In this document: piece by piece, positions 1 through 64,000 of the stretch
How the letters are laid out: every line of letters starts with the position of its first letter
Numbering within the stretch: the stretch's first letter is position 1
Assembly: GCA_951406725.2 (NCBI GenBank)
Contig: OX597826.1
Span: forward strand, 37,386,001 to 37,450,000
Source: Octopus vulgaris
Taxonomy: Eukaryota
Direction: 5' to 3'
Length of the DNA: 64,000 nt
Made by a program: the position numbers and the translations under genes
The notes under the pieces: generated by a model
Databases searched by the model: none
What the model saw: only the letters and a program-made list of their open reading frames with translations
What the model was told of the DNA's origin: nothing

Positions 1-1579
1 CCAGATAACCAATGGATACGTTTTTGAGCGTTTTTTGTGTCAATATCCTTGTGTACGAAACGTCAATGGAAAGCAGGACCTCTGGGTTACGGGCAAAGAG
101 AACGTGCGAAACCCTATGCGTGGCGCATTTCAGAAAACAGGCAATTTTTTAGACTTCTACTCTCTAGATTTGCTCTCATCGGACTTCACTATTTCCAAAG
201 CTGAAAACTGCTTTTAAAGGTCCCTAATATTAAACGATGGAAGCAATCAAAGAATACACACGACTCCTTTTACGTATTGCAAATCCGGTATAAATTTTAG
301 GTTGTACATTGAAAGAAATTACTCTTAAGTTGGAAATATGCAATATATGCGTTTCCCAAAATGTTCAGTTTTTCTTTTTAGACAGATCTGATATTTCCGA
401 AAACAATTTCAAACAGAGCGAGGCTCTGGTTCCCCCTGTCTTTTCAGAACACTGTTGAACAGACTAAAATATTGAGACCACATTTTAAAGATATTTTACT
501 GATAACATCATGATAATCAGTCATCACTTGCACAGTGCTCCCTCTCATTACAACAACTGCATATATACAAATTTATTACACTATTAAGAACAATTTTTTT
601 ACTTGAGGCATTGTTGAATATCAGTGATGATATAGAAACACTGAACTACCCAACTCTCTATTGAACAACTCATTGCCTTAGGAAAGTCTGATAACATTTT
701 GCTAAAGGAATCGTAAGACAACTCATGATTTATTTGTCCTTAACAAATCCTGCATATTAAAGCAATGGTTCGAGAAATTTACTAATAAACTACGTAATTA
801 GAGGCTCAACAACAGAGCTTGGTGCTTCTTTGCAGACATTTTACACATGGTCGTTTATCATTTTAACCATATATAATACGTTAAATGAAAAATTTTCATT
901 TAATAAACACGAATTATACTACAACTCTAACCAATATAATAAGATGGAAATAATTAATAACCAAGGGAAAATAATAATTATCTAAAACAATAAATGAGAT
1001 TTATTAGTCAGGATGCTGTATGCTACAACTGAGAATTCTCATAGTGAAACACAGTTTTCAACTTCGTTTAGTTTTCTGTTGCAGTGGAATAGCATTTCCG
1101 AACAACTATAAAACATAGCAAGACTGAAATTTTTTTTTATAAAAAAATAATCTTGAATTATTCAGTAATGAGCTCAGATGGAAATTTTCATAGTCACGTC
1201 TCACAATTAATGTCCCCTCAACCACACTGGAGCATATTTTGTTAAAAATGGTCGAATGAAATAAAAGAAAGAGGGGAAAAAAATTACAACATGACAGGGT
1301 TGGCAATATTGCTTCTTAATTATCATTTCAACTTCCATCAAATTATAATTTAAAGACAAGAATTTATAAAAAAAAATCACAGACAATATAAATAAACATA
1401 TAAAATAAGAAAACAAAGACTAACGAAACACAAAACAAAGAAAAGGTGCAATGTCAATTCATTTCTATTGATGTTGCAACTAAAACATTTGTAATGAAGA
1501 ATTCATAGTTTTGGTGATGGGTATCTTCTCTCACACAAATGGATCCTGATGGAAGACAATTGGAAATAATAACGAAATG

Positions 1580-1845
1580 AATAATAAAAATAATGATAAT
1601 AATAATAATAATAATAATAATGATAATAATAATAATAAAAATCATAATGATAATAATAATAATAATAATAACAACAACAACAACAGCAACAGCACTGAGA
1701 GTACTTGATATTATAATTCATGATAACAAAAATGCTACCTCTACCATTAATAATCCTAATAATAATAATACTAATGATACACAAAGTAGTTAATATTAAT
1801 ATTATTATTATTAATGAGAAGAACAAAAACAATACTACATTTACC

Positions 1846-1888
<43 letters not shown>

Positions 1889-1921
1889 GTAACAACAACA
1901 ACAATAATAATAATAATGATA
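1580..1921. repeat. Compound (AAT)n/(AAC)n microsatellite
   Basis: Long interrupted AAT/AAC runs; source of the poly-I/L/N pseudo-ORFs. Confidence 0.95.
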
Positions 1922-4399
1922 AAAATACTTGTAAAAAAGGGAATCAAATGAAGATATATTAGCAAAAATATGCAATAGAAATCATTTTTCACTAATATTA
2001 AATTTAATTGCTGCCAGATTTTTTACCATTTGCAATTAATGCAGCAAGACATTTCAATTTCAATACAAATGAATTGAGAGTTATCAAATTCAGATTAATT
2101 ATTCTTTTTGCTCTTTCACTTTCAGACTTCGTATTTTTTTTTACACCTCTAACTCACCTCTCATAATTTCGTCAATTGCATACCAAATATGATGCATCCA
2201 ACCTTCCCGTTTCAGGTTTTTAGTTCTAATATATCGGGTTCAATCTTATTATTGTCGTTCGTCTGCCTTATTTATGATGTTTGTTACTGAACCAAATATT
2301 AAAGATTTGGGATCGCCGAAAGAGATGGGTATATGAAAGAGTTCGCAGTTATGTATTTGGGAAATTATGTAATCTTAGTTTTGTAGTGGTTAATGTATTG
2401 CATGCCAAAATGGAACGGTCTGTACTTGTAAATAATGGCTAAAACAAAGGTCGTGACTCGTATATATTCAATCCTAGCAGTAAATAAAATCCATCGAACT
2501 ATTGTTGCTAATTAGGTCATTGGAAACAAATACTCCTATGATACACAAAACAGTAAAACATATATGAAGGAAAATATTCAGTTGGGTCCTTATATCATTA
2601 TGCTGACCGTTTTATGACCCAGGACCCACATAAGAAAAGAAGACTGTGCCAATATACGTTGATATTTACAAAATAAATAATTAAAAGTTTAAGACAAGCA
2701 CCAGATTCTTAATCATTCTTGATAACTTTCGATTTTATAAGCGGAAATCGTCAGAAATTGCTCCAGGTATCAATAAATGGGGGTGCGTTTCAAGGAGCAA
2801 ACGTTTATGAGTCCGGGTTATTAGATAAAACTGTCATATCATATTTTTCGTCTTAAATACAGGAAACACTGGCAATTCAGTGACTTAGCTTTTTCACAAA
2901 TTGTGTCTTACTGATTTTGTCGGTGAAATACACAGCCAATTATGTTTTAATTAATGTCTTCAATAGATTGCACAATTTACTGCTCAAGTTTGAAGCCATC
3001 GAATGCTATGTTATATGTCACATGTGTCTTAAAGAGTGAGGTGATTAGATTGGGAAATCTTTCAAGATGTTTATGCTCGATCAGAGTTGACTGGAGTTAA
3101 ACAACAGCGTAAAAACGTAAGCATTTCTCTAACTTTACACCTACCCCTATATCATTCTTGTTTTCTACTGCTATATCTCTCCGAATCATTATTGATATGA
3201 TTTATTTTGAGTATAAACTATACGGTTTTTAATGAAGAGAATTGTTGAAAAATATTGCATACAAGGAGCTCTCAACGACTAATGACTAAGCAATAAATCT
3301 GTTACTATATCTGCTCAAAATATTTAATATTTTCTCACATAGTTGGAGAAGCTAAATATATTCTAAACAACACCAGTAATGAGGGTTTATTATGCTGTAA
3401 AATAAAATTACAGCAATTTGCTGTATTATAGATTAATTGCTTTAAAAGTTATTGAGATATTTTAGTTACACCGAGAAATTTGTTCCCTCACAAATCTCTT
3501 ATACCTGCAGTCTAAATATCTTTAAGCTGAGCTACTTAAAAAAACAACAGCCTGGAAAACACGACATACAGAATATCTAAACGTCACATGGCCAGCAGTC
3601 ATCTGTGCCAAGTTGTGTTGCTTTACGCGAAGTTCCAGCTAGCTTGATTCAAAACTGTGGACATCTCCTTGGAGCATATATACTTACAACCAAATATACA
3701 TATACACACTATTATATACACACATACATACATAATGACATATATACACGTTCATACACAATACATACATACATAGTTACATACATACACACACATACAT
3801 ACATAATACATACATACACACATACATAATACATACATACAACCTTATATACATACTTAGCCATGTACGTATATTTCCTATTATATATATCAAGAAGATT
3901 TACGCAAAATTAAGAATTATTTGCAGTAAAATTGAATGCTCTGAGATATTTGCTTTGGGCCTCCTTTACGTGCAGTCATGTGAACATCACTGTTCATCCT
4001 CTGAACATCTGCTGCTAGTTTTAAGTAATGCAGAATTTGTAATAAAGTCGCCGTTTGATAGAGAAGCATCGGCACATTGGAAGAGAAGAGAAAGCGTTGT
4101 AACATATTAGTCGATCAACATATTAGTCAAATTGGAGAAACTTTTAAAGTTTAACAGCCAGAAGAAAGAAATTAGCCTCATAAAACTTAGATTGAGTTAT
4201 TTATGGAATAACATTGGAGTAGTAACTGAGCTGTACCAATACATTCTAGCAGGAAATACACAAAGGAATTTTCACAATAAACGCCATCGAAATACTGTAG
4301 TTTGAAAAATCAGACTTATTCAAGCAATTTCACTCACCTCCACTCTCTATCTCCCCTCGCTCTCTTTTTCTCTCTCTCTCTCTTTCTTTCTCTCATTCA

Positions 4400-4435
<36 letters not shown>

Positions 4436-4606
4436 TTATTTCTCAATTTCACAGTTTCATTTAACCTCTCTCTTTTTCCTCTTTGTTCGTTCACGTAAAA
4501 TAACGAAGCCGTGACCTATTCACAGAATTTGAGAAACTATTGAAATTTGTTTTCAAAACAAATGCCACACACACACAAACGCATACACGTATTTATATAC
4601 ACACAT

Positions 4607-4732
<126 letters not shown>

Positions 4733-5389
4733 TGAATAAATAAATATATATAGACAGATAAATAGATAGATAGTTGATAGATACATACGTACATACATAT
4801 ATACATACATATAACGAAAATATACATGAATGCTTAAATACACACATTAAGCAGATAGAAATGAACATACGTGATGAAATTTCTTTTTATTAGGCAAATC
4901 TAATTAATTTATTGTTTATCTCAAGAGATAAATATTTTCTTTGATTTCATTTAAAGTTTACAAAAGTTCCCAGTGTGGGGACCTAAAGATGAACATTCCA
5001 TCAAAATAGAAAATACCCAGATCGGTTCCCCTATTTACCATTGTATCAAAGTGTACAAGAAGACGCTGAGCAAGTAACCAAAATAACATTACAATCTTGA
5101 TTTTTATCGTTTTTATAGTTAATGTTATATAGTTCATATTTGATGCTTTTTACTGATATAAAACACAAACATGATGCACCTCTGTAAACAAATTTATAAT
5201 ATACTGTAATAGCTGTGCAAATTTACACGCACACAGACATTCATATATTTCACTTCTATATACATATATGCTTATGGAGTATACGTAAATGCATGTGTGT
5301 GTACGTGTGTGTGTATGTGTGTGTATATGTGTCTTAGTGCGTGCGTGTAGTAGTGTTTGTTTAACGTTCATCTTCTATTAGTAATGTAG

Positions 5390-5714
5390 CGAAGGCGCGT
5401 GGCTTAGTAGTTAGAGCATTCAGCTCACGATCGTAATGTCGTGAGTTCAATTCACGGCGACGCGTTGTATCCCTGAGCAAGACACCTCATTTCACGTTGC
5501 TCCAGTCCACTCAGCTGGCAAAAATGAGTACTACCTGAATTTCGAAGGGCCAGCTTGTCACACTCTGTGTCACGCTGAATTTCCCCGAGAACTACGATAA
5601 GTGTACAACGTGTCGTGGAGTGCTCAGTCACTTGCACCTTACTTTCACGAGCAAGCGGTTCCGTTGATCGTATCAGCCGGGACCCTCGTAGTCGTAACCG
5701 ACAGAGTGCTCCTT
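5390..5714 (+). mobile_element. Full-length tRNA-derived SINE (CORE-like centre) with 14-bp TSD
   Basis: A-box-like TGGCTTAGTAGTT, B-box-like GAGTTCAATTC, CORE-like GTATCCCTGAGCAAGACACC; TATTAGTAATGTAG duplicated at 5376-5389 and 5715-5728. Confidence 0.9.
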
Positions 5715-7931
5715 TATTAGTAATGTAGTACATCACACCTGAGGCCTAACACCTATATTAGACACCACTGTTATCGAACACAATGTTCTGACTCAATATA
5801 TCGATTTACATAGTTGTACTGATACAGAATATAAGTGGAGTATCTGTACAGGAAAAAATCTTGGTGCAGTATCTATTATCACAAGATCATTTCTAAATTA
5901 AGTTGGCTAATTTTCTAATCAGATATTTTATAAATATTAGCAGTTGATTGATTTTAATCGTTTTAGCAAGACTCTAACTATATTATTATTCTTCCAACAA
6001 GTCTTTCCAAGATTTTTTCCCTTTTCTTATCTGGATTTATTGTGAAATAAATGGTTGTGTTTCAATAATTATTTAACTTACAAACAATAATATTCATTGA
6101 AAGAGTTATTCATTATTTAGTTAAATGATCGACTCACATCGTATTGGTTAAATTCAGTTAGATTTGTAAACTTATTCTTCATGATAATTCTACATCTTAA
6201 TGGTTTCAACATCCTGAGGCATACATTTTTGAATCAGGTTGATAATTAACACCTATTATAATATAGGAAATCTCTTTATCTATGCATAATCCACGACAAT
6301 TATTAGATGAAATTCTTTGAAACATGATCATGACGTCCTTAGTAAAACCTCATTAGACAACAGAGACTTAAATATCATTATAAAGATGTGAAGGCCACTT
6401 CTGGTATAGTTGTGCTCTTACGTTTGTTCTATCAAGAGAGACGTTAGTCTGTACAAAAATAACTGCAGCAACAACAAAAGCATTTATCTGAATATGCATG
6501 ATATATTTTAATTTTGATATTTGATTCCATTGGTAAATATATATCAAACGATCCATTAGCAACCATCGTCATATTGCCTTCCCTGTATATACTACAAAAA
6601 AAAACTCTCGGAAACGCATGTGTGTGTGCGTGTGTGTGTGTGTGTGTCTGTGTGTATGTCTGTGTCTGTGTGTGTGCATGCGCGCATAAAGCAGAATTCT
6701 GTTGAAGGGTTACAAAAAACCGTAAACGACTTTGAAATCTATTTCCAAATAACCTTTATCTTTTACTCCTTTCCGTCGTCTGCAAGTCTGCTTGAGTGAC
6801 GTGTCACACCATGCCGAAGTCTATATAGATATCTACCGCTCACTTAACACCAAGAACGTGTATCTCAGAACCAAAGCTTAAAATTGTTTGAAGATAAGTA
6901 CGTAGTGTACGATTAAAGCATTTCAACTCTATTTGACAATTTTATAAGCTATTTACCACCAATATATCCTACATATCTTCTTTTAGAGGCGTCGGGATTT
7001 ATAATTGCAAAATGGCAGCGATGTTAATTGTATAATATTGAGACCGGTGGTTTGATTTTTAGTTTCTCTAAATGAACTTGCGATCTATGTATTAGGCCAT
7101 AAGCAGAGAACGGCAAAGGAAATAAATATAATTTCCATGTGCAGCTGTTTCTAAAACAGAAAATATTTAGTATGCATCGAATCACATTGCTTTATGAACA
7201 TGCTACAATAGTAGTCAGTCTTCTGTTCTTGTAATACGATTTACCTCAGCGACTCACTCAAATCTTGATTCTTATAAAAGCTGAACTGGTTAGAGATAAG
7301 GAAATAGAGATACTAATGCGTTTTACTATTATTCAATTATTCATATGACTTGATATTATACAAAATCAAATAAACGAATATCTCATACAAACATTATTCT
7401 TCCATAACAAATGCATATTAATATGCAGAAATGAACGCCAGCTGCATTAACTGACTTCAGGCTTAGAATACCAAACTGATTAAATATGTAAAACTTCTAC
7501 ACTGTAAATATCTTTCTCATTTGATAACGGCTTAACATTTTTACAAACATATTGATGGCGAATCTATAAATCAATTTTATACTTAAACCGTTGTGTGTAT
7601 TCGTACTTTTAAAATTACACATTCTTTAGATTAAAGTCTAAATGTCCGTGAGGTAGACACAATATTAGTCTTCAAAGCATATATAGCCACGTGTGGTAGA
7701 TACAAAATATACACAAACCCACGCACACACACACACGCACACACACACATACACACATATACGCACACACACACACATACGCACATATACGCACACATAC
7801 ATATATATATCATATAGCTATAAACAAATAATTGCTATATGATAAGTACACAATACGATAACAGAATTATGAAAGTGTATACTGATAGATCATAGATAGG
7901 ATTCATTTACATTAGTGTAATCGCAAATTGT

Positions 7932-8150
7932 GGAGGTGCTTAGCTTCGTGTTTAAGTTGCTGCACTCATTCTCGTGATCGTAAGATTGTGGTTTCGATTC
8001 GTGGACCTGGCGATCCGTTGTGTTGTTGAACAAAATACTTCATTTCACGTTGCACAAACCGCTCAGCAGGCAAAAAGTAAGTTATCTTGCGACGAACTGA
8101 CAATTCGTCCAAAGGGTAATAATTTCACCAAAGAATCCAGGAAACGTTTC
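7932..8150 (+). mobile_element. Decayed SINE related to 5390-5714
   Basis: GATCGTAAGATTGTGGTTTCGATTC...CATTTCACGTTGC...CTCAGCAGGCAAAAA matches the 5390 copy with many substitutions. Confidence 0.7.
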
Positions 8151-9610
8151 TTGTGAATGGATCGAAAAAGACATCTGACTCTTTTGAATCTTAAGTTAGA
8201 CTTTTATCTATTATTTGAGAAACAGAGTAAATGTTTATATATATAGTTCATATACATGTGTATGGATGTATCTCTCTCTATATATAGCGGTGTGTTTCGT
8301 TATTAGTTTGATAAACAAGAAGCTGCACTATATGGCGAGAGTTAAGTATCATTTATACACACATAAGTATGTATGTATGTGTGCGTATGTATGCGCGTAT
8401 ATGTATATGCGTGTCTATGTGCATAGTACATGTATGCATTGTTTGTATATGAGCCAATAACGGTAAATTTGCAACCTCCAATTTCACAAATTAGTCACGT
8501 ATTATACCTGAGCGATATTTCTCTAGAAGCCAAAGGATATTTGCAGTCTAAAGATAACATAACGCTATTATTAGTGGTATGATATATGTATACAATATTT
8601 AGTCATACTACTTATATCCGTTAAGGAGGCTTGTTATTAAACTTTAAAATGAATGTAATTTTAATATATCTTTACTAATTACTTAAAAATTAAATAATAG
8701 ATAAAGCACTGAAAAGGTGGACCCATAATGTTTATTCGTCACTTGTATTAGGTTTATGAGAAACCTCTTTTGTATGTAAGGGACTCTATAGGGGGTTGTG
8801 TGGTAACAACAACGCTCCTGTAAAGGGGTTGGTTACATCGAAATATTGGAAGGATGAAACATAGACCAATGAACAAGAATATTATTCCTGCTTTAACGGT
8901 GTTCTGTTGGCTACAACTGCCAACAAATCTCATCATTATGTATTTAAATATCCCTTTGATGTTGTTTGTTTAATGCAGGGACTTTCGTCCGTAATGCGTA
9001 GCATGCATAACTGATATCGCCTGGAACTATTAATGGATGGCCTGCTCTGCTGAGTCTGCGGAAATAGCTGCTCGGGATTTTTCATTTACAGTTATCAGTT
9101 CGCTTTACGAATGAATCTCAAAAAGGCAGAAAAAAAAAGAAAAACGATTGCCTGAGTAGCGACTCCTGCAAACCCAAATTTGAATAAATATTATTTCAGC
9201 CTACAAGTATTGAAAATTGTTTTTCGCATTACTGCAAGTCACACATGTATGAACATGTAATCATCATAAACATACAAGAGCATCTACACGAACGCATATG
9301 CGAAGACTCGCGCGCACACACATGCATATTGGTTTGTCTTTGCAGATTTCCATAAAAATATTGGAGTTTGTCTAAAGTCGATGATTCTCTCCATTACTAC
9401 TGATATACTTGTATATATGTATGTATGTATGTTTATATACATATGTATCTAGGTGTGTATTTGCTTATGTATCTAGATTTTTCATCTATGTGCACGATAA
9501 ATAGAACGAGTGCATGGAAGAGACGTTTAGATAAATTGATATAGGTGCAAAAATGCACACTTCAGCTGTTTAGTACACGCACGCACGGACACACACACAC
9601 GAACACACAA

Positions 9611-9645
<35 letters not shown>

Positions 9646-9686
9646 CGCACAAGTATATATATGTAAATTATAATATATATTATCAT

Positions 9687-9717
<31 letters not shown>

Positions 9718-9771
9718 CACGCACGTACACACTCTCACACACACATAGATAGATAGGTACAGATATCGATA

Positions 9772-9837
<66 letters not shown>

Positions 9838-9866
9838 ATCATATGCCTAAATACACACGCGCGCAC

Positions 9867-9912
<46 letters not shown>

Positions 9913-11489
9913 GTGTGTGTGTTTCTGTGTGGTTATCTATGTATATATGTATGAATGTATATGTGTGTGTCAATTAGAGAAGAGAAAGGGAATTTGAGGG
10001 AGAGTAATCGAATAATCAAATTCTCGGAAAACAATATAGGAAAACGAATGGCTTGATATGAAACAAATCTGCCAAATATACAACAATAACAACAACTACA
10101 ACAACAACGGCAGCAACTGGGAAGGGCAAGTAAAGATATAACTACTTTTCTGTGGAAATTAGTTTTGTAAATTATATTACGATATTCAAGTATGAAATTG
10201 CTAAACATTACAAATAGAAATTTTCGGCAAAAGAAAACAAACATTTTTTTTTAAAACAGAAGCTTAGATTAGCGTTGCAAAGGATATTGAACTATTTGTA
10301 GATAAGTGGAAAATATATTTCCTTAGATAATATTTTATCTGAAGTCTTCTCTCTCGCGATATTTGCAGAATTATAAAAGTTTTAGGCTTATAGATTACTG
10401 TCGTTTTATACCCATATATTTTGGTCGCAATTATATTACTAATGTGTAATGATATTAAAAGTAAATCTTGTTAAAATAATTATTAATCTCAGTCATAACT
10501 TTGTATCGCATAAATGAAATGAACGTTCATAACTGCTTGGAGATAATGTGAGACCAATTGTATCCATTAATGGGTGAAAATATTCAATGCCCATTACAGA
10601 TAGAACTGACAAATCTGGATTGAATTATTCCGACTACTTCAAGAAGATTACTCGACCTGTACAACGTAGAAGCGATGAATTCTTGTGCTATGTTGTCTAA
10701 AAAGATCAAAAGAAAGAAACAAGGACAACAATAGGTCAACAAACGGGGAACTTGCAGCAAATAAATTTTTAAATGTGTTAACACACTCAGAAGATAGACT
10801 CTAACATAAACACTGAATTGGAACATATTTTAAAGCGATGCAGGTAAAAACTTAGGCAAAATATATAAGGTGATGTAAATACATATGCAGTGTGATACAA
10901 TATCTTGCCTTTGAATTTATTTGTTGACATTAACTATCAAATTTTACTTGAACACTTAACTTCATTCCTTAAAGGTGTTCTTAAATTACTCATATGATTT
11001 ACAAGTTGCAATTCTTCAGGAGTTACGCCTGATGCAGGCATGGAGTAGAGAGAGGGAGAATGTCGTTCATGATGTCACGAATGGTGACGAAAGGACTGTT
11101 TGATTGACTAACCCAGCAATTAATCAAACAACTAAATAAAAAATACTTCATTAAATGATTAACTAATTGTCTAATAATAATAATAATAATGATATTAATA
11201 ATAATAACAAAAGAGCAGAAACTGAAGTAGCGTGTATTTAATACTGGAGTCTCTTTTCCCGATGAAGTTTAGTAAGATAGAATTAATGGGCTGACGTTTC
11301 AGCAAAGAAACTCCGCTGTCATTAAGTGAATAATTACCCGCGAACTGTTTATTTTGAATGTAGCATTACAATCCAAACATTTGAAACAAATTTCATTTAT
11401 AACACTTAAAATAATTATGTCACCATTATAATTAGAAAGACTAATCAAAGAACATCATTTCGCATATAGAGAAAGGTATACACATAATT

Positions 11490-11697
11490 ATTCTTCCTCT
11501 CTTTGGCATAAGGCCAACAAATTTTGAGGGGAAGGGGAAGTTAATTACATTACTAAATTGGTCCTTATGTCGGTCACCAGAAACAATGAAAGGCAAAGTC
11601 GACCTTGGCGGCATTTGAACTCGAAACCTAAAGAAATATGAAATTACTTTAACCATTTTTTCGGCGTTGCTAACGGTTACGGTGCTGCCTGCTTACC
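11490..11697 (-). mobile_element. Decayed tRNA-derived SINE (Deu/Nin-domain type)
   Basis: ATGAAAGGCAAAGTCGACCTTGGCGGCATTTGAACTC is the reverse complement of the B-box plus central domain of the 33407 SINE. Confidence 0.8.
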
Positions 11698-11823
11698 GAC
11701 ACAGACACACACATAATTTTAATTCGGAATCTAATAACAATATTCATATATATATATACCAGTATACATATACATGCACAACACACACTCACTCACACCG
11801 CAGACACACATACACACACACAT

Positions 11824-11859
<36 letters not shown>

Positions 11860-11869
11860 TATATATACA

Positions 11870-11938
<69 letters not shown>

Positions 11939-12145
11939 GTGTGTGTATATATATACCGAATTTTCTAGAGAACAATTTTTCTTAGTAGTCAGACCATATG
12001 GGGTCTATCTTTAGCATATTAGGAATTCACCTAGTGGTCACTCCTCTTATATGTATGTAATATAATTTTCTGAATCTTCTGATTTTTTGCAATATGGTAG
12101 GCCACTTGTTTAAACTGATATTAATTTAATATCAATTTTTACCCT

Positions 12146-12186
12146 TGGCCACAGCACGTGAGCTGAAACTAGAGGAAATAAATAAA
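12146..12186 (+). mobile_element. Short LINE/SINE 3' tail fragment
   Basis: TGGCCACAGCACGTGAGCTGAAACT matches TGGCCACAGCTCATAAGCTGAAACT at 23951; followed by (AAAT)n. Confidence 0.55.
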
Positions 12187-13387
12187 TATATATACATACA
12201 TATATATATATATACACATATGTGTGTGTGTGTCTGTCTGTCTGTATGACTGTGAGTATCAGTAAATGCTTGCATGTAGAGAAGATCACATGCGTACATC
12301 CAAATCGTGTCAAATGCTTTTTCAGGAACATTGCTTCTCTCTTGTTCATTGGCAAACATAGTTTTGTGCTCTGCTGACCTCCTTTTGTACTAAATACATT
12401 CCGGAAAATTTTCTAAATAAGATTTATTATTTGTTTAGTTACCCGATATATCTTAATAGAGGAAATATTGTGATCCTGTAGATATCAAACTCAGTTTGCA
12501 GCTGTATGTTTGTTGCATATGTTATCAGCGCTGTCGGTGCTGGTCCTTTGATCTTGCTTTCATTTTCTTTAATGCTAAGTTGGTGCTTTCAAGTCGATAT
12601 TCTTAAAATTCTCGCAACATAGCTATAAGCGTTTGTTGCACTTATAGTTACGTTGATGTTGATGATACTCTAGCCATTGTTGCTGAAGTCAGGGAGTGAC
12701 TTACTCTAGATGGAATATACCATTTTTATATGTTATATACTTTGTATAAAATAAAACGAAATTAGCGAGAGAAGAAAATGTTCCTTCCGCACAGGTTATA
12801 ATCTAAAGACAGGAACCAACTTACGTAGTAAAAAAGAGAAACAAAAGATATTTCCTCGGCATGCTCATAATTATTCACGTGTAGTTAAGAAGGAGTGGGA
12901 AAATGTCTGTTTTCAGATACTTTGATGTTATTGATGGATCAACGTCATTTCTATGGATTAGTGACATGGACACAACCTATTGATTGTTGTCGGATTTGTT
13001 TTTCATTCATCTTTCATTGCCAGAACAAACGGAATCATAATAATATCGTACATAACGGATGCGCCGGAAGATAAGGTTTTGTTGCCAGTATTTAGAGTAT
13101 AGGTGAATATGCCATTAATTCCCACATCAATAAAAGGAGAGGAAAGGTGCAGAGATATACTCTCATCATAGAGAAAATACATTTGTCAGCATCGGAAAAG
13201 AGTTGAGGCATTACACTGTAGACTTAGAGATTTGGTTCCGTGTATTCCCACCAACAAGAGTAAGGTTCCGCCGACATATTCTACATGTCGATAAAGGATT
13301 TACGGAAAGACAACATAAGACATATTCAGTCAATTGCGCGCGTACTTGTGTGTGTGAAAGTCTGTGTGTAAGTGTGTGTATGCACAG

Positions 13388-13501
<114 letters not shown>

Positions 13502-13540
13502 ATGTATGCATATGTATGTATATATATATATATATATATA

Positions 13541-13712
13541 GTTAATCCAAACAAGAAAACAAAAAAACACAACAACGCAAGGACGTGGAACAAATAAAGT
13601 ATTATTGGACGCTTAGGAAAGAAGGGAAGAAGGAGGGTTTAACGTTTCGAGCGGAGCTCTTCGTCGGAAACATAGGAGAAGGAAAGATCCCGAGAAGGGA
13701 AGACAGAGTAAA
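13541..13712 (-). mobile_element. Penelope-type pseudo-LTR fragment, family A copy 1
   Basis: Reverse complement aligns with 16600-16770 and is colinear with 15420-15610; abuts a (TA)n tract; contains a hammerhead motif. Confidence 0.75.
13637..13671 (-). ncRNA. Minimal type I hammerhead ribozyme, variant core CCGACGA
   Basis: Minus strand GTTT-CCGACGA-A-GAGC-TCC-GCTC-GAAA-CG-TT-AAAC: helix I GTTT/AAAC, helix II GAGC/GCTC, palindromic helix III AACGTT. Confidence 0.65.
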
Positions 13713-13853
13713 AGAAATGGAAAAAGGATTCACAATGACCTCGAACCCACAAGAGGAAACGAGAGAGACGGAGGCAGGCTGAACACTGTGCAAATATTCT
13801 TTTAAAAGACTTTTCTTTTAATTTTTCCAAAATTTAATTGTTTTCTATTCTTA

Positions 13854-13889
13854 CAGTTGAGGAGGTCTCGATGACAGAAACCAGTACTG
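13854..13889 (+). ncRNA. Decayed type I hammerhead motif (family B)
   Basis: CAG-TTGAGGA-GGTC-TCGAT-GACA-GAAA-CCAG-TA-CTG; three substitutions away from an intact CTGAGGA / GGTC-GACC / ACCGGT motif. Confidence 0.5.
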
Positions 13890-14453
13890 AAATGTTTTTT
13901 TATAAAATTATTTTAGCATTTTCTACCTTGACTATTTTTTCCATATATATCAACTCGTGTGTGCCTTTTCAACCTTCTACACACACACACACACACATGC
14001 ACACGCACACACGAACATACATATATATATATATATATATTATATGCAAGCTTTCTCTCTACTCTCTATGTGCATACAGACGTTATCTATATACAAAGTT
14101 GGTTATATGAAGTTTACACTGTCTTTAGGAGAACTCGCTTGGATAATTACTACATCCTTAGATCCGCTAGCTATGAAACATATGTAGCCTGGATTTTATC
14201 TACTCGATACCTTAACTTTTGGTTGTTTGTTCGCATTTACAACAACGCTTGTTGCTAACCATGAACTATGAAATAAACTTTTTTCAGCTTATCGTACTTC
14301 GATACGGGAAAAATTCACAACCATCTCCCCCCCAAAAAAAAACATTTTTTCGTGAAAGTTGTTTTTTTATATCTGCCGCAGACTGCTTGAAGCTCACTAA
14401 CTTCATACACCTTGATCCGTGGAACTTATCTTTACATATATTTGCAATATATG

Positions 14454-14500
<47 letters not shown>

Positions 14501-14501
<1 letters not shown>

Positions 14502-15379
14502 TTTGAAAATACTAAGAATCAAACATACCCGTCCGATATCTGTAACATCGGACAAACTATGCCAGACATCCAGTACTAGCGAATCCAAAAATACGAATGA
14601 GATCTATTATTCTCCCTGTCCGCCCACGTGAGTCATAGAGCATTCCATTTCTACAGAGGTAAAAACTGCAGTTTAAATTCTTGGAGAGAAAGCATTATAT
14701 TGTTATGAGAAAATGGGGGTCGAATCAATTAATTATTAATAAATTCGACCAAGCAGTATTCGGTATGTAAAGACCATTTACGGTATATTTGAAGTATTAA
14801 TTTATAAAAATATGGTAAAGTAAAAGAATTCACTTTACCACACACCGAACTTTTCCGAAGTAGCAGCCAAAAATTCGTATTTTTGGATTCGCTAGTACTG
14901 GATGTCTGGCATAGTTTGTCCGATGTTACAGATATCGGACGGGTATGTTTGATTCTTAGTATTTTCAAATCTAAATCAAAAGAAATCTCTGAGCTGATGA
15001 AGGAAAAGTGGCGTTTTACCCACAAATCCAGAAACAGACTGTCCTCGGGTATCGTATATGGATGTGATCTTTCATTGTTTTTCCCTTATTCCTATGTGAG
15101 TTATTTTTCTGAGTATACATTGTCTGGAGACTTTTATTTGCAGTTGAAGAAATAGCCAAGTTTTTGGCTGCTATTTCGGAAAAGTTCGGTGTGTGGTAAA
15201 GTGAATTCTTTTACTTTACCATATTTTTATAAATTAATACTTCAAATATACCGTAAATGGTCTTTACATACCGAATACTGCTTGGTCGAATTTATTAATA
15301 ATTAATTGATTCGACCCCCATTTTCTCATAACAATATAATGCTTTCTCTCCAAGAATTTAAACTGCAGTTTTTACCTCT
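14501..15379 (+). mobile_element. Young Penelope-type/retrozyme-like element with interlocked inverted repeats (family C)
   Basis: A 14501-14598 = revcomp of 14873-14970 (98 bp); B 14655-14873 = revcomp of 15161-15379 (219 bp, one mismatch seen); (TA)n on both sides; hammerhead inside. Confidence 0.85.
14988..15049 (+). ncRNA. Type I hammerhead ribozyme, intact core
   Basis: TCTGAG-CTGATGA-A-GGA..GTGG..CCAC..TCC-A-GAAA-CAG-A-CTG-TC-CTCGGG: 6-bp helix I with G-U pairs, two-part helix II, GUC cleavage triplet at 15041-15043. Confidence 0.8.
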
Positions 15380-15419
15380 ATATATATACATATATATACA
15401 TATATTATATATATATATG

Positions 15420-15610
15420 CAATAAAAAACAAGCACAAAAATCACAACATCGCGAAGACTTGGTACTTGTAAAGTATTAGCAGACGCTCAGGGAAGGAGA
15501 GAAAGATGGCGGAACGTTTCGAGCAGACGCTCTTCTTCGGAAAAAGAGGGAAGTCCAATAGAAGAGAAGACGGAGGAAGAAAATCGCCAATAATTCACAT
15601 GTGGCTACGT
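15420..15610 (-). mobile_element. Penelope-type pseudo-LTR, family A copy 2, with CCGAAGA hammerhead variant at 15511-15544
   Basis: Minus strand CCGAAGA-A-GAGC-GTCT-GCTC-GAAACGTT; flanks align with 13541-13712. Confidence 0.65.
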
Positions 15611-16327
15611 TTTGAACTGATCGGAAGGGAATGGGTGAAGAAAAAGATCTTTCTAAGACAGGAGAGTGTAAGAGAAGGAGTTATGTGTGGGCATGTACGT
15701 GCACTCAAGTCTGTGTATGTGCGCATGTGTATGCGTTGTGTGTGTATGTGTGTGTGTGTGTGTGGTTTTGGCTGTATATAAGTGTATGAGTGAGTGAACT
15801 CTGTGTCGCTTAATGTTGTAGGAAGAATTTAGTAGCAGGAGTGGCAGTCTTTTGTGTAGTTGTGTGTCTCTTCACATGTTTGTAGAGGAATGGTCTGTAG
15901 AAAGGCGTTTAGATGGCAATTCGAAGTATGTGTGTGTATGTACGTGTGTGCCTGTATGCATATGTTGTGCGTGTTTTGTGTGTAGTTTTGTGTGTAATGT
16001 AAACACTTATACATACCATACGAACACAACGTATCCACAGAGTATATACAAATGTTCACGCTTATACATTCGTGGAAGGATTTTTATCTTGTCCATCCAA
16101 TTTTTCGTTATACATGCGTGGCTGAGATGAACAAGATAGAAATCCGTTCATGGATGCATAAGCGTGAACATTTGTATATACTCTGTGTTCGTATGGTATG
16201 TGTAAGTATATATTTCTGGCTACGTTTGCACTGACGAGTGGAGAGCGTGTTGCAGCGGTGTAAATCAGTTTTGGGTGTTGCATTATGTTTATACCGATAT
16301 AATGTAGAATAAATATAATAATATTAG

Positions 16328-16513
16328 TTCTAGGATGGAATTTATAAATAGTTAATACATCGGTACACGAAACCAATCAATGATGCTGATCAACCAGATG
16401 CCCACGGATTATACAGAGAATATCCCAAGAATACCGACTCTGATGTTAAAATCATGTGGTTTGGGGAAACGCGCGTAGCGTTGTATTAAATATTTATAAA
16501 TTCCATCCTAGAA
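16328..16513 (+). mobile_element. Small inverted-end Penelope-type element (family D) with decayed hammerhead at 16430-16487
   Basis: Arms 16328-16369 and 16472-16513 are imperfect reverse complements; AATAC..CTGATGT..AAATCA-TG-TGGTTT..GAAA-CGCGCG-TA-GCGTTGTATT. Confidence 0.6.
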
Positions 16514-16577
16514 TATTGTTACACACATGCACACAAATATATATATACATACATACATACACACACATATATATATG

Positions 16578-16770
16578 TGACCGCGTGTGTACCGTTTGCG
16601 ATTTTTTTCCTCCGTCTTCCCTTCTCTGGATCTGTCCTTTTCCTATGTTTCTGACGAAGAGCTCCGCTCAAAATGTAAGGCCTTCCTTCTTCCCTTCCTC
16701 CGTGAGTGTCCAATAATATTATATTTGTTCTACGTCCTCGCGTAGTTGTGTTTTCATGCTTGGATTAACT
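16578..16770 (+). mobile_element. Penelope-type pseudo-LTR, family A copy 3, with hammerhead remnant at 16647-16681
   Basis: GTTT-CTGACGA-A-GAGC-TCC-GCTC-AAAATGTA: canonical CTGACGA retained, GAAACGT changed by two CpG-type transitions; ends at (TA)n. Confidence 0.7.
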
Positions 16771-16796
16771 TATATATATATATATATATATATATT

Positions 16797-16970
16797 TGAG
16801 TAGTTGAATGAATTATCTTATTAAGGATAATTCGAAAGATAACCGATACCTGGGTAGGTACTCCTGTACTCCTTATTCCTTCGGAATTAGGAATATGCAG
16901 CCTTCGAAACATATGTCGAGAATAAAGGATATTTGTTAACTAGTCGTTCAACTCCATTCTTTCATATACT
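16797..16970 (+). mobile_element. Short TA-embedded element with strongly decayed hammerhead (16871-16928)
   Basis: GAAAC-ATAT-GTC followed by GAGAATAAAGG that pairs with upstream CCTTATTC; CUGANGA not recognisable; short inverted ends GTTGAA/TTCAAC. Confidence 0.4.
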
Positions 16971-16975
16971 TATAT

Positions 16976-17006
<31 letters not shown>

Positions 17007-19514
17007 AATATACATATACAAAATTATCAAAAGCTACATATTACTGAGATTGGCTCTTATCCTTCTAATCCTAGACTCCATTTCTTACATATTTTATGGC
17101 GTATTGCTTTTCAGTGCTCTTTTCCATAAGTATAAATGCTTTGCCTAATGAAAGTTTGCTTCATTTGTGAGACTTCGACGAAGATAGAAAGTGATACACA
17201 ATCACTCAGCTCTGAGAGTATTGCATCTCACTGCAGAAGCTGCTTTAAGCAAATGAAGTTCATTACATAACTTCTTGTCCTCTTGCAATTTATTCAATTT
17301 CTCATTTATACATTCATATATATGTACTATATATATATATATGTGTGTGTGTGTTTGTGTAGGTATGTATGTATTTATGCATGCATGTAATATACACATA
17401 CAAATTATACCGCATACAAGTGTGTATTGGAAGATATAAGTTTAATTGAAGAATTTGTTTTGAATTGTCAAACATATTCCTTTTACGTAAGAAATTAGTT
17501 ATTAATGAAAGTTTCCATCATTGATATATTTTTAACATATAAAGTGCGCTCTGTACAGTTGAATCAAATATAGAAACGGAGCGAAGTTCTTTATTGGAGA
17601 ACTTATTAGCTGGAAAATGGAATGTCCTCTAGTTAACTTTGTCATTGTTTAATTTAATATTTATTCCGAAATAGATATAAATGGATAGTTATAACAACAC
17701 TTATTCACGCCAACCTATGCACTAAGACCAGCAGTCTTTCATAGAATTTATTATAACAAATGCCAATATTGCTGCAACAGCATCTGGCTTGCTGCTAGAC
17801 ACAACGGAAACACAAAGCCTAGTATGGTATTATAATGGCAAGCTTGCAACTATGAGCGAAGAGATGGAGAAATGAAAACAGGAGAACAGAAATAAAACCA
17901 ATTCATTGATTAAATTAGAGTCATTAGGTATAGTTCTAGGGGTTGTCTTATACAGATTTTGCAATTTCATTCGCATATAAGAGAAAAGTGATTTGAAATT
18001 TTCTTAGCGTTCAATTTAGATAGCTGGAACAATGAAAGAATTTCTGTACGGCTCGGATTTATGTTCTTGCAAGGAAATCTCTTCTTATGTCGATGATCTG
18101 ATGAATGGTTTCAATAAAAGATCAAGCCAGCGTCTTCCGGTGCACAACTTAATGGAGTTTAAGTAGTTTCCATGTTTAGTCTTTATAAAGAAAGTTTCCA
18201 TAATATGGCTAGCAATCTCAACGAATGCATTTCAAATGCGTTCTGTATAACGGTGGCCGGAAGGAGAATGCTATAGTGAATCACCGAAATCACTAACAAA
18301 ACTCGATAATGGTCATGTAGAAGAAATATTGAACGGAGAAAGCTATATGGAAATTAAAATAAATATCAGTAATAACTGTAGAGTGGACTTAATTAATTTC
18401 GTTTCCAATATTTAAACATGAAATTCTTCTACGAAATAGTTTCGGTATATATAAACTTACGACGATACATGTATTTTCTGAGGAGTGCTAAATATAGGCT
18501 AGGAAATATGTAGAAATGGCGCACATAAATAGAGAGGCTAAATTAGAAGAACCAGGTAAATATTGTACAAGCACACACTTAGTCATTTACACACACACAC
18601 ACACACACACCGTGTGTGTGTGTGTGTGTAAGGGAGAGATAGTGTTAAGCTTATACTGACATGAAGCATGTTTACAATCAAAGACTTACAACCAATTAAC
18701 GAAAGTAGAAATTGCGAATTTATGAATGAAATGAAAAAAGGTCTGAATAAAACTCGCTGCTGAAATAATTGCTCGATAAGACTAATGCAACTCAAATATT
18801 TCATGAGGTCAAATAATTTGGCTCAAACAGAAATTAACTACCTCCGCTGCACAAATTAAAAACCTTATTCACACATACATCCATGGACATAGAAGTAAAG
18901 AATTTTAACATTTCTATACTTACTTTCAGTCAAATCTGGGTTATTTTCCACCTTAGAAGTATTTTTATTCTACTAAGCTCTTAAGCATATTTCGATTCTC
19001 TTAAACATATTTCGTAGTAATTAATATACTATATGAAAAGTGGCCATTAAATACAGAACTATATTTCTAGCGCAAATAGAATTCACACTGAAATTTCTTT
19101 ACACGGAATTTGTTGTCGCTAACATATATATCCATTGTATATCTATATTCAGGTGCCAACTCACTTGACTAATACCATAGAATATTTTCAAACAATATAC
19201 ACATGTGTGTCTATATACCTAGATATACATGTGTATATGTTGTGTGTGGTGGTGTTTTAGGAGAGAAGGCAGCGACCATGACAGCTTATAGAGTCTCTGA
19301 GGTCGGTGGGATGGAGGGATGAGGATATTCTCCAGTCGAAGCTCCAATCAGAATGCTTACAATAAAGCAGACTTCAGTAGAGTCAGCCGAGGTGCCAGGT
19401 GGACGTGTTAAACGGGGACAGTTTCAGTCTGTTTCCGGATTAATGAACCACTGAGTGAATGGATGGATGGGGAGGAAGAAGGGTATGGGATATTGGTTAG
19501 TTTCTCAAGAAGTC

Positions 19515-20315
19515 TGGAAGATAAGTGACTTACCCAACTCGAAGACAGATTTTGCTGTGGAGAAATGCTTTGAGATAATCTGTGAGAGTGAGGTAGAGTT
19601 CCGTAAAGTCAACACGAGGGAACTGGGCCTGCTTCTTAAACTGAGCTATGACAGTAACTATGAAAACAAACATGACCTTAGTAGATTCTGCACCACCAGG
19701 TCACAGAGGAGAACACCACCTCGCGAGCGAAGAAAAGCATCACACCCACCCAAGATGCTGAGAACAACACACTGGTGGAAAGAACGATTGCACATGCAAT
19801 AGGGGCTAGCATAAGAACCACCTTGAAGAAACACTTAGTAAAGTCTAACAAGAAAAGATACATGCAGGTTCAAGGTGCAGCTATTAGTGTCCATGCGGCT
19901 AGAGATGTGGCCAGCCTGTTCATGACTTGGTGTGACAGAAAACTAAAACAATATTTAACCGAACAATCCACTACTATTGTTTTACCTTAATGTAGGTGTG
20001 TAGATGACATTAACATTCTAGTTAGGACAAATTTTTGTAAATTCAATGTAGAAACCGAGAGGAGCATAATGGAGAGCATCCAGCTTGTAGCTAACTCCAT
20101 CCACCAAAGAATCAAAGTAACTATAAATTACCACCACTAGGCACCCCAACAATAGACTCTCCGTCCTTGATACTGAAATTGGGTTCGATACTATGAACAG
20201 CAGTGTGCAACTCCTCCACTCCTATTACATGAATCATATAGCTTCTAAATATGTTGTTCACAAGAACTCACCTTTGTCACACAACATGGAAATCAATATA
20301 CTGATGGCAAACCTA
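19515..20315 (+). pseudogene. Decayed Penelope-like element reverse transcriptase fragment
   Basis: Across frameshifts and one stop: SDLPN (motif A remnant), QVQGAAIS..ARDVASLFMTWCD (motif B'), RCVDDINI (YxDD, 19994-20017), IQLVANSIHQRIKVTINY, NNRLSVLDTE (motif E), LLHSYYMNHIASKYVVHKNSPL (thumb). Confidence 0.8.
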
Positions 20316-21056
20316 CATATATATTTTTTTATATATGTATATATATATATATATACTGAATATTCTATGCACATTAAAACCTGCAAGGAATGGATTTACA
20401 TTTATATACATATATTCTCTCACAGTTACATATTTAATATTTGCATATTTGCATGTAGCTACGTATGTGTCTATGCATCAAACTTGCACCACTTCGAAGT
20501 TCTACCCTTCGTTTCTTATAGCTTTCATTACAAATGCTGGAGTTGCGATTCAGATTCGGAATGAGCTCGTCTCCGAAATATAAACGATTTCAGCATTTAA
20601 TTCAGGATATTTTGTTGTTAACTACATGAAAATACAATTTTGAGATTCCTGTAGTCCAGCAAATATTGATCAGCACCGTTTACAGAATTTGAGCTCAGTT
20701 TTCTTCTAAAGACTTTCAATTTCCATATTCCAAATATTAACTCTTTCAGTCTCTGCAACTTCGCTTGTTTACCAAATTCACAGCATGAATACTAATTTTC
20801 TATTCGAACAATAAAAGAGCTATTTCTATACGAACAAATACATAACTAACCAGGTTTTTTTTTCTAGAAACATGATATTTTAATGAAATCATAATTATAT
20901 TATATCAGTATTTGACATGAATACCATATTCATTGGTCAAAACCCCACCATACATACATACAAACACACACACATATATATATGTGTGTGTGTATTTTGT
21001 ATATATATATATGTATATATATATATATTGTATGTGTAAATATATATATATATATT

Positions 21057-21128
<72 letters not shown>

Positions 21129-21204
21129 TATACATATAATATGTATATGTCTCTATCCCTTCTTTTTCTCTTTTTTCCTCTTTCTCAACTCACTCTCTCT
21201 CTCA

Positions 21205-21249
<45 letters not shown>

Positions 21250-23409
21250 AGACGAATGGTATGAATGAGGCTGACGGAAGAATTTATGCAGAATATTTCT
21301 TAGTATATATTTATGCAGTATATTTCTCAAAACATTGCAGCTATTGAAACTGACAAACGACTTCAGCGACCTATCCTTGACATTAAATGACATTTCCTTC
21401 AAATAAATATTCCTCCATATAAATATTACGAAATCTAAGTGAAACATGTAGACTCAAACATCATTTTCTCCCCAGTGCCACATATTTAGTTAATTATCCT
21501 CAAATACCTTCACTATATTCACTATTTCTTAACTGTATTTTTGGGCTATTTTTATATTGTATACGAAAATATTTACTATATTTCTCTTGCTGACATTTAA
21601 CATTAAGAGCCCTTAGATATAGATTTCGTTTATCTGTTTCTAAATGTCTTCAGACAGCAACAGAAAACTCGAGACTATTTTCAGGTAAATCGTAGATTTA
21701 GCTATGTAATTTCATTTTCCACTATAAATAGACAGACTTTGCCTATCATAGCAGCATATCTTGTATTTCTGAAGCTCCTAGGAAAATACATAGAATCGAA
21801 AGACGAAAAAGTGATAAAACGATAACATTGTGCCATAATTTTTTTCTTTATGATTGTTGGAATATTTAAAGTATAAGGAAATAAATTTAAAAACTTGCTT
21901 TTCCCCAGTTTACCAAACAAATCTGATTTCTGCTACAACATCTAAAACTATCTCAGGTGAAATTAATGATATTTGGTGGTCGTCATGAACATGGTCCTCC
22001 CTTCATGTCACCGATATTCCACAAGACTTACATACCTTTCTTTCTTTATATATGTCAATAAAACGCTATCTTACAAGAATTAATATTGTCAGCGTGATGG
22101 ATCCATGTAAAGTATAGTTCCCTACATTTTTGTTTATGGAGGAAATGCATGTATGTATGTATGTATGTAAGTTGTATGAGTGTATATTCGATGTATTACT
22201 TTTTACGATAGTTGTGTGTGTTTTGAGAGAAAAGTTTCGTCGTTAACGAAATATTTCAAATATTTAAGGATTTGCTATCTAAATATAAAAAGAGGAAACC
22301 GTCATTGCAAACTGCATAATCTAACCGTATCGCAGACTGTTTTGAAAGTCTACTGTATGACCTGCCAATCAATAGATGAAAGGAGAGTATTTAAGTCAAA
22401 TTAGAAGCTATACACGGCGTTCGCCAACATGGCATTAGAAAGGATGGCAAAAAGAAGAATCTATCGAACATAATATTCATTTTCATTCATTCAATTTCGA
22501 ATTTCTTTCACTAGCATACCTGCTCTGTGATTCGTTATATAACTCTGGGTGAGATTAAGAAAATACAATAAGTCGCAAGTATATGTTAGTGTGTGTAATA
22601 GACTAGACTTCTATTTCAAGAGAATTTCTAAGCCGAGGGCGGATAGAAGTCAATAACATCATCTTTCTCAAATAATCTCCCAAGACGCAATCTTCGAAAA
22701 TGATGCCTTGAAGATATAAAATTTCTGCTGAAAATTTAAGATTCCTTTTAAATACCTTTGTAACTTCATTGTCATTTATCTGTATGATTTTTTCAGAACT
22801 TACTCAACGTAAGAGACATTTTCATATTACTTTTTCTTTCTAAACTTAGAATACTTATATCATTCGCCACGATATTCAACTGATTTGTTCCCTAATCTTA
22901 GTTTGTGTGAGGAAACACTGCAAAATGTACCATAACCATGATGATGATGATGATGAATATGGTCGAGACGCTGGTGGTGCTGGTGGTATTTATGATGGTG
23001 TTCATAATAGTGGTGGTGATAATCATAGATTTAGTCACTATGGAGGAAATGTAGGTATTGATACAAAGATACACTCACTTAACTATGGTAGACGATTCTT
23101 AACAGAAGCTGATCCCTTGTGTAAAATTTTGTGCTCCGTAACTGGGAGCCCGTATATTTACATTCATTTATGTATATTGAGATCAATATCTTAATGCTAA
23201 CCGCATAATCTAACTTGATTTTGATGAATAACCTCATTACTGCGTTATTTGTATGTATGTATGTAAGTAAGTATGTATGTATGTATGTATGTATGTATGT
23301 ATGTATGTATGTATGTATGTATGTATTTATGTATGTATGTATGTATGTATGTATGTATGTATTTATGTATGTATGCATGCATGAATATATATATATTAGT
23401 TGCTTAGGC

Positions 23410-23521
23410 CGGTTACTGACGAGAATTCGCCTGGTAGATAATATGGTCTGGCTAAATTATCTATTAAAAGATGGCAAGCAATATTATTTGCTAAACAAAA
23501 TTCGAAACCATGGTATAACCG
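23410..23521 (+). ncRNA. Type I hammerhead ribozyme with long branched helix II insertion
   Basis: CGGTTA-CTGACGA-GAATT-[~70 nt]-AATTC-GAAA-CCATGG-TA-TAACCG; perfect 6-bp helix I, 5-bp helix II base, palindromic helix III, GUA site at 23513-23515. Confidence 0.85.
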
Positions 23522-23525
23522 TTAT

Positions 23526-23714
23526 GTTAGTTAGTTAGTTAGTTAGTTAGTTAATTTTGGCTCAAAAGCAAATAGCAAGGCCATGTAGGGGGACATGGAG
23601 TTAAGTACAGGGTGGTGTTCATGTAAAAAGTTCAGGCCACTTGAGGTCAAGGGAGACTTTGAACAAAGCGGTCGTCGGATTCTTCACCATCTCGTCTGGC
23701 AGCTTGTTCCACGG
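23526..23714 (-). mobile_element. 5'-truncated CR1-like LINE 3' end with (TAAC)n tail
   Basis: Minus strand translates PWNKLPDEMVKNPTTALFKVSLDLKWPELFT*, the WNxLP...FKxxLD C-terminus of CR1/L2 ORF2; absent from the second repeat unit. Confidence 0.85.
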
Positions 23715-23900
23715 TATTTTTCATTTACTTCGAAATTTGCAATAAAATTGTGTTTTCTTTGGCCGTGTTGGCTGCTATTTCTAGCATGTAAAAAATACCT
23801 GTTAAAGTGTAATTTTCTATTTTGAAGTACGAATATGTTGTCTATTGACTTTTTATAGATGCTAGGCCACTGGCGGTGATATTTATAACGAGTATTCGCC

Positions 23901-23932
<32 letters not shown>

Positions 23933-23935
<3 letters not shown>

Positions 23936-24000
23936 GGCGGTGCCCCAGCATGGCCACAGCTCATAAGCTGAAACTGGAATCAATCAATCAATCAATCAAT
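23933..24000 (+). mobile_element. LINE-type 3' tail fragment with (AATC)n
   Basis: GGCGGTGCCCCAGCATGGCCACAGC..GCTGAAACT, shared with SINE tails at ~37848, ~42440 and ~60556 and with the tail after the 48050 LINE. Confidence 0.7.
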
Positions 24001-24164
24001 ATATATATATATATGTGTGTACCTTATGAATATGTTCCTAGCATTCTCGAAGTTTCAGCTCGGCATTGTATCTATTGCTGACTGTAAATGCGGCTGCGTG
24101 CGATATTTGAAAAATTATAGCATATAATGATGGGACACGTGTTATCTTGTCTCTGAATTATAAG

Positions 24165-24500
24165 TTAGTTGTTTAGACCGGTTACTGACGAGAATTCTCC
24201 TGGTAGATGAAATGGTCTTGCTAAATTATCTATTAAAAGATGGCAAGCAATATTGTTTGTAAAGAAATTCGAAACCACGGTATAACCGTTATATAACAAG
24301 GTAAAAGTTTATATTTTTCATTTACTTCGAAATTTGCTATAAAATTGTGGTTTTTTGTCTGGGTTGGCTGCTATTTCTAGCATGTAAAAATTACCTGTTA
24401 AAGGGTAATTTTCTATTTTGAAATACGAATATGTTGTCTATTGACTTTTTATAGATGCTTGGCCACTGGTGGCGATATTTATAACGAGTATTCGCCACCC
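24165..24500 (+). mobile_element. Hammerhead-bearing repeat, family E unit 2
   Basis: Uninterrupted, slightly diverged copy of 23396-23904; may extend upstream to ~24020. Confidence 0.85.
24179..24288 (+). ncRNA. Type I hammerhead ribozyme, second tandem copy
   Basis: CGGTTA-CTGACGA-GAATT..AATTC-GAAA-CCACGG-TA-TAACCG; core and helix I identical to 23410. Confidence 0.85.
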
Positions 24501-24538
24501 TATATATATTTTTTTTTTAAGAAAAGAAAGGTAAAGAA

Positions 24539-24684
24539 ACCGCTTACTAAAAATTAAAGCGAAAGCTTCAAAACACCACCAATTCTACGATAAATACACA
24601 CACGAGCAATGTAATGAATATTTTAAATTCCATCCTGAAGGTGGGTTTTTTTTAAAGCTTTTGCTTTGATTTTTAGTAAGCAGT
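24539..24684. repeat. Imperfect inverted repeat, probably a decayed relative of family D
   Basis: ACCGCTTACTAAAAATTAAAGCGAAAGCTT vs AAGCTTTTGCTTTGATTTTTAGTAAGCAGT; the spacer has ATATTTTAAATTCCATCCT, similar to 16490-16509. Confidence 0.6.
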
Positions 24685-24808
24685 ATCTTTTTAGCAAGCG
24701 GTATCTTCTTTTTTTTTTCAAATATTTCATATTATACCTGTTTAGGTAGACGTCTTACTAGCCACCTCATTATTACTGCTTTTAACAGTAATAATACTTC
24801 ACATATTT

Positions 24809-24858
<50 letters not shown>

Positions 24859-26649
24859 CAGATATATATACTTATATATATGGATGTCTATGTCTATGTA
24901 TGTATGTATAACATATATATCTATGTATATATAAATAAATAGATCTTGATTGACCAATTGAGTAACGGTTTTGTTCTTTTTACATTCGGTGTTTCTAGCG
25001 TCTCCCTTGCTCCAGGATGTTACAGTAAGCTATGAACATGTGCAAGGTCTAGCTCTAATTCATTTGTATCTTTTTTTGTGAAGCATTTGATCTCACGCTG
25101 CTTAAGAATACTAGCCTGTAATGAACAACACACGATGATTGTTGCAGACCTCTCTTTCTATCTCTCCAAATGTCACAGCCTCGATGTTTATCTTAGTCAA
25201 AATTGAAGCGGCTCAGATGTTGTCTGTTTCTATTGCCAGTATGTAGCCACCCACAACAATTTGTAAAAGCCTAGTAGTTCGTGCTACTAGGTAATATTCG
25301 GCTAAGATTGGCAACGATATGTTTTTATTAATGAAAATATATGCAGTGTAACCTTAAAGAAGTACTAAATCTCTCGATGTGAACTTGTTAAAATGATATA
25401 GTTAACACCTGAAATGTGAGAGACTTATGGAATGCATTAACGACCATCAAAATAGGATTTCATGTTCCTTAATAAATAGGAAAATCGGTAGTGAGGAGGT
25501 TGCTTGTACGAATAACTGGAAGATAATTGAAGTAATTAGTGTTAATTGAATAGATGAGCGAATTTAATCTCTCGCTTAATTCCTGTCATTCAATTCGCCC
25601 AATCCTAAACCCCGTTTATCTATGTTTATATAAATCTGGTTGAATCAATCACTTTCATGATGCACGGAATCATGCCAACATTTGCAGAAAGTGAATAATG
25701 CCATAATGGAAGATACTTATCATATCCGCACAAAGGCTTTATTGTTGCTGGGATTCCTTCATAGAAGAGGTTAACCTTTCTAAAGCGTCAGAGACTGTGA
25801 GGAGGTCATATTTAAAGTCTATACATAGTGTCAGAAGTCTTGGATAATTGCCAACAAATCGTAATGATAATTGCTACAAAAGAATTCCATGAAACTGTTA
25901 TTGAATATTAAGATATGCCCCTGAAAAAGACTTGCTGATAATAATGCCATCTATAAACAGCGAAGGAAATGGAATATATTTTTCCCTTTTTTATATATTG
26001 AAAATGTTTTCTAAAATAATGGTATATATGTGTTTCACAGCGTTGGAATTTGTTAGGATAAAAATACACAAGTAAACACATTTGAATCTGATACTGGATA
26101 TTTATGATCACAAACCTCACTTTATCAACTCTTTACTGAGTTGGAGAAAGTGATTTCTGCTAGAAATGTTGTAATTTATAGGCTAATAGATACTGTTTCC
26201 ATCTGAAGATGATCACTATTGATAATCAAATGTCCGTTGATAATGCAGAGGCACTTCAAGAAGGAAAAGTATGTGATACGGAATAATAAGCTTCGTAAGC
26301 GTGAGCCGTAGTGTAGGGGTTCGCGATAAAAAATAGGATAAGTGACTGCAGACATTTTTAAATGTTCATTTCACTGTGTAAATTATAGGCTACGCATGTT
26401 GAAGAGTGTTATACAATGTTATGATAGTATAAAATAAAAGACTGAGAATGAAATCTTAAATAAAATAGGTATACATATATGACAGATAAGATTGTTTCAG
26501 ATCGTATTTGTTCTAAGTAAATTATAAGTCAAATAAGTTACAAAAAAAAGGACTCATCTTAATAACACTATTCTATGCAGATCCTAACATATATATTGAA
26601 GATGTGTCATCTAAAATATTAAATGTCTCCAACTTTCAAACGGCCTGGT

Positions 26650-26960
26650 TTTGTGCTAAGTTGAAGAAAAGGCTTTGATTTGGGAGAACTTCATTGCCAG
26701 ATGTATTGAAACTTGTTCTGAACATTCCATGTCACTCTTTGTGCATCAGAAGATCAATGTTACTGTCATTAACTTCCGGCGGAAGTCAGTACTTTGAGCT
26801 GCGTATCATCCTTGTAACAAATTCGCAGCTACATATCATCGACGGTCATCTGTTCAATGTACCTTCCACTGAGAAACAAACTTCTGGGAACATTCTACTT
26901 TGCTGGCCACTGTTATCGTGCTGGATAAGCGGCATTAGCAGATGTCACATGTCGGAGATA
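26650..26960 (+). pseudogene. Decayed RTE-clade LINE ORF2 3' region
   Basis: VLKLVLNI followed by FAGHCYRA (TTTGCTGGCCACTGTTATCGTGCT, ~26899), resembling the RLRFAGHCxR motif. Confidence 0.5.
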
Positions 26961-27151
26961 TTCACGCACTAACAGACAACGAAGACTAATCAATGATATT
27001 AATGTTGTTGGCAGAGACTCCCAAAATAAGATTTAAGATCTCTTAAAGAAAATGGGATGAGATTCCTGAAAAACGCATGGTGAAACGTTTCTCGGTTGTG
27101 GTCATGCACGTGCAGGCAGCTCAGGGTGATTCTTGAAAGATAAATATGATA

Positions 27152-27233
<82 letters not shown>

Positions 27234-27238
27234 GTATA

Positions 27239-27424
27239 GTGGTCGTATACTGTCAACTCAATGTGACAGTCCCGTAAGGGAATTACACCACCACCATTTA
27301 GCCCCAGGAAACATCGACGTCTCCTGTCGGCTTCGACACATTTTCTGTGTCCTTATATTTGCAAAGGGGAGGCAATCACCCCCGCAAGCCGGGACAAGGC
27401 ACCTGAAGACATTTGTTTCTGAGT
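27239..27424. other. GC-rich, multi-hairpin island inserted in a (TA)n tract; probable retroelement end
   Basis: Stems CTGTCA/TGACAG, TCCC-GTAA-GGGA, CAGGAAAC/GTCTCCTG, GACACA/TGTGTC; sharp TA boundaries. Confidence 0.5.
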
Positions 27425-28093
27425 GTATATATATATATAGTAACAATCTTCTGCCGACAGTGTTTAGTTACGCATGTATGTGATGACTATTGATGAATCT
27501 ACCCCAATGTTGGCAATGAAATATTTCTTCCATAAGGAAAGTCAATTGAATTCGTGATGTAAACATGTTAACCAGACGTATATAAAGGTAGTCATGATAC
27601 GTGCGACAGAGAATCCAAATCGTATATTGACAATCTGGGATACAATGTACAGCAGTGCACGGAAATGAACAGGAATTGAAGCATCAGACTAGGAAATGAG
27701 ACCTCTTCAGTTACTGTTGAAGCTATTTGGAAAAAAAGCTGAGTTTGGAATAAAAGATGTTGAAATGACTATCATTAGTATTAGATAATATAGCAAGCAG
27801 AGGAGCACAAGCTGTCAGTGTAACATTTTGATCTACTCGTAACAAGACTTGCATTGAAATAACGCCTTGTCTTAATCGTGAGTTACTTTACATCATTTTA
27901 CATATATCTGGTTACTAACTTTTCTAGAGACAGTGTAATATCAGTTGTGATATACAAGGCGGCATATGTGTGTGCGTGGGTGCATGCGTGCTGCCTGTAT
28001 GTATGTATGTATGTATACATACATATATATATACACGCACATACATGCAAACATATCCGTATGTGTATGTATAAATATATATATATATATATA

Positions 28094-28147
<54 letters not shown>

Positions 28148-31100
28148 TGTGTGTGGAGTGTGTGTGTATGTATGTATGTATTACACTATATTTTATATTA
28201 TCTTATGTTATATTTTATTCAATATTGGCAATTCTAAAATAACAGGTTCCTGTGCAATTTAAAGAATAGAAAAGTTGGAAAGGCAAAAATAAACGAAAGA
28301 ATTATTTGGTTCTTGAAATATATTCACAATGTTGATTAGAAGAATCAATTTGAAATATTTGTTGTATTTCGAAAAGAAAACAAGTTTATTTGTTCTGAGA
28401 ACTATATTCAAACAGTTTCAATGGCTGTAGTATGAATTCTAATTTCGTTACACAGAGACGGCGAAGCATGCTGTTTATCAGATTATATTTGTCTGAAACG
28501 GATTCAACAGTCTGTAAATGGAGTGCTATTCACTTTAGTATAAACAAAACCTTTGTAAAAGGTGTATTAACTTTTAAGGGAAGTTCTAGTAGAAAACTGA
28601 AAACATGTATTGCTGTGTAGAGTTTTCGTTTTCAAATTCGCTTCATTTGCTTAATATCTGGCCTGTATAACTTTAGAGTTCATTGGAGCAAAATAGAGGT
28701 TACTTGACATTTTTTCGTTGCTGCTATGTCATAATTTTAAAATAATATTATGAAAATATCAAGCAAAATGACAAACAACATTGGGAAAAGATTTAAGATA
28801 CTATTTTATGTAATAACTCTTTCCTTTTGTATCCCCAGCTCTGCTTTATGATTCCACAAAAAGTGGGTAAATCATCGCTATCATTCCAAACTTTGTTTTT
28901 CTCCCAAATATGGCATTTTAAAACATGAAAACTCAAAATTTGTAATAGAAAATCACTCCACTCATAATTATAATGTTCTGTTTAAAATTCCTTAATGCTA
29001 AGAATTTGTTCAACATTTGTCCAATTTTGTATATATTCTTTTTGATAGTTTCTCATCCTCTTAATTCTCATTTTAGACGCATTCTTTAAAAATATGCTTA
29101 GAATATAATTTCAATCGTATATTTGTTTTATATTTCAATCGTATACTATTTTATATCTGTAATATAGGTTTGCGCATATTTTTGTTGTGATTATTTTATT
29201 ATGGTAGTGAAATTAGCTAAAGTTATATTTTCAACTGTAAAAACACGAAGAAAATATTACACATAAACATTTGCATTCATTTTGCATCAACGTCAAAATC
29301 TGTCAAAGAATGTAATCGAAAAGCAAGTCATGTTTCCTATAAAACATAATATATTAATGCTTCAAACTCCACATACTTATTTTTCCCTTTCTTTTTTCAT
29401 ATTGCATTCATTTATAATAACTGGGCAAGTTCTTATAATAGTGGTCTATTGGCATATACTTTGGACGCAAGACAAAAAGTACATATAACATTTGGTGTGT
29501 GTATTTGATTGCTTCAAGTTTAGGGTCTTAAATATTATTCAACATAGAATATCGATTCCTTCAGCGAATAAATCACATTTACTTACTTCATGTCTATGTA
29601 TATAAATGCAGTTTTTCAAGCTAAAATTACTGCGGAAATGCAGGCGATTGGTTTCAATAAGTGTATCACATGCATTAATTCATATGTATACCAAAATTAC
29701 TGAATGCTATGAACAATACTTTTTCGCCATCAACTTTTTGAGCTTCTAAAATCTTTGTTTAAATACGTTTAATTACGACACATTTCGATATATCCCACTG
29801 TACATTTACGCAAAACGTATTCAATATTGTATATTCTGATATTAGAGCCGAAATTTACGTTTAAAAGCAAACATGGAAAGCTAGAATACATGTTGAAATA
29901 CATGTAGTTTTGAACTTTCATCTGGGAAGAGGTCTTCGATTTTAATTGACGTTATATTTACGGTTTATACTGAGAGATTGCCGCAATTTAACATCGATGC
30001 AACCCTTTAGCCTATCTCTGCATAAAGACTCTTGTATTTGAAGCGTGTAGCGACTCGTGTTCTACATAACTTGCACAGTTTGAAGAAACTGATATTTGGT
30101 TTTGAATAAACATAAGATACTTATAACAAGGGAAAACCAGAATTCGTATTTGTTTTACTATGTGATACAGTTATTATTTCGTGTTCCTTCTTCTTGTAGG
30201 TCTAACATAATATTACGTTACGTTACGAAAGTTGTTTGATGACACTTTGTCTGAAAGAAATATAACACGTTCTATGCCGTTATGTGTGAAACAATACCTA
30301 ATAAACCCAATCAATTTATGAAGTTCTGTAAATTGTTGCATAAGCTAAAGCCTCAGACTTATTGACGAATATTTTGCTGTGTATATACATTTATATATAT
30401 ATACAACGAACGCGTCGTAAAACCATACCTCACGCATTTCTTTACGATGTGAAAAGAGAATAACTACCGTGCTATTTCAAATTGAAAACGTATACTCTGC
30501 CAATGAATCTTGGCTCAGCGAATGTTTCAGTAAATATAGAATTCTGTATTAGGTACAGATTAACTATCAAATATTTACTTTTAAGACCGACCCAAATTCC
30601 TATTTACTTTTATATATAACACACATATTTTCTATTCTTATGTATTAGCTTAAATTATATAACAGAATGTACAATTTCATGCAAATGTTTTTAAGAGATC
30701 ACTAGAATTGTTTTGAAGCATATTTAAAAATCTTATATAGATATACATTTCATTACTCGAAGTTATTCTTCATTGAGAAAAATATTTAAAATTTTGCTGT
30801 GTAAATTGTAAAACTGTTCTGAAGTCTTCTACTTTTTCATTAAATATTTTACATGGAGATGTAATAAGCATGAATTTGACACCTAAACTCTCATCAAACA
30901 AAAAATCTCAATATAGAGAAAGGAGAGGAGCTTCTGTGTACTTACTTATATATACAATACTTCTATATTGTATGGATTTATATATAAATATATAAACCCG
31001 AGCCGAATGCTTGCAAGTTTTAACTCCACTAAATTCTCAACTCACTTTAGGTGGTGATGTTAAACGGGGCTGTACTTAACGTTTACCACTCTTGTAAAAT

Positions 31101-33406
31101 ATGATTAGATTTCCGAACATAGAGATCCTGAACAAATACTAAGAGATACTATCTCTAAATTTGCAGTTAATCACCACTGTGGCACCATAATAAGGAACGC
31201 ATTTATCTCTGATATGGCACTGACGTTTCATTGTTTCACTGGTTAACATGTTTATCAATCATTATGATTTCACAGCCGTTAAAAAGAATATATATTTCCT
31301 AACTTATCATGTCATAATTGATATGATAGTGACAATCACTGTCGTGCTTAACGTTTAGGTTCGTTTATTTCCGCGAGGTCTCTGGATACTCCTTATTTTA
31401 TCATAGTTCACATAACATGGCTTTCATACGTGAGGCGACTCTACTTCACTTGAAATCAACATTTATGTTATTTAAAATGATTTTTTCCTTTTCTTCCTTT
31501 TGCAGTTTTTTTTCTAAATATTTATCGTAGTTTCTTCAAAATTCCTGCAGATAATACCAGAATGCATTTCGAAATACAAGTATGCAAAAATGTGTCTTGT
31601 GTTTGGAAGATTAAATTCTGTGTTTCTTTACACAAAGTAAAAAGTGGTGAATTTTCACCGATGTTTATGGCATGGCCTGGTAACCACAAACGCTTATGGT
31701 TCTTTAACTATGCATATAATATCGGGGGTTTCGTTGTATGCCTTGAGCCAAGCATAGGGCGGGGTTCGCCTCTTTTAGTGGGGAAATGAATGTTTTACCT
31801 TAAATTTCCAATACATTGCAGGATTGCTTCCTACTGTTTTAAGAAAACAAATATATTCGTAAGAGGCGTTAAAAGCACATTTCTGGATTTATGTAAAAAG
31901 GTGTATTGTTTGTATCTACTTTAAAAAATATTTCTTTCTATCCTGGAAATATTTACCTTGGTAAGACAGAATTGTGTTCGCGTTAATTATAGACATTCAC
32001 TCCTTTTGCACATTTCAGTTGCTTTTTGTGCAACTGTATCACCAAAAGTATCATTAAAACAACAACAACGACAATTGCTGCCGGGAAAATAGTGTCCACT
32101 CATATAATATATTACTGAGATGTCTTAAATACCTCAATACTGTTGCCAATCAAGTTTAAGGATATTTAACTGTCCTCAACGATAGTAACTTTAGTAGATG
32201 TAGCCGGAAAGGAAAATGGCCTCCAGCAGATTGATGCCGGTGCAATAAGTCCTTAGTTATTTAACAAAACTAAAATGAACTTCCGTTATGTATAAATAAA
32301 TTAAAGCATAATTTAGCTCTTTTACAATAGTAATTGAGCCTACAGCTGTTTAGGAGCGGTGTAATAGTCTTTACCCGTTTCCCAACCGTAAAATGGCTTT
32401 CAGCTGTTTGCTAACAGGGAAATAATGTTTAGCTGCTTCACTACAATGCTCGACTGTTTGAAATAATAGGAATGAAGCGGTTTCAGCAATCTGTAACAAT
32501 CTTATCAGAAAATCACCTGAACTTGTAATCTAGTGAGAAATAAAGTTTATAGACAATATCCTAAAGATGATAGAGAATGTCATATTACACAATAGAGTTA
32601 CACATTAATCAAACGCCATTTTGGTTTTCTGCCAATTTTCAGAAATTCTTATGTTGTAATTCTAGTAAGATACTGTCAGTAAATATTCTCGACGAAATTC
32701 TATTCGATAAAGTTGCAGCCAGTGAAGGAAGCATTATCCTCGATAGACCTGTTAGAAATAGCAACCAAATATCACCCAAATCATCTTAAAGAAGGACTTA
32801 GCATCTTAAAGAAGGACTACCATATAACTAAATATAGTTCCAGGTATACTAACAAAACTGTATTTTATAGGTTGGAAAATCTTTGTTCTTTAAATTACGT
32901 TTACCTGGGGGTAAATAACAGTCATGAGCAATAACAGTCATCTGATTCAGTGCTCAGACCTAACAGTATGGGAAATAAGTTCCAATACATTAATGGTACT
33001 CCAAAAACAATTATTTAAACAAGGAATCAGGGAACCCTTCATTGGTTTTCACCTTCTGCTGGCCCAAGGCAGTAACGGGAAAGAGAACATTTTGGAATGC
33101 GGTTGACGGTGAAAAACGTCCGAAAATACACGGATTGGCGCACATAATGAGACACACTAACAAACACACACACACACACACACATTCCCACTCACACACA
33201 CACACAATGAATGCTGAAATGAACGGCAAGGGCGAAACAAAACTTGCTGATTTTCCATTTTCAAAAGCAAAGTTTTAAGTTTTAGTGTTTAACTAGCCAT
33301 TGATTTGAGCAGTTCTGACACTTGGGTGTTCCTAATCCTACAACAAAAGCGGATGAATAAAAGGTCTAAATAATGAGGGATTAGTTTCACATATTATATT
33401 ATTACT

Positions 33407-33640
33407 CGAATGCGGCGAGCTGGCAGAATCGTTAGCACGCTGGGCGAAGTGATTAGCAGTATTTCGTCTGCCGCTACGTTCTGAGTTCAAATTCCGCCGA
33501 GGTCGACTTTGTTTTTCATCCTTTCAGGGTCGATAAATTAAGCACCAGTTATGCACTGGGGCCGATGTAATCGACTTCATCCGTTTGTCTGTCCTTGCTT
33601 TTCCCCTCTGTGTGTAGCCCCTTGTGAGCAGTAAAGAAAT
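33407..33640 (+). mobile_element. Full-length tRNA-derived SINE (Deu/Nin-domain type) with 16-bp TSD
   Basis: TGGCAGAATCG A-box-like, GAGTTCAAATTCC B-box, TTTCATCCTTTCAGGGTCGATAAATTAAG central domain; ATATTATATTATTACT at 33391-33406 and 33641-33656. Confidence 0.92.
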
Positions 33641-34313
33641 ATATTATATTATTACTTGTGTATTTTCAATGTGAATTGAACCTTGTATTTCAGTCTTTAC
33701 GTCGTCATGAGATTCACGTGAAAGCCACATGTTCTGAATATTAGACAATTAAATCATGCGTTAAATCCACTTCTCCCTCCCTCGTTTCCTTTCTCTCTCT
33801 TCCTCCCTATCTATCTTACCGTCTCTCCCACCCCGTATATACCTAAACACATTTAATCACCAACAAACTTTGTCACACAGCCAACATCAGAGAAAGTTAA
33901 CACCTAATCCTTTCTGTCGCCAATTAACAGCAAATAGTATGTCCACACACTCGCGCGCACACTTGCACGCACACACATACACACATACATATATTATGTA
34001 CATATCTGAGTGAGTGTATAGATGTGTATGTATACGTTTATATATATATGTGTATACATATCTGTCTGTCTGTGTGTGTATGTATGTACGTATGTATGTA
34101 TGTATGTATGTATGAATGCATGTGTGTATGTATGTGTGAGTGTGAATTTATGCGTATTTGTGTCAGTGCACAGTGATCTCTGTATGTGACTGACGCTAGC
34201 AAACAATTAGGTATGGTTTTGCAATCATAGTCAACACGTATAAGCCCCCATCCATACACAGACATACAGAAACATAAATAAAACCACATACACATATAAA
34301 ACGTGCATATGTG

Positions 34314-34382
<69 letters not shown>

Positions 34383-34417
34383 GTTTATATATATATATAC
34401 ATACATATTACACACAC

Positions 34418-34491
<74 letters not shown>

Positions 34492-35037
34492 TATTTTTGT
34501 TTGACTTTAAAACAATAATTAATTAGATTTTTTCCCCAGAAAAACATAGCAACTGGCTAAGTGTAAATGCGGCAAATATAAAAACGAAAAATGTAAGAGA
34601 AAACATATTGGTAAATACATATGAAATGGTGTGTAAAAATTAACTACTCTATAAATTCATTTATGATTCTGCAATTAAACGAAAAACATGAAAGTGTTTC
34701 AAAGAATGAAACTGTTTGCGTACAGACTTAATCTAAAACGCAATACAGTTCTGTTAGTCATTATACCAATGTTGTTCAGATTATTCCGATAGAAACAAAG
34801 AGATTGAAACAAAGTGTAATATAATTATTAATAGACTTTTAACTGACCCTTGTAGCTACATGCATACAAATTCTTCTATATTAACAGTAGGTTTTTCGAG
34901 AACATTAAAGCCATTTTGGAAACATCAAAAACTTTGACTAATTTTATTATTTCATATAAAAATATTGGTTGTAATGGACCGTAAACTGTAATAGAAACAT
35001 CGACACCAGCAATGATAATAACGATAATAAACTTACT

Positions 35038-35176
35038 AATGATGATGAGGTTGATGATGACGATGAGTGTGAAGATGAAGTAGGGCGGAAGGGGGATCAT
35101 GATGATAATGATGACGTAGTTGATGGTGGTGGTGGTGATGGTGGTGGGGATGATAATGATGATGAAGAGGAGCATC

Positions 35177-35214
<38 letters not shown>

Positions 35215-35220
35215 AATGAT
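35038..35220. repeat. (GAT)n/(GGT)n microsatellite
   Basis: Direct reading. Confidence 0.9.
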
Positions 35221-35367
35221 AGAGATGCTTTAAATGTTGTATTTTAGATTTCGTGTCGGTATTATATTAAAACATGTTTACATAAAGCTATTCATTGAAC
35301 TAGAAATATGTATCTGTGCGTGAACATATGTATGTGTGTGCAATATATTTGATTCAAGTTTCGTACC

Positions 35368-35414
<47 letters not shown>

Positions 35415-37343
35415 GCACTCACACTCATATGAACGCACACGCCTAGTTATTGGTACATTCGTACATACATATATTCATACTCGCATGTAAACGCATGTAC
35501 AAACATGCAATCAGACGTCGACTCATAGATACATGTATTCATATCCTTATATATAATTAAGGAAAAATCATTTATGGCAGTCACCCTTGTAATGAGTATT
35601 TACTGGGACATGAAACAAGAACAAATGAACGGTGAACACAACTGGCTCCCTGATGAAACAATCTGTGAGTTTGCTGTAAACGCGTTGAAATGTGTTCTGT
35701 TCTAAATATTTCAAGTTCGACGGAGAATGCAGGACTCTTTATTGATTTCTTCCAATATTTTTGTGCTTGAACTTCCAGTAGTTTAAGTTTATTTTAAATT
35801 TCAGGTGGTTTAGTCTGTAGGGAATGCATTGACTGTGCCGTGTTACAGGACCTCCAAAATGTGGCCTGAGGGAGAAGAGTTTCCTCGGACCAACAACTGT
35901 GGCCTAATATTTGTAACAAAGTGAACTCAGAATGCAAAAAAAATCTTGGAAAATACCGCGAGATATCCAGCCTGATATTCTAATTTTTCTGCCAACTCAA
36001 TGACCGGGCGAAATAACAACCAAGTCTCTCTATAAACACCTTCAATAATTGAGCACGAGGACAGGGGCTTAAATAAATAACATGGAGCTAGAGGACGCTC
36101 CGAGGAAGAAAACCGATGACATGATCATACATGAAATGTTTTTGATCATAGTACTATTGAATCAGGCCCGAGCTGGAGCTTCATATCGCAACAAAACCAC
36201 AGGCCCATACAATCAACATACTGGAATTGTGACGTCCCTGATATCAGTCTTTGGAATTGTCGGTGTCATTGTTTAAAAGGTTTGCTAATTCATCTGCATT
36301 TGTTGTCAATAGGGGAAAACTATCGCAAGTGGATGTATTTGACTTCATTATTTCCATGATATGACGTATTTGCGTAGGTATGTACAAAGTCTTTTCTGTT
36401 TCATGAGAATAATTTGGAAATCTGAATTGTCTATTACTACACTAATGAGAACTAAATTGACTTGTAAATATGATAGAGCATTATTTCATACAGTCTACTG
36501 AATACTGGGAGGGGATGATATATTCAGGATATACAGAGACAAAGACGTGAGCAACATAAGAGATGGAGAAAGTATGTTACGTAATATAAAAGGACACAGA
36601 AGAGAGAACTTCTGAAGATAAAAGAGATAAAAAAGAAGAAAGTAAAATATGAGATTAGAGGAAAAGGAAAAGAAAAGATCGTGAGAAAGGCGACAAGAGA
36701 AAAGAGCTGAGAAAAGTGATGTGAGAGAAAAAAGAAGAGAAAACACAAGAAAACAAATAAGAGGAATCAGAAAAGAGTAGACAAGACAAGGTCGACGGGA
36801 GAAAAATGAGAAAACAAGAGAGAAAAGATACGAGAGAAAGAATATAGAAAAAGAGAGGAAGAAAAACGCACCATCTCGACCCCTCCCCCGTGAAAAAAGA
36901 GTCCAGTATTTCGACTTAAGTTTGTGTATTTTCTTAAGTTAGACATAGCAGAAATAGATTGTTTCTGTCGCTTGCAAGTATCTGAAGCAAAGACCAGATA
37001 TTCGTGATAGACTTCAGAATAATAAAGAAAACGAGGCAGGGGTGACAAATATGTAAATTCCATTTATTGCGAAACATTTTTTTGAAAAAGTAGAATGTAA
37101 TTGATTTCTGTCTTATTACACCTCAGCAGCGAAGTGTTATGTGACATTTGCCAATTCTGTAAGAATAGAAAAAAAAATAACGCATGTTAATAAAGAAAAA
37201 AAAACATCGAGTATCAAGATATTGTAGAACATTCACAGACAGAAAAATTTGAAAGAAATAATATTGCAAGAAATAAAATAACTAATCTCAGGTTTATAAA
37301 GAAATTTTACTAAATTAAATTACGCCCATTGCAATGAGATAGA

Positions 37344-37727
37344 TACACTACGTGGCCAAACGTATCCGGACACCGACCTGATTATGAAGTACAAGTTTGG
37401 GCCACCCTCCATCAAGGAACACTGGCAGTCAATAGGGTGTTGTTCCACCTTTAGCTCTGATGACAGTCTCCACTCTCGCAGGTATACTTTCAATCAGGTG
37501 GCGGAAGGTGGCACAGCCCCGAAATGAGCAAGAGTATCAATGTTGGTCGGTGTGGTCTAGCACGAAGTCGGCGTTCCAAAACATTCCAGAGATGTCCGGT
37601 GGTATTTAAATCAGAACTCTGCACAGGCCAGTCCATTAGCGGGACGTTGTTGTCAAACTACTCCCCTACAACCCAGTAGTATGGATGGGCGCTCGGTCGT
37701 GTTGACAGACACAACGGTCATCCCCGA
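37344..37727 (-). mobile_element. Tc1/mariner transposon 3' remnant with one terminal inverted repeat
   Basis: TA+CACTACGTGGCCAAACGTATCCGGACACC terminus; minus strand CQHDRAPIH, DWPVQSSDLNTTGHLWNVLERRLRARP and LIESIPARVETVIRAKGGTTPY* (stop 37429-37431) match the Tc1 transposase C-terminus; catalytic E replaced. Confidence 0.9.
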
Positions 37728-37884
37728 TGCTGGTGAATTTACGTCCCCATAACTTTGCGATTCGGCAAAAAGTGATCGATAGAATAAGTACCAGACTTAA
37801 AAGAAAACAAATAATGGGGTCGATCCATCCGACTAAAAATTCTTCAAGGCGGTGCCCCAACTTGGCTGCATTCTACAACTGATA
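37728..37884 (+). mobile_element. 3' half of a SINE abutting the Tc1 remnant
   Basis: TTTACGTCCCCATAACTT..GATAGAATAAGTACCAG..CGACTAAA..TTCAAGGCGGTGCCCCA matches the 3' parts of the 42140 and 60115 SINEs. Confidence 0.8.
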
Positions 37885-39002
37885 TATGTAGGTGTGTATA
37901 AATAAAATCAATACGTGAGATTCAGAGATGCTCAATATCGAACGCAATATCGAACACACATAGTAGTGCTCGAATGATTTCCTGGGGGAAGCTGATGTGT
38001 TGGGTCCTTGAGCGAAATCATCAGCTCCCCTTGTGGTTTACTCATCATGAACACCGACCAACTGAGTGTTGGTGCAAACTTGTCTCTTTATACCTTTTGT
38101 ATCATTTATGTAATGCTGGGACAAAGGGAATGTGGTGGGACAAGGGCTGTTCATCCCTTCATAGGCATCGATTGCAATTAGCGAAAGACCTGTACATGCT
38201 TCCAAGCCATACACTCTGGTAAAGGACTTTGAGCTTCAATGTGAACATTTTCTACACACTGCATCTGCAATAAGGTCACCCACCCATCTCAAGTGCTAGG
38301 AATTAAAAAAGCTCACGCACTATGTTAAACAAATAACAGTTTCTCCGATATATATATATATATATATGTTATTGATCTTCTGTGAACATGTTGAGAACTT
38401 ATACTATCACAGGATTTTTCCTCTCAGTCTGTTTGTATGTCAGTTGTCTCGATAAAACTGCTCTCTTTAGTATTGTCATCGCTGCTGTTGTTGCTGCATT
38501 AAATGTTGTTGGGTTTTTTTTCTGAACACCGAGTATGTATATGTTGTTGTTGTTGCTCTTTTAGCGCTTCTTTTTATCCTTTCATATACATTGTAATATA
38601 AATAAGCAATAATGTGCCAATAACAAAGACTGCATACTTACCTCGAGACAATATCATTTTTGCATTGTGCTAAGCTAAAATCTCTCTCAGGAACAATGCA
38701 TGGTTATGTACAGATGCAATAAAACCAAATAAAAATTTCAGTTATAACTATATTACATGGAATTAGGTTGACGTCATCACTGTAGGCCATTTCCTAAATA
38801 AAAAAAAATTACCATGTAAAAATAGCACAAAAGCAAACAGACACTCGTACACATATACACACACCATAGACAATGTATAGTAATAATGGAACATTTGCCG
38901 AAAAGATAGCGTATGTAATATATTTTATACGTGTCTGTGGGAGTGTGTGCTTTTATGTGGAAATATCTGTGTAAGGGAAGGTGTATCAGTGTAGAGGGAA
39001 GT

Positions 39003-39043
<41 letters not shown>

Positions 39044-39063
39044 GTTTAGACACATATAATCGC

Positions 39064-39099
<36 letters not shown>

Positions 39100-39715
39100 T
39101 GTATATATATATGTATGTATGTATGTAAGTATGTATGCATGTATGTATGTATGTATGTATGTATGTATGTATGTATGTATGCATACACACATGTATATCG
39201 AAGGAACTTACACAAAAAACATGTTTTTAGCTTTACAGGAAATTAAAGAGTCGAGTGACAATTAAAATTTGGAAACGTTTATCTTTTATTTCACATTAAC
39301 ACAGCATCAACTTCTGCAATCTCCATTTCTCGTGGCTCTGTCAAGATACACGTAGACGTTCTCTTAAAAATTATATCTCCAAAATTTCTCATAATAAGGG
39401 AAGGATTTGCGGAAATTGGAAATAATCAATATAAGAGAGTTAGGCTTTAGCTGAGGTACTGTTATTTCACTAATAACAAAAGAAGGCTCCATGTTAGAAT
39501 TTAGATAGTTGTGAATGAATCTCTTTGAAACAGAAGACAAAAATGATATTCTCATGAATGAATTGACATACATACATATATGTGGGTGTATGTGTGAACG
39601 TCTGTGTGCGCATGTGTGTTTATGTGTGTGTGTTCTTTATATTGTCAGCGGGGATATGTACGTCTGGCGATTGCCCAGCTTTTGGCATGTAGTCATTTCA
39701 GCTTTTGGCAAGATT

Positions 39716-39804
<89 letters not shown>

Positions 39805-39843
39805 TACATACATATATATATATATACATACATATGTATGTAT

Positions 39844-39875
<32 letters not shown>

Positions 39876-39973
39876 TTCATGTGGATTAAAATATAGTTTG
39901 TACGCACAGACATCACACCCAGAGAAATTAATAATTTTCTATTGCATTCTTACATATATATGCATGTATGTAT

Positions 39974-40021
<48 letters not shown>

Positions 40022-41794
40022 TGTATATATATATATATTATTTGTATATATATATATATTATTTGTATATATGTATATATATGTTTGTGTGTGTATACAT
40101 CCACACACACACACACATATACAGATATAGATATAAATACCCCATCATGTTTGTTGCTGAACATGTCACATTGTATGTTCTGCCTTATGTACTTAGAGGT
40201 TTGAAAGTCACCCGACTATCTTGGAGTTTTGCCATGGTGTAATCTAAGAATACACGAATAGAATGTTGTTGGAACAGTTGTTGAGCTCGTTGAACTCCAC
40301 CTGTGGTCTTCCCTTATACGTACGCTGCACTTGGAACCATTCTCGGGTTGTATCTACAGTTTATATTAGGTTGAGTGGTTATGTATGTATCTGTATGTTT
40401 ATGTAACTAGATAGATGTGAATATATGTTTATATGCATGCATAATGTATGGCGATATACAAATGGATTTGTCTTCGTGATATTGCTATTGTAGCCTTCTC
40501 TAATATTTTATATTATTTACTCATCTTCTGAGATTGTCCCTGCTGGTAAATCCACAGGTGTTTCCACGTCAAGTGCTTTCAAAAGAAGCAGTAGTACTAC
40601 AAACACATATACACAATCGCGAAGGAACACGCGCACAAACACTCACACACTTGGAGCCATCATGTCGTTGTGTTTATTACTGTCGCTCTTTCGTTTCCGG
40701 CTGAGAAAATCTCTCATGAAATCTGTTAAGCATAATAGAAAACAGAAAGAATAATAGAGAAACGTGTCGTGATTATATGGCAGCGCACCTATAAAACATG
40801 TTGTGTAATAGACGCTTTAAACCTGCACGGTAACATGAACAAAAGTATCTCCTTTGTGCCAACTCTAGTTGCCGTTTATGTAATATCTTATTGAAGACCC
40901 AACCACAATAATTATAGGTTCTCTGAATTATATTATAGAACTACAAAAAACTCTATTTTCATAGTTATAGCATTATATTTCATAGCATATTCTGTTGTAA
41001 TACCACCGCCATATTACTGCAACTTTATATAATCAGGTCAGATCAGATTCTAACTGCTCTACTACCATGTGACCCAGTTCTTCCAAGTGATAAGGGTGGT
41101 CGGATATTAAGTCCCCATGGGCAAGAATTATATTGGGTGAGGAGGTTGCAGGAAGGCCCAGCAGAATAAAAACAAAACATTAAAAAGTGCAAGAGCTTCT
41201 TAAAGAAACCAACGATAAGCCATTCCATGTTGTCAGTATATTAACTATCCGCTGTATGCTCCGAATTCTGGATCGGATAATTACACTGTGATTTTGTCAT
41301 CAAACTTTTTTCCCCAGTGAAATTCAGTTTATATTCTGAAGAGCACAATTATGGATTACTACAAGACCATACTCAATTCACAAGTGGAATAGAGTCGTCT
41401 TTACCTCTCGAGCTAGACTAACTTCAATTACCTCACACAATATGGGCACATAATGAAAATTCCTTTGACAGAAACATTCTAATTATATTGAGGCAATCCG
41501 CAGTAAAATTATTAAATTCTAACCCAGTCTTCATATTACATCAGAGAGAAAAAAAACTGAAGCAAGATATTCTGCTTTCAATCTACGAAGTGGAATATTG
41601 CAGTAAGAAATGTGTTCCGCTATTATAAAATGTATTCGATAGATTGATATTTATATTCTATTTTATTCTAAGATCCTATTTCCTATTTACCAAATCCACT
41701 TCTACCACTAGTGACATATATAATCATCCACTGATAGAGAAAACCTCCGAATTCTCGCTGTCTCCGGTGTGGTAAAACCCACAATCAATATTGA

Positions 41795-41968
41795 CTTCAA
41801 AATTTGATACAAGTACAGCAAATTTACAAGAGCGGTTAAGTCGATTACATCGACCCCAGTGTTCAACTAGTCGACCTCGTTGGGATTTGAACTCAGAATG
41901 TAAAAACGAACGACATGCCGCTAAGCATTTCGCCCGGCGTGCTACCGATTCTGCCAGCTTGCCGCCTT
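41795..41968 (-). mobile_element. Deu/Nin-type SINE with internal deletion and decayed TSD
   Basis: Revcomp of the 33407 head (GGCGGCAAGCTGGCAGAATCGGTAGCACG); ACCCACAATCAATATTGA 41777-41794 vs ACCCACAGTAAATATTGA 41969-41986. Confidence 0.85.
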
Positions 41969-42139
41969 ACCCACAGTAAATATTGAAATATTAAAATATG
42001 TCCATAATAAATTTAGATAAAGACAGTAAATGCCTCTGCATAGATTTTGTGATACGTTGCAATTTCTAAAGTTTGAAACATGTTCCTTTAAGGGTATTCA
42101 ATTTCCTTTAAATGCAGTGAGATCTGAACTACCTAATGT

Positions 42140-42490
42140 GCTCAAGTGTCTTCAACCATAGCTTTGCTCCGACCAAAACCTCGTGAGGAGATTTGGTAGA
42201 CGAAATTGAAAAGCAGCCCCTCGTGTATATATATAATTGTGTGGGCGCGCGTGTGTATGCGTACGTGTGTGTGTCTTTGTGTCTATGTTTGTCCTCCCCC
42301 ACAGCTTGACAACCGGTGTTGGTGTGTCTACGTCCCCATATCTTAGCTAGCTGGCAAAAGAAAACCGATAAAATATAAGTACCAGGGTTTGTAAAATATA
42401 GTGGCGTCGATGCATTCGACTAAAGTACCTCAATGCAGAGCCCCAGCTTGGGCGCAGTCTAATGACTGAAACAAGTAAGGAAAGATAACA
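42140..42490 (+). mobile_element. SINE with internal (TG)n, 5' end decayed
   Basis: Colinear with 60115-60590; tail GCAGTCTAATGACTGAAACAAGTAA. Confidence 0.8.
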
Positions 42491-42677
42491 AAAACGATAC
42501 TTTAATGTGTTTCTATATCTTATTCTTTCATATTTTCTACTTGCTAATTTAGATGTGATGGTGCGGTGCAGGTTTGCATCGAATTTATATATTTTAGAAT
42601 TACTCAAGTCTTTTCCAAATTCACCAAGTGAAATTCTCCAATACAGTGGCCGATAGTCGTTGTTATGAAGTCCTACA

Positions 42678-42936
42678 GCGTGTTGTGTTCTTGAGCAAGA
42701 CACTTTATTTCACGTTGCTCCAGTTCACTCAGCTGTAGAAATGAGTTGCGACGTCACAGGTGCCAAGCTGTATCGGCCCTTGCCTTTCCCTTGGACAACA
42801 TCGGTGACGTGGAGAGGGGAGGCCGCTATGCATGGGCGACTACTGGTCTTCCATAAAACAACCTTGCCCAGACTTGTGCCTCAGAGGGTAACTCTAGGTG
42901 CAAACCCATGATCAGTGGCTGACCGAAGGGGGTCAC
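42678..42936 (+). mobile_element. 5'-truncated CORE-like SINE with a different 3' half from the 5390 copy
   Basis: TTGTGTTCTTGAGCAAGACACTTTATTTCACGTTGCTCCAG..CACTCAGCTG shared with 5390, then diverges; inverted relative at 52276-52550. Confidence 0.85.
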
Positions 42937-43897
42937 CCACCACCACAGTGTATTGCATCGATACGGAGAGATTTGAACCTGTGAATATCAGATGAGAGAA
43001 TCATCACTTCACTGTTAGGTACATTCAGATGATTCCAGTCTGTGGAAAGCATACGACCCATATGTCGTGCATAAGGATAACGATCTCCGTTTCATCTGAC
43101 CATCTACAAATGCAGTGAAGTAATGCTTATAGGTTGGGGCCGTTTTCCACTAAGATATTAAAATGAAACAAAAAGAACAGTGTAAATTACATTTATTCAA
43201 AAAATATTGTTGTTGATACTGATATGCATTTAGTAGTTTGTTTTAAATTGTTATGTGGAATATACCTTACTATAGAGTTAACACAAATATTTAATCTAAC
43301 ACTGAATTAATTGTGCAGAACCTTTCCCCAAACAGTAAAATTCCTTTCCCTCACATAGAGTATTTGCTTCATAATTCGAAAGAAATCAAAATTTCGATTT
43401 CGTTAGACGTAGAGGCAAAGAAAATAGTCGCCACAGATGAACTAAGATATTCATCGCCAATTGAAACTATTCTTAATATATTTCTGTCAGAATATCAACA
43501 ATTAACTAATTGTCAGTGCATATCGACATATCACCTGTAATTAGTCACAAAGTATCGGTTTTCTGAAAGAAGCATTAAGTGATTGCATTTAGCATTGCAA
43601 TTTGTATATCTCTTTACTAAATATGGATTACTGAATCAGTATTACATAAAAGCGGGAAGACAGAACATTGGCCGATCGGTTTAGAAAGAGAAATTCTGAA
43701 TCTATTGAATTAGAGTTGTTGTGTATCCACACCGACGAACTTATTCTACATTACCTTGGGATGCGGCAGATTCTTTAGAATTATTACTTACCAAGAACAT
43801 TATATATACATACACGCAAGCCAACACACACACTCGTATGTGTGTGCGTTTGTGTGTGTCTGTGCGTGCGTGTGTGCGTGCGTACGCGTATGTATGT

Positions 43898-43899
43898 AT

Positions 43900-43958
<59 letters not shown>

Positions 43959-44000
43959 CATACATACATACATACATACATACATACATACATACATACA
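43898..44000. repeat. (TAGA)n(TACA)n microsatellite
   Basis: Direct reading. Confidence 0.95.
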
Positions 44001-44236
44001 AATATACATATTTCGAAAGCACGTCTCTCTGCAGTAGTACTCATATACTGAGGGTAGAAAGGAGTGGAGCATAATTGCATCGGCAAAGAAGGAAATTAGA
44101 AAAGGATAAAAACAAGTGGTGAGAGTAAAAGGTTTAAAACACATGGGGAGTATTCCATTCTGAACGAGATATTATATTCTTGTTTTTGAGAACAATGAAC
44201 ATATCAGCGAGATTATAGTTGGGCGCCTACAAAATG

Positions 44237-44237
44237 A

Positions 44238-44286
<49 letters not shown>

Positions 44287-44340
44287 CGACGATGGTGATG
44301 GTGCTGGTGGTGGTGCTGGTGGTGGTGAAGTTGATGATGC
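44237..44340. repeat. (GAT)n/(GGT)n microsatellite
   Basis: Direct reading; source of the poly-H and poly-S pseudo-ORFs. Confidence 0.9.
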
Positions 44341-45377
44341 GGAAGAGGGTGTACGATCAAGGTACAAAATAACAGTAGCTGATTTCTTTGTTTGAACCCA
44401 GTTGTTATAGAACATTTAAAAGGTAACCACAGTCGTGGAGAGCATTCACCGATGAAACTCTGAAGGTTCCATGTCCCACTGTAACCCAGCTATTTCTTCT
44501 TTCAGGCTTTTGAAATCTAACTTCATTTAATTTTTGTTTTCAATAATCGTATTTATTCTGTAATTTTTAATCTATATGAGTTTTTTTTCCTGATATATTC
44601 TTTGCTTAAAGTCCTTTACCCAGTTTCTATTCATCTCTTTTTGTTCATCCTTGCACATTTGTAACTCGTGTGTCGACGTTTCTCGCTATATTGACGTATG
44701 ATATACACTCCAACCTGAATAGAACAATAATATTCTTTGTTTAGAAAGTTATTTGTGAAAATTTCGATATCATCAGTGACACTTTAGCGAGATTCATGTT
44801 TTGTTTATATTTTTATGAATTTTCTGTTGAATGTGTTTGTTAAAACTTTGATTGTTCATGCTATTCACTTTGACATTTAAAATCTCATTTGTGTTTTTAT
44901 TTCAAGAAACTTTAAATGATTTCTGGTATAAGTTAAAACTATAAAGAAACCTAATAATAACGTCAAATGTATTGTAAAAATAATGGCAATTCTGCTAAAT
45001 GAAACATGACATATATTGTACTTATTTACCTTTTCTCCTTCATATCTCATAACTGAAATCTCGATAGCTGGAGAATAAGTTCGCCATTTTATTTTCGATG
45101 AGTTACTAGTGTTATGTGACTTACTTGTTGATTCAAATTGGAATATTTTCAAGTCGGTGAAAGGTAATGTTTTGGCTGATAGTTAACCATCATGCTACAG
45201 CAATTCGCAAAACTCTGAATTGAAAACTATATTCTTATTCCCAGAAAATCAGATGTAAGACAGCGTCTCTATTCGGTTTCTATGTTGTTGTGTCCATAAA
45301 GTAATGTATGCCTGCATGGAAGATAACAAATGATATCTAACATTAGCTAATTATGGCATATTTTCGGAATATTTGAT

Positions 45378-45754
45378 AAATAGAGAATACCAAACGAGTT
45401 CCCTATGGATACCGTATTTATTACAACGAGTGGCTTGTAAACGAGTTGTAATAAATACGGTCTCCATAAGAAATGAGTTTGGTATTTTATTTATTACACA
45501 CGAATAAACGACCATATTTTATTAACCCAGTAACTAAATTCTTCAGGTTTAGTTATAACTTATGAATGACAAAAGTAGTGCCGTCACCGTGACCTCAAAT
45601 CATCACCATGGATTGACCAATCAGAAGCAGCGCTGTCACCGTGACCTCGGGTTATCACCACGGATTGACCAATCAGAAGCAGCGCTCGCAGTATCTGACA
45701 TATGTTAGATACCAAAAATATCTCAAAGTGTTCTCACTCACATGTGTGTAATAA
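45378..45754. mobile_element. Probable non-autonomous DNA element: 100-bp palindrome plus 52-bp tandem duplication
   Basis: Hairpin 45386-45486; units 45583-45634 and 45635-45686; TTATTACACAC (45491) inverted with GTGTGTAATAA (~45744). Confidence 0.55.
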
Positions 45755-46234
45755 CTAACTATAATCCGATTAAAGCTATCTATTATTAACTGGCAGCCAT
45801 GAATTGGTAAATGGTGCAGGTATTTCTACTACGTTTATATTATGGTGTGTTCTAAGTATAAATCTGTTAAGAGATTTACTAAAATGTCTAGGGTCTAAAA
45901 TGACATGTATTGTTAACACTCTAATACGTGGATAGAGTATATCACGCCAAATGGGAGCTAATATACAGTCATTAACCTCCTAAAATAATAGTCAAATACT
46001 CTATGGTCACCCTGATCACGATATGAAATGAGTGGGCTTTTTTTTTATGACGAAAGCCTATAAATGTATACGAAATTTTAGGATAGTCACAGTTACAACG
46101 ACTTCGTTCATATATTTCCTTCATCATTGCTTACCTTAGGTTAAAGACCAACATCTCATTAAGTTAATATTAGAATAACCATAATTGCGAGTTGATTAAT
46201 TAGCGAACAATTAGCTGAATCAACAGTGATACAT

Positions 46235-46330
46235 GTTTATATCGTTGCCACTCTGCTCTGTTCATGACCCAAGTCTTGAATAGACCGCAGTCATCTAGAT
46301 TTTGGTAGGTACAGCAGAACGCGTTATAAT
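46235..46330 (-). pseudogene. Possible RTE-clade LINE extreme C-terminus
   Basis: TYQNLDDCGLFKTWVMNRAEWQR resembles the MxDRxxWR terminus of RTE ORF2. Confidence 0.35.
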
Positions 46331-46934
46331 TTACTGCTGTAACATCGACATTATAAAAGTGACAAGCTGTTCTTTTGCTTGGAGTTCTAGAAGTCAATAG
46401 AATGCCCTACTATTGTATCACCCCTTTAATCATGACATGAAAAGCAAATTAATACAAACGCTGCTCTGACGACTCAATAGATTTACAAGACTAATTAGCA
46501 CTGAACATTATACATGTTTCACAACTGGCTTCATCGCATACCAACCACATTTCTCATTATATTCTGATTCGCTTCGCCTTGTCAAGGTTTGCTATCCGAA
46601 TGTCTCCCTAATTTACTGCAACCTCAATCATTGTCCAAAGCCTTAGAATCCATTGTTTATCATGTCAGCAAACTTTCCCCAATCTCTTCCAATTTACTAT
46701 TATACATTTCCCAGACTCTTACTTAATACTCTGTTACCACAATTAACACTATCATTCCCACTCTTGTCATGTCCAACACATCAATAAAAATACTTCGGAT
46801 TTTTAACTTCCGAACTACAAAAACATCTTTATTAGCTCTATTTGACATCTCATCATACATTAAAGGACAGGCTGTATTAATTTCCTCTTCCTGCTACCAG
46901 AATTTTATGTAAATGTTGTATATATATATATATA

Positions 46935-47001
<67 letters not shown>

Positions 47002-48049
47002 GTATGTACAAACACACACGTACACAAACACACGCACACATATACTTATGTATGTATATCCATATATATACGCATATACATACGTAACAATGCATTCAAA
47101 AATAAATCGATTTGTTGAAGCTAGTCGCAGCGTTAAGAGTTTTATGGCTCTTATTTCCAAGATGTAATACTATAAAAGGTGTCTTTGTATGTCTCCTGAC
47201 ATAATGAAAGCGCAAATGAACAGGTCGCCAAACAGTAAATAAAACGATTTAAGGGAGACATTTGGCTAGAATTTGATGAGGGCAAAATAGATTGGAACCC
47301 GTTGATATAGGACTCTTGTTCGTAGCTAAGAATGGGATTTTCCTTCCTTTAAATATGTAAACTAGCTCTGAAACTAATACCAGATATCATGAAATTATTT
47401 TATCATTTGTTCGGGAGTCTAAGTTGCAGTAAGGACATTTTAAAAAATTTATCTCTTAAAATCTGAATGGCATTTCAACTAATTATGCTTCTTCCTGCAT
47501 CATTTAATACATCAACCTTTGCACGTATTTAGCTGATATTTCTATATTTGTATACGTTAAAAGTCATTTTTTTTATTGTTATATATTGCTAGTTTACTAT
47601 GTTCTTAACCACAAATTTGTATTGAGACAGAACTACAAAGACAGACATGATAATGGCGTTAAGCTAATCGATAACGAATTGTCTACCAATAATTATAAAA
47701 ATAAATCATTGAAGTTCATTATCCTTCCTCGCTCGAAAAAATGGAAATAGTTAAATTAGTGTTATCGTCATAATGCATCGAACGTCAACAATGTACGCAT
47801 GCAGAAGGAGAAATACTTCAGCAGGAAAAATAGAAAACAAATAATGTTAAATAATATAACACAATCGGTTCAGCATTTCTATGTAGGCGTATGATGCTCA
47901 GTACAGGAAATAGGTAAACAGAAAGTTAACTTTAGGTGCTGTCTCTGTATAATTCGACATAAAGGTGTGATTTTGTGTATCTGTATTTGTTTATGTGTGT
48001 GCGTGTCTGTTTATGTGTGTGTATGTATATATATGATTATCTACCCCTC

Positions 48050-48310
48050 TGTCAGACACAGTACTGCAAGAGTCTGGGTTTCAAGGGCCAGCGATTGTTC
48101 AACCTCCTTCCAGGCAACCTTAGAGATCTACATGGTGTTGGTGTGGATGTTTTCAAGGAACATCTGGACAGGTTTCTATCTGAGATACCAGATGAACCCA
48201 CGCAAAGAAGAGCAACTCCTTCCAACTCGCTACATCACCAAAACCAATATCGGAAACAACACCGAGTAACTACAGGTGATGCAACAGCATGATCTCAACC
48301 AGGGAAAGAG
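48050..48310 (+). mobile_element. 5'-truncated CR1/L2-like LINE 3' end
   Basis: SLGFKGQRLFNLLPGNLRDLHGVGVDVFKEHLDRFLSEIPDEP (FNxLP...FKxxLD motif), then a decayed GGTG..CAGCATG tail and microsatellite. Confidence 0.85.
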
Positions 48311-49834
48311 ATAGATACATACATAGACAGACAGACACACGTACACATACATACATACATACATACATACATACATACATACATACATACATACATACAT
48401 ACATACATACATACATACATACATACATACATACATACATGATGTGTATAGCTTCATTAAGCATTGTGTGATATATCATAAATGTTTTTAATTTCGCTGA
48501 AAACCCAAATAAGAAATAATAAAGGTGAATGTTTATTACTTATCGCCTGTATTCCGATATTTCGTGCTTAAAACCACTTATTCGAGAATTCTTTGGTTCC
48601 AGCTAGCTTTCCTATTTTTTAATGCATATAGGCGTGCTTATATGGAAACTTGCTTTGCGTGCGCATGACAGCATTACAATAACAACCAATCACCTGCGTG
48701 CAACTTGATTCCGCTATTAAATGTAATTTGGTCTTAATACTGATTATGGTGCTCTTTCTTCTCAGTTTCTCATCATTCACGGTGTGATATTTACGCAGAT
48801 GGTTTTTCCATGCAGGACGCACCAGCAGCTACATGTTCTTTGACGGTTAGGAATTTCAATGTGAGTTTCATTTATTTATCACAATTGATTTCATTTACCA
48901 CGTAGGGCCGCATATATTCTCATTATTCAGTTCGGTCCTTGGGAAATATGCACGTGCCGTTGTTGTTTGAGTTAGAAGGTTGCACCGAGGGGTGTGTGCA
49001 AGTCGCATATACAATACTTCCACACGGATTGGCCGTTAGATTTGAGGGTTGCTTCTTCGTCGGTCGAAGCCCTGGCGTTTGGCAAAAGAGTGTCGATGAC
49101 CATTTTAAATAAGACTTTTCTGAATTGCATACTGTTGCTTTGTTTTCTTTCTCGTCTCATTGCATTTACTTTCTATCCTCAGGACCTCATTTTGTAATTT
49201 GGCCACTATAGCTTTGATGGGTAGAAATGAATTGTAATGCACCGATAGGCGCTTTTCTGTACAAGTTCGTACTTGTATGGTTCCATTCTCTGGGATTCTG
49301 AGTTTGAAATCCAGGAAAGATAAGAGATCGGTTCTATCTGGATGTCACGGACCAGTTGGAACACCGAGAACACAAAGTCTATCCCTCCTGAGCCTATTTT
49401 GTCCTGCAATGCAAATGACATTCTCATCCTAACATCGTCTCCTGGGGAGACTATAAAGATATATGAAACGTTTAATAACATTGACGACCGCAGAAGACTT
49501 GAAGTGGAGGATCGCAGTGATGCAAGTTACTTATCTCTGCTTGATTTCGAATACATAATCACAGATCCCACTCAGCTATCTTTGTCTGAAAATCGCCCTG
49601 CAGGGATCTTTTGAGCATTACAATTCAACCCTTCTCATGGAATCCAAGACGGCCAACGTAAGAAATGAGATCTAAATGTTTTGCAGTAAATACAGAGCTC
49701 CCGTCTTATATATTGTTCAGATGTAGTACGACTTAGAGCTCATTAGCAAATGCCGTCCTTTTTATAAGACAGGAAAGCGTGTGTGTTTCAGGCGGTATTG
49801 TTGTTTCTACTTGGTAATTCAATACCATAGTAAC

Positions 49835-50050
49835 GATTTCTGATTTTGGTAAATGGCCAGCAATCTTCAGGGTGCGGTAAATCGATTACATGAATTTCTG
49901 TACTTGACTGTTACTTTATTTTATCAACACTGAAATGATAAAAGTCAAATTTGGCCGGGTCAAAATTTTAGCACCGAACGTAAAGAGCGTGAAGAAATAC
50001 CGATAAGCATATTTCGTCCGCTGTGCTAAGACCTCTGCCAGCATACCATT
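49835..50050 (-). mobile_element. Decayed Deu/Nin-type SINE
   Basis: TCGATTACAT..TACTTTATTTTATC..AAAGTCAA..GCTAAG..TCTGCCAGC colinear with the 41795 and 11490 copies. Confidence 0.65.
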
Positions 50051-50831
50051 TTCAAAAATACTTCAATACTATTAGAGACACCAGTAATAATGATACACCA
50101 ATCTACATTTATGTAATGGAAGCATTAAATCAAATCAATGAACCCAGTGTATTTATAGTAATATGTTATTAACCCAAATCATAAACTTTAAATCACTCCA
50201 AGTGGACTAAGAACTTAGAACATAGAGACACAAAACCAAGCACTGTAAAAGAATTAGAAGACACGAACTGCCTGGATTTCCCAGCATATCTTGAGCTACG
50301 AAAAAAAATATCGTTATCTCAAACAAGTCTCTGTAGTTTACAGTAAATATGTCATTTATACTACAAAGCACGAAACTTGTGCAATTATTGAAAGATTAGT
50401 GTCAGTGTAATTGCATAGTTGTTAAAGTAGAGGACAAGCTGCCTAGAAGGATTTCTTCTGGGACTTTGCGTTTTAGGTTCAAATCTCGCCGATATTAAAT
50501 TATAAGTCATTTTAAGCCCATAAAATAATGAGCAATTTCCGATTCGAATTACATTTGCAGAATTGTCACAGAATCGAATAGGAGGCCCGTTGGCATACTC
50601 ACCCGTTCTTAGCCTACTAATTTCATGGGTAGAAGGTTTAATCAGTTCCCCAGCTTAGCACGCCCTCCAGATCGTTATATACCATCAATGATGTTCTGTA
50701 TCCTGCAAGAATTCTTGTCAGACTTCAGGTTCGGAGAAAATAATTTTTTCCTTTATCTATTCCTAAATTATAGAGTCGAAGCCGCTATCCACTTTGACTA
50801 CGAACTGAATATACATACATACCTACATACA

Positions 50832-50908
<77 letters not shown>

Positions 50909-51262
50909 TGTATGCATGTACATATATCATGTCACCACAGAATTGCATTCAGATTAGATTTCTCCCGAGCATACATAACACTCTATAGATGTTCTTATTG
51001 ATTGATACAGTCATTTACACCTCCAAAGTAATTGCGCACATAGAAATGAATATTGTTATCGATTGTGTGCAAATGTTTTTCTATATGTCTAGAAAATAAA
51101 TTTTCTTGTAAACATAACAAAACTACAACTGTAATATTTGAAAGAAGTTGGTTAATTTGTCTCATGTGTATATGATTTCATATGTATGTGTATTTATGAA
51201 TGTTTGGAAGTTGTTAAACAGTGTGGTGTTCATATACCCATGTATATATATATATATGTATG

Positions 51263-51341
<79 letters not shown>

Positions 51342-51342
51342 G

Positions 51343-52108
51343 CAAGGTTTAGGTTACTTAAAATATGTTTGTGACATATTTAAACTGCTAAAAGGCGAAT
51401 TCACTGCAGTTACCATTGTGAAAATTTTCTCTTGTGATAAAAAGCTGTAAAAATACCATGTCTGCTCAGATATCGATGTTTCTAGCTCCTTAGAAGTTGT
51501 CAATGTGGAATACTTAAGATAAGCAACCCTGGACAGAGCTTATTAATGTTATAGCTTTAGCTAAAACACAGTCAACAGCATGGATTGATTTGCGCTGTAG
51601 ACCGCCAGATCGCAGAAATTACCGGAATATTAGCACCAAGCATTGTTTAGGCATAAGCAAAGCTTAGATTAGTTAAAATATGTTTTTGACATATTTCAAC
51701 TACTAAAAGGCAAAGTCACTGCAGTTAGCGTGAAGAAAAGTTCCTCTTACAATAAAAAAGTGTAAAAATACCATATCGCCTAAAGAATTCTTGGTACTAA
51801 TATTACGGTAATTTGCACGACCTGGCGGTCTAGAGTGCAAAACAATTAAAGCTTTTGACTACATTTTATCTAAAGCTATAGCTTTAATAAGGTTTCTCCG
51901 CAGTTGCTTCTCTTAGGAATTTCCCACTGGTGACATCTAAGGAGCTAGAAACATCGATGTGTGTGAATTTCAATCGATAGTGACACTGGACAGCTTTTTA
52001 CCATTAGAGAAAATATTTTCCGCGGTAACTGCAATAAATATGCCTTTTAGCAATTAAAATACTAACCTAAACTTTTCTTATACCTAAACACTGCTTGGCG
52101 TTAATATC
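51343..52108. mobile_element. Older tandem-plus-inverted Penelope-type element (family F) with decayed hammerhead at 51918-51970
   Basis: Direct repeat with period ~315 bp (51358 vs 51673); 51472-51652 inverted at 51778-51958; 51375-51450 inverted at 51990-52061; CTGGTGA..GAAA-CATCGATG-TG. Confidence 0.75.
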
Positions 52109-52185
52109 ATGCATACATAAAAACATACATACATATATATCATATATATATATATATAGATAGATAGATAGATAGATAGATAGAC

Positions 52186-52224
<39 letters not shown>

Positions 52225-52275
52225 GGGAGAGAGAGAGAGAGAAAGTGAGAGAGACAAAGAGAGAGAGAGAAAGAA

Positions 52276-52550
52276 GGACCCCTTTGACTATGAATGACCA
52301 TGCAATTGCACCGCGAGGTTCTTTATGGAAGACCACGCTCCCGTTTCTACGCCACCGATATCATTCCATAGAAAGGCAAAGACCGATACAGCTTAGCAAT
52401 ACTGACGTTGCAACTCTTTTCTAAAGCTGAGTGACATGGAGCAACGCGAAATAGAGTGTCTTGCACAAGAACACAACACACAGTCCTGTCTAGGAATCGA
52501 ACTCGCTTCCACAGCATTGTGAACTCGACGCTCTCAGCCATTCGCCTTCA
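52276..52550 (-). mobile_element. Decayed SINE of the 42678 family
   Basis: GCTGAGTG..TGGAGCAACGCGAAATAGAGTGTCTTGCACAAGAACACAAC..GGAATCGAACTC is the reverse complement of B-box plus CORE-like domain. Confidence 0.8.
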
Positions 52551-52594
52551 CCCACACACGCTCACATATGTATGTATATATATATATATATATT

Positions 52595-52665
<71 letters not shown>

Positions 52666-52751
52666 CATATATATACATATATATATATATATGTATGTAT
52701 GTATGTATGCATGGGTAATATGTATATATATATATGTAAGTATATATGTTT

Positions 52752-52786
<35 letters not shown>

Positions 52787-52797
52787 GTATATATATG

Positions 52798-52855
<58 letters not shown>

Positions 52856-53539
52856 AATGATAAAAAGAATATATAACATGCAATGCATCTTTGTGCATGT
52901 GTAAAAGTATAATTGATGCATGTACGTTATCGAAGAGCAGCATTCTGTATGATTAGTTATTTCATATTTCACTTACAGATCTTTTTCTTTATTTACTTTG
53001 TAAGGAGAAACATACAAATAAGAAAGAAGACAGCAAAGGACCACTGATGCGGTCACAGGAAAATGACGAAAGAACTCTGGCCGAAATAAGATTAAGATTA
53101 ATGCAAAAAATAAATAACGCTGAAGCAAAGTAACACCAAATATATAGTACGTGTGTTTTTATTGGCTAAACTGGCAAAATGACCATTCCTAAATACAACA
53201 CTATGATTTCAAATGTATATATATATATACAGACAGGCACGAACACATGCACACAAATATATATATATATATACACACACGCAAATGTATATATGCATAT
53301 AGGAGCCTGCGAATCGACCGTAATCCTTATAATGACAAGTGGCCCCTAGAGGAGCTTTATGGGATAGCCAAGCGATTCTATGAATCCATATATTACACTA
53401 CAAATTTATATGTGTATATATATGCGCTCGTGTGTGTGTTGTGTGTGTGCGCGAGCGCGCGTATGCGCCCTGGCACGCGTGTGTGTGTGTTAAGTAAAAT
53501 GAGACAATAAAGCCTTCAGGACTCATTTATAAAGAGAAA

Positions 53540-53587
53540 GTCTTACAGCTGTTTCTGGGATGTTAGGAATGTCCCTTCATCAGAAAC
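53540..53587 (-). ncRNA. Minimal type I hammerhead ribozyme, intact core (family G)
   Basis: Minus strand GTTT-CTGATGA-A-GGGA-CATTCCTAACA-TCCC-A-GAAA-CAGCTG-TA-AGAC; lies in a ~110-bp island between (TG)n and (TA)n. Confidence 0.8.
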
Positions 53588-53598
53588 GATGTGAGATG

Positions 53599-53647
<49 letters not shown>

Positions 53648-54494
53648 CATAAATATGTGTGTGTGTATGTGTGTAAATAGATTCTATACATACATTGTAC
53701 ACATTCCTCCACTGGCATTGTGCATTTCATACTTTTATGCTTATTCAAATGTGTGTATTTCCTTGATTCCTGTTGATTTTTGTTTTTCTCCTTCATATCT
53801 CATTTGTTACTTATTTTATTTGTGTTATATATATGTACGTGCCTGTGTTTCTGTGTATTTGTCTGAGTATGTCTATAAGTGTATACAGCTTTCATATACT
53901 TATACATATTTATAGAGGAAATATTTCAATGTGTAAGCATAGTGTTTTCGTTCGTGTGAACATAATTTGTGTCCCTAGATAAGACAGTGGGTTAGAATGA
54001 AAAAAGCCACTAATACAAGACGAAACTCACAAAACAAGTTAATCAAGTTTAGACAGAGATTTTTAATGATTATATTAAATATGTCCTGCTGATATTTATT
54101 AGCTTTAGGTGAAATTAAACTATGTCTCAATTTCAACTTAATGTGTTCTTTTGAAAATATCTTTCAGACTGTTTAACAAATGTCCATTGTATAATGTCTT
54201 TTATCAGTACAAGAAGTAACTTTCTCGCGAGAGGAAGAGCGAAAACAAGTCTACGACTTTGATGAATGATAAAACTTCGTATCGTATTTGGACATTTTCA
54301 TTTGTTAAGTTTGCTTTTGGTAGTTTGTAGAGTTTGTTTTTATACCATTTTGTTAAAATTTTTATAAAGATTGACGCAACTAAATATGATTTGAGAGCAT
54401 TTTTCCTTTTTATTAGTCTTTCACTATTTCTCCTCCTTCTTCTCCTCCTCTACCTTTTTTGCTCTTGCTTTTGTATTTTTCTCATTTTCTTCGT

Positions 54495-54720
54495 GTTGTG
54501 GATTGGCAGAGAAAGTTGAGTGCGAAGAACTAAACGCCTTGAGGTATTTATTTGCAATCCTTTAAGTTCTGTGTTCAAGTCCAGCCGAGACCAATTTGCT
54601 ATCGATAATCCCGTTGTCCGCTGTGAACAGCGTTATGATATTTATGTTATGACAATAGTCTTCATTTCAATGAATGGGCTTCCATATAATTTGAGTAAGG
54701 GAATGGTTTATCCCTAGAGA
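54495..54720 (+). mobile_element. Heavily decayed Deu/Nin-type SINE
   Basis: TGGCAGA..GGTATTT..GTTCTGTGTTCAAGTCCAGCCGAG resembles the head of 33407. Confidence 0.5.
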
Positions 54721-55019
54721 TTTGAAATACGTTTTAAAGATCTTTAGCAAATGGCCATTTGGCATCTTTTAAATTTTACAAGATGCCAACCTAAAAAATG
54801 GCAGTAAGATGTACTAAAACTACGTTTGTGGAAGCAATAAACTAAGGAAAGTCCAAACCATCTATTATTGAAAAGAAAAACAAAATTTAATACCAAAACA
54901 AAACTTGCCAAAAACATCAATTTCAAATCATAAACACCAACGACAACCACAAGAACAGCATCGCTCCAATGTTTATCCCTGCTCTTTTGACATAAATGAG
55001 TGTTTCGACTAGCACCGGC

Positions 55020-55800
55020 TCAGAGAAAGAGAAAAGAACTGACCAATATGCTGCACAAACGGCAGGGCAGCCTTTTCCGATTAAAGGTTAATTGGCAGAT
55101 GTCATACAAGTAACTTTTTAATTTCCTAAAAGAAAGAATATTTGGACCAATCCTGTCAGGTGAGTGGAAAATATGTGCTTCATTGACGTGTGTATATCCA
55201 GTTTGATTGAGGAGGAGACCAGTAATGTTGTCCTTTGACAGCAGGGCTGAGAAGGTCAATTGGGCACACAAGTGATAGGAAGAGTCATTTAAAGACGTTG
55301 CTCATGGAAGAGGAAGGAATGCAATTAGAGCGAGGGCGACAGATAGTGAAAAAGGCAGCAGCCGTAAGTGCAGCATCCCGTAGAGGAGAAGATAATGTGT
55401 AATCTACCTGTCGTGTCCTCCCAGTTGCAGATCAACCAAAAGCCAGAGTGGAATCAAATAAACCATCTCCTTAATAGCGTCACCAGCATCATTGATCAAC
55501 GAATACGGAAACAAATTATTGATTCATAACAGAAGCGACAATTTAGAAGAGCTGAAGATTGTATATGGGTTGGAAATTGTCCGGATGAGAAAAACAAAAT
55601 AACAGTCAAAAAGCGTCACCAGGATATTGAAATAAGGGACTTGGAGAAGGAAAGTTCCTCCTTGGATCACTTAAGATTCTCAACTGTTCAAACTACCAAA
55701 AATAGGATGATGGCTCAACCAAATGGCTTGACTGAAGAGGAATGAGATGAAGATGGTGATCAGACAATAAAACCATCTCAGGAAACTTGTCATTTTGTCC
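55020..55800 (-). pseudogene. Decayed LINE ORF2 (APE end, linker, RT start), RTE-like
   Basis: Minus-strand order SDHH (~55752-55763), FSALL, SPDRIGPNIL (PGPDGI-like, ~55140-55165), with spacing expected for non-LTR ORF2. Confidence 0.45.
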
Positions 55801-56108
55801 ATCACAGAAGATACTCACCGATACATTCGGAAGTACCGAATTCCATGACAGGGTTGGTGACAAGCCACCAGAGTCTATCGCGGTTGTTGCTTGTCACCCA
55901 TTTTTAGGTGAAATATCCATCGTTCTACTTTTGTGTCTTATATTCCATACTATTAACCCTTCTTTCAAAACTGGTTTATGATTTGGTGCTTCGCCATCTT
56001 GTATATATAAGTGTGTGCGTGTAGTGAGAGAGAGAGAGACGGAGAAAGAGGGACGGAGAGAGAGTGAGATAGTTTGATACATACATACACAAACACACAC
56101 ACACACAG

Positions 56109-56186
<78 letters not shown>

Positions 56187-56202
56187 ATATATATATATAT
56201 AC

Positions 56203-56385
56203 ACGTCAGTAAAAAGCACCCACTACACTCTCGGAGAGGTGAGTGTTAAGAAGGGCATCCAGCTGTAGAAAGATTGCCAGGTCAGATTAGAGCCTGGTGG
56301 TGTCTCCTGTCTTGCCAGTCATCAGTAAAACCGCACAACCCATGCCAGCATGGAAACCGGACGTTTTATGATGATGATGATGACA
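56203..56385 (+). mobile_element. 3' part of a SINE with RTE-type tail ending in (GAT)n
   Basis: GAAGGGCATCCAGCTGTAGAAA..CAACCCATGCCAGCATGGAAACCGGACGTT + ATGATGATG. Confidence 0.75.
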
Positions 56386-56684
56386 AGGAGGAGGAGGATA
56401 TATACCTATATACATACGTACGTACATATATGTGTATGTATGTGCGTGTGTGTACTTATAAGAGCTTACGCATTTGTGCGTATATGTGTGAGCGTGTAAT
56501 CGCTCCACCGACACCCAACGCCGCTGCATGTTCTCGCTTTAGAAACCCGTCTCGCATTAGGCATTTTTGCGTTCTGTGTACGAAACCTTGTCGCAAATGA
56601 AGGAGTATTAATTTTAAGATTTATTTTGATTTTTGGTATCGTCCTCAATATGATCTCCTCCACTTTTATCATCATTAACACCAG

Positions 56685-56709
56685 TGGCAGCAGCAGCAGC
56701 AGCAGTAAC

Positions 56710-56783
<74 letters not shown>

Positions 56784-56802
56784 CAGCAGCAGTAGTAGCA
56801 GC

Positions 56803-56850
<48 letters not shown>

Positions 56851-57130
56851 TGTAGTAGCAGCAGTAGCAGCAGCAGCAGTAGTAGTAGTAGTAGTAGTAG
56901 TAGTAGCAGCAGTAGCAGCAGCAGTAGTAACAGCAGTAGTAGCAGTAGTGGTGGTGGTGATGGTTGTAATAGTAGTAGTAGTAGTTGTTGTTGTTGTTGT
57001 TGTAGTAATAGTAGTAGTAGTAGTAGTAGTAACAGCAGTAGTAGCAGTAGTGGTGGTGGTGATGGTTGTAGTAGTAGTAGTAGTAGTAGTTGTAATAGTT
57101 GTTGTAGTAGTAGTAGTTATTGTGGTTGTT
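56685..57130. repeat. (TAG)n/(CAG)n compound microsatellite
   Basis: Direct reading; source of the 232-aa poly-Ser and 215-aa poly-Val pseudo-ORFs. Confidence 0.95.
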
Positions 57131-59528
57131 ATATTTTGTCATGTCAAAGTGTTGCTTACTTTTCTAATTCAACTTCATTATTTGAGAATATTTTGTTTAA
57201 ATGTTACAAAAGAGATATTTCAGAAACAAAACTTCCTGAAAGAGAAAAAATTCCGCTCAAGCCAATATTTTCGTCATTTTTACCTTATCTTTTTTTCTCT
57301 CTTTTTCCGTATATTTTCTTATGAAACATAATACTAAATAGCTGGAAATATTTTTATAGCTTTTTCCATTCAATCTGTAGAATAGTTTAAAGTTGAAATT
57401 CTCAAAGCAATATGTGTCGTGCCAGGTTTAAAGCTAACTAGGTTGTGTATCTTTCAGTGCTACCTCTTCTTCCAAAACTATTTTCACCAATTTTACTTTA
57501 ATCGTAGCTCATGTGCTATATAAATACACGCAGAGCGCAAATAAAGATCTCTCTTGCGTCCTCTTGTTGTGCAGTAATTTTCATGTTAATTTTATAAAAC
57601 ACATGAAAAATAAATTGTTGTTTATACAATTTAACATGATGTAAGTTTTATATAACGAAATGGTTTTTGCTCAGTTTTCAATCCTTATGTTTTAAATTCA
57701 AATTCCATCGAACTGTTTCGTCCTTTGACAGTCGAAAATTCCTAACATAAAGACCAGAAATATAGATTCAGTTGCATGAACGATTACTTCCTCTAAATAT
57801 TTTTCGCAATGCTTCCATTGTTACTGGCGACTCCTCGGAGTACAACCTGGCGTACATCTTTCTACTTGCAATGAAACACTTTGACATGAAAGGAACAGAC
57901 ATCGCCATTCGAGAAAAGACTACCTCTTTTTGGTTGTTACTTTCAAAAGCTCGGGGTGCAATGTGAGGGTGGGGGGTTTAATTGATATTTATATTTCGTT
58001 TCATTTCTTTTTTGTTGCAGTGTGTTACCTTTTTGACAATAATTACAATGTCATTAGTTTAGGGAATGAACCTGACTTTACATAAGTCAAACCTTTGAAG
58101 TAATAATGCGTGGCCTGCTAATTAAGAGAAACGTTTGTAGTTTGTGGTTGACAAATTAGAAATATAAATTACTCAAATAAATCATTCATACAACTGAATT
58201 CAAAACTCGCCTCGTACTTAGGTTATAAATTCTAGATAGTTGAAGGAAGACGAAGCCCAGTGTAATTCGAACTGGACTATTTTCCCTCGCGGAACCATAA
58301 ATTAAACATACTAATGAAATTCATAAACCTTTCCGATCGATAATGTTATCATGGGATTATGATTTCTTCGTTTATTAAATTGACTTTAAGAGTAGAAACT
58401 ATGATAGCTAAAAATAATTCCCCAATATTTTACTTATCTTCTATTCGCCTCTGTGTTTCATTGCAAAATAATTGACCATCATACACGCACTCAGTACATT
58501 CAAAAGATAGATCATAATCAGGATGTGTTCCTTCTTATATCACTGGTTCGTAATCGAGTCTGTATATATTTACAGTAGCTGACGACTGTTATAAATATTA
58601 TTTAATGCATAAACGATTGGAACTTCATTCAAATGTAAAAGTGCATAATAAGAAGAATAGGCTGATAACAGATACATTCAAATGATTTAAGAGGCTTATA
58701 TACACCCATTCAGATAAGCCTTTGGACGCACGTTCACGCGCTCACGTATTGCAGTTATAAGCCCTATTGTCTCTAATCTCCATTTCCTTTTATTTACCAG
58801 GAATCAAGTACTGTTATTCCTTTAAGTACCTTACTATAAATCATGAAATGTGTTGAAATAGTATTCTAAGGAATTATATTTCTGAATGGTTGAATACCTT
58901 GAATCCTTCACCATTTAAAAATTTATTTTACTATTTTTGTTTATGAAAACGTCACTTTTGTTTTTGTCTATCCAACCATTATACGCACATCTCTCTGCGC
59001 CCCATACATACACACTTACTCACTACCCACATATCCACGACTATATTCACCGCTCGCAATACGTACCTATATACAACCACATACACACAAGTTATGCAGA
59101 AAGATTAAATAATCTTTTCTTTTATTAATAATAACTTTTCTTAATTTATCTTCTTTTTTTTTTGCCTTTTAAGATGTATTTACTGAAATTTCAAGGAAAG
59201 AAACTAAAAATAATTTTAACTGGTGGATACAAAATAGAATTATAAAAACAATAACATTTTTATCAAAATCATGAAGCAAATAATAATGATACCAGCTATT
59301 TTTACTCTTTTTACACAGAAATAGTAATTTCTGAAGATATTTCCTTTAAATCTACTGATAGGTTTCACCTTCAGCAATAAATATCTTAAAGTTAAATATT
59401 CGACCAGAGTCATTGCTCCAGGGTACATTATAGTAAAGGGGGAAAAAACACAAAAATAGGACGAGATTGACAAAGTTGAAATGATTTTCATCAAAGTTCT
59501 GTTCAATCAGGGCCGTCTAAGGGATGAC

Positions 59529-59589
59529 CAACAACAACAACAGCAACAACAATAACTAAAAGTACTACTACTACTAATAATAATAATAA

Positions 59590-59685
<96 letters not shown>

Positions 59686-59686
59686 C

Positions 59687-59730
<44 letters not shown>

Positions 59731-59731
59731 T
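59529..59731. repeat. (AAC)n-(AAT)n-(TAG)n-(AAT)n compound microsatellite
   Basis: Direct reading. Confidence 0.95.
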
Positions 59732-60114
59732 ACTCTTCTGCTACGACTATCTGCAAGTTATTTTCGTTCGAACTGCATCAAATCAATATGAAGAAGATTT
59801 TCAGTGCAAAAGTAAGTTGCGATTGGAATGCGATGAGATGTAGAGAGTTTGCAAACCACTTGCTCTACAGTGCAGAAAAGAGGTTGAGCACGATAAGGAT
59901 CTGGAATTAGAAGAGGTGTGAACCGTAAAAGCGCTACGAGTACCTGGAGTAGTAATAACTGGGACACAAATAATGCTTCATCCATTCCACCCGGAGACGG
60001 TGTCTGACTACCGGAATATCCGAAACGCCCAATGAATTATACCCCAAACCCCCATCCTAAGAAAAGTCACAGATGTCCTGATGATGTTCCTTTGTTACAT
60101 CACGTATATAACTA

Positions 60115-60590
60115 AAGTGGATGTGTGGTAAGAATATTTCTAACTGCAACATTCCGAGTTCAGTCCCACTATGTAGCACCTTGAGCAAATGTCTTCTGCT
60201 ATAGCCTCGGACCGAGCAAAGCCTTGTGAGTGGATTTGATAAGCAGAAACTGAAAGAAGCCCGGCGTATGTAAAAATACATATCTGTATGTGTGTATGTA
60301 TAAATTCATATATGTATGTGTGTATGTATAACTACATACCTGTATGTGTGTATGTATAAATATATGTGTAAATGTAAAATCTATATATGTGTAAATGCAT
60401 ACATATATAAATACATATAAATACATGTATGTGTTTGTCTGTGTGCGTTTACGTTCCCATAACTTAACGGTTCGGCACAAGAGTCCGATAGAATAAGTGT
60501 CAGGGTTAAAAAATGAATGTCCTGGGCTCGATTTATGCGACTAAAACTTCTTCAAGGCAGTGCTCCAGCATTACCACTGTCTAATGACTT
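60115..60590 (+). mobile_element. Near full-length tRNA-derived SINE with internal TATG/TG expansion
   Basis: GTGTGGTAAG, GAGTTCAGTCCC, CCTTGAGCAAATGTCTTCTGCTATAGCC..GCCTTGTGAGTGGATTTG, tail CAAGGCAGTGCTCCAGCAT. Confidence 0.85.
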
Positions 60591-63500
60591 GTAATCTCTA
60601 ACACAGGAGAATAGTTGTAAAACAGCTTTAGAAAATCGAAAAATATACCCCTACAAGTAGAAACAAGTAGCCACAGAAGCGAACTCCGTACTTCTGAAAT
60701 TCTGAGGTCTTTGTACCATTGAGCTAAATGGTCAGCTATAAAACCAGTGGCACAACAGAGTTTGAGACGACCAGTAATCAGCGGCACTTTAGGTTGATTC
60801 ATTCTCCTAGAAGGAAGTTCTAACGAGAACTCGGTGCCTTTCACTTCCAGTGTTTCTCATGGTAATTAACCCATGCCTGTGACATAACCAGGTGCTATTA
60901 CTTCGGGTTTCAATGGATCCTGGTGTATCCGTCAAAACCCCGGGTCTTATGCACAAGAGCGTTATATAATAATTGTTTTAAAATAACTTCACCTCTTCGT
61001 TTATATTGTCCAGTGATTCAACTTTTGTAGAAATTTTAGTATTCGTAAATTCACAGTTGACCAAAACATTAACCCTTTTCTCGCTACAATTAAAGAACAA
61101 ATTACCGTTGTCAATGTTAGAAATAGCAGCTGAATTTTTATTAAATCACACAACCCTATCTCAAATAAAGAACTGTCAGATAAACTGAACAAGAGAATAG
61201 TTATGTGGTCTCTCGACCTACAAGAAATTGTTGCTATATCTCCCTCATATAACAATTTAGGGAATGGAAAATTGGATATCGTAGTTCCGGGTCCCTTAAA
61301 CATTGAAAAATGGCTGAAATACGTTTGATCAATGGACAGCTTGATAGTCGATCCTGACTGACCTAGGGTTAAACAACAACAGTGAGAAGTAAGACAACAT
61401 GTCTTATATAAATTATGTTGTCTTACATACATTATGACAGTCTCACAAGTGTATGTTGATCACACGTTCATAAATACGTACACACAGGCAAAGATACATA
61501 CAGACAAATTTTCACATATAGACACAGACAGGCACACATACATTTATAGATGTATATACGATTGTTTTCCATATATAAGACTAAGCTTTATATAGGGAAG
61601 TAGTATCCTCTATGAATTTATTCAGCTATCGTGTTAATGAACTTATTTTGTAATAACAACAGACAAATGGGGAAAAAAACTTCAGTACATGTTCAATTTG
61701 AATACAAACTTGGAAATGGCGAAACTGAACAGTGTAACACATATATGATAAACAGCCTTCCTCGTTTCTCTCCCTTCATATAACGAATAGTTTTAAGCAT
61801 TAAAAAAATGTGCATCACATAAAGACTAATGAGGAACGCCAGGTAGTTTTATTCAAAGACAGTAATGGTAATATTAAAATAATGATTTATAGATTTATAG
61901 ATAACCACTTAGTAAGAACGTCTGTCACATATCAGATTTTATGCTACATATGTGAAATATTTCAGCAATTTTTCTTCATGTTACAGACAATAGGTGATAT
62001 TTGTACGATTTTATATTCCAACTCCACTACAACAAGATATATTGCAGATAAGTATTTCTGTTATGATCAGCTTTCTGTCTACACTTTAATATATGTGAGT
62101 TCAACGAATTAAAGAGCACATTTGAGTGCCTTGGAGAGACGGCATATTTCAGTCGGTATTGCCGATATCATGTTAAGAAAACACGTATATTCCCATAATA
62201 ATATAAATTCTCATCTTAAAAGTAATATGAAATCTCTTTGTGATTCCCTCACTATCTATTTATCTATCTATCTGTCTTTCTATTTCTCTCTCTAGCTCTA
62301 CTTTGTACATATGTCTACAGATATAGCTAGCCGTCTATGTCAAACACATATGAAGAGGGTGGCTCACATTTGTACGAACATTAATGAATGTCAGATATCG
62401 AGAATATTTGATATATATTTATACGCTTACATACACTAGCCAACACATATGCTTCTCTCTCTCTCTCTCTTACTCTCTCTCTCTCTTACTCTCTCTCTCT
62501 CCCGCTCTCTCTTTTTTCTCTCTCTCTTTCTGTTATGTGTGTGTATGTGTTAGTGTGCGTATATGTATATATATATGATTGTGTGTATGATTATATGTAT
62601 GTATGTATGCATGTATGTATGTATGTATACATATACAGATAAACGTAAAATGGCGAGAGAGAGATAACAAGAGTGATATATTGTACAAGATGTCCACGAA
62701 GACAAAGATTGTTATAAGTCAAACATAATTTTTATCTCAGCTAATTTCCTTGTTCAATTTAAAGTAACATAAAATAAAATAAACATTAAACTGAAACCAA
62801 TCGGCCGTTCACTAACCTAACAAACAACCATTTCTGAAGAAAATTTCTAAATTTGTAATTTTCAGACGTCTTATGCCATTAGAAAGTTCTCATAAGTAAT
62901 ATATTCCTTAAATAACTTCACACTTGAACAAGACTAATAATTGCAAAGGAAATGAGCCAAAACGAAAATTTGCTTAGCAAAATTCTTACATTAGGCCAAA
63001 TATCACACATTACTTTCAAGTAAATAATGGTATTTCGATATTTTGTGGTTGAATTAAAAGATTCTAAAATACCTGATAAAATATATGTTAACAAATTAAA
63101 CCCATGAAACGAATGTAATAAGTTTTAAAATAGTACGAATAAAGTATGCTGCCTTTCATGGAGTGGTTGTGTTTAATGCAGTTCTTAGGGGGAAAGGGTG
63201 GAAGGCATTATATCAAATGGTCCTTTGATCATATTGCAACGGTTGATGTTGAACGTCAGTACATGTGGACCAACTTTTACAGAAAATATTTAATCATAGA
63301 AGTGACTAGTTTTAGCATTTGAACGTGTTAAAGAGAATGAACTTCTACAAAAAGCATGAACGGATCAAATAGTCATGAGAAACTTAGGGGTGTGGTAGAA
63401 TATCTTTTAACGCTGTTTTTCAAACATTTTAATCATCATATTATAGAAAGACGGCTTACTTGTGACAAACTGTGGGTGCTACTAATATCTTGGCCTAGAA

Positions 63501-64000
63501 ATTGGAGCAGAAATAAGGCTACTGAAATATATTTGCAAATCAAAAGGAATTTTTCTAGGCTACCTTATAAAAATCTACTTGAGATGCACACATAAAACTA
63601 CCAAGACCTTTAATATTATTAAAACGGAACAACAACTGTGAATGCGATTTATACCCGTAGAACCAATCGTATTTTAAGTAATGCACAGAACGTGATTTTT
63701 TACTGCTAAATCAAAAATTTAAGGATCTCTGAGAGTTGTTGGCTGGAGAAGTTATGCTCAAACCAGAATCCCGGCCAAAAGATCTAGTGACAGAGTAAAA
63801 TCTGCTAAGACACAAAAGGACCAAAATGGTGTTAATATTAGTAATAACTAGTTACATGATTTTTAAATATACTGTATATCGGCTCTGCAAATATCAGATA
63901 ACAACATGCCAGAAAAAAATATTTAATATGCATTCCTTCCAAGAAATACATATTAAATATTTTTAAGCCATCAACACAATATTTTTTTTTTTACATAAAA

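Follow-up and report, generated by a model that had tools for sequence, protein, structure and literature searches.

How did a dozen or so hammerhead-like sequences, in families otherwise sharing little, come to lie among the microsatellites of one stretch of octopus DNA, and are they ribozymes at all? In the window (the whole 64,000-nt stretch analyzed here, not a single feature), a first-pass annotation had listed 11 motifs in about seven families, all of type I topology. Hammerhead-family sequence is present at all 11 positions, a 12th motif (an inverted family G copy at ~51465-51515, minus strand) lies beyond that list, and the families number eight (Table 1). A strict type I descriptor accepts four of the 11 sites (cores 14994+, 23416+, 24185+, and 53583-); the other seven are decayed, variant, or half ribozymes. 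Among the seven, the cores at 13637- and 15511- read CCGACGA and CCGAAGA, 16647+ has AAAA and a decayed palindrome, and 13854+ reads TTGAGGA, whereas 23/25 loci of its family have the U3-A8 variant TTGAAAA as core. At 51918+ the sequence is CTGGTGA and the cleavage position is occupied by G, the CTGATGA strand is gone from 16430+, and 16871+ is a 3′ half alone, fused to an inverted tail.

Table 1. Hammerhead-bearing islands of the window and their features.
Feature	Coordinates	Strand	Predicted nature	Hammerhead and boundaries
Family A, copy 1	13541..13716	-	Truncated 3′ end of a putative Neptune-type PLE	Minimal hammerhead ~13637-13671, core CCGACGA; 3′ end at (TA)n
Family C	13724..13980	+	Truncated 3′ end of a putative Neptune-type PLE; head-to-head with A copy 1	Hammerhead 13854-13889; terminates at (CA)n
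Family B insertion	14504..15379	+	Young insertion of a 563-nt unit lacking ORFs; inverted over 14504-14873, in sense over 14873-15379	Hammerhead 14988-15049 intact, with cleavage predicted after 15043; (TA)n both sides
Family A, copy 2	15419..15779	-	Includes partial 3′ UTR common to coding copy L019	Hammerhead ~15508-15545, core CCGAAGA
Family D	16328..16515	+	Predicted coding-PLE 3′ end with short 5′ inversion	CTGATGA strand lacking; GAAA-CGCGCG-TA retained at 16466-16477
Family A, copy 3	16575..16770	+		CTGACGA core intact, GAAA and palindrome decayed; 3′ (TA)n
Family E	16796..16970	+	Predicted Hydra-clade PLE end; inverted tail 16796-16857	3′ half only (from 16865); (TA)n both sides
Family F	23395..24500	+	Single head-to-tail dimer of ORF-less 492-nt unit, broken by nested inserts ~23521-23715 and ~23905-24010	Hammerheads intact at both cores (23416 and 24185), with a long helix II
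Family G	51347..52107	+	ORF-less unit of ~313-340 nt; inverted over 51347-51777, in sense over 51779-52107	Decayed hammerheads ~51918-51970 (+) and ~51465-51515 (-, TTGACAA, U3-A8)
Family H	53483..53603	-	Predicted PLE 3′ end; longer copies with Hydra-like endonuclease upstream	Hammerhead 53540-53587 intact; bounded by (CA)n on the 3′ side and (TA)n on the 5′ side

The simplest explanation, that AT-rich repeat DNA yields such motifs by chance, draws on two observations: with one core mismatch permitted, the descriptor matches shuffled sequence about once per window (mean 1.17 over 12 shuffles, against six in the window itself), and Rfam lists no hammerhead family among 150 of 166 matches, those listed being solely microsatellite-driven miRNA. 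Shuffle controls of the kind that the first-pass annotation had proposed refute this explanation, and its probability is negligible: the strict descriptor gave no match in 30 block-wise dinucleotide shuffles of the window (one in 30 when helix I was relaxed to 3 bp), and sixty fixed-position 10-kb pieces of the genome (600 kb) contained 31 motifs against 0, 1, and 0 in shuffles. Thus, the type I core (CUGANGA / GAAA / UH, helices I and II in type I order) exceeds chance. It is also conserved within families, with intact cores in 23/25 B and 19/20 H copies and a U3-A8 variant in C and G. As claimed, helix III is commonly palindromic, in 26/35 motifs of the random sample against a background of 9.9% (palindromy not imposed). 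The hammerhead motifs are therefore real and, judged by sequence, predicted to be self-cutting, and the original observation was confirmed in part.

The same annotation saw a local community of families nesting together. By the strict descriptor, the window has 62 motifs/Mb and the 600-kb sample 52/Mb, which extrapolates to ~1.4×10^5 motifs genome-wide, and beside family loci the density of other families is 32-34/Mb, with no inter-family clustering. A local hotspot or community was consequently rejected; the eight families seem over-represented in the window, from which they were chosen.

In families A, C, D, E, and H, longer copies carry coding sequence upstream, of Penelope-like endonuclease/RT type (Neptune-type or Hydra clade), and by this comparison the window copies are 5′-truncated 3′ ends (pseudo-LTRs) of Penelope-like elements (PLEs), bearing out the proposed link to a Penelope-like RT. 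Sense-upstream coding sequence was found in 3/53 loci of A (L019, L324, and L331), 4/24 of C, two independent loci of 18 in D, 5/15 young copies of E (L197 being nearly full-length), and 3/19 of H plus L356 (E ~1e-6); the H matches are weak, and three such loci were reached via the 3′ UTR, not the ribozyme. An entire ORF with RT and C-terminal GIY-YIG domains lies upstream of the hammerhead end in E, and a related hammerhead lies 3′ of the ORF in 18/20 long E relatives; the coding sequence recovered for A, C, D, and H consists of endonuclease or thumb fragments. The pseudo-LTR, the partial tandem and 5′-inverted structure, and the optional tail are those of EN+ PLEs. The view previously taken, that all eight families are dedicated non-autonomous mini-elements whose long copies are merely parents, would account for the similar 5′ ends and ~200-nt length of most A copies and for the few loci that extend to coding sequence (A 3/53). 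It is nevertheless improbable, since A, C, D, E, and H extend 5′ by degrees into the 3′ UTR and ORF, few of their copies form short tandem units (A 2/30, C 0/25, D 1/20), and the copies were sampled by similarity to short queries. "Non-autonomous mini-elements" thus remains an apt description for B, F, and G and fails for the five families with coding sequence upstream.

Families A and C may be assigned to the Neptune type by linker motif, a CX2-5CxxC linker preceding the endonuclease in translations of L019 (A, where it reads CX4CxxC) and L083 (C), as it does in the Neptune-clade PLEs of the consulted part of PMC8557442, which share a microsatellite bias with A and C; the assignment is by this motif alone, the RT being only partly recovered. 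Upstream of H, a linker-like motif was noticed by eye in L154 and discounted, being absent from other copies. The E-lineage ORFs bear RIRW, SDKT, and LYRDD motifs (RIRWL in 11/19 and QSDKT in 15/19 printed ORFs, partial ones included) that resemble, by eye, Hydra sequences in the portion of the Craig 2021 supplement (PMC8557442) compared. According to the same source, E shares with Hydra PLEs, including Hydra-1_Obim, the RW and DKT motifs, a C-terminal GIY-YIG endonuclease, a canonical hammerhead, and (TA)n targeting, and the clade is known from an octopus; E differs in being longer (3.6 kb, ~900 aa) and in lacking the CxCX5C linker in 19/19 ORFs. The lineage is therefore termed Hydra-like, below strict Hydra membership. 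By eye, the Hydra-1_Obim hammerhead given there is unlike that of all eight families. Pfam and PDB sequence searches with the PLE ORFs of the E lineage were blank, and Atlas placed these ORFs in PLE/RT-type clusters at 0.94-0.97.

Families B, F, and G have a different organization. Their copies wrap round a fixed unit (563 nt in B, 492 nt in F, and ~320 nt in G) that contains one type I hammerhead and whose longest ATG ORF is at most 52 aa. They fit non-LTR retrozymes that are likely copied in trans by PLEs. As predicted circles, the units fold with z values of -7.3 (B), -3.8 (F), and -2.9 (G), the last being weak, given that the control, the E 3′ UTR, is itself stably folded (z -2.3). Neither a coding partner in any fetched locus nor an ORF with RT plus C-terminal GIY-YIG upstream of their ends was found in searches that covered the best 40 matches, a depth that rare coding elements could escape. 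Three candidate partners were rejected: a PLE fragment beside B in L047 belongs to a different element, beyond (TA)30, an RT fragment near F in L077 is set apart by (TA)15 and another repeat, and another young Hydra family, whose ORFs span 727 aa, carries a hammerhead of its own and shows similarity to none of B, F, and G. The search depth would leave room for B, F, and G also being ends of coding PLEs, with tandem units arising by local duplication and no trans-mobilized retrozyme, and their 3′-end and inversion behavior does match that of coding PLEs. Such an origin has little probability, given that none of 25 B loci (plus five with wider flanks) leaves the unit, that B wraps round even in sub-unit-length insertions and inverted arms, and that a B relative at 68-72% identity retains an ORF-less unit of 565 nt.

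Further data on the putative retrozymes bear on their template. In a rolling-circle test on B, units within one insertion mostly share subfamily variants, and 3/37 locus-private variants are common to all covering segments, a result that does not separate a circular from a tandem template. An expression look-up returned no RNA holder among the matches listed; the wrap-round joint occurs with a genomic subfamily haplotype in contigs from four runs not recorded as RNA, where it is equally expected from tandem DNA.

Insertion footprints connect both groups. Across families, 121/186 copies have 3′ ends abutting (TA)n against a background of 6.8%, in support of microsatellite targeting, although the assertion that nearly all islands are TA/TG-bounded proved family-dependent: TA lies at the 3′ end in B 18/21, E 33/34, and F 21/23, in A 18/29 and C 17/24, and in only 4/18 each of D and G, while H ends at CA/TG in 9/19 copies and at TA in 6/19. 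The E lineage inserts at TA although it lacks the cysteine linker that has been proposed as the cause of TA targeting. The 3′ ends of B concentrate at unit positions 191-199 (14/21 copies), and same-family 5′ inversions occur in B 15/21, E 24/34, G 8/18, and F 6/23; B, F, and G thus bear apparent PLE insertion footprints. Mixed-template insertion, considered for the head-to-head A copy 1 and C, was rejected, as 0/210 loci carry an inverted 5′ piece from a different one of the eight families.

Very probably, then, the islands are products of PLE target-primed reverse transcription, five families being 5′-truncated ends of coding PLEs and three being ORF-less units likely copied in trans, so that the original interpretation is partly supported. 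From the motifs and their conservation, the coding links, units, flanks, and density, we infer the enzymatic steps, trans-mobilization, cleavage, and circles as follows. The GIY-YIG endonuclease would nick within (TA)n or (CA)n; RT would begin on the 3′ side of the ribozyme, at one of a small set of fixed internal positions, and mostly halt early, so that a short end carrying the ribozyme remains. Often, the target's second strand may prime on the same RNA, which would yield a 5′ inverted piece and a microsatellite at either flank. In B, F, and G, a tandem or circular non-coding RNA would serve as template, such that copies could start at any point of the unit and continue round it. Cutting by the hammerhead is predicted in dimeric form only, via the palindromic helix III, potentially freeing unit-length RNA from tandem transcripts.

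Folding of helix III is compatible with a dimer: its strands form no hairpin alone, and their predicted self-duplexes range from -6.9 to -11.2 kcal/mol. A point against the proposed model is that the MFE folds of window hammerhead monomers are no better than shuffles (z 0.4 to -1.8). Instead, the motifs could be carried along without activity or serve the PLE protein as structural signals, a less favored explanation to which we give modest weight. Published minimal PLE hammerheads cleave poorly (PMC4209133), cleavage is dispensable for PLE insertion in vitro (PMC11167929), and B insertions start away from the predicted cut; among Xenopus retrozyme dimers, only 1/9 was reported active (bioRxiv 2026.07.22.740005). 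Working ribozymes are favored by a core conserved across unrelated families, by U3-A8 compensation in C and G, and by putative covariation in the E lineage, where the three helices show compensatory pairs (91% paired, 24 double-change cells; 0/500 shuffles), although the count of covarying pairs falls within shuffles (268/500) and the structure was derived from the same, related sequences.

This kind of element is already published (Cervera 2014/2020; Craig 2021, including a TA-targeting octopus Hydra; and a 2026 preprint), and the finding therefore mainly extends a known kind to the octopus genome. A literature search on octopus or cephalopod hammerheads, retrozymes, and Penelope found no hammerhead survey of this genome, and the main text of a 2026 octopus repeat paper contains neither "hammerhead" nor "ribozyme" (0 occurrences), although its supplement and that of the 2026 preprint may list some of these families. 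With confidence somewhat short of even, we propose that the genome holds ~10^5 intact-looking hammerheads of many unrelated families, on a par with axolotl, that the complete PLE footprint of its ORF-less retrozymes, comprising (TA)n targets, fixed internal start sites, and second-strand inversions, is direct genomic evidence of trans-copying by PLE proteins, and that a young, linker-less Hydra-like lineage with open ORFs targets (TA)n. If so, it would be a ready system for questions of trans-copying and of the linker: near-identical B copies coexist in one genome with open 727-aa and 900-aa PLE ORFs, making trans-mobilization of retrozymes testable, and the E lineage probes the idea that a cysteine linker sets microsatellite targeting.

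Compared with the minimal hammerheads of PLE pseudo-LTRs, as described in the consulted part of PMC4209133, those of the octopus share type I topology, a palindromic helix III, and the dimer model; there, too, most hammerheads are solitary, ascribed to truncated PLEs, and opposite-strand pairs 100-700 bp apart and the U3-A8 core variant occur. The eight families themselves were not found in that part, and some differ from its minimal hammerheads in their long helix II inserts (~110 nt in D, ~80 nt in F, and ~55 nt in E). Like metazoan non-LTR retrozymes, in the portions available of PMC7229834 and bioRxiv 10.64898/2026.07.22.740005, families B, F, and G consist of tandem units that are non-coding and low in GC, each with a single type I hammerhead, and have self-paired predicted circles and a proposed PLE mobilization. 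They are known here from genomic DNA, their circles being predicted, with no homologous pseudo-LTR parent found. In contrast to the retrozymes of those sources, they occur as dispersed 1-3-mers at (TA)n targets, with fixed internal 3′ ends and 5′ inversions.

The eight hammerhead-bearing repeat families of the window (A to H) are further members of the known hammerhead elements of Penelope-like elements (PLEs) and retrozymes, a phenomenon that is genome-wide and already published, not a local community. PMC4209133 attributes solitary minimal hammerheads to truncated PLEs and also describes opposite-strand pairs and the U3-A8 core (a compensated core variant); non-LTR retrozymes were defined in PMC7229834, which puts their number in axolotl at up to 120,000 and suggests that they are mobilized by PLEs, whose pseudo-LTRs have been argued to be the origin of retrozymes (bioRxiv 10.64898/2026.07.22.740005). 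The Hydra clade of PLEs is defined as TA-targeting and hammerhead-bearing, with one octopus member (PMC8557442), and PMC13282606, which lists 31 PLE families as recently active in Octopus vulgaris, leaves ribozymes unmentioned in its main text.

The window (G000:C13:37386001-37450000; GC 28-40%, rich in microsatellites) lies in a 2.8-Gb assembly of ~30 chromosome-sized contigs, and no long non-repetitive ORF was found within the hammerhead-bearing region. Four window sites (cores 14994+, 23416+, 24185+ and 53583-) match a strict type I descriptor made up of CTGANGA, a helix II of ≥3 bp, GAAA, helix III, TH and a helix I of ≥4 bp, and the 30 dinucleotide shuffles contain none; tolerating a single mismatch raises the window count to six, versus a shuffle mean of 1.17. 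No hammerhead appeared among the 150 of 166 Rfam matches listed for the window. Every island was searched against the genome, and the 5′ core strands at family loci are largely CTGANGA or U3-A8, indicating that these families carry hammerheads. Thus, the motifs proposed in the first-pass annotation are real and its 11 sites belong to families, but seven of those copies are decayed, variant or partial (those of D and E are without the 5′ core strand), and a minus-strand copy of G had been overlooked. In an A subfamily (L311-L335), 8 of 25 copies have a CCGAAGA core, either a natural U4C variant or a CpG-related change.

Window features and family tallies (first-look candidates are not copy numbers; core tallies count the window copy in and come from fetched loci biased toward it)
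Feature	Window position (strand)	First-look candidates	5′ core strand	3′ end at TA	Same-family 5′ inversion
A	13541..13716(-); 15419..15779(-); 16575..16770(+)	2738	CTGANGA 26/30	18/29	0/53
B	14504..15379(+)	845	CTGANGA 24/25	18/21	15/21
C	13724..13980(+)	990	U3-A8 23/25	17/24	1/24
D	16328..16515(+)	870	CTGANGA 11/20 (4 not parsed)	4/18	3/18
E	16796..16970(+)	1838		33/34	24/34
F	23395..24500(+)	211	CTGANGA 17/25 (8 not parsed)	21/23	6/23
G	51347..52107(+)	137	U3-A8 9/20 (5 not parsed)	4/18	8/18
H	53483..53603(-)	752	CTGANGA 19/20	6/19 (CA/TG 9/19)	4/19
Seven-island stretch	13541..16970
A/C junction	13716..13724
Hairpin	16048..16174
12-nt B/F motif	15166; 23770; 24366

The proposed local community did not survive comparison with a genome sample of sixty 10-kb stretches at round coordinates (599,800 nt), where strict motifs occur at 52/Mb versus 62/Mb in the window. 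The 31 sampled motifs (shuffles: 0, 1, 0) fall in 19 of the 60 stretches and represent 22 independent loci. Scaled to the genome, this gives 145,000 motifs as the point estimate, and the bootstrap range of 16-50 motifs becomes ~75,000-233,000. Motifs of other families lie beside family loci at 32-34/Mb, arguing against clustering between families. The palindromic helix III was borne out: with helix III not imposed, it is self-complementary in 26 of 35 motifs of the random sample versus a background of 9.9%. On their own, the helix III strands of B, H and F fold into no hairpin, and their modeled self-duplexes (-6.9, -11.1 and -11.2 kcal/mol, respectively) fit the dimer model reviewed in PMC6765202; monomer folds are unremarkable.

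The suggested tie to PLEs was correct, since PLE coding sequence lies upstream of the A, C, D, E and H ends in longer copies; in consequence, the label of non-autonomous mini-elements applies to B, F and G and not to these five. A is linked to coding sequence in 3 of 53 loci (L019, L324 and L331); in L019, a CX4CxxC linker precedes the endonuclease, which is followed by a 3′ UTR that is rich in CA and partly shared with window 15576-15779. A related endonuclease lies upstream of C in 4 of 24 loci, and L083 and L093 have RT-thumb sequence as well. A Hydra-like endonuclease lies 500-800 nt upstream of D in L108 and L107/L109 (the latter pair being one locus). Five of 15 young E copies reach the ORF, L197 being almost complete with one frameshift. 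For H, the putative link is the weakest of the five: endonuclease matches (E about 1e-6) are placed 0.9-1.3 kb upstream in L356 and in 3 of 19 family loci. For E, an RT search scored 131 places, ~30 by our own count with stop-free frames of at least 885 aa; a related hammerhead lies ~600 nt downstream in 18 of 20 long RT loci. Pfam and PDB searches with the PLE ORFs gave no match, Atlas returned RT/HTH_animal clusters, and the ORF motifs agree by eye with the Hydra sequences consulted in the PMC8557442 supplement.

Two young Hydra-like lineages were also encountered. The E-related one (L231-L249, e.g., G000:C1:119515000-119524999) has ~900-aa open ORFs and 3.6-kb tandem copies; the other (L360, L366-L395), a Hydra family, has a CxCX5C-like linker, 727-aa open frames, TA-bounded ends and a hammerhead of its own in which helix II is very short. 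Across 16 distinct hammerheads of the E lineage, pairing is kept in 91% of cells and each of the three helices shows double changes (24 cells; 0/500 shuffles), with pair counts not above shuffles and on a structure derived from the same, related sequences.

B, F and G are ORF-less units (563, 492 and ~313-340 nt; longest ATG ORFs 52, 45 and 24 aa), and no coding partner was found in the loci fetched. Folded as circles, they have z-scores of -7.3, -3.8 and -2.9, respectively (E 3′ UTR control, -2.3). B copies, 99-100% identical to the window copy, never extend beyond the unit; their starts can fall at any position, and they run across its junction, frequently carry an inverted arm and end at preferred sites (unit positions 191-199 in 14 of 21). 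The two window F sites are one dimer interrupted by nested inserts. A 565-nt ORF-less tandem unit at L238:5842-6590 (z -4.4) shares 68-72% identity with B but differs in its helix III palindrome, and L251 (G000:C1:20000001-20010000) holds a 359-nt hammerhead unit in a tandem plus inverted array (7 motifs; z -4.5). The 12-nt motif 3′ of the ribozyme in B and F is also present in three unrelated repeats of the random sample.

TA-flank enrichment held overall, (TA)4 or longer bordering the 3′ end of 121 of 186 copies versus 6.8% of random points, but it is family-dependent, being low in D and G, whose reference sequences may fall short of the true 3′ ends, and H ends more often at CA/TG than at TA. 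Microsatellite on both sides of some islands is due to same-family 5′ inversions. Two points merit follow-up: that ORF-less units bear the PLE insertion footprint, and TA targeting without the cysteine linker (0/19 ORFs of the E-related lineage; 33/34 E ends at TA).

In the mechanism envisaged, a PLE endonuclease would nick the microsatellite, reverse transcription would begin at an internal site and frequently stop early, leaving truncated copies, and the second strand would be primed in turn. Tandem or circular ORF-less RNAs may use PLE proteins in trans, and hammerhead cleavage is predicted to be dimer-dependent. Work on a lizard PLE demonstrated AT-rich cutting, initiation at internal sites and the extension of both strands, with hammerhead cleavage dispensable in vitro (PMC11167929).

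Seven islands of the window fall within 3.5 kb, whereas the families show no genome-wide clustering. Here A (minus) abuts C (plus) head-to-head with no microsatellite in between, a mixed-family junction without counterpart in 210 other loci, and between the second A island and D lies a 127-nt near-perfect hairpin (-64.5 kcal/mol, z -12.3), possibly a MITE or fold-back insertion.

Follow-up and report, generated by a model that had tools for sequence, protein, structure and literature searches.

The element at positions 14501-15379 of a 64,000-nucleotide stretch of Octopus vulgaris DNA (hereafter the window) consists of two copies, each truncated at its 5' end, of a 563-nt hammerhead repeat that is multicopy and non-coding; they are arranged head to head within (TA)n. 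We consider it likely that both copies arose in one recent, twin-primed insertion of a non-LTR retrozyme, with a Penelope-type reverse transcriptase (RT) and endonuclease acting in trans.

Two interlocked arms in a (TA)n array

Self-comparison of the window reproduced exactly the arm coordinates given in an earlier, sequence-only reading, which had described the arms as near-perfect and interlocked. Arms A (14501-14598) and A' (14873-14970) are perfect reverse complements (98 of 98 positions, no mismatch over 98 bp), and arm B (14655-14873) is an inverted match to B' (15161-15379) at 218 of 219 positions, the sole mismatch being 14860/15174. The inverted pairs have BLAST E values within the window of 4e-111 and 2e-46 and are therefore not chance matches; no further copy of the arms was found within the 64 kb. 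Between them lie the spacers x (14599-14654, 56 nt) and y (14971-15160, 190 nt), while base 14873 is common to B and A', and the segments add up to a unit of 98 + 190 + 219 + 56 = 563 nt. In the sense of the hammerhead, both arms begin at the centre and run outward:

14501-14873, minus strand: left arm B'-x'-A', a 5'-truncated copy of 373 nt with its 3' end at the left flank
14501-14598, minus strand: segment A, 98 nt, second copy of A' (98/98)
14599-14654, minus strand: segment x, 56 nt, joining the unit end to the unit start (joint 14599/14873 in 4 of 4 runs, see below)
14655-14873, minus strand: segment B, 219 nt, second copy of B' (218/219)
14873-15379, plus strand: right arm A'-y-B', a 5'-truncated copy of 507 nt with its 3' end at the right flank, crossing the predicted hammerhead cut site
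14447-14500, no strand: (TA)n target array of the left flank, from the sequence
15380-15418, no strand: (TA)n target array of the right flank, in which an older hammerhead repeat of a different kind also has its 3' end

Within the unit, the starts of the two arms are separated by 288 nt and their 3' ends by x' plus A', or 154 nt. Both outer ends adjoin (TA)n, in a window that is AT-rich and full of microsatellites. A MITE or DNA transposon was rejected because terminal inverted repeats are absent, the outer ends A and B' not being complementary to each other. A 115-codon frame at 14808-15155 was also rejected as a gene; it crosses the inversion junction and was taken as chance. The proposal that the two duplexes would clash sterically in RNA is geometrically reasonable, as 56 nt cannot span a 219-bp helix, but we regard such a clash as a by-product of insertion.

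The central stretch is complementary to both terminal parts and thereby recalls the lICR/rICR of DIRS elements. A non-autonomous DIRS-like element, whose internal complementary region would pair with both ends, nevertheless has almost no probability in our estimate: the order is reversed relative to the lITR-lICR-rICR-rITR arrangement given in the available text of PMC3266345, the central join corresponds to the inner ends of A and B' instead of their outer ones, the termini are not ITRs and DIRS elements leave no target-site duplication (TSD), and other copies are built differently, in a unit order that contradicts this structure.

The 563-nt unit in other copies

We drew on at least 24 sequencing runs from 9 studies, and 20 of 24 hold part of the element. 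Contigs of four runs from four studies (X1, X2, X12 and X13) were compared to 14599-15160, which holds each segment once. No RNA run was listed among those containing the element; X2 and X13 may be RNA, and we do not count them as evidence of expression. The x'-A' joint was seen in 4 of the 4 runs. Record 19 of X2 (504 nt) contains the full B', x' and A' followed by 119 nt of y to 15089 (4 differences in 494), and record 16 of X13 (468 nt) runs from (TA)n through the last 16 nt of B', x', A' and y into the first 66 nt of B' (2 differences in 425). A diverged copy in X12 (record 9; 24 differences) likewise has the order B'-x'-A'-y, and the y-B' joint is present in X1 and X13 and appears as loose ends in X12 and X2. 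Since x'-A'-y is absent as one piece at the locus, such contigs come from other copies, and their order B'-x'-A'-y-B' indicates that the 563-nt unit is real and multicopy. The permuted unit deduced earlier from the locus is thus borne out, and B, x and A are joined elsewhere in the genome as that deduction demanded.

These contigs are graph paths that could join parts of different copies, and they show presence only. Single X12 contigs reach word depths of 686-1854 compared with 12-31 for others, which implies many copies of the unit, the copy number itself not being derivable from these values. Two successive hammerheads occur in no listed contig (the locus carries one, and the best 29 of 708 pieces are too short for two), so we infer the full tandem array. 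The B/A' junction at 14873 is crossed by none of the best 29 of 708 pieces; a contig of a single-copy junction would be short, and the absence counts neither for nor against the junction. Exact-pattern scans of metagenome contigs and prokaryote genomes returned no copy of the element and no autonomous partner. A>G differences among the copies were rejected as RNA editing, for they also occur in DNA runs.

Contigs of X1, X12 and X13 that end at 15006 represent a related subfamily, whose likeness across A' and the hammerhead's first half is about 87-89%. This subfamily replaces the distal sequence of helix II and keeps a 5-bp stem, as read from a loose end of X13 record 18, one low-depth contig; X1 records 5 and 6 and X12 record 15 end at the same place. 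We treat the divergence at 15006 as a lead to an autonomous partner. Together with the PLE-type hammerhead (PLE, Penelope-type element), a subfamily that departs just after the start of helix II would also suit a reading in which the 563 nt belong to an autonomous Penelope element, as its pseudo-LTR or a terminal part, and are not a free non-autonomous unit. This is very improbable, given that all four segment joints close into a loop free of open reading frames (ORFs) and that the 19 best-supported of 85 loose ends share no branch into other sequence.

A PLE-type hammerhead motif in the y segment

As had been claimed, the unit carries one hammerhead, a single motif in y:

14988-15049, plus strand: type I hammerhead motif (core plus helices I-III), predicted cut at 15043/15044

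Helix I pairs 14988-14993 with 15044-15049 (6 bp) and the core comprises 14994-15000 and GAAA at 15031-15034, while helix II (15002-15029) is interrupted, with an A on either side of its base, and helix III (15034-15042) is short and near-palindromic, with three pairs and a 3-nt loop. The motif matches PLE hammerheads, including the unpaired base after A9 and the long helix II, save for a surplus A preceding G12 that goes unmentioned in the available text of PMC4209133. Rfam gave no hammerhead match over the whole window at gathering score, and 42 matches over 13000-16500 at E up to 10, none of them a hammerhead. A pairing descriptor of helices I and II, composed after the 14988-15049 motif had been seen, found 3 hits in the window versus 0 in 60 shuffled windows. 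With a looser hammerhead pattern, 7 viral-contig matches were obtained and taken as chance.

The catalytic monomer fold is predicted at -9.0 kcal/mol, 4 kcal/mol higher than a mis-paired fold (-13.2 kcal/mol), and two strands of helix III are predicted to form a self-duplex of -6.9 kcal/mol. From these values the hammerhead is predicted to be weak as a monomer, with cleavage possible as a dimer. Among predicted Xenopus retrozyme dimers, 1 of 9 was cleaved in vitro (10.64898/2026.07.22.740005).

Coding content and predicted fold

Looped into a circle, the unit has a GC content of 35% and a longest stop-to-stop frame of 95 codons, and an ORF for RT plus GIY-YIG is absent from it. The circular minimum free energy of the hammerhead strand was -161.3 versus -118.2 ± 6.5 in 40 shuffles (z = -6.65), whereas the antisense strand gave z = -3.23 and contained 9 G-U pairs compared with 30. 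Control stretches (22 of 105 candidates) ranged from z = 0.64 to -5.17, none as low as the unit. The sole control with z near -5 is a 42-bp inverted repeat at 45386-45486 (86%, 17-nt spacer), and another hairpin lies at 16064-16159.

The unit RNA is predicted to form a closed rod, in which x' pairs along y in the middle, flanked on one side by the hammerhead and an A' hairpin and on the other by the B' hairpins. The predicted duplex of x' (14599-14654) with y has an energy of -43.7 kcal/mol, and 0 of 500 shuffles were as strong:

15066-15126, plus strand: strand of y predicted to pair along x' in the rod middle, helix probabilities 0.75-0.99

The 22 listed family variants comprise 11 that are unpaired, 7 that keep a pair and 4 that break one, of which one (14721) is common. 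Unpaired and pair-keeping variants together account for 18 of 22 versus a null of 12.6 ± 1.9 (p = 0.005), in a test that is somewhat biased because the fold was predicted from this locus copy. The predicted rod fits a circle and can equally form in a tandem transcript. The minus strand of x' (14599-14654) also carries adjacent motifs that we take to be AP-1-like, E-box-like and GC-box-like, and x' is possibly an internal promoter piece, although it pairs with y in the predicted RNA.

Target site, junction and age

Each flank carries the same 14 nt, a TA repeat interrupted by one C:

14487-14500, plus strand: likely target-site duplication, left copy, 14 nt, identical to 15380-15393
15380-15393, plus strand: likely target-site duplication, right copy, 14 nt, identical to 14487-14500

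When the window's 32 arrays were paired at random 20000 times, 1.0% of the pairings shared at least 14 nt that included a C or G. This 14-bp repeat is likely a target-site duplication, though it lies in low-complexity DNA. The arms meet at the centre in a short hairpin:

14867-14886, no strand: inversion junction with an 8-bp hairpin, 14867-14874 pairing with 14879-14886 around a 4-nt loop

When the unit was joined to itself head to head at random, 160 of 60804 joins (0.26%) formed a stem of at least 8 bp. The arms also share their alleles at 14726 and 14913, which are minority alleles in X1 and X12. Both X2 and X13 contain near-identical contigs that point to a young subfamily, so the shared alleles are no proof of a single template.

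Such PLE structures are known to trouble short-read assemblies (PMC8557442), and collapsed repeat copies might have been joined in inverted order during assembly. We hold this to be very improbable in view of the matching 14-nt flanks on both sides (null 1.0%), the non-random hairpin at the junction and the two minority alleles common to the arms.

The arms differ at 1 of 316 positions (0.3%, 95% interval 0.008-1.75%). This supports the young insertion proposed by the sequence-only reading, and gene conversion between the arms could also have lowered the difference. Taken as a whole, that reading was supported in part; it did not include the likely target-site duplication, the hairpin at the junction or the predicted rod.

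A proposed twin-primed insertion

PLEs typically carry an inverted, 5'-truncated copy and favour (TA)n as target (PMC8557442), and the head-to-head, 5'-truncated arms support the Penelope-type inversion suggested for this locus. In Adineta, head-to-head pLTRs occur with TSDs of 8-10 bp and junction palindromes (PMC3846280). The purified PLE protein PAc, a predicted dimer, cuts AT-rich DNA, extends both strands, starts reverse transcription internally and uses uncleaved RNA (PMC11167929).

We propose that a GIY-YIG endonuclease would nick the TA array on each strand, with a stagger of about 14 nt, and that both target 3' ends would then prime internally on an RNA of more than unit length, one from the end of B' to give 507 nt of cDNA that includes the hammerhead site, the other from the end of A' to give 373 nt. 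Each cDNA would pass the other's start, either on two RNA molecules or with strand displacement, so that A and B would be copied twice. The 3' end of the longer cDNA would snap back and copy about 6 nt of itself, thereby acquiring 7-8 nt that can pair with the other cDNA's end and leaving the 8-bp junction hairpin, and fill-in would yield the 14-bp duplication. Snap-back joining of this kind resembles SD-MMEJ, and junction hairpins mark synthesis-dependent end joining.

It counts against twin priming that snap-back would start from 2 paired bases only, and that the overlaps are 98 and 219 nt with 3' ends 154 nt apart. Twin priming of L1, as described in the available text of PMC11702581, shows overlaps or gaps of 1-10 bp only. 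The locus is like L1 insertions in the inverted and direct arms that each start from one target end, in its short microhomology and in its TSD (12-18 bp in L1); it differs in the size of its overlaps, in lacking poly(A) and in having a permutable repeat as template.

The junction palindrome (8 bp, null 0.26%) would equally suit antisense self-priming (Arkhipova's model), in which the 3' end of an antisense tandem RNA loops back to prime sense cDNA and the resulting hairpin is integrated; palindromes at head-to-head PLE junctions are so read in PMC3846280. We judge this route unlikely for the present locus. A simple fold-back would produce a nested palindrome, whereas the arms here start 288 nt apart and each runs into sequence that the other lacks (x or y), and the fold signal and the G-U pairs both suggest that the RNA was the hammerhead strand. 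The idea that a single cDNA simply folded back was rejected because each arm continues into x or y.

A junction hairpin would also accord with a rearrangement at the DNA level, by a replication template switch or break repair that inverted part of an older tandem copy on site, but we find this explanation distinctly improbable, more so than self-priming. Both outer ends are 3' ends that adjoin (TA)n with a likely 14-bp duplication, no leftover of further units lies beside the element, and similar B-to-A'/y joints with other breakpoints occur in X12 and X1. The X12 joint connects 14764 to 14891 on the same strand at depth 336, and the X1 joint connects 14717 to 14972, likewise on the same strand, at depth 37, the short side in each comprising 29 letters only. 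They hint that inversion with other breakpoints recurs in the family, and the depth of the X12 joint may mean that the inverted form has itself been amplified.

For the twin-primed insertion that we favour, the template was not a cleaved linear monomer, since the right arm crosses the predicted cut site. A re-ligated circle and an uncleaved tandem would yield the same sequence. We give the uncleaved tandem transcript about an even chance and the re-ligated 563-nt circle a somewhat smaller one, with a slim share for other routes. A more specific version, in which RT acts on a covalently closed 563-nt retrozyme circle with two active sites extending primers on opposite strands, each displacing the other's start, and the inverted products can be amplified again, is put forward tentatively and seems to us rather doubtful.

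Relation to known elements

The unit fits a non-LTR retrozyme, a non-autonomous Penelope derivative. It has a type I hammerhead and head-to-tail unit order, is non-coding, measures 563 nt at 35% GC and, by prediction, forms a stable self-paired monomer (z = -6.65; p = 0.005). Retrozymes have been characterized as PLE derivatives of 51-972 bp (10.64898/2026.07.22.740005, whose supplements may list related families). Metazoan non-LTR retrozymes (PMC7229834; 10.64898/2026.07.22.740005) share with the unit its lack of coding capacity, one type I hammerhead, low GC, a size within this range, head-to-tail order, strong predicted self-pairing and a weak, near-palindromic helix III suited to dimer cleavage. 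Coral, mussel and axolotl retrozyme units span 220-390 nt, whereas the unit here is longer. The locus copy further combines one hammerhead with an inversion, and the word 'inverted' is absent from the available text of PMC7229834.

The insertion itself has Penelope-type traits, with a head-to-head, inverted, 5'-truncated copy, a (TA)n target with a likely TSD and a junction palindrome, all of which are found in PLEs with an inverted 5' pLTR (PMC3846280, PMC8557442, PMC4209133). The optional PLE tail of 30-40 bp is lacking, the two 3' ends being 154 nt apart in the unit. Unlike those PLEs, the locus has no RT or GIY-YIG ORF, and its arms start and end at different unit positions, which makes the inverted repeats interlocked rather than terminal. 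Because inverted 5' copies are standard for PLEs, the locus belongs to a known class; what is unusual is how large its overlaps are, at 98 and 219 nt. Paired hammerheads on opposite strands, separated by 100-700 bp, have been noted (PMC4209133), and retrozymes, inverted PLE ends and the circle hypothesis are all already in print. Our literature search, with subscription papers and Repbase outside its scope, found no description of the 563-nt family or of a twin-primed retrozyme, and the available text of PMC7761336 and PMC3649969 holds nothing that contradicts this.

Neighbouring repeats

A second repeat with a minimal PLE-type hammerhead occurs at 13540-13800 (minus), about 15420-15600 (minus) and 16592-16770 (plus), in copies that are 76-81% alike. 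Their hammerhead cores lie at 13667, 15540 and about 16652, and each copy ends about 120 nt downstream in (TA)n. The copy at about 15420-15600 is older and directly adjoins the right flank of the element, and the two others form an opposite, 167-nt inverted pair around it (13557-13723 and 16595-16761, 83%). A short piece at 53520-53600 (minus), between (TA)n and (CA)n, carries a hammerhead built like the locus motif; the pairing descriptor places it at 53583 (minus), with A/A at the helix II base and a helix III formed by a perfect 8-nt palindrome.

Decayed RT-like frames, broken by a TA run and not tied to the element, occupy 19455-20330 (plus). We presume a likeness to PLE RT motifs 4 and 5. 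Four frames gave no Pfam match, and a homolog search limited to the longer proteins found none. In the Atlas, the best score was 0.96 to eukaryote clusters, and the nearest named family was RVT_1 (0.90, 14% of members).

Significance

The origin of tandem and inverted PLE ends has been termed an open question (PMC8557442), and a circular PLE intermediate has merely been proposed (PMC4209133, PMC7229834). The classes concerned are already described, and to them the locus adds a longer retrozyme unit with strong predicted structure. Two priming sites, two stops, a target duplication and a junction hairpin can all be read here in less than 900 bp. As the steps of insertion are readable in a young, short and multicopy family, surveying it with long reads could help to decide between twin priming and antisense self-priming, and between a circular and a tandem template. 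If the circle reading is true, family-wide positions of arm starts and ends would test the proposed circular Penelope intermediate and explain inverted pLTRs.
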